DNA of 64,000 nucleotides, taken from positions 32,001 through 96,000 of the IMG/VR virus record IMGVR_UViG_3300037851_000141; one strand, 5' to 3'. The translations under genes and the position numbers were made by a program. Positions 1 through 64,000 of this stretch are shown piece by piece; position 1 is the first letter of the stretch; every line of letters begins with the position of its first letter. Under the pieces are notes generated by a model. That model did not search any database, had not been told where the DNA came from, and saw only the letters and a list, made by a program, of their open reading frames with translations. The DNA is from a virus. Lineage: Duplodnaviria; Caudoviricetes.

Positions 1-1609
1 TTTGTACCGTTATACCGTCAACACGCTCCGCTCTTGTGGCATTATCAGCACTATCAGGATTTTCGCCCCTACGAGCAGATGCCGCTGTACCTGTTCCATT
101 ACCACCAACAACCTGTAATCCGTGAGCTATAACCGGAGAACCAAGATTAGCCTCTCCACGATTTCTTAAATATCCACCACATTCTATTCCAGTAGATACT
201 ATTAATTGATTAGCTATTCGAGTTCTACCACTTATATCTGTTTGGTTGTTTATGAAAAGATTGTTTGTTATATGTACGTTATCAGATATCTTCATTGTAG
301 TTGTATCAACATTTACATTTTGTCCCGTTGTTATTGATAAATTGGATGTAGCGACCATATCAATGTTTCTGGCAGATAACTTAAAGTCTTTTTCAACTAA
401 AGTATCCATATTACCACCAACAGTCATCTTACAATCACCATCAACTTTTATATTGGAATTCTTTTTTATATGTGCGTTTAAGTTATAACCTATTTCAGCA
501 TCAACGTTTCCAGCAATATCAGCATTTACGTTGCCTTTTTGTACAATAAGATCAACATCACCTTCTCGTACAGTAATACCAACACTATTCATAACATCTA
601 TTTGAGCATGAGAGTCACATTGAATATGTACTCGACCTTTAGCATATACATCATAATTGCCTAATACATGTAATTCGTGATTCCCCTCAACACCAACTTC
701 ATAATGGCAAGGTTCATCCAAGTCAGAATTAGTAGGAAGATAATCAACTTCTCGCTTTTTACCAACATATATTTTTCTATTGCCAAATTTATCGGTGTAT
801 TCCATGTAATTTTTATGAATAACAAATATCTGTTCAGCACCATTACGTTGATCTATTATAATTGTTGTTCCATTCGCACTTGTCATACATTGAATATCAC
901 GGTTTGTTGTATCTTCACCCCCAGCAGCATTAGGAACTTCAATAGCTAAATCTGGCTTGGCAACAAGAGTGTTCACAACGGCATTCTTAGCCCAACTATC
1001 ATCTGTCGCTTTTACTCCCTCTCTTGGTGTAAATTCCTTCTTAAACTCAGTTATCTGCTGTACTTTAGCGTCCAATTCCATCGTTCGCCATGATTTTGTT
1101 GCTATCCAATCCCGAGCATTTGGAGCCATAGCGAAATATATTGGTTTATCGTGATTACCACCTTCGAAAAATAAGAATACCCAATTACCACGTTTAGGTA
1201 CAACAAAGTTACCACCAGTTCCACAAGCATTAGAAACAGCATCTTTACGTGAATCTATAAACTCTGTTTCTGGTAAAATAGGGAAGGACTCAACTGTTTT
1301 GGATGTACCATTTACAAGAACATCACTTCCAACATTATATCTACCATCCTTTATAGCATTTCTTTGGTCTTCTGGCTTATAGTCCTTATTATAAACGTTA
1401 TGTCCACCACTCCAAGCTAATGACAAGGCCGGCTCTGCCCAAGGTAATTGTTCAACCGGAGTTACCTTACCATCAAAATTGTGTATACTAAAAATTCTTA
1501 CTCGTACTCTTCCAGCATCAAGCGGATCAACGTTATCTTCAACAACTCCACGAAATATACCAGCAAATGAATAGTCTATCTTACTAAAAAACTCTGGATT
1601 AAGTGCCAT
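1..1609 (-). CDS. gp5: Baseplate hub/spike gp5-like protein (partial; 3' end lies outside the window)
   Basis: Not in the ORF track because no stop occurs in the window. Translated by hand from ATG 1609: MALNPEFFSKIDYSFAGIFRGVVEDNVDPLDAGRVRVRIF...LPWAEP...VPKRGNWVFLFFEGGNHDKPIYF (Gp5 N-terminal OB fold), then beta-helix-like repeats (VEGNHELHVLGNYDVYAKG, VQKGNVNADIAGNVDAEI). The frame stays open to position 2. Confidence 0.9.
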   Translation of the reverse strand, partial: MALNPEFFSKIDYSFAGIFRGVVEDNVDPLDAGRVRVRIFSIHNFDGKVTPVEQLPWAEPALSLAWSGGHNVYNKDYKPEDQRNAIKDGRYNVGSDVLVNGTSKTVESFPILPETEFIDSRKDAVSNACGTGGNFVVPKRGNWVFLFFEGGNHDKPIYFAMAPNARDWIATKSWRTMELDAKVQQITEFKKEFTPREGVKATDDSWAKNAVVNTLVAKPDLAIEVPNAAGGEDTTNRDIQCMTSANGTTIIIDQRNGAEQIFVIHKNYMEYTDKFGNRKIYVGKKREVDYLPTNSDLDEPCHYEVGVEGNHELHVLGNYDVYAKGRVHIQCDSHAQIDVMNSVGITVREGDVDLIVQKGNVNADIAGNVDAEIGYNLNAHIKKNSNIKVDGDCKMTVGGNMDTLVEKDFKLSARNIDMVATSNLSITTGQNVNVDTTTMKISDNVHITNNLFINNQTDISGRTRIANQLIVSTGIECGGYLRNRGEANLGSPVIAHGLQVVGGNGTGTAASARRGENPDSADNATRAERVDGITVQ

Positions 1610-1619
1610 ATCTCAGTCC

Positions 1620-2240
1620 TTAACAGAAGGGGTCAAAGATACTTATACGTCCAGTTATCGTTTTTTTATCATATTTTCCTTTTACAACACCACTTAAAAA
1701 CGCTAACGTACTCTTAAGAAAATCACATGCTCTCTTTATTTGAGTTGGACAAAGATATGGTTTATTTTCTATATGGTAATATCTGACTATTCCAACCATG
1801 GCTAAATTTATGATTCTGGCTCGGGCGGCGGCTTTATTCTCTTTATTAGTTGATTTATGAGCCATATTATTTATTTGTATCAATTCTTTTACTTCTTCTG
1901 GTATTTTTTCTCCCTGCTGCCAAGACCACTTATAAAGATACTTAAATATCTTAGTAGCTAACTTATCCTTAAGACATATACTATCAATATTGACTTCATA
2001 TAAATCCTCAAATTTTCCAGTTTCAACTTCAACTTGTAAACTATCGGGGGGAGGATCTTGAAACCACCATTTTATATCATTCTTATCAGGTAAATCATCA
2101 ACTGATAAATTATTCTTAGAAACAAAATCCCAATTATCTACCAATTCTTCAGCCAAATCTTCAATAGCAGGTAATTCTAATTTCTTGTTCTTCTTCTTTA
2201 ATCTCTCAACTATGATTTTTCTGGCAACATCTTTATTCAT
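1620..2240 (-). CDS. Hypothetical protein (206 aa)
   Basis: Long ORF tightly packed in the late operon; no recognisable motif. Confidence 0.75.
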   Translation of the reverse strand: MNKDVARKIIVERLKKKNKKLELPAIEDLAEELVDNWDFVSKNNLSVDDLPDKNDIKWWFQDPPPDSLQVEVETGKFEDLYEVNIDSICLKDKLATKIFKYLYKWSWQQGEKIPEEVKELIQINNMAHKSTNKENKAAARARIINLAMVGIVRYYHIENKPYLCPTQIKRACDFLKSTLAFLSGVVKGKYDKKTITGRISIFDPFC

Positions 2241-2755
2241 TATATTAGTATTAGAGCCTTGACTGCTGTTGCTGCTGCTCTAACTCCTATATCAGTAGCC
2301 ACTTCTAATACTTTTTTAACAGCATCACCAAAATCATTCCAAAAAGTATTAATTTCAGTAGTAACAACAATTCCAAGTTCAATTGTTTTAGACGCAACTT
2401 CTCTATAATCCTTAAGTTCAGAAAATGATAATGAATCTAAATTTTCAATAGATTTTAGGAGGCCAACATAAATCACATATTCTTTTTGAGCTTCTGTCAT
2501 TCCTAAAAGATTTTGACCATGCTTTAATAATAATTTGGCCGATTCTGCTATAACAACTTCCTTCGCTTCAGTTTTCATATCTTTTAGTGTTAAATTAGCA
2601 AGATCAGTTAAATATTTTTTTACGTCTTTTTCTTTACCCGATTCTGATTGTCTAATTACTGTAGTTGTTATCGTAGATTGATCAGTTGATGATGAACCGA
2701 ACAATTTTTTCAGAAATTCTATGATAATATCCCATATAGATTTGTTATTACTCAT
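2240..2755 (-). CDS. Hypothetical alpha-helical protein with amphipathic N- and C-termini (171 aa)
   Basis: SIWDIIIEFLKKLFG N-terminus and hydrophobic C-terminus; 4-nt overlap with the lipoprotein gene. Confidence 0.75.
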   Translation of the reverse strand: MSNNKSIWDIIIEFLKKLFGSSSTDQSTITTTVIRQSESGKEKDVKKYLTDLANLTLKDMKTEAKEVVIAESAKLLLKHGQNLLGMTEAQKEYVIYVGLLKSIENLDSLSFSELKDYREVASKTIELGIVVTTEINTFWNDFGDAVKKVLEVATDIGVRAAATAVKALILI

Positions 2756-2997
2756 TTGCCACTCTCCACGGTTTTAGCCGCATTTCTGAAATCTTTATTA
2801 TCCTTAATTACAATCTCAAGCAATTCTTTATGTTGTTGCTCAATTGTCATTTTCTTAAATTCTGGATGGTTGATCATGGTTTCATTGGTATCTGCTATGC
2901 GAGTTAGATTATATGAAAAGTCTTCTGGTAAACGATAACAACCTGATGCTACAGCTATTACTGTTACGAGGATACACGCAGGTAAATATTTAATCAT
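2752..2997 (-). CDS. Putative lipoprotein (81 aa)
   Basis: Basic N-terminus, hydrophobic stretch and lipobox-like VASG|C20. Confidence 0.7.
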   Translation of the reverse strand: MIKYLPACILVTVIAVASGCYRLPEDFSYNLTRIADTNETMINHPEFKKMTIEQQHKELLEIVIKDNKDFRNAAKTVESGK

Positions 2998-3007
2998 AGT
3001 ATATTCC

Positions 3008-3436
3008 TTATTTTGTATAAGTTTTACATCTTTGACAATAAGCTAAAGATACCGTACCATACATTTTACAAAGAGCCTGTTTTTCATTAACTTGAATTGT
3101 TGCTGGAGGAATTGGTGCGGTTTGTTCTATTACGGGAATATCCTCTTCAACCCATACTTCAATCGTGTCTGGAACTTGCTTTGTTTCTGTTGTAATTGTT
3201 TGTTTATTAGCTTTACAGCCGCAACCCTTTTTATGTTCAATAGTTATAGTCTTCATTAATGGATTGCCTTGTTCATCAACTCTTTGTATTATTTTTCTTA
3301 CTTTTCTTTTACCTGGAGTTTCACTTGCCTGAATGTTTGTATTTGCCTCTGGATTAGGAATAGTGGTTTGTTTAGCAGGCAATAACTTTAACATGAAACG
3401 GCAGGGTTGTGTCTCAAGTTCTCTTATAGTAGCCAT
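3008..3436 (-). CDS. Hypothetical Cys-containing protein (142 aa)
   Basis: KGCGCK and C-terminal CKMYGTVSLAYCQRCK motifs; AAGGA RBS upstream. Confidence 0.7.
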   Translation of the reverse strand: MATIRELETQPCRFMLKLLPAKQTTIPNPEANTNIQASETPGKRKVRKIIQRVDEQGNPLMKTITIEHKKGCGCKANKQTITTETKQVPDTIEVWVEEDIPVIEQTAPIPPATIQVNEKQALCKMYGTVSLAYCQRCKTYTK

Positions 3437-3487
3437 AATTCGTGTTCCTTATTATATTATATCAAACTTTAATCATTATTCTTACTT

Positions 3488-4240
3488 TTATACGAACCTC
3501 AGTACATAGTTATTTGCCGGAACCATGCCAGAATGCGCCCAACCAACAGACATACTTAATTCATCTGCTGTACGATGTGTAAAATTCAATGGAGATAAAC
3601 TTATTGGAAATGCGTCAATAAACTTATATTCCATTATTTTCTCACGATGGTTATTTGTTATTATAAGGTGTATATCCTGGAAGAATGTATCAATCATCCC
3701 TCGACCACTCATGTTGTTAAACTCTTCTGGATTGTGGAGAGCATACATCCAATATAACATAATATTATAGTTTAATAGATTCTCGCTAACAACCATTTTT
3801 GTATTAAGATCAGAAAAATGAATCTTGCTTGCTCTTGAAACATCAGCAAACATAGTTCCCAACGTTACCTTATCAATATTAACAGACGGTAAATCAACAT
3901 CTTGAATATACAACATGAAATTTCTTAAATCTAAGTTAAGTTCTCTCATTATTTTAGATTGTCTTTGAGCTTCAGTCTGATTACATGGAGAACCTGATGT
4001 ACCAGTAGTTCCTGATGTTCCCGTAGATAATCCTGGGTTTGTTGGATCAAATTCTGGACCATCACCACATTCTGAGCCACTTGTGCTTGGTGTTGTTGAA
4101 ACAAATACCGTTGGACGAGTAGCTTCAGCAAAGGCACTACCAATAAACGCTGCGGTTGGCAAATTAGGTATTACGAGAATGTAATTGTCCGCATGTGCTT
4201 CGTTTATTTCAAGAATGGTATTTGGTTCACTTGATGCCAT
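3488..4240 (-). CDS. gp3: Tail tube terminator / tail completion protein, gp3-like
   Basis: IQDVDLPSV...HFSDLNTKMVVSENLLNYNIMLYWM...LIITNNHREKIMEYKFIDAFPISLSPLNF matches the T4 gp3 tube-fold pattern; carries a Ser/Thr/Gly-rich insertion. Confidence 0.75.
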   Translation of the reverse strand: MASSEPNTILEINEAHADNYILVIPNLPTAAFIGSAFAEATRPTVFVSTTPSTSGSECGDGPEFDPTNPGLSTGTSGTTGTSGSPCNQTEAQRQSKIMRELNLDLRNFMLYIQDVDLPSVNIDKVTLGTMFADVSRASKIHFSDLNTKMVVSENLLNYNIMLYWMYALHNPEEFNNMSGRGMIDTFFQDIHLIITNNHREKIMEYKFIDAFPISLSPLNFTHRTADELSMSVGWAHSGMVPANNYVLRFV

Positions 4241-4242
4241 TG

Positions 4243-6006
4243 TTAATCCCTAAATAGACTTATAATCTTTTGTTGAAATGACTCATTGACGGTTTGCGGT
4301 TGTTGGTCTGGTATTACTGTAGCATTGGATGGTGGATCCTTATATTTTTTAGCAGAATCATATATAGATTGAGGAATGTCTAACCAGCGTTTAACATTGG
4401 ACGAATATTTATAAGCTATAGCTGGTTCTTTACATATTTGTACAATGATTTCTGGAGGGACATTTTCCCAATTAAGTATGAATCGAACAAGTTTGCCGGG
4501 ATCATTAGGTCGGTTAAGTAGTCCTTCAATCGTTTCTTGAGGGACATTTTGCCATTTAAGTACGTTCGAAGCATATTTGTAAGCATAATCTGGATCTTTA
4601 CTTATACCAGTTATAATTTCTTGAGGGACATTTTGCCATTTAAGTACGTTCGAAGCATATTTGTAAGCATAATCTGGATCTTTACTTATACCAGTTATAA
4701 TTTCTTGAGGGACATTTTGCCATTTAAGTATATTTTCAGCATAATTGTAAGCAGTATTTGGAGATTTACTTATACCAGTTATTATTTCTTCAGGGACATT
4801 TTGCCATTTAAGGACTTGGGAAGCATACTGATGGGCCAATAATGGTAGTCTGGTCATAACATAAAGTGGTTCTAAATAAACCTTTTCAGAATAAACTATA
4901 TTAGAACCAATTTGTTCAATATCATCTATAGACATATTATTCACAGTTTCTTTTTCTATTATAGACGGATTATCTTTGAATAATTTTGATTCATCATCAG
5001 TTAATGATTTAATCATTCTATTTGATAGTTTTATATTTACACGTTGTTTTAGTTTTTCAATATAACGTTTCCAGAGTTTAGGATATTTTTGTTCAAACTC
5101 ATGTGGAATATCATAATTTCCAACTTCAATATATTTAGCTAAGATTTGTTCTTGAGTATTACCTAACGTATTCCAATCTTCATCATTTATCTTTCTTCCA
5201 ACTTCAACGAATAGTAATTTATCATCAAGAGTTTTTAGTTCAGTAATGCTTTTTACTTTTTCAATATATTCATAGATATGTTTTTCTTTATCGGAATGAG
5301 GAATGAATTTAATAACTTTATCAAATATAGGTTCTAAAGCTGGGAATTGTTTGAGTATTTCTTCTTTAGTTATATTATCATCTCTATTTGGAGTAGCATA
5401 ATTGATTTGATATCGATCATTTGGATAAGCATGAATTACAACAAGATTCTCTGGAGCATTCCCTTGTGCTTCCTTATTCTTAAAGTAAATAAAGTAGAAC
5501 GTAGCAGGACTGCCAGTTGTAACACCACTACGATACCCATGATATAGATTACCACTATCAGAACGAGAGATACAGAAGCCATATTTGCGACCTTGACCAT
5601 ATTTAATACACTTTTCTTTAGAATCTCCAAGGAAGATTTTCACATTATCATCTTCGTATATAGGTTTATCATCAATTTCTTTATTATCTATGTCTAATTT
5701 AGTAGCAGTTGAATCTACAAGTTGCTCAAAGTCCTTAAATTCCATTTTATCTATAGGTTTATTATGTATAGCATCATTCTTTATAAATCTTACATAATAA
5801 TCTTGGATAGTATTTAACGGTATTCCAGAGAGATAGAATTCAACTAATTTAGGAAGGTGTTTGTTGTTCTTTCCTTGAGTTGTACCTTTGAATGGTTCAG
5901 TTATAGATAGTAATTTCTCGTAATCTTCCTCTTTGCCAGCTTTTTTCAATTTAGCTTTGGCGTTGTTTTCGTTTTGACCTTCTAATATAAATTGACTAAA
6001 ACTCAT
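4243..6006 (-). CDS. Hypothetical repeat protein, candidate internal head protein (587 aa)
   Basis: N-terminus MSFSQFILE resembles T4 capsid-targeting/gp21 cleavage leaders; 28-aa C-terminal repeats. Confidence 0.8.
   Translation of the reverse strand: MSFSQFILEGQNENNAKAKLKKAGKEEDYEKLLSITEPFKGTTQGKNNKHLPKLVEFYLSGIPLNTIQDYYVRFIKNDAIHNKPIDKMEFKDFEQLVDSTATKLDIDNKEIDDKPIYEDDNVKIFLGDSKEKCIKYGQGRKYGFCISRSDSGNLYHGYRSGVTTGSPATFYFIYFKNKEAQGNAPENLVVIHAYPNDRYQINYATPNRDDNITKEEILKQFPALEPIFDKVIKFIPHSDKEKHIYEYIEKVKSITELKTLDDKLLFVEVGRKINDEDWNTLGNTQEQILAKYIEVGNYDIPHEFEQKYPKLWKRYIEKLKQRVNIKLSNRMIKSLTDDESKLFKDNPSIIEKETVNNMSIDDIEQIGSNIVYSEKVYLEPLYVMTRLPLLAHQYASQVLKWQNVPEEIITGISKSPNTAYNYAENILKWQNVPQEIITGISKDPDYAYKYASNVLKWQNVPQEIITGISKDPDYAYKYASNVLKWQNVPQETIEGLLNRPNDPGKLVRFILNWENVPPEIIVQICKEPAIAYKYSSNVKRWLDIPQSIYDSAKKYKDPPSNATVIPDQQPQTVNESFQQKIISLFRD
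4373..4830 (-). repeat. In-frame 84-bp (28-aa) tandem repeat, about 6 copies
   Basis: gggacatttt-type anchors at 4457, 4541, 4625, 4709 and 4793, plus a degenerate one at 4373; unit AYKYASNVLKWQNVPQEIITGISKDPDY. Confidence 0.95.
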
Positions 6007-6015
6007 ATATTTGCC

Positions 6016-6369
6016 CTATTGTATTCCATCATCTACAAGTCTAAATTCTTGAACGTTTCTTGTTGTATAATCAATTCCATCAATAGTTGTAATTGAAGTA
6101 ATAATAGCAGTATAAAGTCCAGCTACCATTGATGTTGATGTCTGATAACGATAATAATACCATCCAGGACGATTTGGAACTGGTGTCATACTTGTACTTC
6201 TTAGTAATTCCTCAGTCTGAGTTTCATCATAGATAGAAATATTCATACAAGTTGCTGGACGATAATCATTAGCACTTGGAGGAATACTTAAATCAATAAA
6301 TGGCTTATGCTTAACAACAAAAGTTATAGCATTACCTCTGCGATATACTTGATCAAAACGTTCAACCAT
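6016..6369 (-). CDS. Hypothetical beta-rich protein (117 aa)
   Basis: RBS GAGGA and TATAAATA promoter upstream; PNRPGWYYYRY...AGLYTAII is suggestive of a beta-sandwich. Confidence 0.8.
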   Translation of the reverse strand: MVERFDQVYRRGNAITFVVKHKPFIDLSIPPSANDYRPATCMNISIYDETQTEELLRSTSMTPVPNRPGWYYYRYQTSTSMVAGLYTAIITSITTIDGIDYTTRNVQEFRLVDDGIQ

Positions 6370-6386
6370 ATTGTGTTCCTCATCGT

Positions 6387-6394
6387 TATTTATA
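6387..6394 (-). promoter_or_regulatory. T4-type late promoter TATAAATA
   Basis: Perfect match upstream of the 117-aa gene. Confidence 0.8.
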
Positions 6395-6482
6395 TATAAT
6401 CCATCAGAAACTCAATTTGCTTTATCCGAAATGATGAACGATGAACTACTAAAAGAATCTTTTACAAAAACCAGATTTCGAG

Positions 6483-6490
6483 TATAAATA
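6483..6490 (+). promoter_or_regulatory. T4-type late promoter TATAAATA driving tnpB
   Basis: Perfect match 26 nt upstream of the tnpB ATG, followed by an AGAGGA RBS. Confidence 0.75.
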
Positions 6491-6516
6491 CTGTTAGAGG
6501 ATGATATAATATAATC

Positions 6517-7695
6517 ATGATAAAGGCTTTTAAGTTCCAACTCTTACCTACGAAAGAACAAGAAGTTCTACTAGCAAAACACTTTGGTTGTAAGAGATTT
6601 GTTTGGAATTACTTCCTCAATAGAAGAAAAGAAGAATATCTAAAAGACAAAAAGACACTTAATTACTATGAATGTGCTTCCGAATTAGTCAATCTAAAGA
6701 AACAAGAAGAAACATCTTGGCTCAAAGAAATAAACTCACAGACACTCCAATCCACTTTACGAGATTTAGATGGAGCATATAATAGATTCTTCCGTAAACA
6801 AAGTAAGTTTCCAAAGTTTAAGAGTAAGTGGGATAGACAATCCTTCAGAGTTCCACAACATATATCAGTAAAAAATAATAAGATATTTTTCCCAAAATTC
6901 AATGAAGGTATAAAAATAAATATCCACAGAGAAATTAACGGCGAAATATGCTTCATTGCCGTTTCTAAAACTCCAACTGGAAAATATTTTGTTTCTATTA
7001 CTTGTGAAGTTGGAGAAATACCTAAACTTCCAATAAGTAATAAGTCAATTGGTGTTGATTTAGGTATTAAAGATTTCGCAGTTTGTTCTAATGGAGAAAA
7101 GTTTGATAACCCAAAACATTATCAAAAACTAGAAAAGAAACTCAAGTTTAGACAAAGACAATTAAGTAAAAAACAAAAAGGAAGCAAATCAAGAGATAAA
7201 CAAAGAAAACAAGTAGCCAGAATCCACGAAAAGATTACTAATAGCAGACAAGACTTCTTACATAAACTTTCAACAAAGTTAATTCACGAAAACCAAGTGA
7301 TATGTATTGAAGACTTAGATGTTAAAGGTATGATGGCAGATAGAAATGTTGCTAAATCAATTGGTACGTGTGGTTGGGGTGAATTTGTCCGACAACTCAA
7401 TTACAAAGCAGAATGGTATGGAAGAGAAATCATTAAAGTTGATAGATTCTTCCCAAGTTCTAAAACTTGTAATCACTGTGGTTGGATTAACGAAGGATTA
7501 ACATTGAGTGATAGAGAATGGACTTGTTGTTGTGGAAAAGTAATAGATAGAGACTTAAATGCGGCTCTAAATATATTACAACAAGGGGTAAATCTCAAAA
7601 AGTCTGGTTTAGGAATTAAATCGGACTCTAAACAAAAACAGGTGGAGGCGTCTACATTAGTAGAGTCTACGAAACCTGAAATTCAACATCTTTAG
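6517..7695 (+). CDS. tnpB: RNA-guided endonuclease TnpB
   Basis: N-terminal KAFKFQLLPTKEQEVLLAKHFGCKRFVWN; RuvC-I GVDLGIKD; RuvC-II ICIEDL; zinc finger CNHCG...CCCG; RuvC-III DRDLNAALNI. Catalytic D/E/D residues are intact. Confidence 0.97.
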   Translation: MIKAFKFQLLPTKEQEVLLAKHFGCKRFVWNYFLNRRKEEYLKDKKTLNYYECASELVNLKKQEETSWLKEINSQTLQSTLRDLDGAYNRFFRKQSKFPKFKSKWDRQSFRVPQHISVKNNKIFFPKFNEGIKINIHREINGEICFIAVSKTPTGKYFVSITCEVGEIPKLPISNKSIGVDLGIKDFAVCSNGEKFDNPKHYQKLEKKLKFRQRQLSKKQKGSKSRDKQRKQVARIHEKITNSRQDFLHKLSTKLIHENQVICIEDLDVKGMMADRNVAKSIGTCGWGEFVRQLNYKAEWYGREIIKVDRFFPSSKTCNHCGWINEGLTLSDREWTCCCGKVIDRDLNAALNILQQGVNLKKSGLGIKSDSKQKQVEASTLVESTKPEIQHL

Positions 7696-7730
7696 GATGC
7701 TGGGTAGTTCATATAAGAACAGTTTCAATT
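7580..7730 (+). ncRNA. Putative TnpB omega/reRNA (scaffold plus guide); boundaries approximate
   Basis: Overlaps the tnpB 3' end. Hairpins TCTAC-ATTA-GTAGA and CAACATC-TTTAG-GATGCTG precede GGGTAGTTCAT; the guide would be ATAAGAACAGTTTCAATT. Confidence 0.65.
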
Positions 7731-7837
7731 TCTTCGTCGGACAACATAACTGTAGAGAATTCGGCTGTACTATATAATACAACTTCAAGTTCACACGCCT
7801 CAAATATCTGACAGGTTAAATCAACATCCATATTCAT
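7709..7837 (-). pseudogene. Small acidic ORF (42 aa), probably truncated by the IS
   Basis: ATG overlaps the upstream stop (ATGA). MNMDVDLTCQIFEACELEVVLYSTAEFSTVMLSDEEIETVLI ends at a TGA supplied by the IS right end. Confidence 0.5.
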
Positions 7838-9255
7838 CCCTCCTTAGTGACACTCGTAGCTTGAGGAAGATTGTTTTTCTTATTACCAACATCAGGCTCA
7901 TAGATATTGAAGAATGAATCCTTAACTAATACATATTTACGATAACCTTTACCATAATTTACAACATCAACAACGTCCTCAACTAACCATCCACCACTCA
8001 TTTGTTCATCTAATAAATGCTGTTGACCTTGTAAAAATGAAGTCATACCAGACATAAATGATATAAACACAACATCTCCAACCTCAATTTCTTCATTTAT
8101 CATAGTCATTGCCATACAGCGTACTTGATTTTGATGTTCAGTTATTCTATTATTTAAGTAATTTCTACCAACTGTTTCTGGTAATGAACCCAAATAATAT
8201 GCTTTTGACTTCCAATCTGAAATAGAATCTGACCATATAGCAAAGTTTGTAAAATACTTATTATTCTTATTTGAGTTTGTATAAGTGTCATGTAATGTAT
8301 AATATCCGTTAGAATAATCATAGTTGTATAAGGTTCCACCAGCAAGACCAGATGAAACCGTTGTCAGATCATATGTCAAGAACTTATAGTAATATATTGT
8401 GTTTATATTTCTGGTTGAGAATGGTAGAGATACGCCAGCCTCATATTGTTTAAGCGTAGATTCATCAACTAAAGAATACTCAAATATCTTGTCTCTATTA
8501 GGTTTTTTATACATACCTAATATACTCTTCAAGTTGATATTGATTAGCCCTGTTTCTGGATTGCTACTGGTAAATAACTTCACATTACCATTATTTTCAG
8601 AGTCACGGGCATATTCCAACAAGTACTTAAAGAATTGCTGTGGTCGCCAATTAGGACATGATACACGGAATACATTTTTAGTCATCTCATGAAAATCTAT
8701 ATTGAATATCTTTTCATTTATCTTTACATCATCTAACAACACTGATTCTATTATTTCATTTATCTTTGGCGCTTCTATAACACCATTACCTAAATCTTTA
8801 CCGAAGACTCTCTGAATATTGAACTTATTATATTTAAGAAAGAATGGTGCCTCAATTATATGAAACTTTAGACCTTTATATGTAAATCGTTCGTCTTTTG
8901 ATGATGCTGGTTTAAGTTGTATTTCTTCTATGTTTACGATATTGAAATGAATAAGTCTACCAGTAATTGAAGTTTCGGATCCTGTTATAGTATTCTTATA
9001 TAAAACAGTTAATATTTCATTACCAGTTAAGGGCAGGGTTTCGCGTATACCTATATTATCTTGGAATGTTATTGTTCCATATCTATACATTGAATTGATT
9101 GATGAATACACTTCCATTGATATTGGTTTACCCATGGAGTTTGAAGCACTAAATAAGTCTTCTGGAGATTTCTTATCATCAAAATCTGGACCATGATTGA
9201 GATATACAGAGATGTTTACTTCATCAACATGTGGGCTGCCATCGGTATTTGCCAT
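7834..9255 (-). CDS. Baseplate hub protein, gp27-like
   Basis: MEVYSSINSMYRYGTITFQDNIGIRETLPLTGNEILTV motif; C-terminal IEVGDVVFI...MSGGWLVEDV; adjacent to gp53. Confidence 0.65.
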   Translation of the reverse strand: MANTDGSPHVDEVNISVYLNHGPDFDDKKSPEDLFSASNSMGKPISMEVYSSINSMYRYGTITFQDNIGIRETLPLTGNEILTVLYKNTITGSETSITGRLIHFNIVNIEEIQLKPASSKDERFTYKGLKFHIIEAPFFLKYNKFNIQRVFGKDLGNGVIEAPKINEIIESVLLDDVKINEKIFNIDFHEMTKNVFRVSCPNWRPQQFFKYLLEYARDSENNGNVKLFTSSNPETGLININLKSILGMYKKPNRDKIFEYSLVDESTLKQYEAGVSLPFSTRNINTIYYYKFLTYDLTTVSSGLAGGTLYNYDYSNGYYTLHDTYTNSNKNNKYFTNFAIWSDSISDWKSKAYYLGSLPETVGRNYLNNRITEHQNQVRCMAMTMINEEIEVGDVVFISFMSGMTSFLQGQQHLLDEQMSGGWLVEDVVDVVNYGKGYRKYVLVKDSFFNIYEPDVGNKKNNLPQATSVTKEG

Positions 9256-9671
9256 TATTCACCCTCGAATCTGTCTATCTGTTGATCCTTTTGCCTATCG
9301 TTGATTATCTTTTGTTGACGCGCCAATAATAAGAGTTGGTTTATATATTCTGGTTTAAGAACTTGTAATTGCGATATGCCAGAGTTTTGTAGTTCATTTT
9401 CAAGACCAAGGAATGGATCTTCTAAGTCATTGAAAAGAGGTATAACCCACCATAAACGATCATCACCATAATAATCTCTTGCTAATCCAACCCAGGTATC
9501 GCCAACTGAAACCTTGTGCATCTGAAAATATCTTAACTCGTTTTTCTTAAATTGACCAATAACAACAGCATCCCATATATCTAATGAATAGTTTGGATTT
9601 TGAGGTTTATCGTAAACTATTTCCTTGAACAGATTTATGAAACTCGTTGGAGGTACGTTTGAGAATGGCAT
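9255..9671 (-). CDS. gp53: Baseplate wedge subunit gp53-like (LysM-like fold)
   Basis: HKVSVGDTWVGLARDYYGDDRLWWVIPLFNDLEDPF. Confidence 0.85.
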   Translation of the reverse strand: MPFSNVPPTSFINLFKEIVYDKPQNPNYSLDIWDAVVIGQFKKNELRYFQMHKVSVGDTWVGLARDYYGDDRLWWVIPLFNDLEDPFLGLENELQNSGISQLQVLKPEYINQLLLLARQQKIINDRQKDQQIDRFEGE

Positions 9672-9673
9672 TG

Positions 9674-12600
9674 CTATAACCTCTTACCTGTTACCGGGTC
9701 ATATCTGCCAGTGACATTATCTTTGGCGAACAATGGAGGATTTACGCTTGATTCAGTTGCTTCGGCGGCGGTTGATGCTTTTACATTAGGATTGGTATAG
9801 CTTGTTGATTGAGAAATAGAAGTTATATCACCAGCATTTAATCCAACTGGTGTTCTTAATATACTACCATTTGGCGTTATGAGTCTACCTTGACCAGTTT
9901 GCTTGACTGAAACATTAATAAGGTCTTGAGGATTTGTTGCGCCGTTAAACATCTGCATCCAGTCATCTCGGAAGAATGGTAATGCGTTTCTAACAGTAAT
10001 TGAACATTCTGCTATAGACGGGTATGCCGCAATTTGTTTAAGAGATGGGTCGTTTACGGCAGCATCGAGTTTAGGATTAGCTGAATATCCATTTGATGAA
10101 TTGCTTGATTCTGTTGGTAGACTAAATATTTTCTTAATATCGTCTAATGCCGCACCCCAAGTTTGTAATCCTCGACTTATAGAAGAACCGACCACTTTTT
10201 CTAATTGACCGCTTGTTGAAAAGTTATTGAACGGTTTACCATCATAATTATACCATGGACCCTTGAACTCATATTTTATATTTTTTATAAAGCACATAGG
10301 GAAGTATATTATACCAGAAGCGTGTCTCATACTCATATATTCTGGACGTTTGGTTACGAAGTATCTTAATGGCCCATATCCACCTAAACGACCTGCTTTA
10401 TTTTCAATTTCATTTATTTTAGCATCAGGAAAATTTTCTTTAGCTTTATCTAATAAATTCAAGGCATTAGACCTAAACACACCTTCTGGTAATGATTTTG
10501 TTATTTTCTCCAATTGTCCAATAGAGTTCTTAATATCAGTAGCAATATTGCCTCCAAGTAGTCGTTTTGGATATGTCATAGCAGTCAATAACATAAGCGG
10601 CCGATATATGTCTTCCAGGAATCCACTCTTTGTAAATAACACGAATGGAATTGTTATTTCAAGTTTATCTGTACTTTGGTATGTATCTATTGTATCAATT
10701 CTGCGATTAATACCTTGAGCAAAAGACTGTTCTGATCCAGCAGTAAATGAATCACCCACGTTATTAAATAAAGAAGTTAAAGCTTGGACCGTATCAACAA
10801 CACCAAGTACACTATCCGCCATATTAGCAATTTTAGAAAGATTATCGCTACCCCAAGAGTGATTATGAGCTAAATTTAACCAGTCAGAATTATTAGGATA
10901 TACAGTAAACGTTCCTAAAAGATTTGTGCCTTGATCTTGGACTACGTTAGTAACCAAAGTACCATCTTGACTTTGTACTGCTTTGGTTGCTGGTGGATTC
11001 AACTCAAATAGGTTAAAGTGGACGGCATCTCTGGCAATGGAATCTGATGATCTTGGACCATACGGGCTATAACCATTACGAATATGAAAATCGGATATTG
11101 CCTTCAATGATGGTAATTGGAAGTAGAATGGAGCATGATTATTTAGTCCCTCAAATCCGGTTGTTCTTCTTCCAACATTAGCATCAACTGAGGATACAGC
11201 AGCATTTCCACCTTGACTTGGAGATGGACCAGCACCCTGTAATGTTATTGCTTTGGCTGCGTCAAGTTCTTCATCGGTCATTCCGGCCGCTCTCAACATT
11301 TCTTCGCCATTTGGAGAGTCATTTGCCATTTCATATATTCTTTGATTTGATTGTTGTAACTCATCCCGCGCCGATTTCCATTCTGTATTGGCAACATTAA
11401 CTGCTTCTTGGTCAGCGGAATCCCAATTAGCCGGTACGGAACAGTCTTTATCCCCACCAGAAGCAGCACAACGAGAAATTGCGTTATCTCTTGCCCAATT
11501 AAGTCTATCTCTTGCCAAATCTTCTTTTTCTTGGGATACATATTGTTGTTGTAAACTTACTTGAGCCTCTTCAAACGTAACTGGTTCTGAAACTGGTCGA
11601 GCCTCAATTTGGAAGTTGGTTGTTGCTGTATTTATTTCGGCTTGTTTTTGAGCTTCCAGAGTGCTAAGAGTTCTTTGATATTCGCTATCTATTTGGGACA
11701 ATTCTTCGTTACTATCTTTTAATAATTCTTCTTGTTCTTTTTTAGCTGATTCTAATAGTTGTATATCTTCTTGATTTTGTTTTTTTGCTCTATATTTTTC
11801 TAAGGGGGTTTTAGTTTCATCCTCGTCAATTTTAGCATTGGCTGCGTTTAGGGCATCAATATTAGCTTGAATAGAATCAATTTCATTTTGTCTTTCTGTA
11901 TTGTAGGCATATATTTCATATTCTTTAGCTGCTCTGGCAGATTGATATGCTATTCCTGCGTCTGTTTGTTTTTGCTGATACTCGGAATCAATACCAGCTA
12001 TTTGTTGTTGATAGTCAGCTTGCTCGGTTGATAAATCATATACTGGACGAACATATGAATATCTTTGATTTCTTAAGCCTTCTTGGTCAAGCGCATCTGA
12101 ATCAACCCAGGTTCCGGTATAAGTATCAAATAATTGGCCTGGATCGTCTTTAGCACCAGATTTCCATTGGTTATACTCATTTTCATCAACTACACCATAA
12201 TCTATATGAGAGTTTGATGGTGATGGGTTAGTTTCATTAATAATAGTTGTAGAAGAATCGGTTTGGATGACATCTTGTTTGGTGTTTATTGATTTTTGTT
12301 CTTCTATCCATTGACGTTCTTTTGTTTTAACGACAGTATCAGCTTGGGAGTATGACTGATAAGCTGAGTTTCTTGCTTGAGTATATTCATATATTTTTGC
12401 TGGATCTGGAGTTGGTCTATTTTGTTCTTGAGTTATGAGGTTATTATATGTTTGATATTGTGTTATTGCCGTGGAACGCTGTGATTTAGCTGTATTGAGT
12501 TCTGATCTTGTTTTAGTAGCTCTGGCGACGTTTATTTGTTCCAGTTCTTGACGATCTAGTTCTTGGAGGGTTTGTTTTCTTATATTTCTATCATCTATTT

Positions 12601-13498
12601 CTTTTTGATTTGTATTTAATTGATTTTGTAATTCTGCTATACGTTGTTGACGAAGTGATATTGATTGTGGTGTTGAATCTTGGTATGCTTCGGCATTTTC
12701 TCTTTCTATGTCATTTTGTAAAGTTTTATTAGTATTTTGATACTCCAATATCTCACTATCTATAATATTATACGTTTGTTGACGTTGATTTTTTCGTTCT
12801 TCAAGGGTCAACAAAGCTATAGCCGATTCATTTTGTGTTATATTATCTTGTCTATAACTTCCTTGTATATTATCTGGCCATTCATCGGGAGTTTTGACTA
12901 ATCCAGACTCAAGAACTAATGTACCGTCATCTATTAATGGTGTTTTACTTTGAGAGCGGAGGGTTGTATTATAAGAATTGAGTTTAATAGTTTCTAATTG
13001 ATATTCTGAGCGTTTTGAGAGGATATTAGTTGTTAAAGTTTCATTATCAGCAATTAGTAGATTTAGTTCAGTGGTTTCTTCTGGAGTGAGTGTTTCTTTA
13101 GATTGTAATATATCTATTTGTATTTGATTATTTTGTTTTTCAGTAGTTAGGATTACTATTTCTTGTTTTAATGTGAATCGATTTTGTACTGATAAGACGG
13201 CATATGCTTCGGGAGTATCTGTTTCTACTGGAGTTGAATAAACTGGAAGTGGTTCATCTTCTGGTGGTACAGTTGCGAGATATTGAGTTCTATATTCTTG
13301 ATAATAGGTATTGGCATCTTCTGGTCTTGATCCTGGAGAATTTAAGGTATTCCATTCTCTGATTTCGGAAGATGTAAGTGGCGTATTATTGCTTAGTTTA
13401 CTTCTCAATTCGTTATATCTAGCTTGACGAGTCTCATAAACAGACTGCCAGTATATCATTTGATCTGCTAAGGTTGGATCGCCAGTAAGTGCCGTCAT
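9674..13498 (-). CDS. Long coiled-coil protein fused to a gp48/gp54-like tail tube initiator domain (1274 aa)
   Basis: aa 1-~780 are Q/E/N/T-rich and helical. The C-terminal part (TYQSTDKLEITIPFVLF...IYRPLMLLTAMTYPK...PEYMSMR...FPMCFIKNIKYEFKG) resembles gp48-family tube-like domains. Confidence 0.6.
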   Translation of the reverse strand: MTALTGDPTLADQMIYWQSVYETRQARYNELRSKLSNNTPLTSSEIREWNTLNSPGSRPEDANTYYQEYRTQYLATVPPEDEPLPVYSTPVETDTPEAYAVLSVQNRFTLKQEIVILTTEKQNNQIQIDILQSKETLTPEETTELNLLIADNETLTTNILSKRSEYQLETIKLNSYNTTLRSQSKTPLIDDGTLVLESGLVKTPDEWPDNIQGSYRQDNITQNESAIALLTLEERKNQRQQTYNIIDSEILEYQNTNKTLQNDIERENAEAYQDSTPQSISLRQQRIAELQNQLNTNQKEIDDRNIRKQTLQELDRQELEQINVARATKTRSELNTAKSQRSTAITQYQTYNNLITQEQNRPTPDPAKIYEYTQARNSAYQSYSQADTVVKTKERQWIEEQKSINTKQDVIQTDSSTTIINETNPSPSNSHIDYGVVDENEYNQWKSGAKDDPGQLFDTYTGTWVDSDALDQEGLRNQRYSYVRPVYDLSTEQADYQQQIAGIDSEYQQKQTDAGIAYQSARAAKEYEIYAYNTERQNEIDSIQANIDALNAANAKIDEDETKTPLEKYRAKKQNQEDIQLLESAKKEQEELLKDSNEELSQIDSEYQRTLSTLEAQKQAEINTATTNFQIEARPVSEPVTFEEAQVSLQQQYVSQEKEDLARDRLNWARDNAISRCAASGGDKDCSVPANWDSADQEAVNVANTEWKSARDELQQSNQRIYEMANDSPNGEEMLRAAGMTDEELDAAKAITLQGAGPSPSQGGNAAVSSVDANVGRRTTGFEGLNNHAPFYFQLPSLKAISDFHIRNGYSPYGPRSSDSIARDAVHFNLFELNPPATKAVQSQDGTLVTNVVQDQGTNLLGTFTVYPNNSDWLNLAHNHSWGSDNLSKIANMADSVLGVVDTVQALTSLFNNVGDSFTAGSEQSFAQGINRRIDTIDTYQSTDKLEITIPFVLFTKSGFLEDIYRPLMLLTAMTYPKRLLGGNIATDIKNSIGQLEKITKSLPEGVFRSNALNLLDKAKENFPDAKINEIENKAGRLGGYGPLRYFVTKRPEYMSMRHASGIIYFPMCFIKNIKYEFKGPWYNYDGKPFNNFSTSGQLEKVVGSSISRGLQTWGAALDDIKKIFSLPTESSNSSNGYSANPKLDAAVNDPSLKQIAAYPSIAECSITVRNALPFFRDDWMQMFNGATNPQDLINVSVKQTGQGRLITPNGSILRTPVGLNAGDITSISQSTSYTNPNVKASTAAEATESSVNPPLFAKDNVTGRYDPVTGKRL

Positions 13499-13516
13499 TT
13501 TATAGTGTCCCTATGT

Positions 13517-13524
13517 TATTTATA
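13517..13524 (-). promoter_or_regulatory. T4-type late promoter TATAAATA
   Basis: Perfect match upstream of the 1274-aa gene. Confidence 0.8.
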
Positions 13525-15805
13525 GTGTTAAAAGCGATTTTGATAGCTGTTTCATGGTATATAATTCGCACGTTTCGCTTTGTATCTTATTTGGAGTTAT
13601 GTTGATGATATTTTGTTTTATTTTCTTATTTTCTCTCCGTTTCTTTAAGGCATCTAAGTCAATATCTATATTTTTTAGGTTTTCTTTTATAAACTTAGAC
13701 GACTCATCATTAAGTTTAGACACGAAGTTATCTGCTGGATTGACGACGCCCCCCATTTCTAATTTTGGTATTGATTGAGTTTCATATATATTATCTGATG
13801 GGTCGAATTGTAAAGCAGCATCCCATTCTTTTCTATCTCTTAACCCGGCACCAGTATAATAACCAGATGGATCGAACAATCTGGCAGTTTCATTAGCTGA
13901 TTTGATAAGAATATCCATAAATACGGTTTTGGTATCATGTTCCATTTGTGGAGTAAAATCAATTATCTGTTTAGAACGCTCAATACTATCTTTAAGATTA
14001 TTCAAGTATTTGTTTAATGAGTACTGAGTCAACACCTTATTTTTATTCATATTTTTTATTTGAGATGTTCTTAATGTTGTCAATTGTTCTTTAAACCGAT
14101 CTTGATTATTTTTTATTTCTAATTCAATATCTTTAAACGCTTCGGTGTTAACATCTATTGCGCCTGAATCTATTGTAAACTTTGCCACTTGTAATTGTTT
14201 TAATCTATCTTGATATAAATTAAGAGCGACTATATTTATTGGATCAAGTTTACCTTTTTTAATATCTTTACCCATAGATATGCCAATTAAAATATTTTCA
14301 TTAAGTTCTTTTTCAGTTAAATTCATAAATACAGACTTAAACTTTTCTCTCATTGATTCTCTTATTTGTTCTCTTGAGAATTTAGTTGTATCTATTAATG
14401 TATATTGTTGAGCTATTAGTTGTCGAGATAATGATGTTTCAGTCTCTTTAATATAAACATCAATTTTTTTGCTAATCTCTTCCGGTCTTAAACTTTCATT
14501 GAGTCTAGCTATTAGTTGTTTGCGGATCCAGTCGCCTATATCTGTATTTTTAAGTAATGGTGATGATTCTATAACATCAATAAGATATCTTTTTACACCC
14601 TTTTCTCCAACCGTCTTCGAGAAATCAAATATAGATTGTAAAATATTTTTAGTTACATCTATGGCGCTGCTCCCGTTTGTTTTAATCCAATTGTATGTTC
14701 CAATGATTATATTTTTTGTTTTTTCAATATTTTCTTTACCAAATATATCATTAAGCGTATTTTTTGTAAACGCTCCTAATGTTTCTAATAACCCTGAAAA
14801 ATCAAATAAGTTGGTGTTTACAATATTTTTATTAACCCAATCCAGAACATATTCAACACCACTCCAAATATATTTTTTAATCAAGATAACTGGTTTATGT
14901 ATCTCATTGATAGATTTTACAAATATATTTAATGATGTTGATATAAACTTAGTCAGACCATTAAGAATCGGTTCCATTAACATAAGTAATGCTGGAACCA
15001 TAATAAGTAATGATAATGGGTTTGTTAATGTGTTTATAAAAAGTTTAGTCATCCAACGCCCGAATACCATTACACCAGAACCTAATATATCAACGGCACT
15101 CTTTATAACAGTCCAACCAACTCCAAATATGGTTTTAATGCCTTTCCAAACATATGATAATGCTGCTGTACCTACACTCCAAAACCATTTTAACGGAGTT
15201 ATAATACTATAGTTAAGAATAAATCCAAGAGTTTTTATTGATGCCGAAATAACTTGTATTGGTATAGATAAAAGAATATTAGTAATTTTAGTGCCGTAGA
15301 TTTTAATAGTTGATAACACATTTTTGGTTATAACTAAAGAAGCATTTATGACTTTGGCGACCATTTTAAACGAGAAGTTGGTTAATATTCTTCCAAGCCC
15401 CATAGTCCAAGTTGTTATTAATTTTAGTCCCGTTTTAATCTCTCTTGCGTATTTAAGACAACTCGAACTTTTAATAATTGTTTCTTGTTTTTCTTTTATT
15501 CTAATAGATATTTGTTCTAATTCATTTTTTATCTTTGGCAATGTAAAAATTTGATTTATAATAAAATTGTTTTCTTGGAGTTGTTTTTCATTTTTCTTTT
15601 GTTCAACTGTTATATTTGGTGTTGATATATTTTGTTCAGCAGATTTAGCTATTTCAGAATTTTCTTTATCCATATTTTGTAATTGACTATATACGTCAGT
15701 TACTTTTTTCTCAACATTGGTATTTGATTCTTTCATTTTAGAATCAACCAGTTCTCGTATCTCTTCTGAAAAAGTCTTAACTAAGGAAGTATAGTCAGTT
15801 GCCAT
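13520..15805 (-). CDS. Tape-measure-like protein 2 (761 aa)
   Basis: Helical termini, central Trp/Gly hydrophobic repeats, PKLEMGGVV motif; position downstream of tube and chaperones. Confidence 0.6.
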   Translation of the reverse strand: MATDYTSLVKTFSEEIRELVDSKMKESNTNVEKKVTDVYSQLQNMDKENSEIAKSAEQNISTPNITVEQKKNEKQLQENNFIINQIFTLPKIKNELEQISIRIKEKQETIIKSSSCLKYAREIKTGLKLITTWTMGLGRILTNFSFKMVAKVINASLVITKNVLSTIKIYGTKITNILLSIPIQVISASIKTLGFILNYSIITPLKWFWSVGTAALSYVWKGIKTIFGVGWTVIKSAVDILGSGVMVFGRWMTKLFINTLTNPLSLLIMVPALLMLMEPILNGLTKFISTSLNIFVKSINEIHKPVILIKKYIWSGVEYVLDWVNKNIVNTNLFDFSGLLETLGAFTKNTLNDIFGKENIEKTKNIIIGTYNWIKTNGSSAIDVTKNILQSIFDFSKTVGEKGVKRYLIDVIESSPLLKNTDIGDWIRKQLIARLNESLRPEEISKKIDVYIKETETSLSRQLIAQQYTLIDTTKFSREQIRESMREKFKSVFMNLTEKELNENILIGISMGKDIKKGKLDPINIVALNLYQDRLKQLQVAKFTIDSGAIDVNTEAFKDIELEIKNNQDRFKEQLTTLRTSQIKNMNKNKVLTQYSLNKYLNNLKDSIERSKQIIDFTPQMEHDTKTVFMDILIKSANETARLFDPSGYYTGAGLRDRKEWDAALQFDPSDNIYETQSIPKLEMGGVVNPADNFVSKLNDESSKFIKENLKNIDIDLDALKKRRENKKIKQNIINITPNKIQSETCELYTMKQLSKSLLTL

Positions 15806-15808
15806 ATA

Positions 15809-18271
15809 TTATCCAAGTACCAGGAGTCCTTTAGAAATATTACTTAAATCAAACAGAGTATCATCTGCTTGCTGGATACTGATGCCTCCCATTGTATTTA
15901 TCACATTTGGAGTTTCTTGTTCAATTTCGCTTTCATATTCATCAAATTTCTCAATCATAGAATTATATACAAATGAGATGCCATCTTTATTAATAGGAAT
16001 AACAACTTCTGGGTCTGGGCCTTCACCAATAACCGCTAATGTTGCTCCAAAAACAACCCCACCGTCAGCCATTCCAGGTGTACTATTATTTACCATAGTC
16101 TTTATTATTGATTGGTTATACATCGTTAGTAATGTGCTAGGAACTTTACCACCTTTATTTTCAATCTCGGTTATTATATTTTTTAGATATTCTTGTCGTT
16201 TTTTATTATCAAATGAACTATAATATCCAATCATATTTGATGTAAACGTTTGTCTTAAATAATTTATATCTGCCATATTTGAACCAACAGTTAGTGCTGT
16301 GTTAAATAAAGTTTTATTCAAATCAGATATGTTCTGTAAATAGTCAATATCAAAATTTTTCAAATCCATCTGAACATAGCCAAAAATCAAATTACTCAAT
16401 CTATTTGATTCCGATTTGTGATCTTTTAATATTTCATCTCTATTTTTATCAGACGTAACTAATAATTTTTTTATGTTTATTTTTGATATTCTGACCATAT
16501 CCTCTGTTATATTATCCGCTTTTAAATCATCCATAATCTTTTTTATATTAGTTATTTCATGATTAATTGCGGCTTGATCAACTTGTATATCTAATTTCAT
16601 TGTCTTTAATTTATCTGATCTTATGTCCAATATAGCATCTATAAAATCACCAGCATCACGTTTAATTTCACCTATAACATTATCGTCTTTAATTTTATCC
16701 TTTTTAGCTTGTATATATGAATCAGTAAATCTGTTTAAATCAATTCTAATGTTATCTTTATTATCTTTTGTTATTGTGTTATTATATTTTGCTTCTACAA
16801 TATCGAGTATTTCTATTTGTAAATTTCTATTAAAAAAATCTATTTCTTTATCGTTAAGTAATGATTGTGCTGATTTCATTGTTCTTTGACGTTCTCTTTC
16901 TACACCATAACCAGTACCGTATTTAAAAATGTTATAAAATATTTGTATAAAAGAAAAAGCATCTGATACAAAACTCTTAATCTTATCTATTGGTAATAAT
17001 TTTATAATATCATTCTTAATATATGAAATAAAATCTGTTATCTTAGGTAAAAATTCAACAATAACATCACGAATAGAACTATATGACACACCAATTATAT
17101 TAACAAACTCCTGAGTAAACCAATTATTTATTATAGGTGAACTTTTTATGATGTCAAATGTTGATTGTAATGATGCTTTGATGAAATCCCATTTTTCATT
17201 ACCCCAACCCATTACAGATGAAAATGTCTTGCCTGTGAAATCGAAAGCCTTCTTAATCGGTTCCATAAATAATTGAAATGCTGGTGATATAACATCATTC
17301 ATAAACTTATCAAAAATATTCTCTTTATCTTTATTAAACCAATACTTCAAAGCAAAAATACCAACACCAACAAGTATAGGATTAGAAATAATATCCAAAA
17401 ATATATCAAGTAAAAACGACCCAGCCTTTTTACCAATGTCTAAAATAGTTGTAAATACCCCAGCTACAACATTCCATCCAATCTGAGCCAACCCTTTAAA
17501 CGTCTTCCACATAAAATCAATGGCAAAAAATCCAACTTTGGCAACCCACTCAAATATCTTCCATCCAATTGTACCTAAGAACTTCAACCCACTAAATAAT
17601 ACACCACCAAATGAACCAAAAAACCACATAACTCGACCAAAGGTGTTGTCCATAAAATCAGAAACTTTATCACCTAAACTTGATAATAATCCTGATAATG
17701 ACTTATATACTTTTCCTTTATCAGCTAAAAAATGAATTATACTATTTACAACTTTACCATCTCCAGAAAACCATTTACCAAAAGATTTAATACTCTTAAC
17801 TGTAAAAGAAATCGTTATACACGCTAATTCCATCTTAGAAATAGCAACATCAAACACCGATTTATTCTTTTCTTCAGCCTTTTCTATTTTGTCAACAATT
17901 TCGGTTTCGGCTTTTTCAGCATTATCCTTTATAGACTCTCTTTGTTGCTTTAATCTTTTAGTTGTACGAGTATATAATGAGAATAATTTTTTAGAAACAT
18001 CTCCTGTCTTTTTTACAATAACCGCTAAATGTTCAACCAAATTAGTCGTCTTAATACTCGTATCTATTGTTTTAGTAGTTAATATTCGAAAAGCATTATT
18101 GACCTTATCTAAATTGTTCTTAAATGAATTATCAACATATGTTCTTAATTTACCTAAAGTCAACTCAATATCCGGTCCTAAAGTCTGATTAGAATCATTC
18201 AATCCAGGTATCGGAGTTGCCGTCCCTTTTATTAGTCGTTCATATGGTGATAAGGTTTCTTCGCCTGCCAT
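15809..18271 (-). CDS. Tape-measure-like protein 1 (820 aa)
   Basis: Central W-spaced amphipathic repeats; PGMADGGVVFGATLAVIGEGPDPEVVIP is the typical TMP C-terminal motif. Confidence 0.7.
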   Translation of the reverse strand: MAGEETLSPYERLIKGTATPIPGLNDSNQTLGPDIELTLGKLRTYVDNSFKNNLDKVNNAFRILTTKTIDTSIKTTNLVEHLAVIVKKTGDVSKKLFSLYTRTTKRLKQQRESIKDNAEKAETEIVDKIEKAEEKNKSVFDVAISKMELACITISFTVKSIKSFGKWFSGDGKVVNSIIHFLADKGKVYKSLSGLLSSLGDKVSDFMDNTFGRVMWFFGSFGGVLFSGLKFLGTIGWKIFEWVAKVGFFAIDFMWKTFKGLAQIGWNVVAGVFTTILDIGKKAGSFLLDIFLDIISNPILVGVGIFALKYWFNKDKENIFDKFMNDVISPAFQLFMEPIKKAFDFTGKTFSSVMGWGNEKWDFIKASLQSTFDIIKSSPIINNWFTQEFVNIIGVSYSSIRDVIVEFLPKITDFISYIKNDIIKLLPIDKIKSFVSDAFSFIQIFYNIFKYGTGYGVERERQRTMKSAQSLLNDKEIDFFNRNLQIEILDIVEAKYNNTITKDNKDNIRIDLNRFTDSYIQAKKDKIKDDNVIGEIKRDAGDFIDAILDIRSDKLKTMKLDIQVDQAAINHEITNIKKIMDDLKADNITEDMVRISKINIKKLLVTSDKNRDEILKDHKSESNRLSNLIFGYVQMDLKNFDIDYLQNISDLNKTLFNTALTVGSNMADINYLRQTFTSNMIGYYSSFDNKKRQEYLKNIITEIENKGGKVPSTLLTMYNQSIIKTMVNNSTPGMADGGVVFGATLAVIGEGPDPEVVIPINKDGISFVYNSMIEKFDEYESEIEQETPNVINTMGGISIQQADDTLFDLSNISKGLLVLG

Positions 18272-18273
18272 GG

Positions 18274-18522
18274 TTATTTACGACCAGTGAGAATCTTAAA
18301 GAGTTGTTCTATATGTACTCTGGCAAATTCAATCAAACTCTTTGTCATCTCTTGTTTCTGGGTCTGTTTCTCCGTATATATCTTCTTAAAGTTATATATA
18401 AAGAAAGGTAGCTCATCTGCTGACATATTTTCTACATCGGATAGCTGAATCCCACCTTCGGAGTAAACAACAAGTTCGATGGCATTGTTCATTAAGTTCG
18501 CATAATGAGTCGATGCCATCAC
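18274..18522 (-). CDS. gp51-like hub/tail assembly chaperone; may be translated as a -1 frameshift extension
   Basis: LSDVENMSADELPFFI resembles gp51/TAC-T; GTG start with no visible SD sequence. Confidence 0.65.
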   Translation of the reverse strand: MMASTHYANLMNNAIELVVYSEGGIQLSDVENMSADELPFFIYNFKKIYTEKQTQKQEMTKSLIEFARVHIEQLFKILTGRK

Positions 18523-19307
18523 ATTATAAAAAAACTTAGTAAATTAGCCTCTTCTTCTTCATTTTCATAATCATCAGTCTTGAAATGAAATAATACCTTA
18601 ATACCAAACGTTAATGACTTAAGATACGTATCAAATATCTCCAAATGCTTAGGTTGACATAAATCAGTAATCAATTGAATCTTATTTTCAAGTGTCAAAT
18701 CCGATACTTCCTCATATTCATTTTTATCGTTCTTCATCTCAATCTTATCAATAATAGCACCATAAGCAGCAAATCTACGGTCAGTTAATGTATCCTTCTT
18801 CTTGGTAAACTTTTCAATCTCTTTCTCCATTTTTCTCGTTATAGGCGATAAAATAAATCTAATTGATGGGGTGATGTCCCGAATAGCTTTTATGTCTGTA
18901 CCATCAAAAAACTCAAGTTTCATACACTTCTCTAAGTCAATCTCAATACCATTTACAATATCACCAGTTTTAGGATTTACATGACTAATTTTGGCAACAT
19001 TACCGTTAGTCAATTGATGTATCTTTAATAACAAATAAATGCGATCCTGAGTAAAAAGAACATCATTATTAAACGGTTTATCGTCTAATTTTACAACACA
19101 ATGGTCTAAAATCGCATCAAATGCTTGGTTAATAAGATATTCATCGCGCTTTTCCATCGCTTTAAGAACTTCTCTCTGCTCTTTAACTGTCATTGGTCGA
19201 ATTGTGGCTTTTATATTCTTAGATGATAATAATGGCACAGCAGCCTGAGGAATACTTGATAAGGTTTCTTTTACAAACTCTGTTCTTAAATCTTTGATGG
19301 ATGGCAT
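18519..19307 (-). CDS. gp26: gp26-like baseplate hub / tail assembly chaperone (262 aa)
   Basis: LLSSKNIKATIRPMTVKEQREVL...DRIYLLLKIHQLTNG; start moved to ATG 19307 because of the AAGGAG RBS. Confidence 0.75.
   Translation of the reverse strand: MPSIKDLRTEFVKETLSSIPQAAVPLLSSKNIKATIRPMTVKEQREVLKAMEKRDEYLINQAFDAILDHCVVKLDDKPFNNDVLFTQDRIYLLLKIHQLTNGNVAKISHVNPKTGDIVNGIEIDLEKCMKLEFFDGTDIKAIRDITPSIRFILSPITRKMEKEIEKFTKKKDTLTDRRFAAYGAIIDKIEMKNDKNEYEEVSDLTLENKIQLITDLCQPKHLEIFDTYLKSLTFGIKVLFHFKTDDYENEEEEANLLSFFIM
18528..18534 (-). promoter_or_regulatory. Candidate -1 ribosomal frameshift slippery heptamer U UUU UUU
   Basis: AGT TTT TTT ATA ATG TGA; the -1 frame reads TAT AAT GTG ATG GCA directly into the next ORF. 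Confidence 0.6.
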
Positions 19308-19321
19308 GGGAACTCCTTTAT

Positions 19322-19359
19322 AAACAAAAATCCCCGACATAGTATATTATATCGGGGAT
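19322..19359 (-). terminator. Rho-independent terminator after the tube gene
   Basis: Stem ATCCCCGA/TCGGGGAT (19330-19337/19352-19359) followed by TTTTGTTT on the minus strand. Confidence 0.75.
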
Positions 19360-19383
19360 CTAACAAATCTAATAACTATTTTA

Positions 19384-20019
19384 TCATTGAGGATTGAAAG
19401 GTGTCGTCCAATTACCGGCTGGAGGAGGAGCGCCACGTTCGATTCTTGGAGAACGATCAGCACGAACAAATGGATTAACGCCAATCTGATCATCGCCAAA
19501 TTGATTGATGATTACATAATAGTCATAACGGAAGGTTACATCAAAGGTTTCTACACCTGAAGTTTGATCTTGTCCAACTGAAATTGGACCAACTGTCTTT
19601 GGGAATGCTCCGACAAATCCATAAACCGCAACTTTTTGTCCTTGACGAGCCATCTGAGCTACACCAAGTTGATCTGATTTATAACTATCAGAATGTCCGA
19701 GAAGCATTGTTCCAGCATCATAAACAAGAGATTGCCAACGAAGCATGATACGACGTAATTCATGGGCTTCATCACATAAGAAGTTTACAGTCCAAGGTCC
19801 ATATGTAGGAGGCGTGCCAAGATTGATCTGCATGCCTTGAAAGTGAACGCCAACCTCGCCAAGATCGTATCCCGGTAATTCTGTTGACCTAGCCATACAA
19901 GTCATTACTTTATCGGTGCCTATTTCTGGAATATGTACCAAGAATAAGTATGGGCGGGCTGGATCACCGACTATCTTTCTGAAATCATGAAGGTTGAATG
20001 GTTCGTCTGCTATGGGCAT
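19384..20019 (-). CDS. gp19: Tail tube protein
   Basis: ARPYLFLVHIP...MARSTELPG...VHFQGMQINL...TYGPWTVNFLCDEAHELRRIMLRWQ...GAFPKTVGPI...ETFDVTFRYDYY. Confidence 0.92.
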   Translation of the reverse strand: MPIADEPFNLHDFRKIVGDPARPYLFLVHIPEIGTDKVMTCMARSTELPGYDLGEVGVHFQGMQINLGTPPTYGPWTVNFLCDEAHELRRIMLRWQSLVYDAGTMLLGHSDSYKSDQLGVAQMARQGQKVAVYGFVGAFPKTVGPISVGQDQTSGVETFDVTFRYDYYVIINQFGDDQIGVNPFVRADRSPRIERGAPPPAGNWTTPFNPQ

Positions 20020-20055
20020 TTTGTTTCTCCTATATTAATATATATCATCTGTTTG

Positions 20056-20063
20056 TATTTATA
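20056..20063 (-). promoter_or_regulatory. T4-type late promoter TATAAATA (gp19)
   Basis: Perfect match upstream of the tube gene. Confidence 0.8.
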
Positions 20064-20095
20064 TCAAAAAAATTTTTATTTTATTAATTTCTATA

Positions 20096-20103
20096 TATAA
20101 ATA
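20096..20103 (+). promoter_or_regulatory. T4-type late promoter TATAAATA (homing endonuclease)
   Basis: Perfect match upstream of ATG 20136, with a GGGAG RBS. Confidence 0.75.
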
Positions 20104-20135
20104 CTGCTGTAAACATCGTATGGGAGATACCGTTC

Positions 20136-21350
20136 ATGTGGAAAAAACTAACTAACAAAGAAATCGATAAAAGACTCGAAGGTAGACCAATTTTAAGAAT
20201 AGATGATTATGATAATATGCCACCTAAAACAAAAAAAATTAGATTCCAATGTCTAAAAAATAAAGAACATATTTTTTGTTCTTTAATTGATGGAGTAATT
20301 AACAGGAAATGGGGATGTCCTCTATGTTTAGGTGTAAGAAAATGGACAAACGAATTAATTGATGAAGAAATATTAAAAAAAGGATATCAAATTAAGAGAA
20401 TATCCGATGTTGGAAAAAATGGACATGAAAAAATTAAATTCCAGTGTCTAAAAAATAAAGAACATATATTTGATAACACACCAATAAACGCATTATCCGG
20501 TCAATGTGCCGGTATTTGTAGAATTTGTTCTGAGCGCGAAAAATTTTCTAACATTATGATAAGAGAGAAGCTTGAACAAAACAATAACACAATTGAATTA
20601 TTAGATAATATAGATTATAATAAAATTAAAACATTTCGTTGTAAAAAATGTGATTATTCTTGGAGTGTAAAAAATTTTAAGATGATCATATATGGAAAAA
20701 CTGGATGCCCAAAATGCGCTAAACATATAAAGTTGACTAACGAGGAAATTGATGTTCGTTTATTGAATAGAAATTCTCCAACTAAAAGACTTGGTGATTA
20801 TATTAGTGGACATAATGAAATGTTATGGAAATGTGAAATTTGTCAACATGAGTGGCATCAAAAACCTGGAAAAATTTTATATTATGAACAAGATTGTCCG
20901 ATATGTTTTCGACAACAATCATCATATATAGAATTATATGTTGGTCAGTGTTTATATAAAAATTTCGAAATATTTAAACCTCATTTTAGAATAAAGAATA
21001 TTGAGATATTTGATGATAATCATATATTAATAAGACAATCAGTTGAAATTGATTTTAGAATAATATACAATAATATTATTTATTTCATAGAGTATAATGG
21101 AAGACAGCACTATGAACCTGTTCCATACAGATTTTTAACAAAGGAACAGGCTATTCGAAACTTAAAAGAACAACAAATAAGAGATAGTTGGGTTAAAAAT
21201 TATTGTAAAACAAATAATATAAAACTAATAGTAATTGATGGTCGGACATTTAATAATAAACCATCTGTTAGAACTATAATAGATTATATTTCTTATCAAA
21301 TAAAATCACCCAAATATTACTATTCGGGTGATTATTTTTTATATTGCTAA
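20136..21350 (+). CDS. Free-standing homing endonuclease-like protein (4 Zn-binding repeats plus PD-(D/E)xK/Vsr-like domain)
   Basis: Four KxTN...C..(C/H)...CPxC modules; C-terminal EIDFRIIYNNIIYFIEYNGRQHY...KNYCKTNNIKLIVID. Confidence 0.8.
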   Translation: MWKKLTNKEIDKRLEGRPILRIDDYDNMPPKTKKIRFQCLKNKEHIFCSLIDGVINRKWGCPLCLGVRKWTNELIDEEILKKGYQIKRISDVGKNGHEKIKFQCLKNKEHIFDNTPINALSGQCAGICRICSEREKFSNIMIREKLEQNNNTIELLDNIDYNKIKTFRCKKCDYSWSVKNFKMIIYGKTGCPKCAKHIKLTNEEIDVRLLNRNSPTKRLGDYISGHNEMLWKCEICQHEWHQKPGKILYYEQDCPICFRQQSSYIELYVGQCLYKNFEIFKPHFRIKNIEIFDDNHILIRQSVEIDFRIIYNNIIYFIEYNGRQHYEPVPYRFLTKEQAIRNLKEQQIRDSWVKNYCKTNNIKLIVIDGRTFNNKPSVRTIIDYISYQIKSPKYYYSGDYFLYC

Positions 21351-21356
21351 ATTATT

Positions 21357-23351
21357 TTATACTTTCTCAGTAACTTCACTAAACTCAACCCCTTGCGCGA
21401 CGGCAGTAAATGTAAGTTTAAGAAATTCTGAAACTCTTGTTGGCTTGACAAGGATTTCAGCGCGGAACTCATTGGCGTTGATTACTGCTGAAGTGTTGTT
21501 AGATTCGTCGCAAACTGTGAGGTAATCATACACACCACGTTTAGCTTTAACACTTGCTAAGAATGGATTTACGATACCACGGAAGCGAGACCGGCCGAAG
21601 TCATCATTAAGTTCAAACACGAAGTAGCGAGCCATCTTCTTAATGCTCTTTTCAAGGTATAAGAAGAGACGACGAACATTAATACGATCAAACGCACTTG
21701 CGGTAGATTGTAATGTCTTTTGACCCCAGATTACGATACCTTCACCGACAAAGTTTACAACAGGGTTGATTCTATTGTAGTAAAGAATATCACGTTGAGC
21801 CTTATTTGGGTTGACAGCTACATCGATAACATTGCTAATGATACCACGGTTTAGGCCAGCAGGAGCATACCATTGGGCATCATTGAAATCAGTATATGCC
21901 ATTACAGCAGCAGCAAATCCAGAGACAGGAACCCAACGTTCTTTTTCAGCAAAGCGATCAAAAATCTTGAAGTAGTTGCCGTAAATCGCAGAGTATGAAC
22001 TATTGATCTTAAGTGTATTGGCAACGTAGTTCTTCATAGTTGTATAAACGTTGGCAATAGCTTTATATGTGGTTGTATTCTGGATTTGATCTTGACGAAC
22101 GTTGAGGATAGCCATACAATCTTTACGTATTTCACGGCAGATTTGGTCAAGATAACGCTTAATTTCATCAACATAGTCTGGGTCAAGGAGTAAATCAACT
22201 TCCAGTTCTTCTGGGTTGGTGAAGTTCTCTTGCCAAGCAGTCATAATTTCGCCAGTAAGATCACCAAGACCAGTTCCAACTGTATCACCAGTCAACTTAT
22301 CATACCCACTAGCAACGTCATAATCAGTAAAGCCAAGGAATGTACGACGAGTTGTTAGTAATTGAGCAGTTGCGGCATTTGTTTCACTGTTTGATATGTA
22401 GAAATAGATATATTCAGACTTACCATTTACAAGAGTTGGACCAAACATGATATTGCCTTGTTCGTCCTTCTTGTCTTTATTTGTTGAGAATACATAAGTT
22501 TCAATTGGAGTGTTGAACTCATTGAATACGATTAGAACACCTTCATCGTCTTCATCTGGACCATACTCAAATCCAGTAATAGTTGAAAGCATATCATAAT
22601 CGATAGTCCAATCTTCACCAACAACAGTAGGAGGAACTAATAGATCATACTTAGCTAATGAGTTTGACAGATATTCAACTTCTGGAGTGGCTGATGTTGC
22701 TGGAGTACCATTATAGTATTTTTCAGCAATTGTATTTTGTTCAGTAGTTGTTAATGCTTCAGCAAGTTCATCACGAAGATTTACGGTCTGAACAAAGTCA
22801 TTATAATTGACTGTCATTACAGACACTTGTTGATAGAATGTTCCAGGACCAACCGCATAGAAGTGATATGATTCATTAGCAAGTAAATTATTTCCAACAT
22901 AATCTAATGAGTTGGGATCTGAAGCAGGAAGGTTGGGATCTTTAGAATAATCTATTTTAGCTTCATGTTCTTTTATGACTGAATAAGACAGAGGAAATTG
23001 ATCAGCTTTCTTACTGGTATTTTCTAATATTACAACGTTACCAGCAGATGAAGCAGATGTACCTACAGTTAATCCAGGAACAGCTTTAGTGCTATCTTCA
23101 ATACGGACAGCCCAAAGTTGATTAGATTGTTTTAAGAAGGCTTCAGCAGTAAACCAATGTGTATAGTTCGTATCATTTGGACGACCCATTTTTTGTTCAA
23201 GATCAGTAGGATTTGTCAATAAAACTTTCTTATTCAAAGCACCTTTAGTACTGTGAATAACTATAGCACCAACAGAACTTGTAACTGCTGGTATTGTTTG
23301 ACTTACATCGCGCTCTCTTATACTTACGTCTGGAGATAGATTTTGAGCCAT
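21357..23351 (-). CDS. gp18: Tail sheath protein
   Basis: SPDVSIRERDVS...WFTAEAFLKQSNQLWAVR...WYAPAGLNRG...INPVVNFVGEGIVIWGQKT...FDRINVRRLF; start at 23351 (AAGGAG RBS). Confidence 0.97.
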   Translation of the reverse strand: MAQNLSPDVSIRERDVSQTIPAVTSSVGAIVIHSTKGALNKKVLLTNPTDLEQKMGRPNDTNYTHWFTAEAFLKQSNQLWAVRIEDSTKAVPGLTVGTSASSAGNVVILENTSKKADQFPLSYSVIKEHEAKIDYSKDPNLPASDPNSLDYVGNNLLANESYHFYAVGPGTFYQQVSVMTVNYNDFVQTVNLRDELAEALTTTEQNTIAEKYYNGTPATSATPEVEYLSNSLAKYDLLVPPTVVGEDWTIDYDMLSTITGFEYGPDEDDEGVLIVFNEFNTPIETYVFSTNKDKKDEQGNIMFGPTLVNGKSEYIYFYISNSETNAATAQLLTTRRTFLGFTDYDVASGYDKLTGDTVGTGLGDLTGEIMTAWQENFTNPEELEVDLLLDPDYVDEIKRYLDQICREIRKDCMAILNVRQDQIQNTTTYKAIANVYTTMKNYVANTLKINSSYSAIYGNYFKIFDRFAEKERWVPVSGFAAAVMAYTDFNDAQWYAPAGLNRGIISNVIDVAVNPNKAQRDILYYNRINPVVNFVGEGIVIWGQKTLQSTASAFDRINVRRLFLYLEKSIKKMARYFVFELNDDFGRSRFRGIVNPFLASVKAKRGVYDYLTVCDESNNTSAVINANEFRAEILVKPTRVSEFLKLTFTAVAQGVEFSEVTEKV

Positions 23352-23390
23352 GCCGTACTCCTTTGTCGAGTCATAATAATCTTCAATCAT

Positions 23391-23398
23391 TATTTATA
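23391..23398 (-). promoter_or_regulatory. T4-type late promoter TATAAATA (gp18)
   Basis: Perfect match upstream of the sheath gene. Confidence 0.8.
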
Positions 23399-23436
23399 TC
23401 GGATAACGTAATAATTCGGGAACTAAATATAACGCT

Positions 23437-25656
23437 TTATTTCGGGTTTCTTAAATTTCTGGCCCGACGCATCTCTGAATTAAATAACCAGTTGTCGGGA
23501 TCATTTTCAGCCTCAACATCAGCTATCATTATTTCAAGAGCATCCTGTAATAATTGGTCCTCTTCGGTCATCATATCTTCAACCGTTACTTCCTCTGGTG
23601 CCATATCATGTTGTCGTACCCATTCCTCTAAATTACTCTTCTTCGTATCTTTATTCACAGCATCATACTTCTCGCCATCAAAGAACTGAGAATGTAAGAA
23701 ATAAGCAAACCAAATACAAGACATTACACAATCATCAGTTAAATTGCGACCAGCCTTAGCCTTAAATACATTCTCCCGTATCTCCTCAAAATAACCAATC
23801 TCATCAATAGTCTGCTTATCATATAATATAATCCGACCACCCTCCAAATCATCCTTAAACCATTGGGCTGCCTTGGGCTTAGTCGCCTTAGTAGCTAATA
23901 CACCATATTCCTTCCGGTCTATATCATAAAATAAGTTCTCGTAAGCATACTCGTCAAATAAACTCTTAACAACATCATCACCATAACCACCAGGATTAAC
24001 TTCAACTATTACATATGCCTTATTCCAATAATTAGCCGACTTGAAAATATAATCAGCCATCTTAGTCGGAGGTAAAGTATTACAACGCCATATAGCAACC
24101 TGTTCCGCAGCAATACCTTTATGAACATGTGTAATATCAAATACGTTCATAATAGTATAATCAGAACCAATACCACCACCAATATCACATGAAATAGCAT
24201 ACTTGTGTCCAGGTTCAGATTGCTTCCACATATTCGTAAACTCGTCTGGCGTCATAATTGGATCAACTTTTTTCAATTTCTCAATAATAAATGTCGGATC
24301 AATAAGTGTAATCGTTGAACCTTGGAATTGACAGTTGTGTGTTAATATGCCATTACAATAAAAGTTATGGGTTTCATTATTTACTTCAAGAACGTCATAT
24401 ACAAAGTCAGTATCAACTACATTAACTGATTTTACAACTTTGGAACCACTTGATGTTAATAAAATGGTCTGGTTTACAATAATATCTTTACATTTTATAA
24501 CTTCAGATTCATTTATAAAAAACTCATGATCTGGAGTACATTTTATTTTTTGATTATTTTCTAACTCTATTTCTAAACAAGTTTCTGGTAATAAAGACTT
24601 TTTGATTCCTAAAAGTGATACCCACCCATCTTTTGTTTTTATTTTAGCAGATTCCCAAAGTGGAGTTAATATATGTAATTCGGCTAATGTAATCTTTTTT
24701 ATCTGATTTTGATGATAAAGTTCAACAATAGAATCTCCAGTTAAACAGTTAAACTCCTGATTAAACCGCATATCACCAATCATCATTCGCATTTCACGTT
24801 CCCATTTTTCATCACGACCAGGAACTTCTCGCCAATTTACCATGAACGGCTTGAATGGGAAACTGGCATTACCATCATTCGCATCTTTCCAAAGTTGATA
24901 GAAAAGATTACCAGTACCATTTGGGGTCGATACAATAATACATCTGCCACCTTCTGCGAGTGTAGGCATGTTACTTGCGAAGAATGCGTCTGCTAACTGT
25001 ACAGGGACGAACGCGAATTCATCTAAAAACAAGCATGATACAGACTCGCCACGTAGCGCATCTTTAGAAGTAGCACGGGCAATTATTTTACATCCATTAT
25101 CAAATTCTATTGAGTGTGCGTTATATTCTTTTACTCCAGGTTTAAGCCATTCTGGTAATTTTTCATAAGCGAATTTTATTTCTTCAAGAATACTTTTAGC
25201 TGTAGACGCTTTGTTAGCAAGAATCGCAATAGTTTTATCTTTCTGGAAACAAGAATACCATAACAAATATATAGCAGAACAAGTTGTATTATGCGAAACA
25301 ATGTTATTAGCAAAATATTCATGTTCATCAGACTCAAGTTCAACATCATACATGTTTTCGCTTGGTATATCTAATTTCTCAAGTTTTGTACATTTATGGA
25401 ATCCAGTATCAGTTTCTATCATTTGACCTACTTGAACATCTTTTACATATATTTCGGTATGATTATCGGTATACACTATATGAGTATCAGCACATTTTAG
25501 ATTATCACCGTTCTCAAGTTCTAAATACCAAACATCATACGGCACAGTCTCCATTATCTTATTTATTGAGGTCCACCCTTGAGGAGTTTTTATCTCATAG
25601 TCAGATACGTCCAATACTGATGTGAATTTTTTATATGGTTGGAATTCTTGATTCAT
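23437..25656 (-). CDS. terL: Terminase large subunit, C-terminal fragment (IntC + extein + cis mini-intein + nuclease domain)
   Basis: After SHN: TTCSAIYLLW...Walker B LFLDEFAF, IIVSTPNG, nuclease ISCDIGGGIGSDY and DDCVMS. Confidence 0.95.
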   Translation of the reverse strand: MNQEFQPYKKFTSVLDVSDYEIKTPQGWTSINKIMETVPYDVWYLELENGDNLKCADTHIVYTDNHTEIYVKDVQVGQMIETDTGFHKCTKLEKLDIPSENMYDVELESDEHEYFANNIVSHNTTCSAIYLLWYSCFQKDKTIAILANKASTAKSILEEIKFAYEKLPEWLKPGVKEYNAHSIEFDNGCKIIARATSKDALRGESVSCLFLDEFAFVPVQLADAFFASNMPTLAEGGRCIIVSTPNGTGNLFYQLWKDANDGNASFPFKPFMVNWREVPGRDEKWEREMRMMIGDMRFNQEFNCLTGDSIVELYHQNQIKKITLAELHILTPLWESAKIKTKDGWVSLLGIKKSLLPETCLEIELENNQKIKCTPDHEFFINESEVIKCKDIIVNQTILLTSSGSKVVKSVNVVDTDFVYDVLEVNNETHNFYCNGILTHNCQFQGSTITLIDPTFIIEKLKKVDPIMTPDEFTNMWKQSEPGHKYAISCDIGGGIGSDYTIMNVFDITHVHKGIAAEQVAIWRCNTLPPTKMADYIFKSANYWNKAYVIVEVNPGGYGDDVVKSLFDEYAYENLFYDIDRKEYGVLATKATKPKAAQWFKDDLEGGRIILYDKQTIDEIGYFEEIRENVFKAKAGRNLTDDCVMSCIWFAYFLHSQFFDGEKYDAVNKDTKKSNLEEWVRQHDMAPEEVTVEDMMTEEDQLLQDALEIMIADVEAENDPDNWLFNSEMRRARNLRNPK
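24334..24747 (-). mobile_element. Contiguous mini-intein (138 aa) in TerL
   Basis: QEFN|CLTGDS...KCTPDHEF (block B TxxH)...VYDV...FYCNGILTHN|CQF; no endonuclease domain. Confidence 0.95.
25288..25656 (-). mobile_element. Split intein C-fragment (IntC, 123 aa)
   Basis: YEIKTPQGW...LKCADTHIV...MYDVEL...YFANNIVSHN|T(+1). Confidence 0.95.
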
Positions 25657-26803
25657 ATTTTTCCAGTATTTTTTTAATTAGATTATTCGTTATAATATCT
25701 TTATCCGATTTATATTCGTGTTCTTTAACGTGAATAAATTCGATATTTGGATTAAAATTTACTATATTTTGTTCTCTATTTTGGTTTCTCGTTTTGTTAA
25801 CATCCGCCCTAGATAAATGTTTACCGTGCCAATAATCTCCATCAAACTCTATACACAAATCAATACCTTTTATATAAAAATCCAATTTAGCATATGAGTC
25901 AACTGTTTCTATTTTATATTCATGATTTTTTCCAGACTCATCTTTTTGACCATTATTATTCTGAGCAAAATATGTTGAAGATTTTAATTCTATTGGAAGT
26001 TTATCAAAAATATTCCAAAATAACTCTTGCGATATTTTAGAAAAATTTCTTTTTTTATAATTGGTAATCCATTTATCTTGCCGTTGTTTCCAACGTAATC
26101 TACCATCAATTTCACCATATTTCTGAATACATTTTTCTAATGTAAATGTTTGTTGACGTTCTCTGACTTTTAATCTTGCTTGTTCTTCAGTTAATCCCTT
26201 GTTAGTCCAATATTTTAAGTGATTTGGCATTAGTTGGAGATTTGGGTCTTTTTTCTTTCTTTCTTTTAATGTAGACATTGCGGTTTCAATTCTATTTGTA
26301 TTTTTAGCATACCAACTTGTTGAACATGAAAAAGAACAAAAGTTAGCAATACCCTTTCCAAGACCTCTAAATCGTAATGGTTGTCCACATTCTAAACACT
26401 TCATACTAGGATTTTCGGGATTCATATATTTTATATAATAATCTAATAATGACATTTCGGGATGACATTTTTTAATATGTTTGGCAAGTGATGATTTATT
26501 AGGAACTCCAAAATTACAAATCTGACAAGAATATTCCATTTTCATATTGTTTTTGTGTGTTTCTCGTTCAATATGTTTCAGCGACTTAAATCCATGGTTA
26601 AATTGTTTGTGCCTTATCATTTTTTCTTCACTTGGAAACAATTCTCCACAAACATCACACGGAATGATCCACCCTAAATATTTTTGTTTATATTCGTTTA
26701 ACGTAATGTCTGGGTGTTCTTTTGTTATATGCCCATATATATTATATTTACTAATGGGCTTTCCACATAAAGGGCAGTTATTTATATCAGGGTGCCGCAT
26801 CAT
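25631..26803 (-). CDS. Free-standing homing endonuclease with C2H2 zinc fingers, between the split-intein halves
   Basis: CPLC..HITKEH, CDVC-x12-HKQFNH, CQIC-x12-HIKKCH, CLECG..CSFSC; C-terminal KLDFYIKGIDLCIEFDGDYWHG nuclease motif. Confidence 0.85.
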   Translation of the reverse strand: MMRHPDINNCPLCGKPISKYNIYGHITKEHPDITLNEYKQKYLGWIIPCDVCGELFPSEEKMIRHKQFNHGFKSLKHIERETHKNNMKMEYSCQICNFGVPNKSSLAKHIKKCHPEMSLLDYYIKYMNPENPSMKCLECGQPLRFRGLGKGIANFCSFSCSTSWYAKNTNRIETAMSTLKERKKKDPNLQLMPNHLKYWTNKGLTEEQARLKVRERQQTFTLEKCIQKYGEIDGRLRWKQRQDKWITNYKKRNFSKISQELFWNIFDKLPIELKSSTYFAQNNNGQKDESGKNHEYKIETVDSYAKLDFYIKGIDLCIEFDGDYWHGKHLSRADVNKTRNQNREQNIVNFNPNIEFIHVKEHEYKSDKDIITNNLIKKILEKYESRIPTI

Positions 26804-26822
26804 ATTATATTCTCCACATTTC

Positions 26823-26830
26823 TATTTATA
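26823..26830 (-). promoter_or_regulatory. T4-type late promoter inside the fractured terL locus
   Basis: Perfect TATAAATA in the 60-nt gap between the TerL-N stop and the endonuclease ATG. Confidence 0.8.
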
Positions 26831-26863
26831 TTGCGTAGACTGAATATTTTTTATGATTCTTGG

Positions 26864-27232
26864 TTATTCGGGAAACGTTTGAAGGTTTGATATTGCTTTA
26901 AACAACTCATATATACTAATTTCTTGAATTTTCCCTGTGTTTTTATTTCTTATAGTAATTAACATATCTTTGTGTAAACATTTTCCAATTTGTCGGGCGC
27001 TATTTATTAATGAGAACCTATGATTTTGGAATATATCGACCATATTTTTTTGATAAGGTCGGAGAACTATTTTTTGAGAACCTTGAGTGGGGTGGACGAC
27101 ATAGTAATAATTTTCAGCGAAGTAAATTACACTTTGTATACATTGCGCCCATTCAACTATCATTTCTTGTGTATAGTTGATTTTTTTATCTGGTCTTTTT
27201 ATTAATCCTTTATCATCATATTTAATAGGCAT
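26864..27232 (-). CDS. terL: Terminase large subunit, N-terminal fragment (84-aa extein + IntN)
   Basis: YFAENYYYVV...LRPYQKNM...SARQIGK (Walker A up to the Lys), then CLHKD. Confidence 0.95.
   Translation of the reverse strand: MPIKYDDKGLIKRPDKKINYTQEMIVEWAQCIQSVIYFAENYYYVVHPTQGSQKIVLRPYQKNMVDIFQNHRFSLINSARQIGKCLHKDMLITIRNKNTGKIQEISIYELFKAISNLQTFPE
26867..26980 (-). mobile_element. Split intein N-fragment (IntN, 38 aa)
   Basis: CLHKDMLITIRNKNTGKIQEISIYELFKAISNLQTFPE, then stop; intein block A. Confidence 0.93.
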
Positions 27233-27240
27233 AGAAGAGA

Positions 27241-27858
27241 TTATACCTTATTTTCTTCAGTTTTTATTACATCAGCAGTTGTTTCTTTTACTTCTTTTTT
27301 ATATGATCCTGGTGGTGTAATTCCTTTAGCAGCAAGCATGTCAAGAATATCTGAGTTTGTACCGATGAGTATATTTGTTGTACCACCAGCCATTCCAATA
27401 CCAGCATTCATACTTTGATTTTGTAAGACTAGCTTTTTTTGTTCAAACTGTTCTCTTGCGAGTTGTTGTTTAGAAATATTGATAAGTATTTTATTATAGC
27501 TATCCATTATTCCATTTATAGCTGAAACCATTGCTGCTGCTGTTTCTACTGCTCTCCCGCTTGGATTATCTTCGATTTCAGTTTGTATAGCCGCGAGCAT
27601 AACCATGGCACGTTCAGTGAGATTTTTTAGTATTGTTTTTGAGAATTCTGTATCTGGTAGGTCTTTTATTTTATTGAATTCCTCTTTCATTTTATTTACT
27701 TCTTGACGAGCGACATCTATTTTGGCTTGAAGTTCTTCGGTTTCTTCGGAGTTAAAGTCAAGATTATCTGAGTTACCATCAATATTTAAGATATCTTCGA
27801 TGGATTTGAACGATTTTGATTTTTTCTTTTTTTCTTTTGATTCGTCATTATTTTCCAT
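27241..27858 (-). CDS. terS: Terminase small subunit, gp16-like
   Basis: DTEFSKTILKNL...PSGRAVETAAAMVSAI...TTNILIGTNSDILDML parallels gp16; directly upstream of terL. Confidence 0.75.
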   Translation of the reverse strand: MENNDESKEKKKKSKSFKSIEDILNIDGNSDNLDFNSEETEELQAKIDVARQEVNKMKEEFNKIKDLPDTEFSKTILKNLTERAMVMLAAIQTEIEDNPSGRAVETAAAMVSAINGIMDSYNKILINISKQQLAREQFEQKKLVLQNQSMNAGIGMAGGTTNILIGTNSDILDMLAAKGITPPGSYKKEVKETTADVIKTEENKV

Positions 27859-27866
27859 GGTTTATC

Positions 27867-29054
27867 CTAATCTTGAAGGTGAGGTAAATTGGTTGGCGCA
27901 TCTGGATAATCATCATTTGGTATAACAGTTGGCCCTTCTATTATATCACCAGTTGGGCTTAATTTCTTATAATATGATACAATGATGATACGTGCGCCTT
28001 GAGTTGGAGAGTCTATTACTTCTTGGACTTCCTGATAATATATGGTTATTTGTTGAGTAGTAGAATCGACAAATACAATAGGTTTACGCGGCAATAAGGT
28101 ACAAGGTGATGGTTGTTCTGGATCTATTGTACCATCTGAATTAAGATCCCAACCCGGTCTTGGAGGTATTGGTTCTTGACAGTTATCAGATACACAACCA
28201 GAAAAAGAGGGTGGATTCATGACGTTATTAGCGAATCTCCATCTATTTACCATCAAGTCATATTTTTCACCAGCATCTAAATCGCGGATAGACAGTGAAA
28301 TAATACGATCTTCTATAGCTTCTGGAGTTGCGTCTGATGAATCTGCTGCTATTATCTTTTCACCTTGGAATGGAATTCGTTTACATGGAACATCTGATAT
28401 ACTAATGATTGAACATAAGATTTCTTTAGATAAGTTCATTGGTTGATATAAAACAGCCTGCATCGTAAAAGCCATATTTGTTAACAGTACGCGACGATCT
28501 TCTTCTTTAAGTTCTATTGTATTATTGAATGTTGTTGAGTTATGGATGACTTTACATTTACGTTCTATACCGAAGTTACGTTCTTTGATTGATACATATA
28601 TTTCTGGAGCGAAGAATGGTAAAATATTTTCTATAAGTTGTTTCATATCTATATCATATTTTGCCCACACCGTAACTTCGAAACTTAAGTCATATGGTGT
28701 TGGTTGAACGTCGGTTTGGATACTTCTACGTTGACCAGTTGTAGCGTCAAGATATTCAATATTCATCAGACGTTTCTCAAATTTACCACGCATTCTTTCA
28801 GGAACCCAAGTTATGCCAGCCCAATTTATAGATATTCTTGGAAGGTAATTATCAACTTGTGGGTCTACATCATTAATATCAGTTTTTAGTAATATTGATG
28901 CGATTTTTTCTTTAGATGCCAGAGATATAGGAACTGGTTTAATACCTACAATTCTTCCATCATTATCAAATACACGAACCGACATATTATTGAAGATATC
29001 AGCAAATGCCAGTATGTGTGTATATAGGGATTTGGGGTAAAAATAGTCTTTCAC
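27867..29054 (-). CDS. gp15: Tail sheath stabiliser / tail terminator
   Basis: YFYPKSLYTHILAFADIFNN...VPISLASKEK...LPRIS...PTPYDLSFEVTVWAK...QLIENILPFFAP; GTG start. Confidence 0.9.
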   Translation of the reverse strand: MKDYFYPKSLYTHILAFADIFNNMSVRVFDNDGRIVGIKPVPISLASKEKIASILLKTDINDVDPQVDNYLPRISINWAGITWVPERMRGKFEKRLMNIEYLDATTGQRRSIQTDVQPTPYDLSFEVTVWAKYDIDMKQLIENILPFFAPEIYVSIKERNFGIERKCKVIHNSTTFNNTIELKEEDRRVLLTNMAFTMQAVLYQPMNLSKEILCSIISISDVPCKRIPFQGEKIIAADSSDATPEAIEDRIISLSIRDLDAGEKYDLMVNRWRFANNVMNPPSFSGCVSDNCQEPIPPRPGWDLNSDGTIDPEQPSPCTLLPRKPIVFVDSTTQQITIYYQEVQEVIDSPTQGARIIIVSYYKKLSPTGDIIEGPTVIPNDDYPDAPTNLPHLQD

Positions 29055-29078
29055 AACATACCCCCCTTAAATCTCTTC

Positions 29079-29615
29079 TTATGACATGTATTGTTTAAAT
29101 GATTTTGGAGATTTTTTCTCTTCAATTTCTTGTGGCTTTTCAACTTTATTTTCTTCAGGTACGGCTGGTGGAGTATTGGCATCAGGCTTTATACCAGGAT
29201 TGCCTTCTTCTTTTTCAGCGGCTTTAAAGTCTTCACCAGCTTTATTGAGTTCTTCTTTGGCAGTATCAAGTTTTTCTACTGCTTTTGCTTCTATTTTCTC
29301 ATGTTCATCTTTAGTAATGGTGCCATCATGTTCAAGTTCTTCTGATGCTTTGATTACGGAGACAGCATCTTGAACTTTAGTAGCAGCATCAGCAAGAGCA
29401 TCTACAGATTTATGTTCTTTTTCTTCAACTTCATCAGACTCTTTCTCACCCTTTTCATCTGATACATCTTTAGGAGGTTCATCGGTTGTAGTCGCGGGTA
29501 AAGTCTCTTCCTTTTCTTCATCCTTCCACTCGTCTTCCTTAAAAGTTCCTTCAAAGAGAGCGTGGAGTTTTTGACCAAAGCGACCTGGGTTGAACTTATA
29601 TTCTTTATCTGACAT
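29079..29615 (-). CDS. Highly charged (Glu/Lys/Asp) hypothetical protein (178 aa)
   Basis: Own late promoter and GGAG RBS; low-complexity charged sequence. Confidence 0.75.
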   Translation of the reverse strand: MSDKEYKFNPGRFGQKLHALFEGTFKEDEWKDEEKEETLPATTTDEPPKDVSDEKGEKESDEVEEKEHKSVDALADAATKVQDAVSVIKASEELEHDGTITKDEHEKIEAKAVEKLDTAKEELNKAGEDFKAAEKEEGNPGIKPDANTPPAVPEENKVEKPQEIEEKKSPKSFKQYMS

Positions 29616-29648
29616 GATTTGGCTCCTAATGTGTATCCTATTATATTG

Positions 29649-29656
29649 TATTTATA
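29649..29656 (-). promoter_or_regulatory. T4-type late promoter TATAAATA
   Basis: Perfect match upstream of the 178-aa gene. Confidence 0.8.
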
Positions 29657-29663
29657 ATCTTTT

Positions 29664-30833
29664 TTACCAATCAGACCAAAGTTCTCTGTTATGTCTGATT
29701 ACTCTTCCAGATGGACCATATTTATTATACCCTATGAAACTTCTATAGTCCTCGGAATCTGGCGGAATAACCGTGCCATCATCTACATAAACTGGTATGC
29801 TTTGTTCGTTAAATGTACCTTGACGACCAGATGGTAAGTCCTTATAAACATTGAGGTTAGATTGTGGATCGACAACTTGATCTGCTGCTGCTTGGACCTC
29901 TTCATTATCACCTTTAGCAGAGAATGATTTTGGTCCTTGAACTCGGTATTTTTCAGCAATTCGTCCATCTGGTAAATAATAATCTTCGGGAACCTGAGTT
30001 AAATCTACAGGACCAGCAGGACCACCCGTTGTTTGATAGGCAATACGTCCACACGAATCTGGTGAGTCTGTTGATGTTGGTTGCGTTCCGACAAGTTCTG
30101 GATCTGGGAATGGTTGTGTCATATCATCGCAATCTGGTGTTGGAACAACGAATTGAGTATTACCTTGATAATAATCTGCTGGTAATCCTTTACTCGTTGC
30201 TAATTGTTCTAATGTCATACCCTGAGCAACTGGACCATATTGTTCGCCAAGTCCAATAACAGGAGCCGAAGCTTCCCGAGATTTAAGAGTCAATTTATAC
30301 CAGAACTTATGTCCAAAATGTTGTGAATTTGATTCTAAAAAGTGTAAACCACCAGTAACAACTTCATAAAATAAACCATTGTGTAAGGTTCCAATTATGT
30401 CTTTTGCTACTGGACCATAACCGCCTCGTCTTGATGGTCTTGGTGTCAGATTTGGGGCTTGTACTGGTGTTTCTCCTGATCGCCAACCAACTAATCCATC
30501 AAAAGTTGACCTATGAATGTACAAGATAAGAGTATCTATATTTTCAAGGCCAAATTGTGTGAAATTCTGTGGTTCTTGTGATAATTGGTCTGTTAATGCC
30601 GTTAATTGAATTGAGCGATCCCATACTGGAGTTGACGATTCTCCATGAATAACATCTAAATCGTTCTTATAATCATCAACGTGTAAAGTATAATAAACAA
30701 CTGGAATGCCATATATACCAGCATACTCAGCCATCATATTATCATAGGTTTCAATTTCTCGACGGTTATCATAGTCACCCGAGAATTGACCCCAATAACG
30801 CTTCCAACGAAAAGGATCTGGTGCGCCTGCCAT
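29664..30833 (-). CDS. gp14: Neck protein / head closure
   Basis: YDNMMAEYAGIYGIPVVYY...DVIHGES...FTQFGLENIDTLILYIHRSTF...KDIIGTLHNGLFYEV. Confidence 0.85.
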   Translation of the reverse strand: MAGAPDPFRWKRYWGQFSGDYDNRREIETYDNMMAEYAGIYGIPVVYYTLHVDDYKNDLDVIHGESSTPVWDRSIQLTALTDQLSQEPQNFTQFGLENIDTLILYIHRSTFDGLVGWRSGETPVQAPNLTPRPSRRGGYGPVAKDIIGTLHNGLFYEVVTGGLHFLESNSQHFGHKFWYKLTLKSREASAPVIGLGEQYGPVAQGMTLEQLATSKGLPADYYQGNTQFVVPTPDCDDMTQPFPDPELVGTQPTSTDSPDSCGRIAYQTTGGPAGPVDLTQVPEDYYLPDGRIAEKYRVQGPKSFSAKGDNEEVQAAADQVVDPQSNLNVYKDLPSGRQGTFNEQSIPVYVDDGTVIPPDSEDYRSFIGYNKYGPSGRVIRHNRELWSDW

Positions 30834-30849
30834 TAAAGTACCTCATCCA

Positions 30850-30857
30850 TATTTATA
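30850..30857 (-). promoter_or_regulatory. T4-type late promoter TATAAATA (gp14)
   Basis: Perfect match. Confidence 0.8.
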
Positions 30858-30863
30858 TATTTT

Positions 30864-31850
30864 TTAGACAACGCCAGATATAACTTGATTTAATGCCTTC
30901 TTAAGTTCTGGTGATATTGATTTTATATTATCAGCAGCATACGCAACAGTCTCAGCCCATAACTCGAAAGCATTTGATGCCGCATATTCGCTAGGAACTA
31001 AACCTTTTTTATGGGCTATCTCTCTTAATTGGTCACTCTCATAATCTGGTAAATCAAGCGCATCATATTTCTTCTGTGGTATTGAAATTCTCTTAAGTAT
31101 ATTTGTTAGCTTAGAGTTATCATATAAAACTGTCTTATCTCTCTTAACTGCTGATTTTATATTGTCTCTTATATGATTTTTTATCTGTACATCATCCATT
31201 AATATTGAGGCTGGTAATATAACATCCAAATCATGAGATAACTTATTTGTCTTGTTCTTATTGAAGTTATATAAAATGTCAGATATTTGATTGTCAGTAA
31301 GTTTGTTTGGTCTTGGATTTTCTGACTGATGTTGTTTGATTACTGGAGATAATACATTATGCTTATACCAATCAATAAACCATTCTTTAGTTTCTTTGTT
31401 TAGTTGTATCCATATTAAATGAGCAACTTCGTGTATCAATGTATGTTGGATTGGTATTACACTATGTTTAGCTGGATTAGTATCAACAAATATACTTCTT
31501 ATACCTGGATCAACAAAAGCCGAATAAGTAATATCAGTGGCAAACATTTTAGGATATTTCTGCTTCAATTCTTCCTTGTTATGATCAAAATCAATAAAGA
31601 TAACAGGAATCGTCTGACTTCCAAATCCTAAAGAACCTAACTTATAATCTACATCAGTTAATATTTTAATCTTATCAGAATCCAATTGGCCGGGCTTAAT
31701 CTCAGTTGTTGGCTCTGAACTTGGTTGTAAAATAAAAGGCTTAAATTGCCCAATCTTAGGAACTTGGACAATCTCATTCTTTAACATCCAATCCTTAGCT
31801 TGTCTAAAGTTTTCGTTGAGAGATTGAGTAGTAAAATAGTGAGAAAACAT
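30864..31850 (-). CDS. Putative zincin metallopeptidase (328 aa)
   Basis: TLIHEVAHLIW (HExxH, 31419-31433) and C-terminal SEYAASNAFELWAE third-ligand motif. Confidence 0.7.
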   Translation of the reverse strand: MFSHYFTTQSLNENFRQAKDWMLKNEIVQVPKIGQFKPFILQPSSEPTTEIKPGQLDSDKIKILTDVDYKLGSLGFGSQTIPVIFIDFDHNKEELKQKYPKMFATDITYSAFVDPGIRSIFVDTNPAKHSVIPIQHTLIHEVAHLIWIQLNKETKEWFIDWYKHNVLSPVIKQHQSENPRPNKLTDNQISDILYNFNKNKTNKLSHDLDVILPASILMDDVQIKNHIRDNIKSAVKRDKTVLYDNSKLTNILKRISIPQKKYDALDLPDYESDQLREIAHKKGLVPSEYAASNAFELWAETVAYAADNIKSISPELKKALNQVISGVV

Positions 31851-31857
31851 TGGAAAA

Positions 31858-33042
31858 TCACCCTAAATAGAAATCCGGCGGTTGACTGTAGCATCCATCG
31901 TTTATTTGTTGTTCAAGCTTCTCTCTTAAAGCATCTCCACGACTTAAATACATCTCAAAATTTACTGAGCCGCCGCCGGGCAAATTTATTCCAGTGTATT
32001 TGCCAGCGTTCATTCCGATCTGCGACATACATAAAGCTAACGCATATTCTCTCACGAATTGATGCTCATACATATAATCATCGGCAACTTTAGCGGTAGC
32101 TGCAATCGCAATGATTCCACGGGATGTTGGGGCTGGAGTTATACGGACTTTATGTTCAAGTTCTAATAACTGTACGTCAAGTTTAGTTGAATAAAGGGTT
32201 CTAAACATTTCAAGATACTGCATACCCATTTCCCAACCAACAACATCAACGAACCCACCTTGACCGCCATGCCAGTATCCATAACGATTATCAACCCAAG
32301 CAGTAGGACTTTGCATACCCCATGATCCACCACCACCTAATAACAAGTGCATTGGCGAGAATAATGCTTCTCCTTGAGTTTCATATGCTTGCGTGCCAAA
32401 ATACCCCGCCCCCAAATTGTGATGTAGAGCTATTATATTGCTTGGGAGGTCATATACAGACTTAAATATAAATCCTTGTTTACTTGGTTTACCTGTTGTG
32501 TCACCTTCAATCCAGAATGGACCTTCGGCTTCAGGATCACCCTTTTCAGTTTGTGTGAAGCAATGATCTGGTTGAATACCATCACCACACCAACCTGGAC
32601 CACGGCAAGGAGACTCTTCTGGACAACAAACGCCATTTATTGAAGTTGGTTTAGGATTCTCGCATGCGCCCAATGGTTTAGGAATATGAGTTGTATTAAT
32701 GGCTCCGCAGTCAGTTGGTGGGCATGCTGTAGTTCCAGTTGTGCCTGTAGTTCCAGCAGCAGTTGTAGATAAACACTCTGTAGTTACTGGTTTACGCCAT
32801 CTTCCGGCAGTTGGTCCCGGTTGATTTACTGACCCCGTGCCATCGTAATATACTGGCTCTGGGCTGATAAGGATGATTGTATTCTCATTACCCACACCAC
32901 TAGCAAACTCACCAAAATAATCGCATGCTTGGTCAATACAATCATCAATTTGAGTTGTATCAATAATAACGTCTACTACTGGAGCGCCTAATTTACGACG
33001 AATCCAATTAGCAAGTTCTTTTTTCTTACGATATGGGCGCAT
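31858..33042 (-). CDS. gp13: Neck protein / head adaptor with Cys-rich insertion
   Basis: KKELANWIRRKLGAPVVDVIIDTTQIDDCIDQACDYF...FVREYALALCMSQIGMNAGKYTGINLPGGGSVN. Confidence 0.92.
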   Translation of the reverse strand: MRPYRKKKELANWIRRKLGAPVVDVIIDTTQIDDCIDQACDYFGEFASGVGNENTIILISPEPVYYDGTGSVNQPGPTAGRWRKPVTTECLSTTAAGTTGTTGTTACPPTDCGAINTTHIPKPLGACENPKPTSINGVCCPEESPCRGPGWCGDGIQPDHCFTQTEKGDPEAEGPFWIEGDTTGKPSKQGFIFKSVYDLPSNIIALHHNLGAGYFGTQAYETQGEALFSPMHLLLGGGGSWGMQSPTAWVDNRYGYWHGGQGGFVDVVGWEMGMQYLEMFRTLYSTKLDVQLLELEHKVRITPAPTSRGIIAIAATAKVADDYMYEHQFVREYALALCMSQIGMNAGKYTGINLPGGGSVNFEMYLSRGDALREKLEQQINDGCYSQPPDFYLG

Positions 33043-33057
33043 AGGTATCTCCCATAG

Positions 33058-33065
33058 TATTTATA
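33058..33065 (-). promoter_or_regulatory. T4-type late promoter TATAAATA (gp13)
   Basis: Perfect match. Confidence 0.8.
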
Positions 33066-33071
33066 TGTTTA

Positions 33072-33302
33072 TCACACGATTGATTGTATTTTCTCAAATA
33101 ATGCTGTCATAATAGATTTCATTTGATTTGGCGTTATTGTTTGAGCGCCAACTGTCAGATTTCCAATATCTGTCCAATTTACCGTTTTGGTATATTGTTT
33201 TCCATCTTCATACCACTCAGCTTGGGTAGCATTTCTATTAATATGTAGAGCTTTGCCAGTTACCTGAATATCTGCTACTTTAGGTTTTGTTGAGTCGTCC
33301 AT
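33072..33302 (-). CDS. Small protein after the fibre gene, possible fibre chaperone (76 aa)
   Basis: Start reassigned to ATG 33302 (AAGGAG RBS); function inferred from position only. Confidence 0.6.
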   Translation of the reverse strand: MDDSTKPKVADIQVTGKALHINRNATQAEWYEDGKQYTKTVNWTDIGNLTVGAQTITPNQMKSIMTALFEKIQSIV

Positions 33303-33313
33303 GATAATCTCCT

Positions 33314-36106
33314 TTATGGGGGCGAGGTTGAATACGTCCAAGTTGCGTTGGTTGAAGACAGGTCAAGATAACGATATTTGATGTTGTTGGTGTCTACTCT
33401 GTATGCTATGACAAAGTAGTTCCCTTTTTTGTATGTTATCGTATCGCCATCCGTACTTGGAACCGTTGGATGGGAACTTAGTGATGTTGTCCAAAGATGG
33501 TTTAATTCAATGCGAGATGAACAATACACAGCGCCAGATAGATTAGTATCACCGTAAACAGTCAGTTGATAGCTTGTGGCTGGGTCTGTGTTTATGCCTA
33601 CACGACCATCTGATAGTATCTTGAAACGCTCACTGCCATTTGTCTTACATACTATATATCCAGCGTCTACCGCTTCCAAGACAAGAGCGGCAGTTCCTCT
33701 GTGGGATAATACTGAATTAGAGTTAGCGCCGGCATTATCACGTAATATTCTTAGTCCATAGTCAGTATATGTATCATCACCATGGAAATCTATGAGGGCA
33801 TACCGATTGCCAGAGCCGAATGCGTTAACCTCAATCGCTGTTCCTGTAGACATATCCCCGTTAACTTCTAACGCATAGCTTGTTGCCTGACGATTTATGC
33901 CAACCTTCGCATTACCTACACGAAGAACCGGAGTTTCTTGATATGACAAGTTAACTTCGGTGCCGGCAACTTGGATTGGTGCCCAACTTCCAAGGTTAGT
34001 CGTGTGGCTACCAACTGTAACCATGTTGCTTGATGATGTGACATATCCGCAAATCAGTTTGTTAATCCCGTCAGCACCGACAACAAGGTGTGGCCCCCAC
34101 GCACCGGCAGCAGCCTGCAATACTGACCCGCCAATTGCAACAGGACCATCATTGGCAATTCGCATGCGATAACTGTTATTAGTATAGAAATCCAGCGGGT
34201 GATTAGTATTGACCGCAACGAAAGCAGACCCTATCGTGCTGTAGCAGCCGAAATCGGCCTGAATGGCGGAATTGGAAGAGTATGCCCTAAAGCGGATATT
34301 GTCGGCCCCGTCGGCATATACGAAACCGGCAACTTCTAAAGCATGCACAGTTGGTTGTCGGCCAATGCCAATTCGCGCATCACCAACGTACAAGACCACA
34401 GTTCCATCAGAGTCAGCCAAGGCAAAATCGGCAATCGCACCACGATATGGACTACGATAATATGTACCCCAATTAGCATCACGCGACCACACACCACCAG
34501 TAAAATCGCCAGCGGTGGCCTGAAGCATCGCTAGGCCACCACCAAGAGTTACTTTGGATACTGTATATCCACTACGAGTAGCTGTTAGAAAATAATCGGC
34601 TGCGTTATAAGCATCATTGAGACATCCAAAATACATTGATGTACTATTCGTCCACACTTGCCAAAGTTTCTCATTTGTTGCTGCCGTTGATTTACACCAT
34701 GTTACAGTTGGATCGCTATTTACGTCACACCCAATGCTGGTGCCAGTTGCGCTACTAGAACCATTTGTAGTTCCAGAGGCGAGGATACGACCACTTGCCT
34801 GTAATGCCTCGCTGCCTGTTGGGTCCATGAGGATTCCAACTTTATTATAGAATCTCACAACACTGGCAGAATCAATAGTCAATCCACCATCTTCATATCC
34901 ACCATTGTTTCCGGCATAACGAAGCAGTCTAAACATTCCGCTAATTTCATCTATCACCCAAGTCTTTGTATTTCCTATAATAGCAAGTTCGCCACCTTCA
35001 GTGTTATTATACTTATTTAATACTAAGCCCCGGCCACCAGCATTAGTTGGGAATACTTCGACAGCGCCAGAAACCTGTAAACGTTCACTACCAGTTGGAG
35101 CCATACCGATGCCAACTAATCCGGCAGATGATATGCTTATGCGATCTGTGAATGTCTGTGCGCCTATAGTCGTTGGGTTACTTGATTGTATGATAAAACC
35201 ATCCGGCCCCTTATTTAAGAGTCTTACTCCCCAATAATCTGAATTTACTCCAGCCCAACGTTGATATTCTATGTACGGATTGTCTGATGCTGAGAAGAAC
35301 CCAATCGTCGGAGAGCCAGCACCAGATAATGTTGCGTTTAATGTGCCATTTATTTGTAGGGAGGCGGTGCCGGATGGTGACATTCCAATTCCGACTTTCC
35401 CACCATACTTATTCAACGATAAACTATATTTGTTGCTTCCTGCCGATGTCTGAAATGCTTCTAATACGTACTCACCAGATGTATCACTATATCCTTGTAA
35501 AGTAGTATCATTTGATGTATCATGATCAATATACTGGCGACCTATTCTTACATTTGATCCAACTTGACTAATTGAAGAATTGCCTAACGCTGTACTAGAT
35601 GTGGCAACTGGAATATAGTTTGTGGTTAATCCACTTATACCTCCACCGCCAGTTATATTATCTATTTGAGATTGTAAATGACCTGTAATTTCAGCAACTT
35701 CACTCTTATATATGTCTGGAGTTGGTTTTCCGCTACTTACTACATTACCGGAGCTATCAGTTACAAGTATGTTTTGATCAGTAATATTAGTTAAAACGAA
35801 TGGAACATTTACTTTTACGCCAGTTGTATCTACAGTTAAGCCATTACTACTATCTGTTGTAATTTTTATGGCTGTTCCGTGTTGGATATTAACATCAGAA
35901 TCATCTATAGATACTTCTTTACCTAATCCAGCAGTCATTATAACGTGAGTATTATCAAGCTCAACTTTCGTTTGTCCTGCTGGTGGTAATGGATCTGCTG
36001 TATATTTAAGTGTTACCGATTCGCCTTGAATGGTATGAATAGCTGATGGACCACCTATTGTGCTATTTTGGCTAACTTTAAGTGTTTTTATCTTGGTTTC
36101 TGCCAT
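33314..36106 (-). CDS. Tail fibre-like protein (930 aa)
   Basis: Repeated GxVGIG/LxVxG fibre motifs; RYALIDFHGDDTYTDYGLRI module; Gly/Ser/Thr-rich. Confidence 0.8.
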   Translation of the reverse strand: MAETKIKTLKVSQNSTIGGPSAIHTIQGESVTLKYTADPLPPAGQTKVELDNTHVIMTAGLGKEVSIDDSDVNIQHGTAIKITTDSSNGLTVDTTGVKVNVPFVLTNITDQNILVTDSSGNVVSSGKPTPDIYKSEVAEITGHLQSQIDNITGGGGISGLTTNYIPVATSSTALGNSSISQVGSNVRIGRQYIDHDTSNDTTLQGYSDTSGEYVLEAFQTSAGSNKYSLSLNKYGGKVGIGMSPSGTASLQINGTLNATLSGAGSPTIGFFSASDNPYIEYQRWAGVNSDYWGVRLLNKGPDGFIIQSSNPTTIGAQTFTDRISISSAGLVGIGMAPTGSERLQVSGAVEVFPTNAGGRGLVLNKYNNTEGGELAIIGNTKTWVIDEISGMFRLLRYAGNNGGYEDGGLTIDSASVVRFYNKVGILMDPTGSEALQASGRILASGTTNGSSSATGTSIGCDVNSDPTVTWCKSTAATNEKLWQVWTNSTSMYFGCLNDAYNAADYFLTATRSGYTVSKVTLGGGLAMLQATAGDFTGGVWSRDANWGTYYRSPYRGAIADFALADSDGTVVLYVGDARIGIGRQPTVHALEVAGFVYADGADNIRFRAYSSNSAIQADFGCYSTIGSAFVAVNTNHPLDFYTNNSYRMRIANDGPVAIGGSVLQAAAGAWGPHLVVGADGINKLICGYVTSSSNMVTVGSHTTNLGSWAPIQVAGTEVNLSYQETPVLRVGNAKVGINRQATSYALEVNGDMSTGTAIEVNAFGSGNRYALIDFHGDDTYTDYGLRILRDNAGANSNSVLSHRGTAALVLEAVDAGYIVCKTNGSERFKILSDGRVGINTDPATSYQLTVYGDTNLSGAVYCSSRIELNHLWTTSLSSHPTVPSTDGDTITYKKGNYFVIAYRVDTNNIKYRYLDLSSTNATWTYSTSPP

Positions 36107-36109
36107 ATA

Positions 36110-37570
36110 TCACCATAAGAAGTAGTGGAGTTTATATCCAGTTGTTGAAGGTACATCTGATAATACGACATTAAATCCTGTTCCTGTAACATTATATATA
36201 TTCGGAATAAGTAATTGGCTGGAACTTGTGGGAACAACAACGGTAACAACGGGATGAGTGTTGAATCTTGATGCGTGTGTGACTGTATATACATCATCAG
36301 TTGTATTAAGATCAATAGCGCCATCAACAATTAAGTTCCATATTTGATTTTGTAGATAACCAGATACATCTTCGACTGTAGCGTTTGTTGCTAAATCAGT
36401 TACAGCTATTCCAGATGAAACTATACCACCAGAAATATTGGAGACTAATATATTTTGGTCATTTACGGAAGAAATAAAATTACCAGATACTTTAACATTA
36501 CCTTCAACTTCTAATCTCTGTGTTGCCGTGATGCTGCTACCAAGATGAATATATCCAGTAGATTGTTCAATTCTCATTATTCCAAAGGTATCAGTACTAT
36601 TGATCTGTACAGCAACAAGGTTACTCACTCCATCACCATCAGTTGAAATAGTCATTCCTTTTAAAGTTCCGCGATTAATAGCCAGAAGAACAGTCGGATC
36701 TGTGGTATCTGGTAAGTTACTATATATGGTATTATTAGTATATATTGATCCATTAACAGATAACGTGTAAGTTGGTGTTGTCGTAAAACCAATACCCACT
36801 TTTCCGTCTTCAATCCGCATCCACTCACTTGATGCTGTACTACCTGATGGTGTTCCGAGAAATGAATGTCTAGTACTCCTATCAGTACCGGACCAAGTAT
36901 TTTTAGCATATATCACATAACTTCCATTGGAGGAAGTTGTATAACTCGAACCATCATAACCATAACCGGCAATCGATATTAACGCTGATCCGCTTGATAC
37001 TGTTGTTGGTGATGATCTAGTACCATTTGCGCGTCTGCCACCGATAACCGTATTAGAATTCCAGGTATCTCCAATTAAACGTACAAACGCACTATTAGCA
37101 CCACACATTCTAAACGCTGTGGTTGTATCAAGTGTGTCATTTGGTATTGATTCAGATCCAAAATCCGCTCTTATCGCTCCAGAAACTTGAACTCTTTGTA
37201 CGCCATCAGGAGTTTTTGCTATTCCTATCTTATTATCTGTTTGTGTTATTAATGAGTTTTGTAAATTGTTTCCATCAAATTGTGGTAAATTGCCTGCTGT
37301 TAGATTTACGGTTGACGCATAACTTCCCGAAATACTAACTGTGAACGTATTTGTAGGAGATTCAACAATTTGTATTCCTGAGTCACCTTTAATATCTATA
37401 CTATTTATTTGTGATTGTAGTTGTCCAGAAATATTAGCAACATCTGATGAAGTTATACTCCATTGAGTTGAAACAATATTACCATTTGAATCAACAGTCA
37501 GCGGTTTACCTTGATCTGATATCAAATCTTTTATTTTTATACCAGAATCAGATAAGATTTTATTTATCAT
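36110..37570 (-). CDS. Fibre/appendage protein (486 aa)
   Basis: Carries the shared GxxGIQxVESPxNTFTVS linker and the C-terminal GAIDLNT...GYKLHY domain. Confidence 0.75.
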   Translation of the reverse strand: MINKILSDSGIKIKDLISDQGKPLTVDSNGNIVSTQWSITSSDVANISGQLQSQINSIDIKGDSGIQIVESPTNTFTVSISGSYASTVNLTAGNLPQFDGNNLQNSLITQTDNKIGIAKTPDGVQRVQVSGAIRADFGSESIPNDTLDTTTAFRMCGANSAFVRLIGDTWNSNTVIGGRRANGTRSSPTTVSSGSALISIAGYGYDGSSYTTSSNGSYVIYAKNTWSGTDRSTRHSFLGTPSGSTASSEWMRIEDGKVGIGFTTTPTYTLSVNGSIYTNNTIYSNLPDTTDPTVLLAINRGTLKGMTISTDGDGVSNLVAVQINSTDTFGIMRIEQSTGYIHLGSSITATQRLEVEGNVKVSGNFISSVNDQNILVSNISGGIVSSGIAVTDLATNATVEDVSGYLQNQIWNLIVDGAIDLNTTDDVYTVTHASRFNTHPVVTVVVPTSSSQLLIPNIYNVTGTGFNVVLSDVPSTTGYKLHYFLW

Positions 37571-38334
37571 GACAAATACTCCGCAGTTTTTTCAGAAATA
37601 AGAGTTGCCCAATCCGTATCAGATAATGCCGTATCCCAATATGCGTATTCTCTCCAATGTGTATGGTTGTATCGGGTGTTATTGGACTCTCCCATTCTAA
37701 TAGAAGTGCCAGTACCAATTACCGTAGCCGTAGTGCCGGACCCGCTAGTACCATTATACCATGACGACCACTCTTGGGTTGACTTCATCCTGTAAAATGT
37801 CAAGAAACTGACCAACCTAGCCGCTACGGTGTCTCCATTGAATAATAAGGTGTTAACTATTCTGGGACTTGTACGATAGTAAACAGTTGGAGAAATGAAT
37901 GCGCGTCGGCGATCAAATGCTCGAACGTTGCCATCCCAGCAGCCGTAGATGTCTATAGCGTCGGTGTGCGCGCAATCCTCGGTGCAACCTACAAGCATCA
38001 TCGTAAACCCGACCGACCCCATGGCCGTGCGTATAGGATCGCCAACACCACCGACCTTGTAAAACGCACCACGACCAACAGTTCCGGTACCGTTTCTGCC
38101 CATATTAACACCAGTCTTGCCAAATACCAAACCTGTCTCAACAACCGGAGCATCACCCAAATGGCCAAGGGTAAAGCCAGCTTGCGTGCCATATGATGGC
38201 CAGCGACGAGGAACAGCGTCATTGACTGTGGAAGTCTGATCCTCTGCATGGTAATGAATACTTGCGGTCTGTATTATAGGAACCGTGTTGACAGTCCCTC
38301 TAAGAAGTGGTAGAATTCCCATTCCTAACATCAT
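37567..38334 (-). CDS. Putative lectin-like (ConA/LamG-type) virion protein (~255 aa)
   Basis: Start moved to the ATGA overlap at 38334. C-terminal IRMGE...HWREYAYWDTALSDTD resembles LamG-type ends; GC-rich. Confidence 0.55.
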   Translation of the reverse strand: MMLGMGILPLLRGTVNTVPIIQTASIHYHAEDQTSTVNDAVPRRWPSYGTQAGFTLGHLGDAPVVETGLVFGKTGVNMGRNGTGTVGRGAFYKVGGVGDPIRTAMGSVGFTMMLVGCTEDCAHTDAIDIYGCWDGNVRAFDRRRAFISPTVYYRTSPRIVNTLLFNGDTVAARLVSFLTFYRMKSTQEWSSWYNGTSGSGTTATVIGTGTSIRMGESNNTRYNHTHWREYAYWDTALSDTDWATLISEKTAEYLS

Positions 38335-40079
38335 GGCTGACCCTTCCAATCTACAAGAACATTGGAATCATTAGAACCAAGACTTTCCATCGTAACAACC
38401 ATCCATTTGCTCGCGGTTGTTGCCGATGGGGCCGCAGTCATCCAAGACCAACCATTAGGCCAATATACCGTTCTACTTACACCATTATCCCGTAATCTCA
38501 AACCATATACATTCCCAGGATTTAGATAAGATGTTGCGAATGTACAATCCGTATCTAATCCATCCAACACACCAATAGTTTCATTTGCTCTTAAATTTAG
38601 AGTAACATTTGAACTACTACTTAATGTTTGAAATGCTGTACCATCATAGCCATTTAAGATTCCAACAATATAACTTATTTTATAACCAGATACAGGAGGA
38701 ATTGCTGATAATATGACGTTAAAGCCAGTTGATGTTATATTATGGATGTTAGCTAAAATAAGATCGCTTCCAGAAGTAGGAACAACGACATTTATCATAG
38801 GGTGTGGATTTTCTATAGCGTCATGGGTAACGGTATATAAATTGGTTGAAGTGTTAAGATTTATTTCTCCAAGTATTATATGTGTTGCGCCAGTTATTGT
38901 ATTTATTTGAGTTTGTAATATATTAACTTGATTATTTGTATATGAAACTGATTGGTTGTAGGCATTAGCAGAAGCAGATTGTACATAGGATGTTGAAGCA
39001 TAATCTCCGGTAATAGAAACCATCCATACATTACTTGGAGATTCAACAACCCTTGCTCCACTTACACCTATAACATTGAATGAATTTATTTGAGTTTGTA
39101 AATTGCCAGAAACCGAAGCAACATCAACAGACTTTATATATTCAGTTGACGTATCGAACCTATTTGCTCCACTATTCCAAACAGCAACTCCACCATTTAT
39201 AGGCGAATTCTCTCTGGTTGCTACTGGTTGTAAGTCATTTATTTGACCGACCTTAAACGTATCTGTCAGTTCATCAAATATAATAGCATAATCTGTTAAT
39301 GAACCTCTATCAACAAGCAATCCCGCCGAAATATTAGTAACACCAGCACCAACCTCACCAGCATTAATGTAAATAATATTATCTTTTGCTGAAATTGATT
39401 CTGTATTTACAATAAACTGCGTGCCAGATACTATTAAATCTCCATTGACTGTTACATTATCTGTAAATACTTTATCACCACTAAATTGAGAACTTAATGA
39501 TGTTATTGTAGTAATTTGATTTTGTAATGATCCGGTTAAACTTTCTACTTGAGAAACTGTAGCATAATCGCCAGAAACACTAACTGTAAACGTATCATTA
39601 GGAGATTCTACAACTGATATCCCTGAACCACCAAGAATAATAGTAGTATCTACAGGGGAAATACCATTGATTTGTTCCTGTAAATAACCAGATATATCAG
39701 AAACTTCGGCACGGAATATATCTGGAGCCGGTTGAGACTCTAGATTGTCTAAACGTAAATCAAATACTGCTGTTATATTTTCTACTTCGGATCTTAATGT
39801 AGCATCACCGAAACTGCCAGAGACACTTATTGTAAATGTATTGGTTGGAGCTTCTATAACTTGAATTCCGTATCCACCATTTACTTCTATATTTGTACCT
39901 GAAATGTTATCTATCTCGTTTTGTAAATATGCTGATATAGCTGCTGTTTCAGATTTTGTAATGTAATTATTGAAATTCTCGCTAGATGATATTATATTAC
40001 CTTGAGAATCTATAGTTAACAGATTTCCGGTGTACCCTTGAAGATTGTTTATCTGTATATCATCTGTGCGTATCTTCAT
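38331..40079 (-). CDS. Fibre/appendage protein (582 aa)
   Basis: Three shared linkers; KDNIIYINAGE...AGLLVDRG segment; C-terminal VYWPNGWSW...APSAT domain. Confidence 0.75.
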   Translation of the reverse strand: MKIRTDDIQINNLQGYTGNLLTIDSQGNIISSSENFNNYITKSETAAISAYLQNEIDNISGTNIEVNGGYGIQVIEAPTNTFTISVSGSFGDATLRSEVENITAVFDLRLDNLESQPAPDIFRAEVSDISGYLQEQINGISPVDTTIILGGSGISVVESPNDTFTVSVSGDYATVSQVESLTGSLQNQITTITSLSSQFSGDKVFTDNVTVNGDLIVSGTQFIVNTESISAKDNIIYINAGEVGAGVTNISAGLLVDRGSLTDYAIIFDELTDTFKVGQINDLQPVATRENSPINGGVAVWNSGANRFDTSTEYIKSVDVASVSGNLQTQINSFNVIGVSGARVVESPSNVWMVSITGDYASTSYVQSASANAYNQSVSYTNNQVNILQTQINTITGATHIILGEINLNTSTNLYTVTHDAIENPHPMINVVVPTSGSDLILANIHNITSTGFNVILSAIPPVSGYKISYIVGILNGYDGTAFQTLSSSSNVTLNLRANETIGVLDGLDTDCTFATSYLNPGNVYGLRLRDNGVSRTVYWPNGWSWMTAAPSATTASKWMVVTMESLGSNDSNVLVDWKGQP

Positions 40080-40088
40080 TTAGTTCCC

Positions 40089-42446
40089 TTAGAATGTTGA
40101 CACTCTTGTTCCAGGAGATAGTATTATGTCAAAGTTTCCTGTTCCAGCATAATCTGTCTTTGAGACTCCTTTACTTGTATTTGATTCCTGAGCAATAACA
40201 TAAACTGGAGTAACATTATCAAACCAAGTAAACGAATAACTTCCATTTCCTACTCTTGTGGTCTGCATGATCAAAACATCTGTAGTTGAATTATACATTT
40301 TTATAGTTACAGTACCGCCACTTGAATTTGTTATATTACCAGAAACCGTGTAAGTATAATTATGCCAAGATAACCACGCAACAGCCGATACAGTTCTGTC
40401 TAATGGAGTATCACAAGTAACGTCAGTACTATTTCCGATAGGATCAAATTCATATTGGGATGTTGGTTGATTTGTATAACATTTTATTAATGGACACAAT
40501 CTCATACAGGAATATCGAACACCCAATCCAGTATCAATTCCAGTTAATCCTGGGTTTGTTGCGACCCAACCTAAACTGGCACCACGCTTAAATCTTAATA
40601 CACCAACTGAATACGCATCAGAACCATTATCAAATTGTTCATATCCAACACAACAAATAGCATATGATGATGCGTCTGGAATATTCCAATTAATTGTTTT
40701 GGTTGTTCTCAATCCAGTTGCCCAATCACTTGAAGATGTTGCGGATTTAATGTTTAATAAAGCACAAGTTGTTTTGTTGGATGAACTATAACTACATGAA
40801 TATAAAATATAAGATACGGCAGACATACCACCACCATTAGCCGGCGTTGTATCATATCTTGTTTTTATTGTTAAAGTATTTCTACCTCTAACGAAACTTA
40901 TTCCAGAACCGGCAATACCACCAGAATCCCAACGTTGAATTACTGGTATTGGTCCTGCGGTAGATGCTGGTGGAACTGTGTATGTTCTAGCAGATTGAGA
41001 ACCGAATGCTAACAATAAGTTTCCTGGGTCTGCTGATTGGTGTGATATTACTAAACTACCAGCACGAACTAAAGATGGGTTAGCATCTAAAATATTAAAT
41101 TGTACTTCTTTAACTGTTTGATCTGATTCAGTTGTTCCTGCTCCGTATGCGTCAGTTACACCGTGAGGGAAAATTAACTGTTGAAGTACTGTACTGTTTT
41201 CAGTTGGCTTGGTAAATGTATATGTAACAGTTAATAGAGCGCCGGCATGAGCCAATGTTGCGCCGGTTGCTGATGTTACTCTGGCCTTGATATCATGAGC
41301 AGAAGAATATGAAACGTCATTTCGTATCCATTGAATAATAGTATATAAGTCTGACTGTTGTGATGCGTCAAATGTTGCTAATAGTGTTTCTGTTTCAGTA
41401 TCTATTTGTCCATAAAAAGACCAGTCTGTTGTACCAGCTTCGTCAGTATTGAATAAATATTGTAAATACGTATCTGAACCAGAAATACTAGATTCTGGTA
41501 AAAATGATGATAAATTTGGCCAGTCTCCAGATTGCCCTATTAATGTTTGGGACGTACCAATTGCTCCAGTTAAACTATCAACGGGAAGTTTTATGGTTTT
41601 TATATGCGTTGATGATGTATCATCTTGATCATATGTTATAATAATCTCAGATGACCCGAAAATCGTATTATCTGATCCTTGGGTGCCTCTACCACAGAAG
41701 GAAAACCAAGCACTAAATGTGTGCGAATTTCCTGATGCCCAAGCTGTACTTGTGATGCTAGTTATATCTATATCTAGTATATGCGACCAAGATTCTCCGT
41801 GTGTTGTCTGGTTTGTTGTTGTCCAATCGGCAACTAAAGCTGAACTTGTCCCACCATCCCAGGCTCCACGAATATACAGTCTTTCCAATGATACAATTTC
41901 AGATGAACCGAATATTATACGAAGGGAAGCAAACCGTATATTTCTCGGAGATGTCATATCTGGAATAGTAATAGATTTGGCAGAAGCAAATTCCCATTGT
42001 ACACCAGCAGATAAAGATGACAGGGTACCGCCAGTTCCAACTCCAGTACGACGCATTCTAACATAATACCATGGACCATCGGATTCACTATTTACTTGAG
42101 TTGTAACGAAATCGTCGCTTGGAAATGAAATTGTTGCGTTGTCTGTTGGAAGTGTAGTTACGCCAGTAGAAGTCCATCCACCAGATCCATATCTTTCCCA
42201 TAAAACTGTACCTGTAGGCGCGGTCGAAGTATCAAATGACATACAAACTGGTTTTCTTGTAAATCCGAAATAAATTTCGTCATTGACCGCGCCGCCCATT
42301 GGAACGTCTGCCGTAGCTGAACTATTTATATCAGTAGTTTCATCTAACCAAACTCCAGCTATCTGAGTCCAACATTTGCCAACACCCATTGTAGAATATA
42401 CCGTGTTTCCACCAGCAAATTGAACTGTATTAACTATAGTAGTCAT
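40089..42446 (-). CDS. Beta-rich virion-associated protein (785 aa)
   Basis: Ser/Thr/Gly-rich, in the fibre cluster; C-terminal beta-sandwich YTVSGNI...GSYSFTWF. Confidence 0.7.
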   Translation of the reverse strand: MTTIVNTVQFAGGNTVYSTMGVGKCWTQIAGVWLDETTDINSSATADVPMGGAVNDEIYFGFTRKPVCMSFDTSTAPTGTVLWERYGSGGWTSTGVTTLPTDNATISFPSDDFVTTQVNSESDGPWYYVRMRRTGVGTGGTLSSLSAGVQWEFASAKSITIPDMTSPRNIRFASLRIIFGSSEIVSLERLYIRGAWDGGTSSALVADWTTTNQTTHGESWSHILDIDITSITSTAWASGNSHTFSAWFSFCGRGTQGSDNTIFGSSEIIITYDQDDTSSTHIKTIKLPVDSLTGAIGTSQTLIGQSGDWPNLSSFLPESSISGSDTYLQYLFNTDEAGTTDWSFYGQIDTETETLLATFDASQQSDLYTIIQWIRNDVSYSSAHDIKARVTSATGATLAHAGALLTVTYTFTKPTENSTVLQQLIFPHGVTDAYGAGTTESDQTVKEVQFNILDANPSLVRAGSLVISHQSADPGNLLLAFGSQSARTYTVPPASTAGPIPVIQRWDSGGIAGSGISFVRGRNTLTIKTRYDTTPANGGGMSAVSYILYSCSYSSSNKTTCALLNIKSATSSSDWATGLRTTKTINWNIPDASSYAICCVGYEQFDNGSDAYSVGVLRFKRGASLGWVATNPGLTGIDTGLGVRYSCMRLCPLIKCYTNQPTSQYEFDPIGNSTDVTCDTPLDRTVSAVAWLSWHNYTYTVSGNITNSSGGTVTIKMYNSTTDVLIMQTTRVGNGSYSFTWFDNVTPVYVIAQESNTSKGVSKTDYAGTGNFDIILSPGTRVSTF

Positions 42447-42477
42447 TTAAGCTTCTCCGAAAGAGTATTATATTGTA

Positions 42478-45400
42478 TCATGTTTTCTTAACCTTTAATG
42501 TCAATCGTAGATTAGAACAATTTGATGCTGATTTAAGATAATATCCAACAACATCATTTCTGACAATAGTTGTATTAGTCCAGCCAGATAAGTCTGTGTT
42601 TCTTACATATTGCTGATTAGTTAGGATTGGATTGCCCGTTCCCGAAATCTTATTTGCCACTGTTGGAATATTATCATTAACTTTCCAGACTTCAATTTCG
42701 GCAGACGCACCAGATGTATTAGCCAACATGGTGTATGCCATTATAGTGCCATTATAACTTATTGTGTTATATCCTATAGATCCTGATATTGGAGTTGACC
42801 CACCACCATCAAATACAACACCAGTATCAACCAATAGAACATCAGCATCCGAATCTATATTAGCATCGGTTACTGAGGATAAACTGCCACCAGCACCACC
42901 AGATATTGTAATAGTTTGTCCTGATTGAATTAATTGAATGTTTGGGCCTGCTGATAAAACAACTGCACCAGATAATCCATTTATAGTTGTTCCATTTCCA
43001 CCAGTTATATTGTCTATTTGGAATTGTAGATATCCACTTATTTCAGCAGTTTCAACATCAGTTACGTATCTTAATGGTAATATATTGCTAACCCAAGTTT
43101 CATCTTGTATTGAGTTATTGACACTGACCAGATTATTTCTATTAGTTAATTGGCCTGAATAATCTGGTCCGACACTTGTAAACCAGAATTTAGAATTTTG
43201 TAATGTTATTGAAGTTGACGTTTCTACATTTATAAATCTCTTACTATTGTGTGAATCGACCCCTTGAATTATAAACTCTTTGGAATAACATCCGTATAAG
43301 CCAACACCATCACAAGAAGAAATATTATATGCTATACCTGGAGTGTCTGGCATTATAGCAGCACGATATGTTGTTGCTTCGGTTCCACAACCATTTAATG
43401 TAATTGCTTTACTGGCTGAGAAGTTGTATCCATAAGAACAACTATCAGCAGAACAACCTTGGAATGAACAATATGATGATGATTGAATGAGATATCCACA
43501 ATAGATGGCACCATTCGCATAGCAACTTAACCAAGAACAACCTGTAGCTGTTGATACTCTCCAAGCATTACCACCAATATCTTCGGTACGGCAATTCTTC
43601 CAACAACTTGATACTGGTATACTGATTCTATATCCATCTCCAGCCATTTGATATAATTTAATATTTTCATATAAGTTATTAAGGGCATTATTTGTTGCGT
43701 CTACTCTGATACCACTACTATTTGTCGCATCTATACCAGCACCACGAATACCAATATCTCTTATTATTAGATAGTGTATGTCATTACCAACTCCACCATC
43801 TAACATATATTGAGTTCCGCCACCATTCCAAGTAGCACCTACACCATAAACATTTGTTCTTATTTCAGATGCTTCGGCACCAACACCCATTATTTCTATA
43901 TAACTGTATATTGTTAATGGTTGACTAATTAAGTATATACCTTCTGGGAAGAATACTACACCACCACTAACTGCCGCAGTATTTATGGCATTTTGTATTG
44001 ATGTTGTATCATCGCTAGAATTATCACCTTTAGCTCCAAAATCCTTAACATTATAGAATATCTTAGTTTGTAATTGTCCAGATATTGTTGATACTTGTGT
44101 TGTTGTAGCATAATTACCGGAGACACTAACCGTAAATGTATTAGCTGGAGACTCAACAACTTGTATTCCGTTACCACCTAATACTGTAGAACCCCCTCCT
44201 GGTTGAATGTTATCTATCTCATATTGTAAGTAACCGGAAATATTAGATACTTCTGTGCGATAAATGTCTGGAACTGATGCGCCGCTACTAACTATTCTTC
44301 CTATTGAGTCTGATACTAATATCTTACCATCAACAATAGGAGTCGTGAGTGAACCAGATGTACTTATGTTTCCGGTTGCGCTTATTATTTCGTTTACGTA
44401 TAATCTTTTACCTACCGCAACACCACCAGCAACAACTAATGCGCCTGAAGTTGAATTCGTTGACACAGTAGTGGCAGGAATATATACTTCGGTGTGATTT
44501 GTTGATTTGCCAAGAATAATTTGTTTTGACTTGGTTGATGTTGCTTGATATCCTATTGCTACACTTGTATCGAATCCATTAGTCGTTGCCTCTCGACCGA
44601 TAACAACTGAATTTGATCCGCCAGCACTAGCATCTTTTCCAAGGGCAACACCACCTATGCCTGCCGAAGTTGCTCTACCTACGATAACACAGTCTGTGGC
44701 TGTATCTGATGGTCTACCTATGATTACGGAGTTTGTTGTTGATCCAAAACTACCGCCATTAGATAGTATGACCGCATTTGTAGCGTTATTTGCTCCTAAA
44801 TCTACATTATTTCCTACCAATAGAATATTATAAGATGTACTTGTTTTGTTTAATGTTGATCCAATAAATACATCTGGTGTCGTGGAACCAGCGCAAGTTA
44901 TTGTTATGTTTCTACCGAGTAATAGTCCTCCCAGATTATCTTTTACATCATTCCACGTATTATTATTGCCTATATTAATACCGTTACGAGTAGGAGAATA
45001 TTCGATTCTTGTTGCTCCACTGGTTCCAGCATACGCAACCAATGCTCCGCTAATCTGTAGCGTTTCACTTCCCGAAGGTATCAAGCCAATTCCGACTTTT
45101 CTTGTGGATTGAATTATATTTGAGTCGGAGAGTTTTCCTCCACTAACAACTGGTATATACGTTTCGGTTAATCCATTTGATCCAATATAATTACCAGAGA
45201 CGCTAACCGTAAAAGTATTAGCTGGAGACTCAACAACTTGTATTCCAGTTCCACCTAATACTGTTGATCCTACTCCCGGTTGAATGTTATCTATCTCATA
45301 TTGTAGATAAGCAGACACCGCAGCAGTTTCGGTTCTTAGAGTATAATCTGATAATGGAATAGCATTTATCTGTTGTTGTAATGACCCGGTTAAACTAGAT

Positions 45401-48400
45401 ACTTGAGAAACCGTAGCATAATCACCAGAAACACTTACTATAAATGTATCGTTTGGAGATTCTATGACTTGTATACCATTTCCACCTAAAACAACTGTAG
45501 TATCAACTGGACTTATACCGTTTATCTGATTCTGTAAATATCCAGATATATCAGAAACTTCGGTTCTTCCAATATAATCATTTGCTTGTGCTTGTGTTAA
45601 GTGATAGTATTCTCCTAATGTTCCGCCTTGTAAATTAGCAAGAGTATTATGATCGGTACTTCCTCCAGATATAGAAGCAGAAATAGTTATTTGGTTACTT
45701 CCATTATCAGTTATTTGTATATTTGAGCCTTGAACTAATGTAAGAGTTCCAGATAAATTATTTAACTTATTTACATATGTTGCTGATTCTATAACATCCA
45801 ACCTTCCATCTAATGACCCACTCAAAGTAGCAACAGTAGATGATCCGATGTAATCAGCATATTGCGCAGATGTAAGATGGAAGTATTCGCCAGCAGTTCC
45901 ACCCTGTAATCCACTTAAATTATTATGTGTGTTTGTACTTGACGTTGTGATATTTACACTTTGATTTTTAATATTAACTACATCAACGATTCTTGCATCG
46001 CCATTTGTTGCTGAGAATGATAAAGAATATTGATGGGTTATACGATATAATGCGATAGTTTCAGAAAATGGAAAATTACCTAAAGATAATGATGATAATG
46101 ACTCAGATTGCGCTAAGGCCAATGATGTGTAAATGGTCTGCCCAGGAATAATAAAAACTCCACCAGTACCTATGGAATTCGTAACTAATACATAATAATT
46201 TACCCAGCGGTTATTGGTTGTTATATCTGTTAATTGCCAAGTTGCACCAGTATATTGATTATATCTAATGTTTCCGGCGTTGATAAAATATGGATATGCT
46301 TCGGTTGAACTCCAAGTCCAGTCGCCAGAACCACCACTACGATATAATACAGTGTAAGGTCCACCACTAACTACACCAGACACAACATTTATTATATCCT
46401 CATCAAAAAAGTCTCCAGTAGATATTGAATATTTGTTATCTGCTGGTATATCTGAATTTAAGTTATAACTGCCTATAGTTAATCCACTCTTATATTGAGA
46501 ACCGCGAGTAAAATGTAAATAATTGTGGGTCACGGCATCCATTATTGTTCCGTGACGTTCTTCCAACAAGAAATACTTAGACAGCGTTGCATCAAGATAA
46601 ACATAAGCAATAGGTATAGTGGTTAGAAGATCCCAAAGTGTAGTCGAATATGTAAGAATACCGCTTAAATTATAATAGAAATAATGAGAACCTGATGTTG
46701 CTGTTATAACCTTTTGTTGTACACCAGTTTTACGTATTTTAGATCCACGACTATATATGTTATGCCCGCCGGAAATAGTAAATGTGAGTGAACCTAAATC
46801 AAAACCGATAACTGAGTCTGTTCTGTTCTCAAATCCAGTAGGTTCAAGTAATCCAGCAGAAATAGCGTCTGAAACTGAGGTTAATTGATTTTGTAAATAA
46901 GCAGATATCGCAGCAGATTCGGTTCTTAGTGTGTATAAGTTGAACTTGTTATTGATGAAACCAGATACAGCAGCAGTTTCAGTACGGAGTGTATATGAGG
47001 ATAAAGGGATAGCGTTAATTTGTTGTTGTAATGATCCTGTTAAACTTGATACTTGTGATACTGTGGCGTAATTACCAGAAACACTAACTGTAAATGTATT
47101 TGTAGGAGATTCAACAACTTGGATTCCTGAGCCGCCGCGAACATCAATACTATTTATTTGATTTTGTAAATAACCTGATACAGCAGAAGTTTCGGTTCTA
47201 GTTGTATACGAATTGAATTTATTATTTAAGAACCCTGAAATAGCGGCAGTTTCAACTCTAGTAGTATAAGCTGAAAGTGGTATAGTGTTTATTTGATTTT
47301 GTAAATAACCAGATACAGCAGATGTTTCGGTTCTTAATGTATAGCTTGATAGTGGGATATTATTAATTTGTTGTTGTAAATTACCTGAGATAGAACTTAC
47401 TTGAGAAACCGTAGCGTAATCACCAGAAACAGAAACAGTAAATATATCATTTGGAGATTCTATAACTTGAATACCATTACCACCTAATATTGTTGTTTTA
47501 TCACTTGGATCTATAGCATTTATTTGATTTTGTAAATAACCAGAAATATCAGAGGTTTCAGTTTTGGTAATGTAAGTTGATTCAACATTTCCAAGTCTTA
47601 TGTCGATTGGATTGGTTATATCAGTAATATTTGACGTAATTGCTATATAACCATCTGTCTCTGGAAACATTAACGTTATATCGCCAGACTGACCAGGATT
47701 TCCGGCAATAGTTATTTCTTCGCCAGCAACATCCAACGTCGATAAATCAAATTTTAACAATTTATCGGGTTGAGAATCATAATATATAGCAAAATCAGAA
47801 TCACTAAATCTATTGGTCGTTATTATAGAATTTCCGCCAGATTGACTATCTCCAAATTTACCGGCATGTATTATTTCGTAATCTAGTGGATTGTTAAAAT
47901 TCGATATTCCTTCTTTAACTAATATCCAACCTCTAAAAGAAGCATCATAAAAATTCTCAGCAGGATTTTCGAAAGCTTCAGTTCTTATTCCGGCTAAAGC
48001 CAATTCTTTTGTAAGGTATGTGTTTTGTCCATAGAATATATACGTTCTTCCAGATTGACCAAATAAATATATTCTCTGGATAGTCCAATTATTACTAGAA
48101 ACTGATTGTAGTGTTCCAGAACCATCATCATAACTATTTGGTGAAATTAATGTTTGTAATGTTGAATATATTACTCGGCCTTCTGTTGCTGAACGATATA
48201 CATAGAAAAATGATACGGGATTTGACTCAGCTTGTATAGATAAATGTGGATTTAATATTGTGTTTATTGTATTGGAATTTAATCTATAAATCGAACCAGA
48301 TGATTTCTTTAATGTCAAATCGGATGATGGATTTCCCGGTTCGTATATATTTCCTTCTATATTTATTGACCCTATTGATGACGCCAAATCTGCATATTGG

Positions 48401-49416
48401 TTATATAAATCAACTGGATATGGTTGAATATTTGACACAAAGTTAACTGTACCATCTCTATGTATTACTTTACCGAGTTGAATTAAGTTTCTAAAGTTTT
48501 CGGGTGTTGGAGATTCTGGTATAAATTGAGGAGAGCCAGATAAATCCATATAAACCATAGAAAAATCAGACGATGATATGGTTGGAACGGTTACAGTTTG
48601 TGTCATCCAAATTACTATACGTGATGTAACTGAATTTCCAGAATCTAATGAACTAGGATCTACAATTTGGCCGACTCCACCGGAAATAGTAATTGTTGTT
48701 GGACTTGCTACAGATAACTGCCCGCCTTGGATTATACCAGTAGATGAATGTGATAGAGCGGTTTGTCTAGCAAAATATGCGTTTCTTGCTGCACCATCGA
48801 TACCAAGTTTGACATTAGTAGGATATTGAACATTATAAAAGTACAGTGGATTTGATGGAGAATAATCGATATCTTGTGCGCTTAATCCAGTAACAATAGT
48901 ATTTGTATATGATATCGATTGATTGTATGAATTAGCTGACGCCGAATCAACATAACTTATTAAAGCATAAGAACCCGATACACTAACTGTAAAAGAATCA
49001 TTCGGAGACTCGACAACAGATATGCCGTTTCCACCAAATATTATAGTTTTATCACTTGGGTCTATGGCATTTATTTGATCTTGTAAATAACCGGATACAG
49101 CAGAGGTTTCAGTCCTTAGTGTGTAATTTGATAAAGGTATATTGTTTATTTCATTTTGTATATAAGAACTAATTCCTTGAACTTCTGACTTTGTTATATA
49201 AGATGATTCTATTACATCAATCCTATTATCTAATCCAGCACTTATATTTTGTAATTCTGTCCTTAATGAATCTAAATTTCCGCTTGATGCTATTGTGGTT
49301 ATATCTACTGAACTTGATATGAATTTTCCAGTTGAATCAAGGATAACTATTTCATTATTATTTCCGGCTAATGTATCTACCACTAGACCTTTTTTTATAT
49401 GCCATTCCCCGGCCAT
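42478..49416 (-). CDS. Giant modular fibre protein with YadA-like repeats and a pectate-lyase-like beta-helix (~2312 aa)
   Basis: NVKDFGAKGDNSSDDTTSIQNAINTAAVSGGVVFFPEGIYLIS (Pectate_lyase_3 start); VALGKDASAGGSNSVVIG repeats; six linkers; start at 49416 (AAGGGG RBS). Confidence 0.85.
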   Translation of the reverse strand: MAGEWHIKKGLVVDTLAGNNNEIVILDSTGKFISSSVDITTIASSGNLDSLRTELQNISAGLDNRIDVIESSYITKSEVQGISSYIQNEINNIPLSNYTLRTETSAVSGYLQDQINAIDPSDKTIIFGGNGISVVESPNDSFTVSVSGSYALISYVDSASANSYNQSISYTNTIVTGLSAQDIDYSPSNPLYFYNVQYPTNVKLGIDGAARNAYFARQTALSHSSTGIIQGGQLSVASPTTITISGGVGQIVDPSSLDSGNSVTSRIVIWMTQTVTVPTISSSDFSMVYMDLSGSPQFIPESPTPENFRNLIQLGKVIHRDGTVNFVSNIQPYPVDLYNQYADLASSIGSINIEGNIYEPGNPSSDLTLKKSSGSIYRLNSNTINTILNPHLSIQAESNPVSFFYVYRSATEGRVIYSTLQTLISPNSYDDGSGTLQSVSSNNWTIQRIYLFGQSGRTYIFYGQNTYLTKELALAGIRTEAFENPAENFYDASFRGWILVKEGISNFNNPLDYEIIHAGKFGDSQSGGNSIITTNRFSDSDFAIYYDSQPDKLLKFDLSTLDVAGEEITIAGNPGQSGDITLMFPETDGYIAITSNITDITNPIDIRLGNVESTYITKTETSDISGYLQNQINAIDPSDKTTILGGNGIQVIESPNDIFTVSVSGDYATVSQVSSISGNLQQQINNIPLSSYTLRTETSAVSGYLQNQINTIPLSAYTTRVETAAISGFLNNKFNSYTTRTETSAVSGYLQNQINSIDVRGGSGIQVVESPTNTFTVSVSGNYATVSQVSSLTGSLQQQINAIPLSSYTLRTETAAVSGFINNKFNLYTLRTESAAISAYLQNQLTSVSDAISAGLLEPTGFENRTDSVIGFDLGSLTFTISGGHNIYSRGSKIRKTGVQQKVITATSGSHYFYYNLSGILTYSTTLWDLLTTIPIAYVYLDATLSKYFLLEERHGTIMDAVTHNYLHFTRGSQYKSGLTIGSYNLNSDIPADNKYSISTGDFFDEDIINVVSGVVSGGPYTVLYRSGGSGDWTWSSTEAYPYFINAGNIRYNQYTGATWQLTDITTNNRWVNYYVLVTNSIGTGGVFIIPGQTIYTSLALAQSESLSSLSLGNFPFSETIALYRITHQYSLSFSATNGDARIVDVVNIKNQSVNITTSSTNTHNNLSGLQGGTAGEYFHLTSAQYADYIGSSTVATLSGSLDGRLDVIESATYVNKLNNLSGTLTLVQGSNIQITDNGSNQITISASISGGSTDHNTLANLQGGTLGEYYHLTQAQANDYIGRTEVSDISGYLQNQINGISPVDTTVVLGGNGIQVIESPNDTFIVSVSGDYATVSQVSSLTGSLQQQINAIPLSDYTLRTETAAVSAYLQYEIDNIQPGVGSTVLGGTGIQVVESPANTFTVSVSGNYIGSNGLTETYIPVVSGGKLSDSNIIQSTRKVGIGLIPSGSETLQISGALVAYAGTSGATRIEYSPTRNGINIGNNNTWNDVKDNLGGLLLGRNITITCAGSTTPDVFIGSTLNKTSTSYNILLVGNNVDLGANNATNAVILSNGGSFGSTTNSVIIGRPSDTATDCVIVGRATSAGIGGVALGKDASAGGSNSVVIGREATTNGFDTSVAIGYQATSTKSKQIILGKSTNHTEVYIPATTVSTNSTSGALVVAGGVAVGKRLYVNEIISATGNISTSGSLTTPIVDGKILVSDSIGRIVSSGASVPDIYRTEVSNISGYLQYEIDNIQPGGGSTVLGGNGIQVVESPANTFTVSVSGNYATTTQVSTISGQLQTKIFYNVKDFGAKGDNSSDDTTSIQNAINTAAVSGGVVFFPEGIYLISQPLTIYSYIEIMGVGAEASEIRTNVYGVGATWNGGGTQYMLDGGVGNDIHYLIIRDIGIRGAGIDATNSSGIRVDATNNALNNLYENIKLYQMAGDGYRISIPVSSCWKNCRTEDIGGNAWRVSTATGCSWLSCYANGAIYCGYLIQSSSYCSFQGCSADSCSYGYNFSASKAITLNGCGTEATTYRAAIMPDTPGIAYNISSCDGVGLYGCYSKEFIIQGVDSHNSKRFINVETSTSITLQNSKFWFTSVGPDYSGQLTNRNNLVSVNNSIQDETWVSNILPLRYVTDVETAEISGYLQFQIDNITGGNGTTINGLSGAVVLSAGPNIQLIQSGQTITISGGAGGSLSSVTDANIDSDADVLLVDTGVVFDGGGSTPISGSIGYNTISYNGTIMAYTMLANTSGASAEIEVWKVNDNIPTVANKISGTGNPILTNQQYVRNTDLSGWTNTTIVRNDVVGYYLKSASNCSNLRLTLKVKKT
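44112..45305. repeat. 117-bp direct repeat pair (44112-44228 and 45189-45305)
   Basis: Hand alignment gives 106/117 identical with a 32-bp perfect core; spacing 1077 bp, which is in frame. Confidence 0.9.
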
Positions 49417-49487
49417 ATTTTTATCCCCTTCCAAACGATCCAGAGATTCGTCGTCCAACGGTTAAATTGGATTAGGTTGTACGCCCA

Positions 49488-49495
49488 TATTTATA
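49488..49495 (-). promoter_or_regulatory. T4-type late promoter TATAAATA
   Basis: Perfect match upstream of the giant fibre gene. Confidence 0.8.
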
Positions 49496-49500
49496 TCATT

Positions 49501-52236
49501 TCAGGGAGATACACGAATCGCTTTTACATTCCAAGACCCAGCCATAGACAAAGCAACTAATCTTAAATATCCGGCATTAATATCAGATATAAGATCAAGA
49601 TTACTTGTGTCTCCTATGCTTGGAGTTGATGATTCAGCATATTCTACAGTACTACCATCTGTTATAGCTAATATATTACTTGTACGAAGACCAGTAGAGC
49701 CAGAAACAGAAACCGTCCAGTTAGCAGAATTCGTAGCACTAGCAGCAACAGAATCAATTACGGAAGTTGATATTACATCATTTACATAACTTCTTGGTAA
49801 TAGATTGTTTACATAATTTATTGATTGAGTGTATGAATTGGCTGATGTTGAATTTACATAACTTGTTAAAGCGTAATCCGAAGATACGGCCACGGTAAAT
49901 GTATTTGTTGGAGATTCTATTACTTGAATACCATTTCCACCAAGAACATTAACTGAGTTTATTTGATCTTGTAAATAACCACTAATATTAGAAACGGCCG
50001 AGATTGTGCTAAATGTATCTAATATTGAAATAGATTTGCCACCATCAATAATTCTTCCATCACCATTCCAAGTTAAGAAATTCCCAGATGGTCCAGCAGT
50101 TAAAGTTGATACATAAACGTTAGGTGTTTTTATTCCTCTATATTCGGATGTTGGATCTAATGGATATTCTGAGTTGGTAAGAAGATTATATATAGCTACA
50201 TTAGTATTTCTCATATTTGTGCCGCGAGTCATACCACTTGGCGGCGGAATAATTGAACTAGCAGTATTATTATATTTAACCGTAACCGTGTGAACACCGG
50301 GAGTAAGACCAAACCAAGTATAACTAAAATGAGACTTAGCTGATGAAGGTGCGGTTGTGTCAGTTAACCACGTTCTTGCTTGTGATATAGACACTCCAGT
50401 ATTATCAACTCTAGCATACTGAGCAATTCCGCTGCCAGAAATTCTAAACTCAAAACCACCATATCTTAACTCTTCAGAAGCAGCAAATCTGTTCCAAGTG
50501 GCAACAACATCACAATCTAATAAAAATTCGCCTGTATTTGGAATATATACGTCAAATAGTATATCAGCTTGGACGCCACCGCCAGTAGTATAAACACCAA
50601 CTCCACGTTGCGAAGAATCTCCTTTTATTCCACAGTTATAATATCCTTGAGTAAATGGAGAGTCTGGTGGTTCAACTCTTAAATAATCTCTATCTTCTCC
50701 AGTCAATGATCCACTACTTAATGTCCAATTCCTATAGTTTTTAGAATCACGCAAACGTCTTCCAAATGGACCTAGTATATTAGAAAAATTATAATATCCC
50801 GGTGTAGATGTTAATGTTGGACCAAATAAAGTTAATATATTCTCATAATCCCGCATTGATTCTCTGGTAGTTGTTGATGAATAATTACATTTATCAAATT
50901 TTAAGTTGCCATATTGGTCATTGTATATAACATAATCGTCAAACTTTGATTGTCCGCTTATTGGAGAGTTTATAACAGTACCATAAAACACTTGGCGAGT
51001 TTTTATAACATTTTCATAAGATTGCGAGGCTCTAGCGTGAATTTCATCAGCTAAAACATTTGATTCATAAACTATAGTATCATTAGTTACCGCACCCAAA
51101 AGAGTTGAATTATAATAATAAATATAATTGTTATTTACAGAACCTTGATCTGTCTGAGCTACACTTAAGGCATCATCAACCACAAGCTCATCTGATATAT
51201 AAGCAGAGTTATTAACAGTTAGTAAACCATCAGTTGTAACATTACCATTCCCATAAACAGTTAGTCCATTTGATCCACCAGACGAATTTATTACAAAACT
51301 TCTAGCATCATAAAGATTGATTATATTTCCGTTGTTATACGCATTTTGTAAAGTTACCAATCCACCAGATAAAGTTTGTAATTCAGTGAAAAGAACATAC
51401 TCGCTACTTACGCTAACAGTATATACATTTGATATTGATTCTAATACTTCAATTCCATTTCCGCCAAGTACGATAGTAGATTCTTGTTCTATACTATTAA
51501 TCTGGTTTTGTAAATAAGCACTAACATCAGCGGTTTCAGTACGAGTTGTATATGCTGATAATGGAACAGCATTTATTTGATTTTGTAAATAAGCACTAAC
51601 ATCAGCGGTTTCAGTTCTTGTAGTATAATTTATTTCAATTGACGTAATTCTATCAGTTAAATCGCCTGTTATATTAACCATTTCTGTTCTAAGATATGGA
51701 TCGCCCACTTCAGCAAACTCAAGCCCACTTTGATCCATTTTAACTAATACAGCCTTACCCTCACTACCAACATAAGAATTGGGCGAGTCAGTTAACTGTA
51801 AGAAATTAGATACACCACCAGATAAAACGATAGCATCAATCTGATATTGTAAATAACCAGAAATATCAGACGATTCAGCTTCAGTGATATACGTTTCTTC
51901 AAGATTTGTTATACGTTCATCAAGAGCAGCCGTAGCATTATCAACATAAGTTCTATAAACAATGTTAGAAACTGCTATATTACTACTTACTATTTTTCCC
52001 GAACTATCTGTGGCTAAAAGTTCATTAGCATTAATATAATTTACATTAAGGTCTGAAAATGTCTTTTTACCATCTATAATCTGTGTAACATTTGATTTAG
52101 AAACATAATCTCCATTTAATATTTCAAGATTATCGGCAATATACTTAAAATTGTCTATTATAAGCTCACCACCATCTCTATTGGGTGGCGGGTCTGTTAT
52201 TTTTAAGCCTTTATACAATTCAATATTCGTTGCCAT
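49501..52236 (-). CDS. Fibre/appendage protein (911 aa)
   Basis: Shared linkers and SAYLQNQIN heptads; N-terminus paralogous to that of the 535-aa gene. Confidence 0.75.
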   Translation of the reverse strand: MATNIELYKGLKITDPPPNRDGGELIIDNFKYIADNLEILNGDYVSKSNVTQIIDGKKTFSDLNVNYINANELLATDSSGKIVSSNIAVSNIVYRTYVDNATAALDERITNLEETYITEAESSDISGYLQYQIDAIVLSGGVSNFLQLTDSPNSYVGSEGKAVLVKMDQSGLEFAEVGDPYLRTEMVNITGDLTDRITSIEINYTTRTETADVSAYLQNQINAVPLSAYTTRTETADVSAYLQNQINSIEQESTIVLGGNGIEVLESISNVYTVSVSSEYVLFTELQTLSGGLVTLQNAYNNGNIINLYDARSFVINSSGGSNGLTVYGNGNVTTDGLLTVNNSAYISDELVVDDALSVAQTDQGSVNNNYIYYYNSTLLGAVTNDTIVYESNVLADEIHARASQSYENVIKTRQVFYGTVINSPISGQSKFDDYVIYNDQYGNLKFDKCNYSSTTTRESMRDYENILTLFGPTLTSTPGYYNFSNILGPFGRRLRDSKNYRNWTLSSGSLTGEDRDYLRVEPPDSPFTQGYYNCGIKGDSSQRGVGVYTTGGGVQADILFDVYIPNTGEFLLDCDVVATWNRFAASEELRYGGFEFRISGSGIAQYARVDNTGVSISQARTWLTDTTAPSSAKSHFSYTWFGLTPGVHTVTVKYNNTASSIIPPPSGMTRGTNMRNTNVAIYNLLTNSEYPLDPTSEYRGIKTPNVYVSTLTAGPSGNFLTWNGDGRIIDGGKSISILDTFSTISAVSNISGYLQDQINSVNVLGGNGIQVIESPTNTFTVAVSSDYALTSYVNSTSANSYTQSINYVNNLLPRSYVNDVISTSVIDSVAASATNSANWTVSVSGSTGLRTSNILAITDGSTVEYAESSTPSIGDTSNLDLISDINAGYLRLVALSMAGSWNVKAIRVSP

Positions 52237-52262
52237 GCTCTCTCTTTAGAATAGATCACCAT

Positions 52263-52270
52263 TATTTATA
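52263..52270 (-). promoter_or_regulatory. T4-type late promoter TATAAATA
   Basis: Perfect match. Confidence 0.8.
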
Positions 52271-52293
52271 TTTTAATGAGACGAATAATTGAA

Positions 52294-52779
52294 CTATAAT
52301 AGAGCAGGAATTAGACCAGCATTTGACTTAATCTTCAATAATGCTGCGGATTCTTCTGGCGTTAATCCACTCACACCAGTTTCAATAACTTGGAGGATTG
52401 GTAAATTACTTGTTCTTAATTCACAGTGAGTTTGTTGGTTAATAGGAACAGAACTATAATCAAATAAAGGAGTTCCAACAATTTCAGGAAATAAATTACC
52501 AACTAATACTAACTTTGTTGCTTGGATACCTGTATATGGAATTGGACATATCTTCCAATCATTCTTTATAAAGAAAGCTGAACCAAGATATTCTGTACCA
52601 CCAAGAGGATCACCGCCTGTTGATGAGAATGCTTGGTCCCATTTAAGATTATCATCAATTTGAGTCCACTCTTTCCATAAACTATAAATATCAATAACCT
52701 CAATATTCGCAGAATCCTCACCAGATCCAAACGTTATTTCGACACATTTTTCAAGACCATTAAATGAAATTGTCGCCAT
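52294..52779 (-). CDS. Hypothetical virion-associated protein (161 aa)
   Basis: DIYSLWKEW motif resembles LYSFLKEEW in the neighbouring 450-aa protein. Confidence 0.75.
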   Translation of the reverse strand: MATISFNGLEKCVEITFGSGEDSANIEVIDIYSLWKEWTQIDDNLKWDQAFSSTGGDPLGGTEYLGSAFFIKNDWKICPIPYTGIQATKLVLVGNLFPEIVGTPLFDYSSVPINQQTHCELRTSNLPILQVIETGVSGLTPEESAALLKIKSNAGLIPALL

Positions 52780-52804
52780 AGATTAGAATATGTCCCTTAG
52801 CCAT

Positions 52805-52812
52805 TATTTATA
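52805..52812 (-). promoter_or_regulatory. T4-type late promoter TATAAATA
   Basis: Perfect match just downstream of the terminator. Confidence 0.8.
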
Positions 52813-52830
52813 TATTATATGTGGTATTAT

Positions 52831-52871
52831 AAAAAAATAAAGAGCCAATAAACTATTAATATTGGCTCTTT
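52831..52871 (-). terminator. Rho-independent terminator
   Basis: 12-bp stem AAAGAGCCAATA/TATTGGCTCTTT, followed by a T-tract on the minus strand. Confidence 0.85.
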
Positions 52872-52896
52872 ACTTCAATATAAGAAAATAACTATA

Positions 52897-54249
52897 TTAT
52901 GGATTATTATAGTTACGTTCAAGAGCAGCAACGAGAGATACTGAATTAGCCGTTGAACGTTGTATAGTACCAGTTGCTTTAACGAATTGGCCAGTACTCA
53001 ATCCAATGGCAACAGCAGTTATTGGTGCATCCTCACCTTCACTGCCTGGGCCGCGTTGAACGTTTGAGTCATAGTCAAATGTATGTTGTATGCTTGATTG
53101 ACCTGATATTGGACCGGCCATAGCACCAGAAGCAGAATCAATGACAGTAATAGCATTAGCAGTACCATAATCATATCCCAAATTACTTCCAGCATCATCA
53201 TTAGTAAAGAATACACGATATATACCATTAGCATCATTGACAAGGTTATCACCAAAATTGAGAGTTAAAATAGCAACATATGGGAATGTACGCTCAGTTC
53301 CAGTATCATCAACGAACACAAGTCTGTTGGTGTCAATTGATTGGAAGTTATCAATATACACGCCGCCAGTTGAGTCAAGTTTTGTTTTTAATGTATCACC
53401 AACGAATTGTAGAAGTTCGTTTGTGACTTTACCAGTCTTTGTTCCACCACCAGCATCAATATCTGTAGCTTTACGTAGCGCAGATTGAACCGCCATATAT
53501 ATTTCTTCGGCAGTTTTATTATTTCCATCAATAATAACGTGGAAATCTCTATTTGTTGAACCAATGAGTCTTTGTTGTGGTGATGCGTACCAAGTAATCG
53601 TCACACCATAAGCATCTACAGTAAGGTCTGGTTGTGTAACTTTAACATCTGTACCGTTAGCAAGAGGGAAACGATAGGCTTGATATGTAAGAGTACTAAC
53701 ACCGATATCAGTTAATGATGATGAAGCATATGTCTTAGCTTGTTCGCGGACATATAGTTTCAGATAAGAACGATAATCAAAGTTTCCGTGAGTAACATCA
53801 CCGTAAACTTGTATAGCTTGATTTACTGGACCAGTCAATACGATATTGGTTGGCGTACCATCAGCGGCAAGTTGACGATAATAAACTTGGTCCGAAGCTC
53901 CGATAGAACCAAGTGAGATACATCCAATCCATTCTTCTTGTGATACACCCGAACCATCTTTAAGCGCCCAACCACCAGTACGAATAAGTTGTTTTGTTGT
54001 TGTATCACCAAAATCCCAGCCGTTAACTAATTCGAACTGTTCATCCGTAATAGGCGTTATTGGGAAAGCATATTTGATTAATGTTGAACTGGTTTTCCAT
54101 TCTTCTTTAAGGAACGAATATAAGCATTTAAGAGTAACGCCATCAGTAGATAAGTTTCCAGCTATATTAAGTGTTATCTTAAGCGTGGCCGGATTTATAG
54201 TAACTTCCGTACCTTGATTCAGATTATCGGGGTCAATGATTAATGCCAT
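52897..54249 (-). CDS. Hypothetical virion structural protein (450 aa)
   Basis: Highly expressed-style codons; own late promoter and terminator; ends ERNYNNP. Confidence 0.8.
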   Translation of the reverse strand: MALIIDPDNLNQGTEVTINPATLKITLNIAGNLSTDGVTLKCLYSFLKEEWKTSSTLIKYAFPITPITDEQFELVNGWDFGDTTTKQLIRTGGWALKDGSGVSQEEWIGCISLGSIGASDQVYYRQLAADGTPTNIVLTGPVNQAIQVYGDVTHGNFDYRSYLKLYVREQAKTYASSSLTDIGVSTLTYQAYRFPLANGTDVKVTQPDLTVDAYGVTITWYASPQQRLIGSTNRDFHVIIDGNNKTAEEIYMAVQSALRKATDIDAGGGTKTGKVTNELLQFVGDTLKTKLDSTGGVYIDNFQSIDTNRLVFVDDTGTERTFPYVAILTLNFGDNLVNDANGIYRVFFTNDDAGSNLGYDYGTANAITVIDSASGAMAGPISGQSSIQHTFDYDSNVQRGPGSEGEDAPITAVAIGLSTGQFVKATGTIQRSTANSVSLVAALERNYNNP

Positions 54250-54272
54250 GTATTATTCCTTTTATATATTCT

Positions 54273-54280
54273 TATTTATA
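54273..54280 (-). promoter_or_regulatory. T4-type late promoter TATAAATA
   Basis: Perfect match. Confidence 0.8.
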
Positions 54281-54283
54281 TCA

Positions 54284-57200
54284 TTAAGCTGGATTATTAT
54301 ATTGCCTATCTATAACTAAAGATATTGGAATTGATACTATTGATCCATCTAATTCGTATCCAGTTAATCTAAATGCCTGATATCCCAGAGCAAATACAAC
54401 AATCGTAGCATTTATAGTTACACCAGTATAATCGTAGTTAAGTGTAAATGTTGTACCGGATGTCGATTCGATTCCTCCAAGTTCAGACATATCAGACTCA
54501 TCATATATTCTGACTTCAGTTCCAATTGGCAGATCAGTTAGAGTCAATTCACCTTGACTAACAGCATAAGTAGCAGACGGCGCAACCGTTGTGAAAATAG
54601 CCAAAGATGCTACGCGAGTATTATTTGCTGCTTGATTTTGTATTGGTAATATTTGGTTTGGGCTGGCGACAGTTGTAGCTCTTACAGTAGCACCACTTCT
54701 TATGTTTTCCGAAGCTGCCCAAGTTCCGGTTACTGAACTAACCCATAGATGTCCCGTTGTACCATTATCAACGATTTCATCAACAACAGCAGTAGCAGAT
54801 GATGTTTGCCCGTTTATAGTCTCGCCTTGAACAAATGCTGTTGATTGTCCTGTAAATGGAATTGTCTGCATTGCTGTCATTTTTATTTTTATTCTGAAAC
54901 CAGTTGAAGCCGATACAGTTTCAGCAAGAAGATTTGTGCTATTTAATATTTTATAAGAACCATATCCTGAACCAGTATCTAACGCATATTCTATTTTAAT
55001 ACACCCAAGTCTCTTAATAGAATCATTACTTGTTGTATCACCTAATGGGCCGGCAACTGGAGCGCCACCGAGATATACTGTAGTTCCCGTGGTTAGACCA
55101 GTATTGGCGGATCTAAATCCTGACACACCCTTGATTAAATGTGGCCATTCCCATTCAATATAGGATCCGGCAACTGGAAATAATATAGTACCGTCATTCT
55201 GGAAAATTGGTGGGTTTGTTGTTGATAATGTATATGGTTTATCATCCTTTGAAGATGCGTTCATCAATAATAAAAGATTTCCGGTTGTTTCAGTTTCATA
55301 TAGTTCGTAAAATATATTATCATAAACAGTTGTATAGTTATTATCAACAGTAATCGTATTATTTGATGTTGGATCTATTAATACGCTTGTTGTATTCATT
55401 AATGGTAGCAGGAAACCACCGAATACTCCTTTTTTAATAACATTTAACCATTGTGTTGATAGCGGCCATATTCCGCCAGTATTTGAGCGAATGTTTTGTA
55501 AAATTACTTCACCAGAGTTATTGGCTGTCGAATACGGTAAAAATGTTGCGTTAACTACTCTTGGATATATAGGAAGATTATCAAAATCAAAATTATGTAA
55601 GAACGTATTATTAGATGTTGTTGATGTATCAATTGCTAATACGCCACGGGAACCGCCAGCAACATTTAATGTAAAACCTATAAATCTATTTGATGCTGAT
55701 GCGGATATGAATAATGGAAATTCTGTCATGCCACCGAAACCGTATTGAGTCCATGTTGTTACTGTATTATTATTAGATCCAGTGTCCAACCTTAATGCGT
55801 AAGCTCCAGCCTCGGCTGTGGCCGTTTGGGTAAAATTATTCCACACCATAGTTCTAAACGAAGGTATAAAATTTTTATCAGTACTAACATGTAGTTCTGT
55901 ATATGCTGTACTTCCAGTATTACTTGGGTTTGCTGCGATTTGACATTTAATTTGTCTCCCACCATTGAAGGATACGGCACTAATACCACCATGATTTGCG
56001 GTGCTTCCGGCAGTCGTATTATTTGACAATTCTGTTTCGGTTGCTGTTAATGATGTGGTAGATGTTTGACCAGCGAGTGGACCGGCTGAAGAACCAAGAA
56101 CAAACTGAGGATCACCTACACGGATAACTTTACCAGTTGAAAATGAACTTGCTCCACCTATTCTAACTGTCGTAGTAGTTGAGCCGGAAGAAGTTGTAAT
56201 CGTACAAGAATATCTTTTAATTGCGCGAGTAAGTGTACATGATTGTGTAACTGTTTGCGGAGATGAACCGTTATCCTCACACCGGATGTTTATATCAAAT
56301 TGTGGATTTGTTGTCGTAGCACCAGAACCAGATACCCACATATATATAGAAAACGTATATGTATTTCCGGCCGTTGTTGTAAATGCTTGAGTTACTGATG
56401 AATCTGCTGATGTCGGAGTTAGTGTATCAGCATCGTGAGTTGTGGATGACCAAGCGTTTCCTAGTGGACCTCGGGCGGCGTTAGTTGTAACCGTTACTGA
56501 ATTTTTTGTCCACGATGCGTTGGAAAAATCGGCAGATTGAAGACATAAATTGGTTATGCTATTAGTTGCTGTTGGAGTTGCTTCTTGTTGTGCCGAATCT
56601 GTGTAGACGCCAGCCGAATCATATTTTCTTAATGTGTAATAATATGTTGTGCCGTTCGATGCCGTCGTATCATTTAATAATTCCATATAAACGTCTGTAT
56701 TTGATATTGCTGCACCTTGTAGAGTTGTTATTGTGCCGCCGGTTGGAATAGTGCCTGAAACTCCATACGTAGTTGATCTATAAATTTCGTATCTGGTTCC
56801 AGACGTTGCGGCAGGTTCTCTTCTTGGCCACCTTAATACAACTTGGTTATTATTTGGTGTTGCTCCGAACCAATACGGATGATTTGTATCACCAGAATAT
56901 GGTGTTGCCGAATAAGTTCTGCCAATTTGATATCCATGTTGAAATTCATCCCAACCAAGTTCATGGGATGCTCGTTTATGAACAGTCTTTATATAATATT
57001 GCGTTCCATTTACAAGACGATCCCCTGTTGATGGATCGTGTGTAATATATATTAATGATGATGATACGCCGTTGGAAAAATTTCCATAATTACCAATATT
57101 GCTAGACCATCTTGTTCCTGTTACTGCATTGTTTGAACAAGCAGTAAAACATAATCCAGCCCCAAAAAAACTATTATTAGATAATGTTGCATTGGATGTA

Positions 57201-58357
57201 TATTGTAATCTTAATGCAAAGCTAAATCCTTTTTGTCGTTGTAACATGTAAAAACAACAATTGCTTATAGTAGACCCATCAGCATAATTTATTGTTAAGT
57301 GTCCTAATGGTGATGTGTTTGTGTTTCCTAATCCAGATATTACACGACAACATGTATATAGTTTATTAATATACGCTCCAGTTATTTGTTGCCAAGTTTT
57401 AAGATTTGGAGTCATCACACCAACATCTTGAGTTAACCAACCAGATGAATAATAAGGCCAACGAATGCCAGCAGTAATGGCAACGTTGTCTATATTTAAG
57501 TCGTAACACTCCGTAATGTCAGGGTGCATTCCCAAACAACAATTTGTTAATGATATCGTCTGTGCTTGGCCGCCAGCAATATATGAATAACTGAAATTAC
57601 ATTTATCAGCTATAAGTTTTCCACCGCCAGACATCAAAAATGATGCGTTTCTGGTTGATGTACCATCCTGAAATGTTGTTCTTGATGATTCATCAGTTAT
57701 AACAACGTTGGGAACTCTTACTTTAGCGCCAGTTGGAATAATTTTACCATTTATTCCATTTCCAAAGGTTATAGTTGTTGTAAATAAAACAGTATTACTA
57801 CCAGTTTGAGTTGCTGATATTGCTGGCGTTGCCATCTGAACAAAGAATCGACCTCTATCATCAGCCGGTACACCAGTTAAATCTGGATATTGGCCATACC
57901 ACGCAGCATCATGAGTTTGAGCCAAATTTATCCAAGGTACAAACTCATTAGATCCTGAAGCGGTTTCTACGAATACAGCCGCAGTGTAATCAGCATAAGG
58001 TAACGTCATTTGTTGGCCAGATGTACCATCGCTCGTTCCAACATCAATCCAATTTCCTTGAACTTCGAATGTAGCCAATCCGTTAGTTAATTGAATAGTT
58101 CTATTTGATAATGTACCAGCTATTTGTTTAACTGTGAATCTAACTGGAGTAGTCGTACTTGTATTTTGTATTAATAATTTTCCATTGTTAATTGTAATTG
58201 GCGCAGTTGTGCTACCGTTTGTACCCCAAGATTTTGTCTGATTGGTATTTACTGTTACTGTAGCACCATTATTAATAACTAAGTTGTCGCCAGTTACCCA
58301 GGCACCGCCGGCAATATCATCAACGTTTGTATCAACAGTAATAGTTCTTGTGGTCAT
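54284..58357 (-). CDS. Large multidomain virion appendage protein (beta-helix-like, FN3-like and CBM-like parts; 1357 aa)
   Basis: QVVLRWP...RYEIYRST...NGTTYYYTLR (FN3-like); TNLCLQSADFSNASWTK (CBM-like start); ends DRQYNNPA. Confidence 0.75.
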   Translation of the reverse strand: MTTRTITVDTNVDDIAGGAWVTGDNLVINNGATVTVNTNQTKSWGTNGSTTAPITINNGKLLIQNTSTTTPVRFTVKQIAGTLSNRTIQLTNGLATFEVQGNWIDVGTSDGTSGQQMTLPYADYTAAVFVETASGSNEFVPWINLAQTHDAAWYGQYPDLTGVPADDRGRFFVQMATPAISATQTGSNTVLFTTTITFGNGINGKIIPTGAKVRVPNVVITDESSRTTFQDGTSTRNASFLMSGGGKLIADKCNFSYSYIAGGQAQTISLTNCCLGMHPDITECYDLNIDNVAITAGIRWPYYSSGWLTQDVGVMTPNLKTWQQITGAYINKLYTCCRVISGLGNTNTSPLGHLTINYADGSTISNCCFYMLQRQKGFSFALRLQYTSNATLSNNSFFGAGLCFTACSNNAVTGTRWSSNIGNYGNFSNGVSSSLIYITHDPSTGDRLVNGTQYYIKTVHKRASHELGWDEFQHGYQIGRTYSATPYSGDTNHPYWFGATPNNNQVVLRWPRREPAATSGTRYEIYRSTTYGVSGTIPTGGTITTLQGAAISNTDVYMELLNDTTASNGTTYYYTLRKYDSAGVYTDSAQQEATPTATNSITNLCLQSADFSNASWTKNSVTVTTNAARGPLGNAWSSTTHDADTLTPTSADSSVTQAFTTTAGNTYTFSIYMWVSGSGATTTNPQFDINIRCEDNGSSPQTVTQSCTLTRAIKRYSCTITTSSGSTTTTVRIGGASSFSTGKVIRVGDPQFVLGSSAGPLAGQTSTTSLTATETELSNNTTAGSTANHGGISAVSFNGGRQIKCQIAANPSNTGSTAYTELHVSTDKNFIPSFRTMVWNNFTQTATAEAGAYALRLDTGSNNNTVTTWTQYGFGGMTEFPLFISASASNRFIGFTLNVAGGSRGVLAIDTSTTSNNTFLHNFDFDNLPIYPRVVNATFLPYSTANNSGEVILQNIRSNTGGIWPLSTQWLNVIKKGVFGGFLLPLMNTTSVLIDPTSNNTITVDNNYTTVYDNIFYELYETETTGNLLLLMNASSKDDKPYTLSTTNPPIFQNDGTILFPVAGSYIEWEWPHLIKGVSGFRSANTGLTTGTTVYLGGAPVAGPLGDTTSNDSIKRLGCIKIEYALDTGSGYGSYKILNSTNLLAETVSASTGFRIKIKMTAMQTIPFTGQSTAFVQGETINGQTSSATAVVDEIVDNGTTGHLWVSSVTGTWAASENIRSGATVRATTVASPNQILPIQNQAANNTRVASLAIFTTVAPSATYAVSQGELTLTDLPIGTEVRIYDESDMSELGGIESTSGTTFTLNYDYTGVTINATIVVFALGYQAFRLTGYELDGSIVSIPISLVIDRQYNNPA

Positions 58358-58404
58358 TAAATCTCCTCAGACCATTAATCATTATTATACATCAATATCA
58401 TCCA

Positions 58405-58412
58405 TATTTATA
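58405..58412 (-). promoter_or_regulatory. T4-type late promoter TATAAATA
   Basis: Perfect match overlapping the upstream stop codon. Confidence 0.8.
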
Positions 58413-60015
58413 CGATTGTTATTCCGATTAGATTATCATTTCCGTCATATGTAAATGATTTAGATTGATATCGTCCAGAACCAGAAATACTTACTAATAA
58501 ACCATTTATGTTATATGAAAAAGATTTAGCACCATATTCATCAACTAAATATATTAAATTATTGCTTCCATCATATGTTAATGTTTTATCTCGACCGTGA
58601 ACCTGAACTACAACTGGATCTGGATAATTACCATCAAGATCGCCGCCGGCAGCACCAGATATTCCGTTAATAGATGATATATTCTTATTTATCCATTTTA
58701 TTCCATCATAGAAAAGAACTTCGCCTGAAACTGGAGTAGTTAAAACAACATCAATAAGACCATCAAGAGTAGACGACCCGCCACCAGTTATTCCAGTAAT
58801 TTGATCTTGTAAATATCCACTTATACCAGATACTTCGGATTCTGTTATATACGTTGCTTCAATAATATCTAATCTATTATCTAAACTTGATGAAATTGAC
58901 GCAACATCAACATAAGTTATATAGTTTCCAGACACACTGACTGTAAAAGTTTGAGTTGGAGATTGAACTACACTAATACCACTTCCACCACGAACAACAG
59001 TATTTTCACTTGTTATTCCGTTTATTCTATTATTGAGATATCCACTAACAGCAGCAGTTTCAGTACGAAGAGTATATGCTGATAAAGGTATCGTATTTAT
59101 CTGGTTTTGTAAATATGCGCTAATACCTGATACTGTTGAGTTTGTAGCATAATTTCCAGTAATATTAAGCGTAAATGTGTTTGTTGGTGATTCAATAACA
59201 CTAATGCCACTTCCACCAATTATATTATCAACTTTATTGTTTATTTGACTCTGTAAATACGCACTAATATCAGCAACTTGAGATGATGATGTATATGTTG
59301 TTGAATCTGTAGCAAGAATATAGTTAAGTTTATATCCACTAACCGCCGGTACGCTTGATAAAGAAACCTTGAAACTCGTATTACCTATTTCAGATATTCC
59401 AGTTACAAAAAGCGTATCTCCACTAATCGGAATCACAAGAGAAACAACCGGAACAGAATTGTCTAAATAACTATGCGTAATTGTATAAGTTTGATCAATT
59501 GTATTTAAGTCAATAGATCCGTTAAGAGAAAATGCTAAAGTCGAGTTTATCCATTTACTTGTCGATGAATCATATACCAAAAATTGACCATCTACAGGCG
59601 AAGAAATGTTAACATCATTCAGATCCACTAAATTTGTCGTTAACTCACCGGAAACAGAAATCGTATATGTATTGTCTGGAGACTCAACTATAGAAACATT
59701 AGACCCAGCTATTAATGTTATGTTCGAGCCGCCACCACTTGTTAAATCCGAAACCGAAATACCACTATCAATTATCTTTCCACAAGTATCTACAGTTAAT
59801 ACATTACCAGCAGAAATACCAGTGACATAAAGATTATTGAATATCTTATCACCTTCAATAATCTGAGTAACATCTGAAGACGAAACATAAGTATTAGATA
59901 TTTCTTTTACATTTTTAGCCAATACCTTAAAATTATAGGTATTTATCTTATCTTTTGGATCAGTTGGGGGAGTGCCTGAAAGCTTTATCCCCTTATATGG
60001 CTTTATTCCTGACAT
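58408..60015 (-). CDS. Fibre/appendage protein (535 aa)
   Basis: Three linkers; LxDLxDVxI.SP..GQxLxY motifs; C-terminal TLTYDGSNNL/SFTYDGNDNL repeats. Confidence 0.75.
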   Translation of the reverse strand: MSGIKPYKGIKLSGTPPTDPKDKINTYNFKVLAKNVKEISNTYVSSSDVTQIIEGDKIFNNLYVTGISAGNVLTVDTCGKIIDSGISVSDLTSGGGSNITLIAGSNVSIVESPDNTYTISVSGELTTNLVDLNDVNISSPVDGQFLVYDSSTSKWINSTLAFSLNGSIDLNTIDQTYTITHSYLDNSVPVVSLVIPISGDTLFVTGISEIGNTSFKVSLSSVPAVSGYKLNYILATDSTTYTSSSQVADISAYLQSQINNKVDNIIGGSGISVIESPTNTFTLNITGNYATNSTVSGISAYLQNQINTIPLSAYTLRTETAAVSGYLNNRINGITSENTVVRGGSGISVVQSPTQTFTVSVSGNYITYVDVASISSSLDNRLDIIEATYITESEVSGISGYLQDQITGITGGGSSTLDGLIDVVLTTPVSGEVLFYDGIKWINKNISSINGISGAAGGDLDGNYPDPVVVQVHGRDKTLTYDGSNNLIYLVDEYGAKSFSYNINGLLVSISGSGRYQSKSFTYDGNDNLIGITIV

Positions 60016-60020
60016 TTAGA

Positions 60021-60060
60021 TGATGAACCTCTTGAATCTTGTCGTTCATCACTATTTATA
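60021..60060 (-). promoter_or_regulatory. Late promoter (60053-60060) followed by an 8-bp hairpin next to the start codon
   Basis: TATAAATA-G-TGATGAAC-N15-GTTCATCA-TCTAA-ATG. Confidence 0.65.
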
Positions 60061-60065
60061 CGTTT

Positions 60066-60587
60066 TTAGATGCGACCTAATGCTTTCTTGATAAGTCGAA
60101 TCATCTCCCACTTTTTCTTTTTGGGTGCCATTTTCTCAACTTCTGCCATATTTATCTGTAATACCCGGCAAGCAGTCTCAAGATCATTATTCGTTATCTT
60201 TACCCAATTAACACTATCAGGATCAAATGGCAACCCAAGCGCACTAACATCATCTACCATCTTAGCTTCAACAATAACTTCTTCCTTCTTCTCTGGAACT
60301 AAATCCTGCGGCTGACTACGATACTTCTCAGCTAATGATTCTTGATTCCTTATATCTTGCTGGATCTGCTTATCTTGTGTTAAAAACTGCCCACGATTGT
60401 CCTGAGTATATACGTTAACTTTGTTAAAATCAAATGGAACTGGACGTAAAAAACTAAAACTCTTAAGATATTCTACTGGACCATCTATAGTCATTCCAGG
60501 TTCAAGTTTAATAGCAGGATTCCCAGGCAACCAAAATAATCTAAAATGTACAGGGAAATCCATCGTGTTGAAAAATCTTCCGTTCAT
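60066..60587 (-). CDS. Hypothetical protein with possible C-terminal HeH/LEM-like helical domain (173 aa)
   Basis: NWVKITNNDLETACRVLQI...KKWEMIRLIK; located downstream of the MCP. Confidence 0.7.
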   Translation of the reverse strand: MNGRFFNTMDFPVHFRLFWLPGNPAIKLEPGMTIDGPVEYLKSFSFLRPVPFDFNKVNVYTQDNRGQFLTQDKQIQQDIRNQESLAEKYRSQPQDLVPEKKEEVIVEAKMVDDVSALGLPFDPDSVNWVKITNNDLETACRVLQINMAEVEKMAPKKKKWEMIRLIKKALGRI

Positions 60588-60638
60588 AATATAACTCCTA
60601 AATTCGGTAAGTTATATTATATCAGAAAATATAAAATT

Positions 60639-62405
60639 TTAGCAAATCAGTTCCCATTTTTTATATCCACAGTCCCAAAGTCTGTAGAGTTGGTGTTTGT
60701 CTGCTATTTGATGTTCGGATTCTTGAGAAATACCAAACATCTTATATAGTCTTTTTTTATTGAAGGTAAATCTATGTCTACGCTTCCAACCAGTTATATT
60801 ACCTACATATGAATATCTTACTGGAATATCTGACTTAAAGGTAAATCCATTTTTATCATATACTTCTCCATTACTCCATCTATTGTCACTATATGAAAAT
60901 AATGATGAATTTGGGTGTGTATCTCTAAACCTTTTTAATAATCTACTAAATGCTCCAACGACATTATGGTTAATAAGATTACAAAAACGATTAAGTTCCC
61001 AATCACCTTTTCTCGACTCAATTCCAACTTTAAATGTCATTAACGAGACTATCTTATTTTCGTGTATTAGAGCGTAAGCAATATCAGTTTTTCTATCAGC
61101 GCCTTGAATATGGTTTAGCTTACAAAAATTATCTGCTTCGACTTTATTTATTTCAACAATCGTACAGTCTTTTGCGTATATTTTATTTTCAGTTTGTCCA
61201 AGATAGTTTTTAATACGAGATTTACATATTTCTTGTTTATCTATCCATTCATCCTCAAAAATAGTAATAAGTTTGATGCCCAATTCTAAACACTTCTTAT
61301 ACTTGTTATAGTGATATTTACGATCTGTTATATATTTTTCACAATGCCAAACATTACCACAGAATTCAATAGCCAATTTTCGTTCATCAATGTAAATATC
61401 AAGTTCGTGCGGCGTTATTATTTTTTTATTATTTTGTTCTATTTTTTCAACTGGATATATGCTGCTAATAAAATCATATATTTCATTTTCGGTTTGTCTT
61501 TTTGTGGATTTATAACATTTAGGACAAGTCAGTTTATAGTATTTTCCAGTTATTTGATGCCAGTTATATTCGAATTCATATCCACACTCATTACATTTAA
61601 GTTCAATTGGAGTATCACAGTCAACGTAAACTTGGTCTGGATTTGTTGGATATATGTTATTTTCTTTACAAATATCTTTTATTTTTTCATATATTCTGGT
61701 TTTATTAATAATATTACGGCAACCTTGACACTTATCTAAATTTCTAACTAAGGTTTCTTTTTCATATCCACAATCAAGACATATAAACTTAGATTTACTT
61801 CTCGTTCCATTGAATTCTACTATATGCCAATTACCTTGACTCTTTATATGTTCAATTGATACTGTTGTGATTTCTTTATTGAAAATTGGTTCTTTTATTT
61901 GTATATTTTTATGATTTTTATATTTAATGTTATTTATTATTTGTTCGTATTCTTGTTCAGTTTTTATTCCTAACTTCAGTTTATTACATTCATCACAAAC
62001 AAATTGAGGTTTATTTAATGACCAATGATTGAGTGCTTTTATTGTATGATTATGTCCATTTTTACATATGAACGTTATTTGATCTGTCCACTTATTATAA
62101 TATTCTTGTTTCGGTTCAAAATCAAGATTATATTGTTTGGCGTATTCCTCAATTTCTGTTTTTGGAAGCCCCATTTCTTTATATTTTGTTTCTTTATGAC
62201 AGTGAGGACAAGAACTTATATCTTTTCTACCAGTCTTTATTTGTGATATTGATGCTTTATATGTGTGGGTTGAATTTTTTGGACAAATGATAGTAATTGG
62301 AGTATTTGTGTTGAATGTTGCCTCATCTGGTTGTATAATATTTAGACCTTTTGATAAGAAATATTCATTTAGCAACTCTGACATTTTTGGTTTCGGCCGA
62401 GGCAT
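60639..62405 (-). CDS. Hef-like homing endonuclease with multiple Zn-binding modules (588 aa)
   Basis: Several CxxC/HxC modules; ELDIYIDERKLAIEFCGNVWH; IFEDEW; NHIQG; WELNRFC; SYSDNRWSNG; YRLWDCG. Confidence 0.8.
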   Translation of the reverse strand: MPRPKPKMSELLNEYFLSKGLNIIQPDEATFNTNTPITIICPKNSTHTYKASISQIKTGRKDISSCPHCHKETKYKEMGLPKTEIEEYAKQYNLDFEPKQEYYNKWTDQITFICKNGHNHTIKALNHWSLNKPQFVCDECNKLKLGIKTEQEYEQIINNIKYKNHKNIQIKEPIFNKEITTVSIEHIKSQGNWHIVEFNGTRSKSKFICLDCGYEKETLVRNLDKCQGCRNIINKTRIYEKIKDICKENNIYPTNPDQVYVDCDTPIELKCNECGYEFEYNWHQITGKYYKLTCPKCYKSTKRQTENEIYDFISSIYPVEKIEQNNKKIITPHELDIYIDERKLAIEFCGNVWHCEKYITDRKYHYNKYKKCLELGIKLITIFEDEWIDKQEICKSRIKNYLGQTENKIYAKDCTIVEINKVEADNFCKLNHIQGADRKTDIAYALIHENKIVSLMTFKVGIESRKGDWELNRFCNLINHNVVGAFSRLLKRFRDTHPNSSLFSYSDNRWSNGEVYDKNGFTFKSDIPVRYSYVGNITGWKRRHRFTFNKKRLYKMFGISQESEHQIADKHQLYRLWDCGYKKWELIC

Positions 62406-62501
62406 AAACTAACGCTCACTTTCGTATATTTTATTCTAATAAACTATTTTTCAATGTCAATAAAAATATTTATCTTATTTATTATATAGTTAGTTGATGA
62501 T

Positions 62502-62539
62502 AAAAACAAAAGAGAGGGGATTTTTGGTCCCCTCTCTTT
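62502..62539 (-). terminator. Rho-independent terminator after the MCP gene
   Basis: 12-bp stem AAAGAGAGGGGA/TCCCCTCTCTTT, followed by a T-rich tract on the minus strand. Confidence 0.9.
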
Positions 62540-62565
62540 AACAATATCACTATATCAAGACTTTA

Positions 62566-63924
62566 TCAGCGTGAACCAGCAAGGGCTGAGTTCTGGAGGT
62601 TGACAATCTTGATGAAACGGTAGTAGTTTTCGGCCCCGAACAGGTTATCACAGATACCGTATCTGGTCATTACACCAATGACAGGTTGGAATGATTCAAC
62701 CTGAGTTGTACGGCTGAAGAGAACAGGAACGTATGGGCAGTAGATAATACCTGCGTCATTGTCCTTTGGTCCCTTATAGCCAACAACAGCGTAGTCTTCA
62801 GAGGCAAAGCTGTCACGATAGATGGTGAAGCGGCCCAGAGTACCAACCTTAGCAACACCTGATACTTCAGTATTCAGTGAAGCTGAAACTGGAGACATGA
62901 GGAAGTTGTCAAGAGATTCAAGAGCAGCAACAACACCTGGGGAAGCGATAACGAAGTTACCGGCACCACGACGAGTGGCAACAGCAATTTCATTTGAGGC
63001 TTTCAAGAGAATGGTGTACAGAGTACGGAACTTCTCTTGTTCCCAACGGCCATCAGCAGTACCATTAGCATCGCCAACTGTACCATAGTTCCAAACAAGT
63101 ACGCCACCTTGAACAGCACGATAGATGATACGGTTCTTGATTTCGAGGTCGATTTCAGCAGCAATCTCATAGGCGAGAAGGTCTGTGAGTTCGTCTTCTA
63201 CGTCAACATTGTGCATGTTGGCAAGGTCTTGTTGGGCTTCAAGAGTCCAGCGAGCCTTGAGCTTACGGGTATTAGCAGTAATCTCTTTCTTTTCAATGGT
63301 TAAGCCCATTTCGCGGATGGTATCAGTTTCGCCACCGCAAACTTTACCATTGGTGTCAAGACGTTCGCCAAACGCAGTTGGATAAGCATTTGAGCCTTGA
63401 GCAATACCAGTACCAGTTACGTCAGCAATGGTTCCACCAGTTCCAATGTTCTCATGGTTGCCATATTGACCAATAGCAGCATTTGAAGTAATTGAAGTAG
63501 CAGTAGCATCGATTGAGCCTGAGTAAGCTGGGTAAACGGTGTTGTAGCCAGCTTCGGTACCAGCAACAGCGCCAGATTGATAACGATAACGGAGAGCATA
63601 AGCCAAGCCTACTGGAGTAAACATTGGTTGTACGCCTACGAGGTCGTTGGTGATAAGTTCAGGGAATACGCGGGCAACGAGAGGCATTGCGATTCCCATG
63701 TACTTAGCGACACCTTGTTGGCCGTTGATGGCTTGGTTTACAGTACCATCGGTGCAGCCAAGGCCAGCTTCAGAAGCGGTGCCTGATTCGTTAAGAACTT
63801 CACGGGCGAAGTATTGTTCTTCGTTTTCGAGCAATTTAGCAGTTATGATCTGCTTACGTTCACTCTTGATGTGCTTGATCATAGGATCCCATTTCTCAAG
63901 CAGCATTTCGGTGTTATTCTTCAT
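62566..63924 (-). CDS. gp23: Major capsid protein
   Basis: LLEKWDPMI...PLVARVFPELITNDLVGVQPM...ANTRKLKARWTLEAQQDL...LAYEIAAEIDLEI...RRGAGNFVIASP...YCPYVP...PVIGVMTRYG. Confidence 0.98.
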   Translation of the reverse strand: MKNNTEMLLEKWDPMIKHIKSERKQIITAKLLENEEQYFAREVLNESGTASEAGLGCTDGTVNQAINGQQGVAKYMGIAMPLVARVFPELITNDLVGVQPMFTPVGLAYALRYRYQSGAVAGTEAGYNTVYPAYSGSIDATATSITSNAAIGQYGNHENIGTGGTIADVTGTGIAQGSNAYPTAFGERLDTNGKVCGGETDTIREMGLTIEKKEITANTRKLKARWTLEAQQDLANMHNVDVEDELTDLLAYEIAAEIDLEIKNRIIYRAVQGGVLVWNYGTVGDANGTADGRWEQEKFRTLYTILLKASNEIAVATRRGAGNFVIASPGVVAALESLDNFLMSPVSASLNTEVSGVAKVGTLGRFTIYRDSFASEDYAVVGYKGPKDNDAGIIYCPYVPVLFSRTTQVESFQPVIGVMTRYGICDNLFGAENYYRFIKIVNLQNSALAGSR

Positions 63925-64000
63925 GGTTTTTTCTCCTTTTATGAGGTTATTTTATAAACAGGTATCAGCCTTTAGCATAAGTTGGCTGAATTTTGGAAGC

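Follow-up and report, generated by a model that had tools for sequence, protein, structure and literature searches.

A fractured terminase gene in a freshwater T4-like phage with a predicted split intein inside Walker A

To our knowledge, few naturally occurring inteins with an atypical split have been characterized, namely AceL-TerL, GOS-TerL, VidaL and PolB16. Their short half is accessible to chemical synthesis, which is why they are prized for protein labelling.

Fractured genes consist of three co-oriented genes: a host N-terminal part fused to IntN, a free-standing Vsr-like/GIY-YIG endonuclease and IntC fused to the host C-terminal part (Dassa et al. 2009, PMC2677866). The only 'Terminase' locus among them comes from Lake Gatun and was subsequently investigated as GOS-TerL; its host is a T4-type gp17, motif N1 stands alone on the short N piece and the C piece is 122 aa. 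Two other short-IntN systems are relevant here. AceL-TerL and its consensus derivative Cat (PDB 6DSL; Thiel 2014, Stevens 2018) reside in TerL and are reported to be class-1 Cys1 inteins with an IntN of 25-37 aa, a break behind the first helix (position 'S2') and Cys at +1. VidaL (PDB 6VGV) is Cys-dependent with Ser at +1, and its split is reported to fall after strand β2, leaving an IntN of 16 aa. For the 'classic P-loop' TerL1-a inteins of mycobacteriophages, an insertion point in Walker A has been described that separates the invariant Lys from the nucleophilic Thr; these inteins are contiguous, contain conventional endonuclease domains and reside in a Terminase_1-type TerL (Kelley et al. 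2016, PMC5050341). The locus analysed here lies in a 64,000-nt window (IMGVR_UViG_3300037851_000141:32001-96000) of a 332-kb freshwater T4-like phage, where minus-strand terL is present as two ORFs with a 390-aa gene between them.

Layout of the terL locus and comparison with described systems

The upstream ORF, P0001 (26864-27232, minus strand, 122 aa), comprises an 84-aa N-extein ending SARQIGK and a 38-aa IntN (CLHKD...TFPE, stop). The downstream ORF, P0003 (23437-25656, minus strand, 739 aa), opens with IntC (123 aa, up to IVSHN) and continues with TTCSAIY and the remaining TerL, within which residues 304-441 form another intein, contiguous and 138 aa long (NQEFN/CLTGD...ILTHN/CQFQGS; slashes mark splice junctions). 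The features, in the direction of transcription, are as follows.

26981..27232, minus strand: terL part 1, N-extein of 84 aa with the first half of Walker A (SARQIGK) at its end; PHROG 5989 terminase large subunit, E 1.8e-20; colinear with intein-free TerL.
26867..26980, minus strand: predicted IntN of 38 aa, CLHKDMLITIRNKNTGKIQEISIYELFKAISNLQTFPE, with the stop codon at 26864-26866; invariant Cys1, conserved motif and docking model.
26804..26863, minus strand: 60-nt spacer containing TATAAATA (26823-26830) and a GGAG ribosome-binding site 8 nt ahead of the endonuclease ATG; sequence reading and motif positions.
25631..26803, minus strand: P0002, putative free-standing homing-endonuclease gene, 390 aa; Pfam, PHROG, AF2 model, VIA-align and homologues at the equivalent position in 39 loci.
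25288..25656, minus strand: IntC of 123 aa with blocks B, F and G and an SHN end, its start overlapping the endonuclease 3' end by 26 nt; alignments and profile comparison with the PDB.
24748..25287, minus strand: terL part 2, extein of 180 aa that has the +1 Thr of Walker A at its start, includes Walker B (LFLDEF) and ends ...NQEFN; Pfam Terminase_6N, E 4e-16; T4 gp17 alignment from T167.
24334..24747, minus strand: second intein, a contiguous class-1 mini-intein of 138 aa (CLTGD...ILTHN, +1 Cys); Pfam Intein_splicing, E 2.8e-11; CatC (6dsl_B) the best PDB match, E 9.8e-7.
23440..24333, minus strand: terL part 3, the 298-aa C-terminal extein, which begins CQFQGS... and contains the nuclease domain, with the stop codon at 23437-23439; Pfam Terminase_6C; colinear with intein-free TerL.

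All three ORFs are intact and free of frameshifts, and both the TerL halves and the intein are recognised by Pfam and PHROGs. An earlier sequence-only reading had proposed a two-ORF TerL with an IntN of 38 aa and an IntC of 123 aa, and these elements were recovered to the residue. That reading had also required removal of a second intein to give a mature protein of ~562 aa; its arithmetic (84 + 739 - 123 - 138) was correct, and the 562-aa TerL obtained by removing both inteins in silico aligned end to end with intein-free relatives, with a gap at neither of the two junctions. The 18-mer SARQIGKTTCSAIYLLW, which spans junction 1, is identical in P0042. In the alignment with T4 gp17, the +1 Thr that opens the C-extein corresponds to T167, the Thr of Walker A (161-SRQLGKT-167), and the N-extein ends RQIGK; the split intein is thus inserted between the Walker A Lys and Thr (GK/T), and joining the exteins restores RQIGK-TT, as had been anticipated. 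An intact terL elsewhere, which would have made this copy dispensable, was searched for and not found: the 331,849-bp record (a linear metagenome assembly, 92% complete by CheckV) contains one Terminase_6N match. Megablast of the 3.8-kb region against cultured phages returned no match, relatives being detected at the protein level only.

The order of genes on the one strand (N part plus IntN, free-standing endonuclease gene, IntC plus C part) is that of the published fractured genes, a likeness that had been suggested from sequence and that extends to the Vsr-like fold of the endonuclease. Like the Lake Gatun locus, it has a T4-type gp17 host and N1 alone on the short N piece, and the C piece is of similar length (123 versus 122 aa). 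The differences are a spacer of 60 nt ahead of the endonuclease, compared with 27-51 nt reported for fractured genes (PMC2677866), with no significant hairpin in front of the endonuclease (z -0.51) or of the IntC start (z +0.32), and the presence in the endonuclease of C2H2 zinc fingers, unlike those of that study. GOS-TerL is reported to have Ser1/Cys+1, as against Cys1/Thr+1 at GK/T here, and therefore cannot represent the Walker A junction.

AceL-TerL and Cat share with the present intein a TerL host, related HINT sequence, class-1 Cys1 and a split at 'S2' with a short IntN, but differ in having +1 Cys in place of Thr. CatC matched the intein at site 2 of P0020 (SHN/CEFLG) at E 2e-16 and the cis intein of P0003 at E 1e-6, but the split IntC only at E 1.7e-3. 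Because CatC is far closer to second-site inteins, and given the +1 Cys, the AceL-TerL and GOS-TerL inteins most likely represent alleles of the second site (QEF/C.F.G), which is held here by the cis intein, and not of Walker A. The proposed likeness to these two inteins consequently stands for the short IntN and the TerL host but not for the insertion site or the +1 residue. The closest solved sequence to the IntC family is VidaL (profile 52 bits, E 6e-13, about 30% identity), followed in the profile search of the PDB by gp41-1 (45 bits) and CatC (40 bits). VidaL is likewise Cys-dependent with a short IntN but is reportedly split earlier than the present intein, which is broken after the first helix. 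TerL1-a inteins occupy the same position in Walker A, but are contiguous, whereas the intein here is split and its host is a Terminase_6 (T4-type) TerL.

No published example of a split intein at the Walker A GK/T site of TerL was found in the literature consulted. Since AceL-TerL and GOS-TerL appear to occupy the other TerL site, the locus is best regarded as a known kind of element and not as a new mechanism.

Catalytic residues, related loci and the intervening endonuclease

Inspection of P0001 reveals that Cys85, directly after GK, is Cys1 of the intein, and Cys1 is present in all 63 of 63 IntN sequences from related split loci, in which the motif C...T.I.IRNKKTGEI.EI.I.EF is conserved; RQ.GK/C is invariant across 42 IntN sequences. 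IntN relatives were taken from fetched loci, a direct homologue search with the 122-aa N fragment having returned at least two. All motifs except N1 lie on IntC, and the 38-aa IntN falls within the family range of 30-66 aa (median 36). Among 40 IntC sequences with 33-72% identity to that of P0003, H59 (block B), D104 (block F) and S121-H122-N123 are invariant. The +1 residue, for which Thr had been put forward as nucleophile, is Thr in P0003 and Thr or Ser in all 40 homologues. In block B, the Thr position of TxxH is an invariant Ala (ADTH), whereas His59 is retained throughout. The His of block B is more critical than the Thr. Judged from its sequence, the active site is therefore not fully canonical.

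IntC has relatives at 508 or more IMG/VR loci; of the 69 that are informative, 66 have the gene split. Given these numbers and the Pfam and PHROG matches, chance is ruled out, and the split is not an artefact of assembly, a concern raised with the original reading. A homologue of P0002 is present on the same strand in 39 of the 66 split loci and absent from 27, and in about half of the latter the spacer is only 3-50 nt. Far from being an isolated curiosity, the split intein belongs, by sequence comparison, to a very large and hitherto undescribed metagenomic family, and the split itself appears old and maintained.

A model of the IntN-IntC complex gave an ipSAE of 0.78, compared with 0.01 for the best of three controls. 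Among solved complexes 58 of 80 attained this mark, and among mismatched pairs 2 of 110, counts that apply only approximately because the alignments were our own. The runs shared at least 82% of contacts with a partner pLDDT of at least 71, and the modelled contacts join Cys1 and its flanks to IntC residues 53-60, 100-105 and 121-124, corresponding to blocks B, F and G. The model supports docking of IntN on IntC, but the result may reflect likeness to solved complexes (6DSL) and not be independent evidence for this pair. Activity of the pair, proposed at the outset, is probable and much better supported than before, on account of the single-copy terL, the invariant catalytic residues, retention of the split in 27 endonuclease-free loci and the controlled docking model.

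The intervening gene product, P0002, contains three C2H2-type zinc fingers at residues 10-30, 49-70 and 93-114 (Pfam zf-C2H2, E 4.5e-6) and a C-terminal Vsr-like nuclease domain at about 253-384, and it matches the homing endonucleases of PHROG 3339 (E 2.4e-8). A PDB sequence search returned eukaryotic zinc-finger proteins only, and Foldseek with the whole AF2 model (pLDDT 88.5) was dominated by the fingers, with no match at E ≤ 0.001. The nuclease fold was revealed by VIA-align against all representatives, which gave 3hrl (Z 10.3), I-Bth0305I (3r3p, Z 9.9, rmsd 3.2, 98/98 residues) and Vsr (1cw0, Z 9.6). Among 32 homologues, REase_MTES_1575 was matched in 16, DUF559 in 7 and NUMOD3 in 1, and E295, D308, E319 and H326 are conserved in 22-27. 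I-Bth0305I, the EDxHD enzyme of Taylor et al. (2011, PMC3239194), resembles P0002 in its Vsr-like fold, Glu/Asp/His residues of similar spacing and association with fractured genes. The last Asp of the motif is ambiguous in P0002, D334 not being conserved while E361 and E/D363 are. The DNA-binding part also differs, comprising NUMOD/helix-turn-helix repeats in I-Bth0305I and the three fingers in P0002. A neighbouring 404-aa ORF (20136-21350) has no significant similarity to P0002.

Proposed maturation of TerL and alternative explanations

The evidence makes it very probable that the locus is a working fractured terL, in which an endonuclease-broken class-1 intein in Walker A is spliced in trans and a second intein in cis to yield a 562-aa terminase. 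A free-standing C2H2/Vsr-like endonuclease gene would have landed in the loop after the first helix of a GK/T intein, cutting it into the 38-aa IntN and the 123-aa IntC. The two TerL halves would then be translated separately, the C half probably from a transcript starting at the late-promoter-like TATAAATA before the endonuclease gene. Docking of IntN on IntC would complete the HINT fold, allowing Cys1, Thr+1 and the terminal Asn to carry out protein trans-splicing to ...RQIGK-TTCSAIY...; the contiguous mini-intein, located where the ATPase domain ends, would excise itself in cis. An essential motor would thus have its ATP site only after two predicted splicing events. The locus belongs to a large natural family that sits at another TerL site and has a Cys1/Thr+1 pair, and could, in addition, supply new and possibly orthogonal tools.

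The element TATAAATA resembles a T4 late promoter and may act as one. It is not enriched across the window (20 found compared with 14 ± 3.6 expected), and its strand bias and position before late genes, the sole hints of such a role, are suggestive. Scans for sigma-70 promoters and terminators gave nothing above shuffles. A tentative extension, which we consider unlikely, is that the split is more than a relic of a selfish element and has been retained as a timing device: synthesis of the N half would accompany that of terS, the C half would come only from the late-promoter cassette, and the ATPase could form only after Cys-dependent trans-splicing in the P-loop. Such a role would fit persistence of the split in those 27 of the 66 split loci that no longer have the endonuclease and, if true, the family, with its more than 500 loci, would be an untapped source of Cys1/Thr+1 short-IntN inteins that are likely orthogonal to AceL-TerL and Cat.

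Very improbably, the intein halves might hold the TerL pieces together non-covalently with no peptide bond formed, as is reported for the fragmented NrdA of an Aeromonas phage (PMC3045599), which is assembled through interaction domains from a mobile element without splicing. The complex model shows docking, not chemistry, and would suit this arrangement. However, the break lies between Lys and Thr inside the P-loop, so that ~160 intein residues would be left lodged in the ATP site, and binding alone needs no invariance of Cys1, H59, D104, H122-N123 and a +1 Thr/Ser at 33-72% identity.

Less probable again is a dead or artefactual locus, that is, a pseudogenised terL, a defective or mis-assembled genome, or a copy dispensable through another terminase. 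The contig is linear, metagenome-assembled and incomplete, and contigs of the likely source run matched it as short fragments only. Against this stand the three intact ORFs, the lone terL, the perfectly preserved junction sequences and the recurrence of the three-gene order in dozens of contigs that were assembled independently and come from different samples. Removal or bypass of the endonuclease cassette at the RNA or translation level, giving a contiguous cis-splicing intein, is the least probable reading, for although T4-like phages have endonuclease-bearing group I introns and some relatives (L094) keep the intein frame open across the endonuclease gene, neither group I introns nor any other Rfam family matched 23300-27400 at E up to 1, IntN is closed by a stop codon, IntC starts at an ATG of its own and has an N-terminal sequence conserved in homologues, and the short stop-to-start spacers in about half of the 27 endonuclease-free loci leave nothing to splice out.

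Gene-breaking stages among related phages

In the preferred reading of a trans-spliced, fractured terL, related phages retain every stage of gene breaking, so that the model can be tested directly. Some carry a contiguous mini-intein, some an endonuclease gene nested out of frame, others a split intein with a free-standing endonuclease, and others again a split that has been kept after loss of the endonuclease. L094 is among the relatives in which the intein frame is open across the endonuclease gene. Contiguous versions occur in P0008, L047, L055 and L070, the last being close in sequence to the split alleles L035 and L078, and comparison of these sequences shows contiguity as the apparent ancestral state. 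A contiguous intein is also present at the Walker A site in Dickeya phage LIMEstone1 and Vibrio phage VP-1.

Anatomy of the fractured terminase locus

The large terminase subunit (TerL) is encoded by two ORFs separated by a third, and a tail-sheath gene follows downstream in the same gene order.

Genes at the terminase locus
27241-27858, minus: small-terminase gene, directly upstream of P0001
26864-27232, minus: P0001 (122 aa), N part of TerL plus IntN; PHROG 5989 match to the N-terminal TerL part, E 1.8e-20
25631-26803, minus: P0002 (390 aa), intervening endonuclease gene product, between P0001 and P0003
23437-25656, minus: P0003 (739 aa), IntC plus the rest of TerL; matches Terminase_6N, Intein_splicing and Terminase_6C

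Junctions placed by script divide P0001 into 84 aa of TerL, ending SARQIGK, and a 38-aa IntN with Cys as its first residue. In P0003, a 123-aa IntC comes first, its last residues are SHN, and the extein resumes as TTCSAIY. A second, contiguous intein of 138 aa occupies P0003 residues 304-441 (NQEFN/C...THN/CQFQGS, where a slash marks the splice junction), and in-silico removal of both inteins gives a predicted mature TerL of 562 aa. The sequence-only reading had described this arrangement, with one trans- and one cis-splicing event required for TerL; the script-located junctions bear it out, and all of its figures, including a mature protein of ~562 aa, were correct.

The TerL spliced in silico was colinear over its full length with intein-free TerL proteins of 530-543 aa, with no gap at either splice junction in the alignment, and the stretch spanning the first junction, SARQIGKTTCSAIYLLW, is identical in the related protein P0042. 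The extein part of an IntC-plus-extein profile aligned to T4 gp17 exactly from T167, the Thr of Walker A (161-SRQLGKT-167), so the split intein interrupts the P-loop at its "classic" insertion point, with the invariant Lys on one side and the Thr on the other. Joining of the exteins had been proposed to restore Walker A, and the gap-free junctions and the T167 alignment agree with that proposal. Contiguous inteins at the classic position have been described in TerL1 proteins of mycobacteriophages (PMC5050341).

Conservation and predicted assembly of the split intein

Across 40 IntC sequences that are 33-72% identical to that of this window, H59 of block B, D104 of block F and the block G triplet S121-H122-N123 never vary, and the +1 residue (the first of the C-extein) is always Thr or Ser. 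The one departure from the canon is an invariant Ala in place of the block B Thr. RQ.GK/C is likewise invariant in 42 IntN sequences, in which the core C...T.I.IRNKKTGEI.EI.I.EF is well conserved.

Prediction of the IntN-IntC complex, with 12 extein residues retained on each partner, gave a score of 0.78, whereas none of three controls exceeded 0.01. Among solved complexes, 58 of 80 reached this mark, as did 2 of 110 mismatched pairs; the counts are only rough because our own alignments were supplied to the model. Contact agreement between runs was at least 82%, and partner pLDDT was at least 71. Residues around Cys1, the first intein residue, contact IntC 53-60, 100-105, 114-118 and 121-124 in the model, so that the two splice junctions adjoin blocks B, F and G. 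Since structures of comparable split-intein complexes exist (6DSL), the docking score may reflect likeness and is not proof of binding.

The host record, an IMG/VR virus of 331,849 bp with an estimated completeness of 92%, contains one Terminase_6N match only, with no sign of a second, intact terL; the P0002 gene is also single-copy. The fractured terminase gene is real, and the invariant splicing residues, the single terL and the complex model back the earlier proposal that the pair is active, making the gene very probably functional. Non-covalent complementation of the TerL halves without splicing is unlikely, as ~160 intein residues would then stay in the P-loop, and the residues conserved in the intein family are the chemical ones.

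Spread of the split and the intervening endonuclease

More than a hundred C-terminal TerL fragments, each about 560-600 aa long, were matched when IntC and the ATPase served together as a protein query; they open with a homologous IntC that continues SHN/(T or S)T.... In IMG/VR, a pattern scan picked out at least 508 loci that encode a relative of this IntC. Architecture was counted in the best 80 of these and two other loci: 66 are split, 3 are contiguous and 13 have no upstream sequence. A P0002 homologue lies between the halves on the same strand in 39 of the 66 split loci and is missing from the other 27, about half of which have a spacer of only 3-50 nt between IntN stop and IntC start. 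Every IntN begins with Cys, and IntN length is 30-66 aa (median 36). The nearest relatives, P0006 and P0009, keep the order small terminase, N fragment, 360-380-aa gene, IntC-TerL and sheath.

The split is not unique to this assembly. A dead or artefactual locus, including the suspicion that the gap arose in assembly, is improbable given intact ORFs, the lone terL and recurrence of the arrangement in dozens of independent assemblies. Removal of the cassette at the RNA level is also unlikely: no RNA family match was found at the locus, IntC has its own conserved start, and many relatives have nothing to excise between the halves.

In another sample, a groundwater metagenome (run X2), a 1.5-kb contig with about 88-90% identity in the flanks joins window position 25287 to 27047 across the intein and endonuclease cassette, skipping 1759 nt; the shorter of its two arms at the joint is only 30 nt. 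The contig would fit an intein-free terL allele in a relative.

P0002 has C2H2-type zinc fingers at three points, with starts at residues 10, 49 and 93. Its AlphaFold model (mean pLDDT 88.5; 32 homologues in the alignment) matched zinc fingers alone in Foldseek, with no nuclease fold; the latter was found by an exhaustive VIA-align search.

Structures matched by P0002 residues 253-384
3hrl, DUF559-type endonuclease: Z 10.3
3r3p, I-Bth0305I catalytic domain: Z 9.9, rmsd 3.2, 98 aa
1cw0, Vsr: Z 9.6

REase_MTES_1575 was matched by 16 of the 32 homologues and DUF559 by 7. Residues E295, D308, E319 and H326 are conserved and spaced much like the EDxHD motif, the placement of its last Asp being uncertain. 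P0002 is of the same "Vsr-like" type as endonucleases found in fractured genes by Dassa et al. (2009; PMC2677866), but its DNA-binding module is different.

Upstream of P0002, the 60-nt spacer includes TATAAATA along with a GGAG ribosome-binding site. TATAAATA, the T4 late-promoter octamer, also lies directly upstream of several late structural genes on the minus strand; the window has 20 sites, 17 of them on the coding (minus) strand, an overall count not above chance. The cassette would thereby drive late transcription of the endonuclease gene and of the terL half that follows it.

Examples of TATAAATA sites
23391-23398, minus
26823-26830, minus
29649-29656, minus
30850-30857, minus

A 404-aa ORF on the opposite strand (20136-21350, plus) adjoins the sheath gene and has many CxxC zinc-ribbon pairs; its C terminus (...EIDF...IEYNGRQH...) recalls PD-(D/E)xK/Vsr-like nucleases. 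This ORF, which has no significant similarity to P0002, could encode a further free-standing homing endonuclease.

Origin of the split and relation to published inteins

The same intein is found uninterrupted in close relatives. One is P0008 (740 aa), where ...FFNLISND... runs through a 20-residue linker into ...LKKFDKVLYIPERYLISTPQGW..., a stretch that aligns with the IntN tail and IntC head of this phage, and locus L070 is the contiguous counterpart of split alleles L035 and L078. The cultured Ackermannviridae Dickeya phage LIMEstone1 (L011:2060-4261) and Vibrio phage VP-1 (L010:1982-4198) have a contiguous mini-intein at the same Walker A site, SRQSGK/C...SHN/TTVVAAF, in a gene annotated only "terminase large subunit". 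Matches beginning near query residue 5-20 suggest the same intein in Klebsiella phages Menlow and KpS110 and Vibrio phages VAP7 and Kuja. In P0053, P0059, P0084, P0068 and P0032, the intein is contiguous and the TerL frame stays open for ~300 extra codons exactly at the split position. The TerL frame of locus L094 (1501-4524) encloses, in the +1 frame, an ORF (1838-2782) for a 314-aa P0002 homologue (E 3e-12); a single stretch of DNA would thus specify the endonuclease and, read in the intein frame, an open "linker".

These loci look like stages of the gene-breaking model for split inteins (Dassa et al.; PMC2677866), in which an endonuclease gene would invade a mini-intein in the loop that follows the first helix, a stop and restart would yield a split intein, and the endonuclease would finally be lost with the split kept.

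AceL-TerL (IntN of 25 aa, Cys1/Cys+1) and GOS-TerL (37 aa, Ser1/Cys+1) are the known atypically split TerL inteins, and Cys at +1 cannot fit a GK/T junction. CatC (6dsl_B), their consensus, is matched far better by inteins of the second site (QEF/C, the insertion point of the contiguous intein of this window) than by this IntC.

Matches to CatC
P0020 second-site intein (EFE/SVSGD...SHN/CEFLGS, also Ser1/Cys+1): E 2e-16
Contiguous intein of this window: E 1e-6
IntC of this window: E 1.7e-3

From the +1 residue and the CatC matches, AceL-TerL and GOS-TerL would be alleles of the QEF/C site, and the Walker A intein a paralogous family member at a separate site. The closest match to the IntC family profile was VidaL (52 bits), followed by gp41-1 (45 bits) and CatC (40 bits).

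None of the papers searched describes a T4-type terminase with a split intein at Walker A. The locus is of a known kind, combining a fractured gene, an atypically split intein and a Vsr-like endonuclease, but differs in its insertion site, Cys1/Thr+1 pair and zinc-finger endonuclease. The mechanism is unsurprising; as one among hundreds of uncharacterized relatives, the locus belongs to a possible source of new split-intein tools and a natural series for the gene-breaking model.

Other terL breaks were seen. In VP-1 (L010:1982-5324), terL has a break at the second site as well (QEYD/C...), where a GIY-YIG nuclease is fused in frame after a short IntN; in the ORF that follows, only ~61 aa of IntC precede SHN/CSFLG, and block B is not evident. 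P0004 (204 aa, on a 7.6-kb Logan contig), a close relative with the first 16 residues identical, has an intact Walker A (ARQTGKTV) and an IntN-like C terminus just ahead of Walker B (RGES/CALIF...IKIRNKETGEIREITLSELY), which indicates related split inteins at differing terL sites in sister phages. P0012 (998 aa), a relative with the Walker A split intein, additionally has a large intein at a third site (PTLS/CLPKD...LGSN/TGGSCIIVSTPNG), long enough to accommodate an endonuclease domain. At least two more Intein_splicing matches lie in the same phage genome outside the window (G000:C1:128322-128771 and G000:C1:98972-100147), in open frames of 1063 and 999 aa.

Follow-up and report, generated by a model that had tools for sequence, protein, structure and literature searches.

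Fibre genes and a recurrent module

The window analysed here, 64,000 nt of a 332-kb record, comes from the metagenome-assembled genome of an uncultured T4-like freshwater phage. Between 33 and 60 kb it contains a 27-kb cluster whose fibre genes lie on the minus strand throughout. Five of these genes carry copies of a module composed of a 24-aa helix (H) with the consensus Ser-Gly-Tyr-Leu-Gln and a 27-aa beta-hairpin (B) with Glu-Ser-Pro, and a sixth, the 930-aa gene, is located directly upstream of a gp13-like neck gene. The elements are as follows (window coordinates; HB, full module).

33314..36106, minus strand: 930-aa gene, H only (aa 129-152; 35651-35722; 27 bits)
36110..37570, minus strand: 486-aa fibre gene, HB module at 37313-37465 (aa 48), one solitary H
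38331..40079, minus strand: 582-aa fibre gene, HB modules at 39807-39971, 39558-39725 and 38994-39146 (aa 49, 130 and 324 by HMM)
42478..49458, minus strand: giant fibre gene, 2326 codons from TTG, first ATG at 49416
48961..49131, minus strand: HB module, giant aa 110-166 (HMM and H/B map)
47410..47580, minus strand: HB module, giant aa 627-683 (HMM and H/B map)
47062..47214, minus strand: HB module, giant aa 749-799 (HMM and H/B map)
45412..45582, minus strand: HB module, giant aa 1293-1349 (H/B map)
45184..45351, minus strand: HB module, giant aa 1370-1425, upstream arm of a 118-nt direct repeat (45188-45305)
44104..44271, minus strand: HB module, giant aa 1730-1785, downstream arm of the 118-nt repeat (44111-44228)
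49501..52236, minus strand: 911-aa fibre gene, HB modules at 51394-51558 and 49867-50019 (aa 239 and 752 by HMM), plus solitary H
58408..60015, minus strand: 535-aa fibre gene, hairpin only at 59644-59703, HB modules at 59143-59301 and 58915-59082 (full modules at aa 251 and 324)

An HMM made from eight regex-seeded copies was used to count the module. It found 15 copies, distributed over five genes (6, 3, 3, 2 and 1 in the giant, 582-, 535-, 911- and 486-aa genes, respectively), with E-values per copy from 5e-8 to 1.6e-29; those in the giant ORF were placed at aa 122, 639, 761, 1305, 1382 and 1741. Number and distribution agree exactly with a preliminary description of this DNA, which had also noticed the helical part in the 930-aa gene, where the helical half alone is present. 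Absent from that description were about 25 further, solitary occurrences of H and a 16th full copy beyond the window, at a distance of about 150 kb, in a fibre gene encoding 385 aa (G000:C1:230569-230748). With this distant gene, at least seven fibre genes of the genome bear H or B elements, and the connector, 50-70 aa in length, is used at least 16 times across seven genes.

H is the more widespread half, with about 40 copies that are frequently solitary or in tandem; tandem units measure 23-25 aa and are separated by Pro-containing breaks. Its invariant core reads S-x-x-L-x-x-x-I, with hydrophobic residues at positions i, i+4, i+8 and i+11. B was preceded by H in 14 of 15 copies, the single case without H being found in the 535-aa gene (aa 100-124). 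The module had no match in Pfam, PHROG or PDB, and its carriers number only 252 among 1.84 billion representative proteins; those found elsewhere follow the same beads-on-a-string grammar. As judged from these searches, the connector is previously undescribed and its family rare.

An AF2 monomer model of the module gave a helix followed by a hairpin at low confidence (pLDDT 59.6), with the helix at residues 6-21 (pLDDT about 60-70). Foldseek comparison of this model with the PDB returned nothing at E <= 0.001, the module and the 911-, 930- and 582-aa proteins gave nothing useful when compared by sequence with the PDB, and the ESM Atlas yielded only unnamed clusters, below 0.9. The helix-plus-hairpin form is inferred from this model and from the spacing of hydrophobic residues in the H core. 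H-B may be trimeric, pack as a coiled coil or act as a neck; it is probably a structural connector that holds trimers in register.

Cargo domains between the connectors

From its N-terminus onward, the giant protein reads H-H-HB, cargo 1 (460 aa), HB-H-H-H-HB-H-H-H, cargo 2 (434 aa), HB-H-HB, cargo 3 (304 aa, YadA-like repeats), HB-H, cargo 4 (330 aa, a beta-helix of the pectate-lyase type), H and a C-terminal domain of 174 aa. The large cargo domains were mutually unrelated by BLASTP, as had been proposed for the segments between linkers. The suggested beta-helix was confirmed by matches to PF12708 (E 1.2e-15) and to PDB 7chu (7.9e-10). The YadA-like assignment is plausible: Pfam YadA_head (PF05658) scored 16.7 bits in the window protein, below the cut-off of 25, but P0155, a relative with 42% identity, carries PF05658. 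The lectin-like cargo, also suggested, is a putative one. The fold family of cargo 3 also exists in a protein without H or B, and cargo 2 was encountered in six positional contexts among relatives. Sharing between genes of the cluster was seen for a 72-aa domain, common to the 582-aa gene (aa 401-472) and the C-terminus of the 486-aa gene, and for the N-terminal 90 aa of the 535-aa gene, which resemble those of the 911-aa gene (41% identity). Single-linkage clustering, by which the 174-aa domain at the end of the giant protein fell together with C-terminal regions of further H/B fibre proteins, placed cargo segments in one 239-member cluster through residual short common motifs, and individual pairwise block maps were used instead.

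Similarity of the linkers at the DNA level

The linker copies are direct, co-oriented and in frame on one strand. The earlier impression that they stay similar in DNA holds weakly. Identity was 46-76% over 69 codons and 51-88% (mean 65%) in the core, most pairs lying between 55 and 75%, and the longest exact run between copies had a median of 10 nt and a maximum of 32 nt. At identical residues the same codon was used at a frequency of 0.53, compared with 0.44 expected from codon usage, so that synonymous sites are nearly saturated. At such divergence, homologous exchange among most linkers should be rare now. No conserved DNA box or core was found, and conservation of linker DNA beyond the needs of the protein was rejected. 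Linker similarity within the genome (0.56) is barely above that between genomes (0.50), which is evidence against ongoing gene conversion; concerted evolution of the linkers within the genome was rejected as well.

One pair is exceptional. The two arms of the 118-nt repeat are identical at 107 of 118 positions (91%), in frame and 1077 bp (359 codons) apart, and they bracket the YadA-like cargo 3. Codon identity in these flanking repeats exceeds expectation (31/43 vs 19.9, p = 6e-4). Linker pairs between genes reach 82-84%; these and the 91% pair around the YadA-like cassette would be the first candidates if crossovers still go on. The proposal that linkers act as homology blocks is supported for the 118-nt pair, a good recombination substrate, but not for most copies, which are too diverged to serve efficiently today.

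The near saturation of synonymous sites, the short median match and the lack of a DNA box beyond the needs of the protein speak for a rival explanation, in which H-B serves solely as a shaft repeat, conserved for the sake of fibre structure and without a role in recombination. The mosaic would then arise from illegitimate or other recombination anywhere, and selection would keep only the junctions at domain boundaries. Against it stands the cargo 3 cassette, bounded as it is by in-frame repeats with an excess of identical codons.

Mosaicism among relatives

No nucleotide match to the record was found in the phage collection searched, where capsid protein identity did not exceed 36%. The best relatives in IMG/VR have capsid identities of 80-87%, and in a metagenome scan with a conserved 450-aa neighbour protein, identity did not rise above 67% and conserved fibre genes were absent. 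The closest relatives compared, at about 87% capsid identity, are too distant for dating a recent exchange.

Among relatives with 80-87% capsid identity, the capsid-to-neck interval contains between 0 and 11 fibre-type genes, and the giant genes of relatives encode 2584 and 4507 aa. Comparison with relatives had been put forward in the preliminary description as a test of shuffling at linkers, and its outcome was not the one that would refute shuffling: module order varies, and shared blocks end at linkers. One case is the 2584-aa protein of relative G002. There, the blocks corresponding to giant aa 1241-1315 and aa 1732-2148, both 63% identical, adjoin and are joined via one H; hence, the giant protein of the window contains an additional stretch of 416 residues, with a copy of H on either side. 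The H of the module at aa 1293-1349 is the last block in common before this extra stretch, and the G002 junction holds exactly one H of hybrid register where the window has two. This is the product expected of repeat-mediated recombination and speaks against a pure shaft repeat. In aligned relatives, corresponding H elements are also found either with or without a B between them.

More generally, 19 of 28 ends of internal homology lay within 10 aa of H or B, compared with 7.1 +/- 2.2 by chance, and none of 2000 shuffles reached 19. Such linker-bounded HSP ends are not mapped crossovers, and conserved linkers beside unrelated domains would give the same pattern after any recombination with selection for foldable junctions. 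The blocks shared with relatives are only 37-64% identical in protein, which indicates that the exchanges are old and again agrees with the shaft-repeat explanation. We regard that explanation as unlikely overall. The relatives support mosaicism at the linkers, with whole domains that, by these comparisons, appear to enter, leave and move at the connector.

Origin of the mosaic

Among the products of the phage genome are a UvsX/RecA-like protein and UvsY, which would carry out the exchange. Shuffling had been proposed to proceed without a reverse transcriptase or a recombinase; the first part stands, with no reverse transcriptase (RVT_1) found in the whole 332-kb record, and the second has to be qualified in view of these two genes. 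In T4-type recombination, homology patches of less than 50 bp suffice, according to the statement in PMC2839356 that cites Singer 1982.

In the reading that we consider best overall, with a probability of about two in three, H-B is a structural connector that passively provides frame-safe recombination sites, and the mosaic is a by-product. H would be a short amphipathic helix, a coiled-coil segment keeping three chains in register, and B an optional beta-hairpin layer after it. Because a trimeric domain flanked by H would keep its register, unrelated binding and enzymatic domains could be strung on one fibre. Conservation of the peptide makes the coding DNA partly alike, in patches of 10-32 identical bases and the one 118-nt stretch of 91% identity. 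General recombination by the UvsX-like protein and UvsY may occasionally cross over within these patches, and such crossovers would be in frame by construction. Cargo cassettes could be inserted, deleted, duplicated or moved in this way, within and between fibre genes, and over long periods these events would add up to the mosaic found in the relatives, as an incidental result of how the fibres are built and of selection.

A stronger version, in which H-B is a universal trimer adaptor of this lineage and still active, so that UvsX crossovers in natural populations would continually yield in-frame variants, frequent enough to be measured, and a standing combinatorial library of receptor-binding fibres, seems to us rather improbable. 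The exchange events are mostly old, and a programmed device for high-frequency switching is not our reading of the locus. Dedicated diversification, with cassettes switched at high frequency by a specific recombinase, invertase or retroelement, could appeal to the one linker in many copies and to a resolvase-family gene in the genome. However, this sole match (G000:C1:240559-240939) is about 150 kb from the cluster, the linkers are too diverged to serve as recognition sites and have no conserved DNA core, all copies are direct, a search of 33000-60200 for inverted repeats of at least 30 nt found none, and no reverse transcriptase is encoded; we hold this explanation to be very improbable, and the DGR and invertase versions were rejected. 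Finally, misjoining of metagenomic reads at repeated linkers might have created the giant multi-cargo gene in this metagenome-assembled, repeat-rich region, but the longest exact repeat (32 nt) falls short of the k-mer lengths with which common assemblers finish, the ORF runs through all 2326 codons without a break, GC3 is uniform (0.15-0.22) in all its segments and relatives have comparable giant genes, for which reasons an assembly artefact was rejected as very improbable.

Comparison with known systems

The principle, recombination at conserved motifs, is already known from T-even His boxes and from fibritin; new are this connector and this example. Recombination at the His boxes of T-even gp37 and the glycine-rich motifs of gp38 swaps specificity, as PMC3157838 relates from Tetart et al. 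1998 (J Mol Biol 282:543). As in that locus, the fibre genes are a succession of short conserved motifs and variable segments unrelated to one another (H/B map, BLASTP), exchanged blocks end at or close to the motifs, and general recombination machinery is at hand with no dedicated recombinase. Here, in contrast, the motif is a helix with a hairpin and neither GxHxH nor Gly-rich, it bounds whole domains of 300-460 aa where the T-even motif bounds small loops, and it recurs in at least 16 copies in at least seven genes of one genome, as known from sequence comparison.

T4 fibritin (gpwac) is a segmented trimeric coiled coil in which C-terminal modules were swapped (PMC3797505). The connector-bearing genes resemble it in their putative short helical segments broken by loops, in their position directly upstream of a gp13-like neck gene and in modular replacement mainly in the distant past, and they differ from it by the large globular or enzymatic domains between helical segments and by the additional beta-hairpin. 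None of the genes had a Pfam match to the fibritin N-terminal domain, the foldon or Fibritin_C.

Trimeric autotransporter adhesins (YadA, BadA) are head-neck-stalk proteins assembled from a small dictionary of connectors. They share with the phage genes the beads-on-a-string layout, connectors that would bridge coiled-coil and beta domains, and, plausibly in one cargo, repeats of the YadA-head type. Unlike them, these are phage virion proteins, the connector bears no sequence relationship to the neck of such adhesins, and YadA_anchor, the C-terminal beta-barrel membrane anchor, had no Pfam match in the genes. Siphophages of Streptococcus thermophilus and of lactococci have adhesion devices in which carbohydrate-binding modules are flanked by collagen-like linkers (PMC7533335); both systems have long tail proteins with repetitive linkers, presumably trimeric here as well, between insertable binding modules, whereas those linkers are collagen-like and belong to siphoviruses of another host clade. 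PeSL elements likewise combine short repeats with the T4 recombination system (patches below 50 bp) to move modules. They are intergenic, are promoter or stem-loop sequences and move whole genes, whereas coding, in-frame repeats would move protein domains here.

Fibres set the host range of tailed phages, and the gain of new binding domains is central to phage ecology and engineering. In this respect, the locus is an unusually clean natural example of domain mobility at one connector. Should the connector turn out to be an adaptor that brings trimers into register by itself, it would serve as a ready part for chimeric fibres and as a marker for fibre genes in uncultured jumbo T4-like phages that are missed by Pfam and PHROGs.

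Position of the fibre cluster

The window (G000:C1:32001-96000 of the source record) lies in a 331.8-kb IMG/VR record with a completeness of 92% (CheckV). The major capsid protein of the record is of the T4 type (Pfam Gp23, E 1.5e-96), with a best identity of only ~36% in the phage collection. Between 29.6 and 64 kb every gene is on the minus strand, and transcription runs from the capsid gene through genes for a 588-aa zinc-ribbon protein and a 173-aa protein to ORFs of 535, 1357, 450, 161, 911, 2326 (the giant fibre ORF), 785, 582, 260, 486 and 930 aa, and then to a gp13-like neck gene (phrog_211, head-tail adaptor, E 2.8e-17). In T4, wac, gp12, baseplate and fibre genes occupy the corresponding position, and the gene order from capsid to gp13-like neck therefore assigns the cluster to this site. 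Pfam and PHROGs gave almost no matches on the cluster proteins, apart from the beta-helix of the giant gene and a small related protein that matched a tail-fibre PHROG.

33314-36106, minus, 930-aa gene (GC3 0.31)
37567-38349, minus, 260-aa gene (GC3 0.44)
42478-49458, minus, giant fibre ORF of 2326 codons
60639-62405, minus, 588-aa protein with treble-clef and zinc-ribbon domains (DUF4379, E 2.4e-9)

The gene of the 588-aa protein, directly downstream of the capsid gene, is kept in four of five relatives examined (37-53% identity). The giant ORF has its listed start at a TTG (49458); the first ATG, 14 codons downstream at 49416, is the likelier one. The raised GC3 of the 260- and 930-aa genes (other fibre genes, 0.17-0.23) points to either foreign origin or expression-linked codon bias; that of the capsid gene is also high (0.42).

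A two-part connector

An HMM seeded with eight regex-found module copies recovered the same distribution over five genes (6/3/3/2/1) that had been counted before, with per-copy E-values from 5e-8 to 1.6e-29, which excludes chance. Searching the whole record with an alignment of 14 copies (A1) added a 385-aa fibre-like ORF with one full copy. The 930-aa gene contains the helical half alone, as noted before.

Giant gene: six full modules, at aa 122, 639, 761, 1305, 1382 and 1741
582-aa gene: three modules, at aa 49, 130 and 324
535-aa gene: two modules, at aa 251 and 324, and a hairpin-only copy at aa 100-124
911-aa gene: two modules, at aa 239 and 752
486-aa gene: one module, at aa 48
G000:C1:229735-230892 (L135:3735-4892), minus, outside the window: 385-aa orphan fibre-like gene, ~150 kb from the main cluster

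This orphan gene encodes one full module and two solitary helical halves, and matches a tail-fibre PHROG (phrog_9729, E 5e-8).

The helical half (H, 24 aa) has invariant Ser, Leu and Ile in S-x-x-L-x-x-x-I, with more hydrophobics at i-4 and i+3, and the second half (B) is a 27-aa Gly-Gly...Glu-Ser-Pro...Ser-Gly-x-Tyr element. There are ~40 copies of H, often solitary or arrayed in tandem as units of 23-25 aa with Pro-containing breaks between them. An H precedes B in 14 of 15 copies, the exception being the hairpin-only copy of the 535-aa gene; since aligned relatives may have or lack it between one and the same pair of H elements, B is an optional insert. In the AF2 monomer of one module copy (pLDDT only 59.6), residues 6-21 are helical and residues 37-41 and 47-51 form a beta-hairpin, and solved structures gave no match to the module by sequence or by fold search. 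Scanning 1.84 billion representative proteins with HMMER returned only 252 with the module (E <= 1e-3). Among the matches listed, the window's own proteins aside, the same beads-on-a-string grammar recurs, and the ones traced to a source are mostly metagenomic. H-B is an undescribed, lineage-restricted connector family.

Cargo domains and shared small parts

From its N-terminus, the giant protein reads H-H-HB; cargo1 (460 aa); HB-H-H-H-HB-H-H-H; cargo2 (434 aa); HB-H-HB; cargo3 (304 aa); HB-H; cargo4 (330 aa, beta-helix); H; and a C-terminal 174 aa. The large cargo domains share no relationship with one another, in agreement with the preliminary description, and the beta-helix it had recognized is of the pectate-lyase type (PF12708, E 1.2e-15; PDB 7chu, E 7.9e-10). 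Its YadA-like cargo is only partly borne out: cargo3 carries putative YadA-head-type repeats and its 42%-identical relative P0155 has PF05658, but the Pfam score of cargo3 itself is below the cut-off. P0155 has no H or B whatever. GC3 is uniform over all giant-gene segments (0.15-0.22), so that no cargo looks recently imported.

Smaller parts are also shared between the fibre genes. A 72-aa domain is common to three proteins (44-53% identity). The 911- and 535-aa proteins are alike over their N-terminal 90 aa (41% identity, E 7e-20), which suggests a common virion-docking site for different fibres. The giant and 911-aa proteins have a weaker N-terminal match.

36113-36331, minus, 72-aa domain in the 486-aa gene (aa 414-486)
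38664-38879, minus, 72-aa domain in the 582-aa gene (aa 401-472)
59314-59526, minus, 72-aa domain in the 535-aa gene (aa 164-234)
51961-52230 and 59743-60012, minus, common N-terminal 90 aa of the 911- and 535-aa genes

The 72-aa domain is C-terminal in one protein and internal in the others, and a protein of the IMG/VR virus genome G001 has two copies.

Mosaic arrangement among relatives

We compared five IMG/VR records whose capsid proteins show 80-87% identity. The interval from the capsid to the gp13-like neck gene (window 33314-62405) is hyperplastic: it holds eleven genes in the window, ORFs of 971, 454, 159 and 2584 aa in G002, a single 4507-aa ORF without H or B in G004, and only three small ORFs in ~2.5 kb in G003 (97% complete). 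Homologous blocks are present in relatives but in other arrangements, as the proposed shuffling of fibre modules had implied. Two stretches of the giant protein (aa 1241-1315 and aa 1732-2148) have counterparts, at 63% identity each, in the 2584-aa protein of G002 (aa 103-178 and 159-541), where they adjoin and overlap by a single H. Between two H copies the window therefore has 416 residues more than G002 (B-H-HB-cargo3-H), as well as the B of the downstream module. The first stretch (window 45514-45738) is a conserved His-Asn-Thr-Leu...Asn-Leu-Gln-Gly-Gly...Tyr-Tyr-His-Leu-Thr block with an H directly after it, recurring in degenerate form near giant aa 1159-1223.

In the window cargo2 lies ~900 residues ahead of the beta-helix, whereas a cargo2-like domain (37% identity) comes after the beta-helix in G002. 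Altogether, cargo2 occurs in six contexts: internally in the window, in the G001 proteins of 1162 aa (aa 38-457) and 1123 aa (aa 591-948; 57% and 64% identity), in the proteins P0028 (aa 902-1378) and P0035 (aa 1299-1723), and in G002 (aa 524-929). For aa 115-345 of the 582-aa protein, the match in a G001 protein runs from H to H and lacks the B. Eight long HSPs, each with at least 45% identity and at least 100 non-linker residues, have 28 internal ends; of these, 19 fell within 10 aa of a recognised H or B, vs 7.1 +/- 2.2 under random placement, and none of 2000 trials reached 19. Several of the more distant ends fall on a degenerate H around aa 1202-1223.

Linker DNA and mechanism

That the copies stay similar in DNA holds only weakly. 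Identity over 69 codons is 46-76% (mean 58%), and over the linker core 51-88% (mean 65%; inter-gene maximum 78%); the best 100-nt windows between genes reach 82-84%, and the longest exactly matching run between copies is 10 nt in the median and at most 32 nt. Identical residues use the same codon in 53% of comparisons vs 44% expected from the cluster's codon usage, and a column-by-column check found no contiguous DNA box conserved beyond the needs of the protein. The exception is a direct repeat bracketing cargo3, in which 107 of 118 positions match at a spacing of exactly 1077 bp (359 codons) and codon identity is in significant excess (31 of 43 vs 19.9 expected, p = 6e-4).

44111-44228 and 45188-45305, minus-strand giant gene, 118-nt direct repeat

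Linker similarity within this genome (0.56) barely exceeds that between genomes (0.50), several copies being nearest to one in another genome, which argues against ongoing homogenisation.

A conserved connector delimits unrelated domains, relatives differ by whole H-bounded blocks, and nearly identical repeats lie in frame on both sides of one cassette; the genome encodes a RecA/UvsX-like gene and uvsY. Three chains would be held in register from one domain to the next, by H as a short trimeric coiled coil together with B as a collar of hairpins. As the peptide is conserved, its DNA may stay alike enough for occasional homologous crossovers, in frame by construction, and selection would then retain foldable products. 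Most events are ancient, to judge from the low DNA identity of most pairs, the saturation of synonymous sites and shared blocks that are 37-64% identical. The linkers as in-frame homology blocks are partly supported: the H-bounded differences between relatives speak for them, the low DNA identity of most linker pairs against. On a purely structural reading, to which we give about a quarter of the probability, the connector is not recombinogenic and selection alone sets the junction positions.

An invertase system is rejected, as no inverted repeats were found in the cluster, and so is a DGR, since the genome has no reverse transcriptase. A resolvase-family serine recombinase is encoded ~10 kb away from the orphan fibre gene, at a distance of ~150 kb from the cluster, and no inverted fibre segments were seen.

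G000:C1:240559-240939, minus, outside the window: resolvase-family serine recombinase (PF00239, E 4e-18; 212-aa ORF)

Trimeric autotransporter adhesins are built from a head-neck-stalk dictionary; the grammar is similar here, but the window proteins have no membrane anchor. Recombination at the His boxes and glycine-rich motifs of T-even gp37/gp38 works alike, with a different motif. The predicted helical segments would also resemble the segmented coiled coil of fibritin, whose C-terminal modules were swapped anciently (PMC3797505), but the foldon is absent here. By sequence, the H-B fibres are not members of any of these three. The system is a by-product of fibre architecture and not a programmed switch. 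While this kind of fibre evolution is known already, the undescribed connector family and the unusual scale of its use are new.
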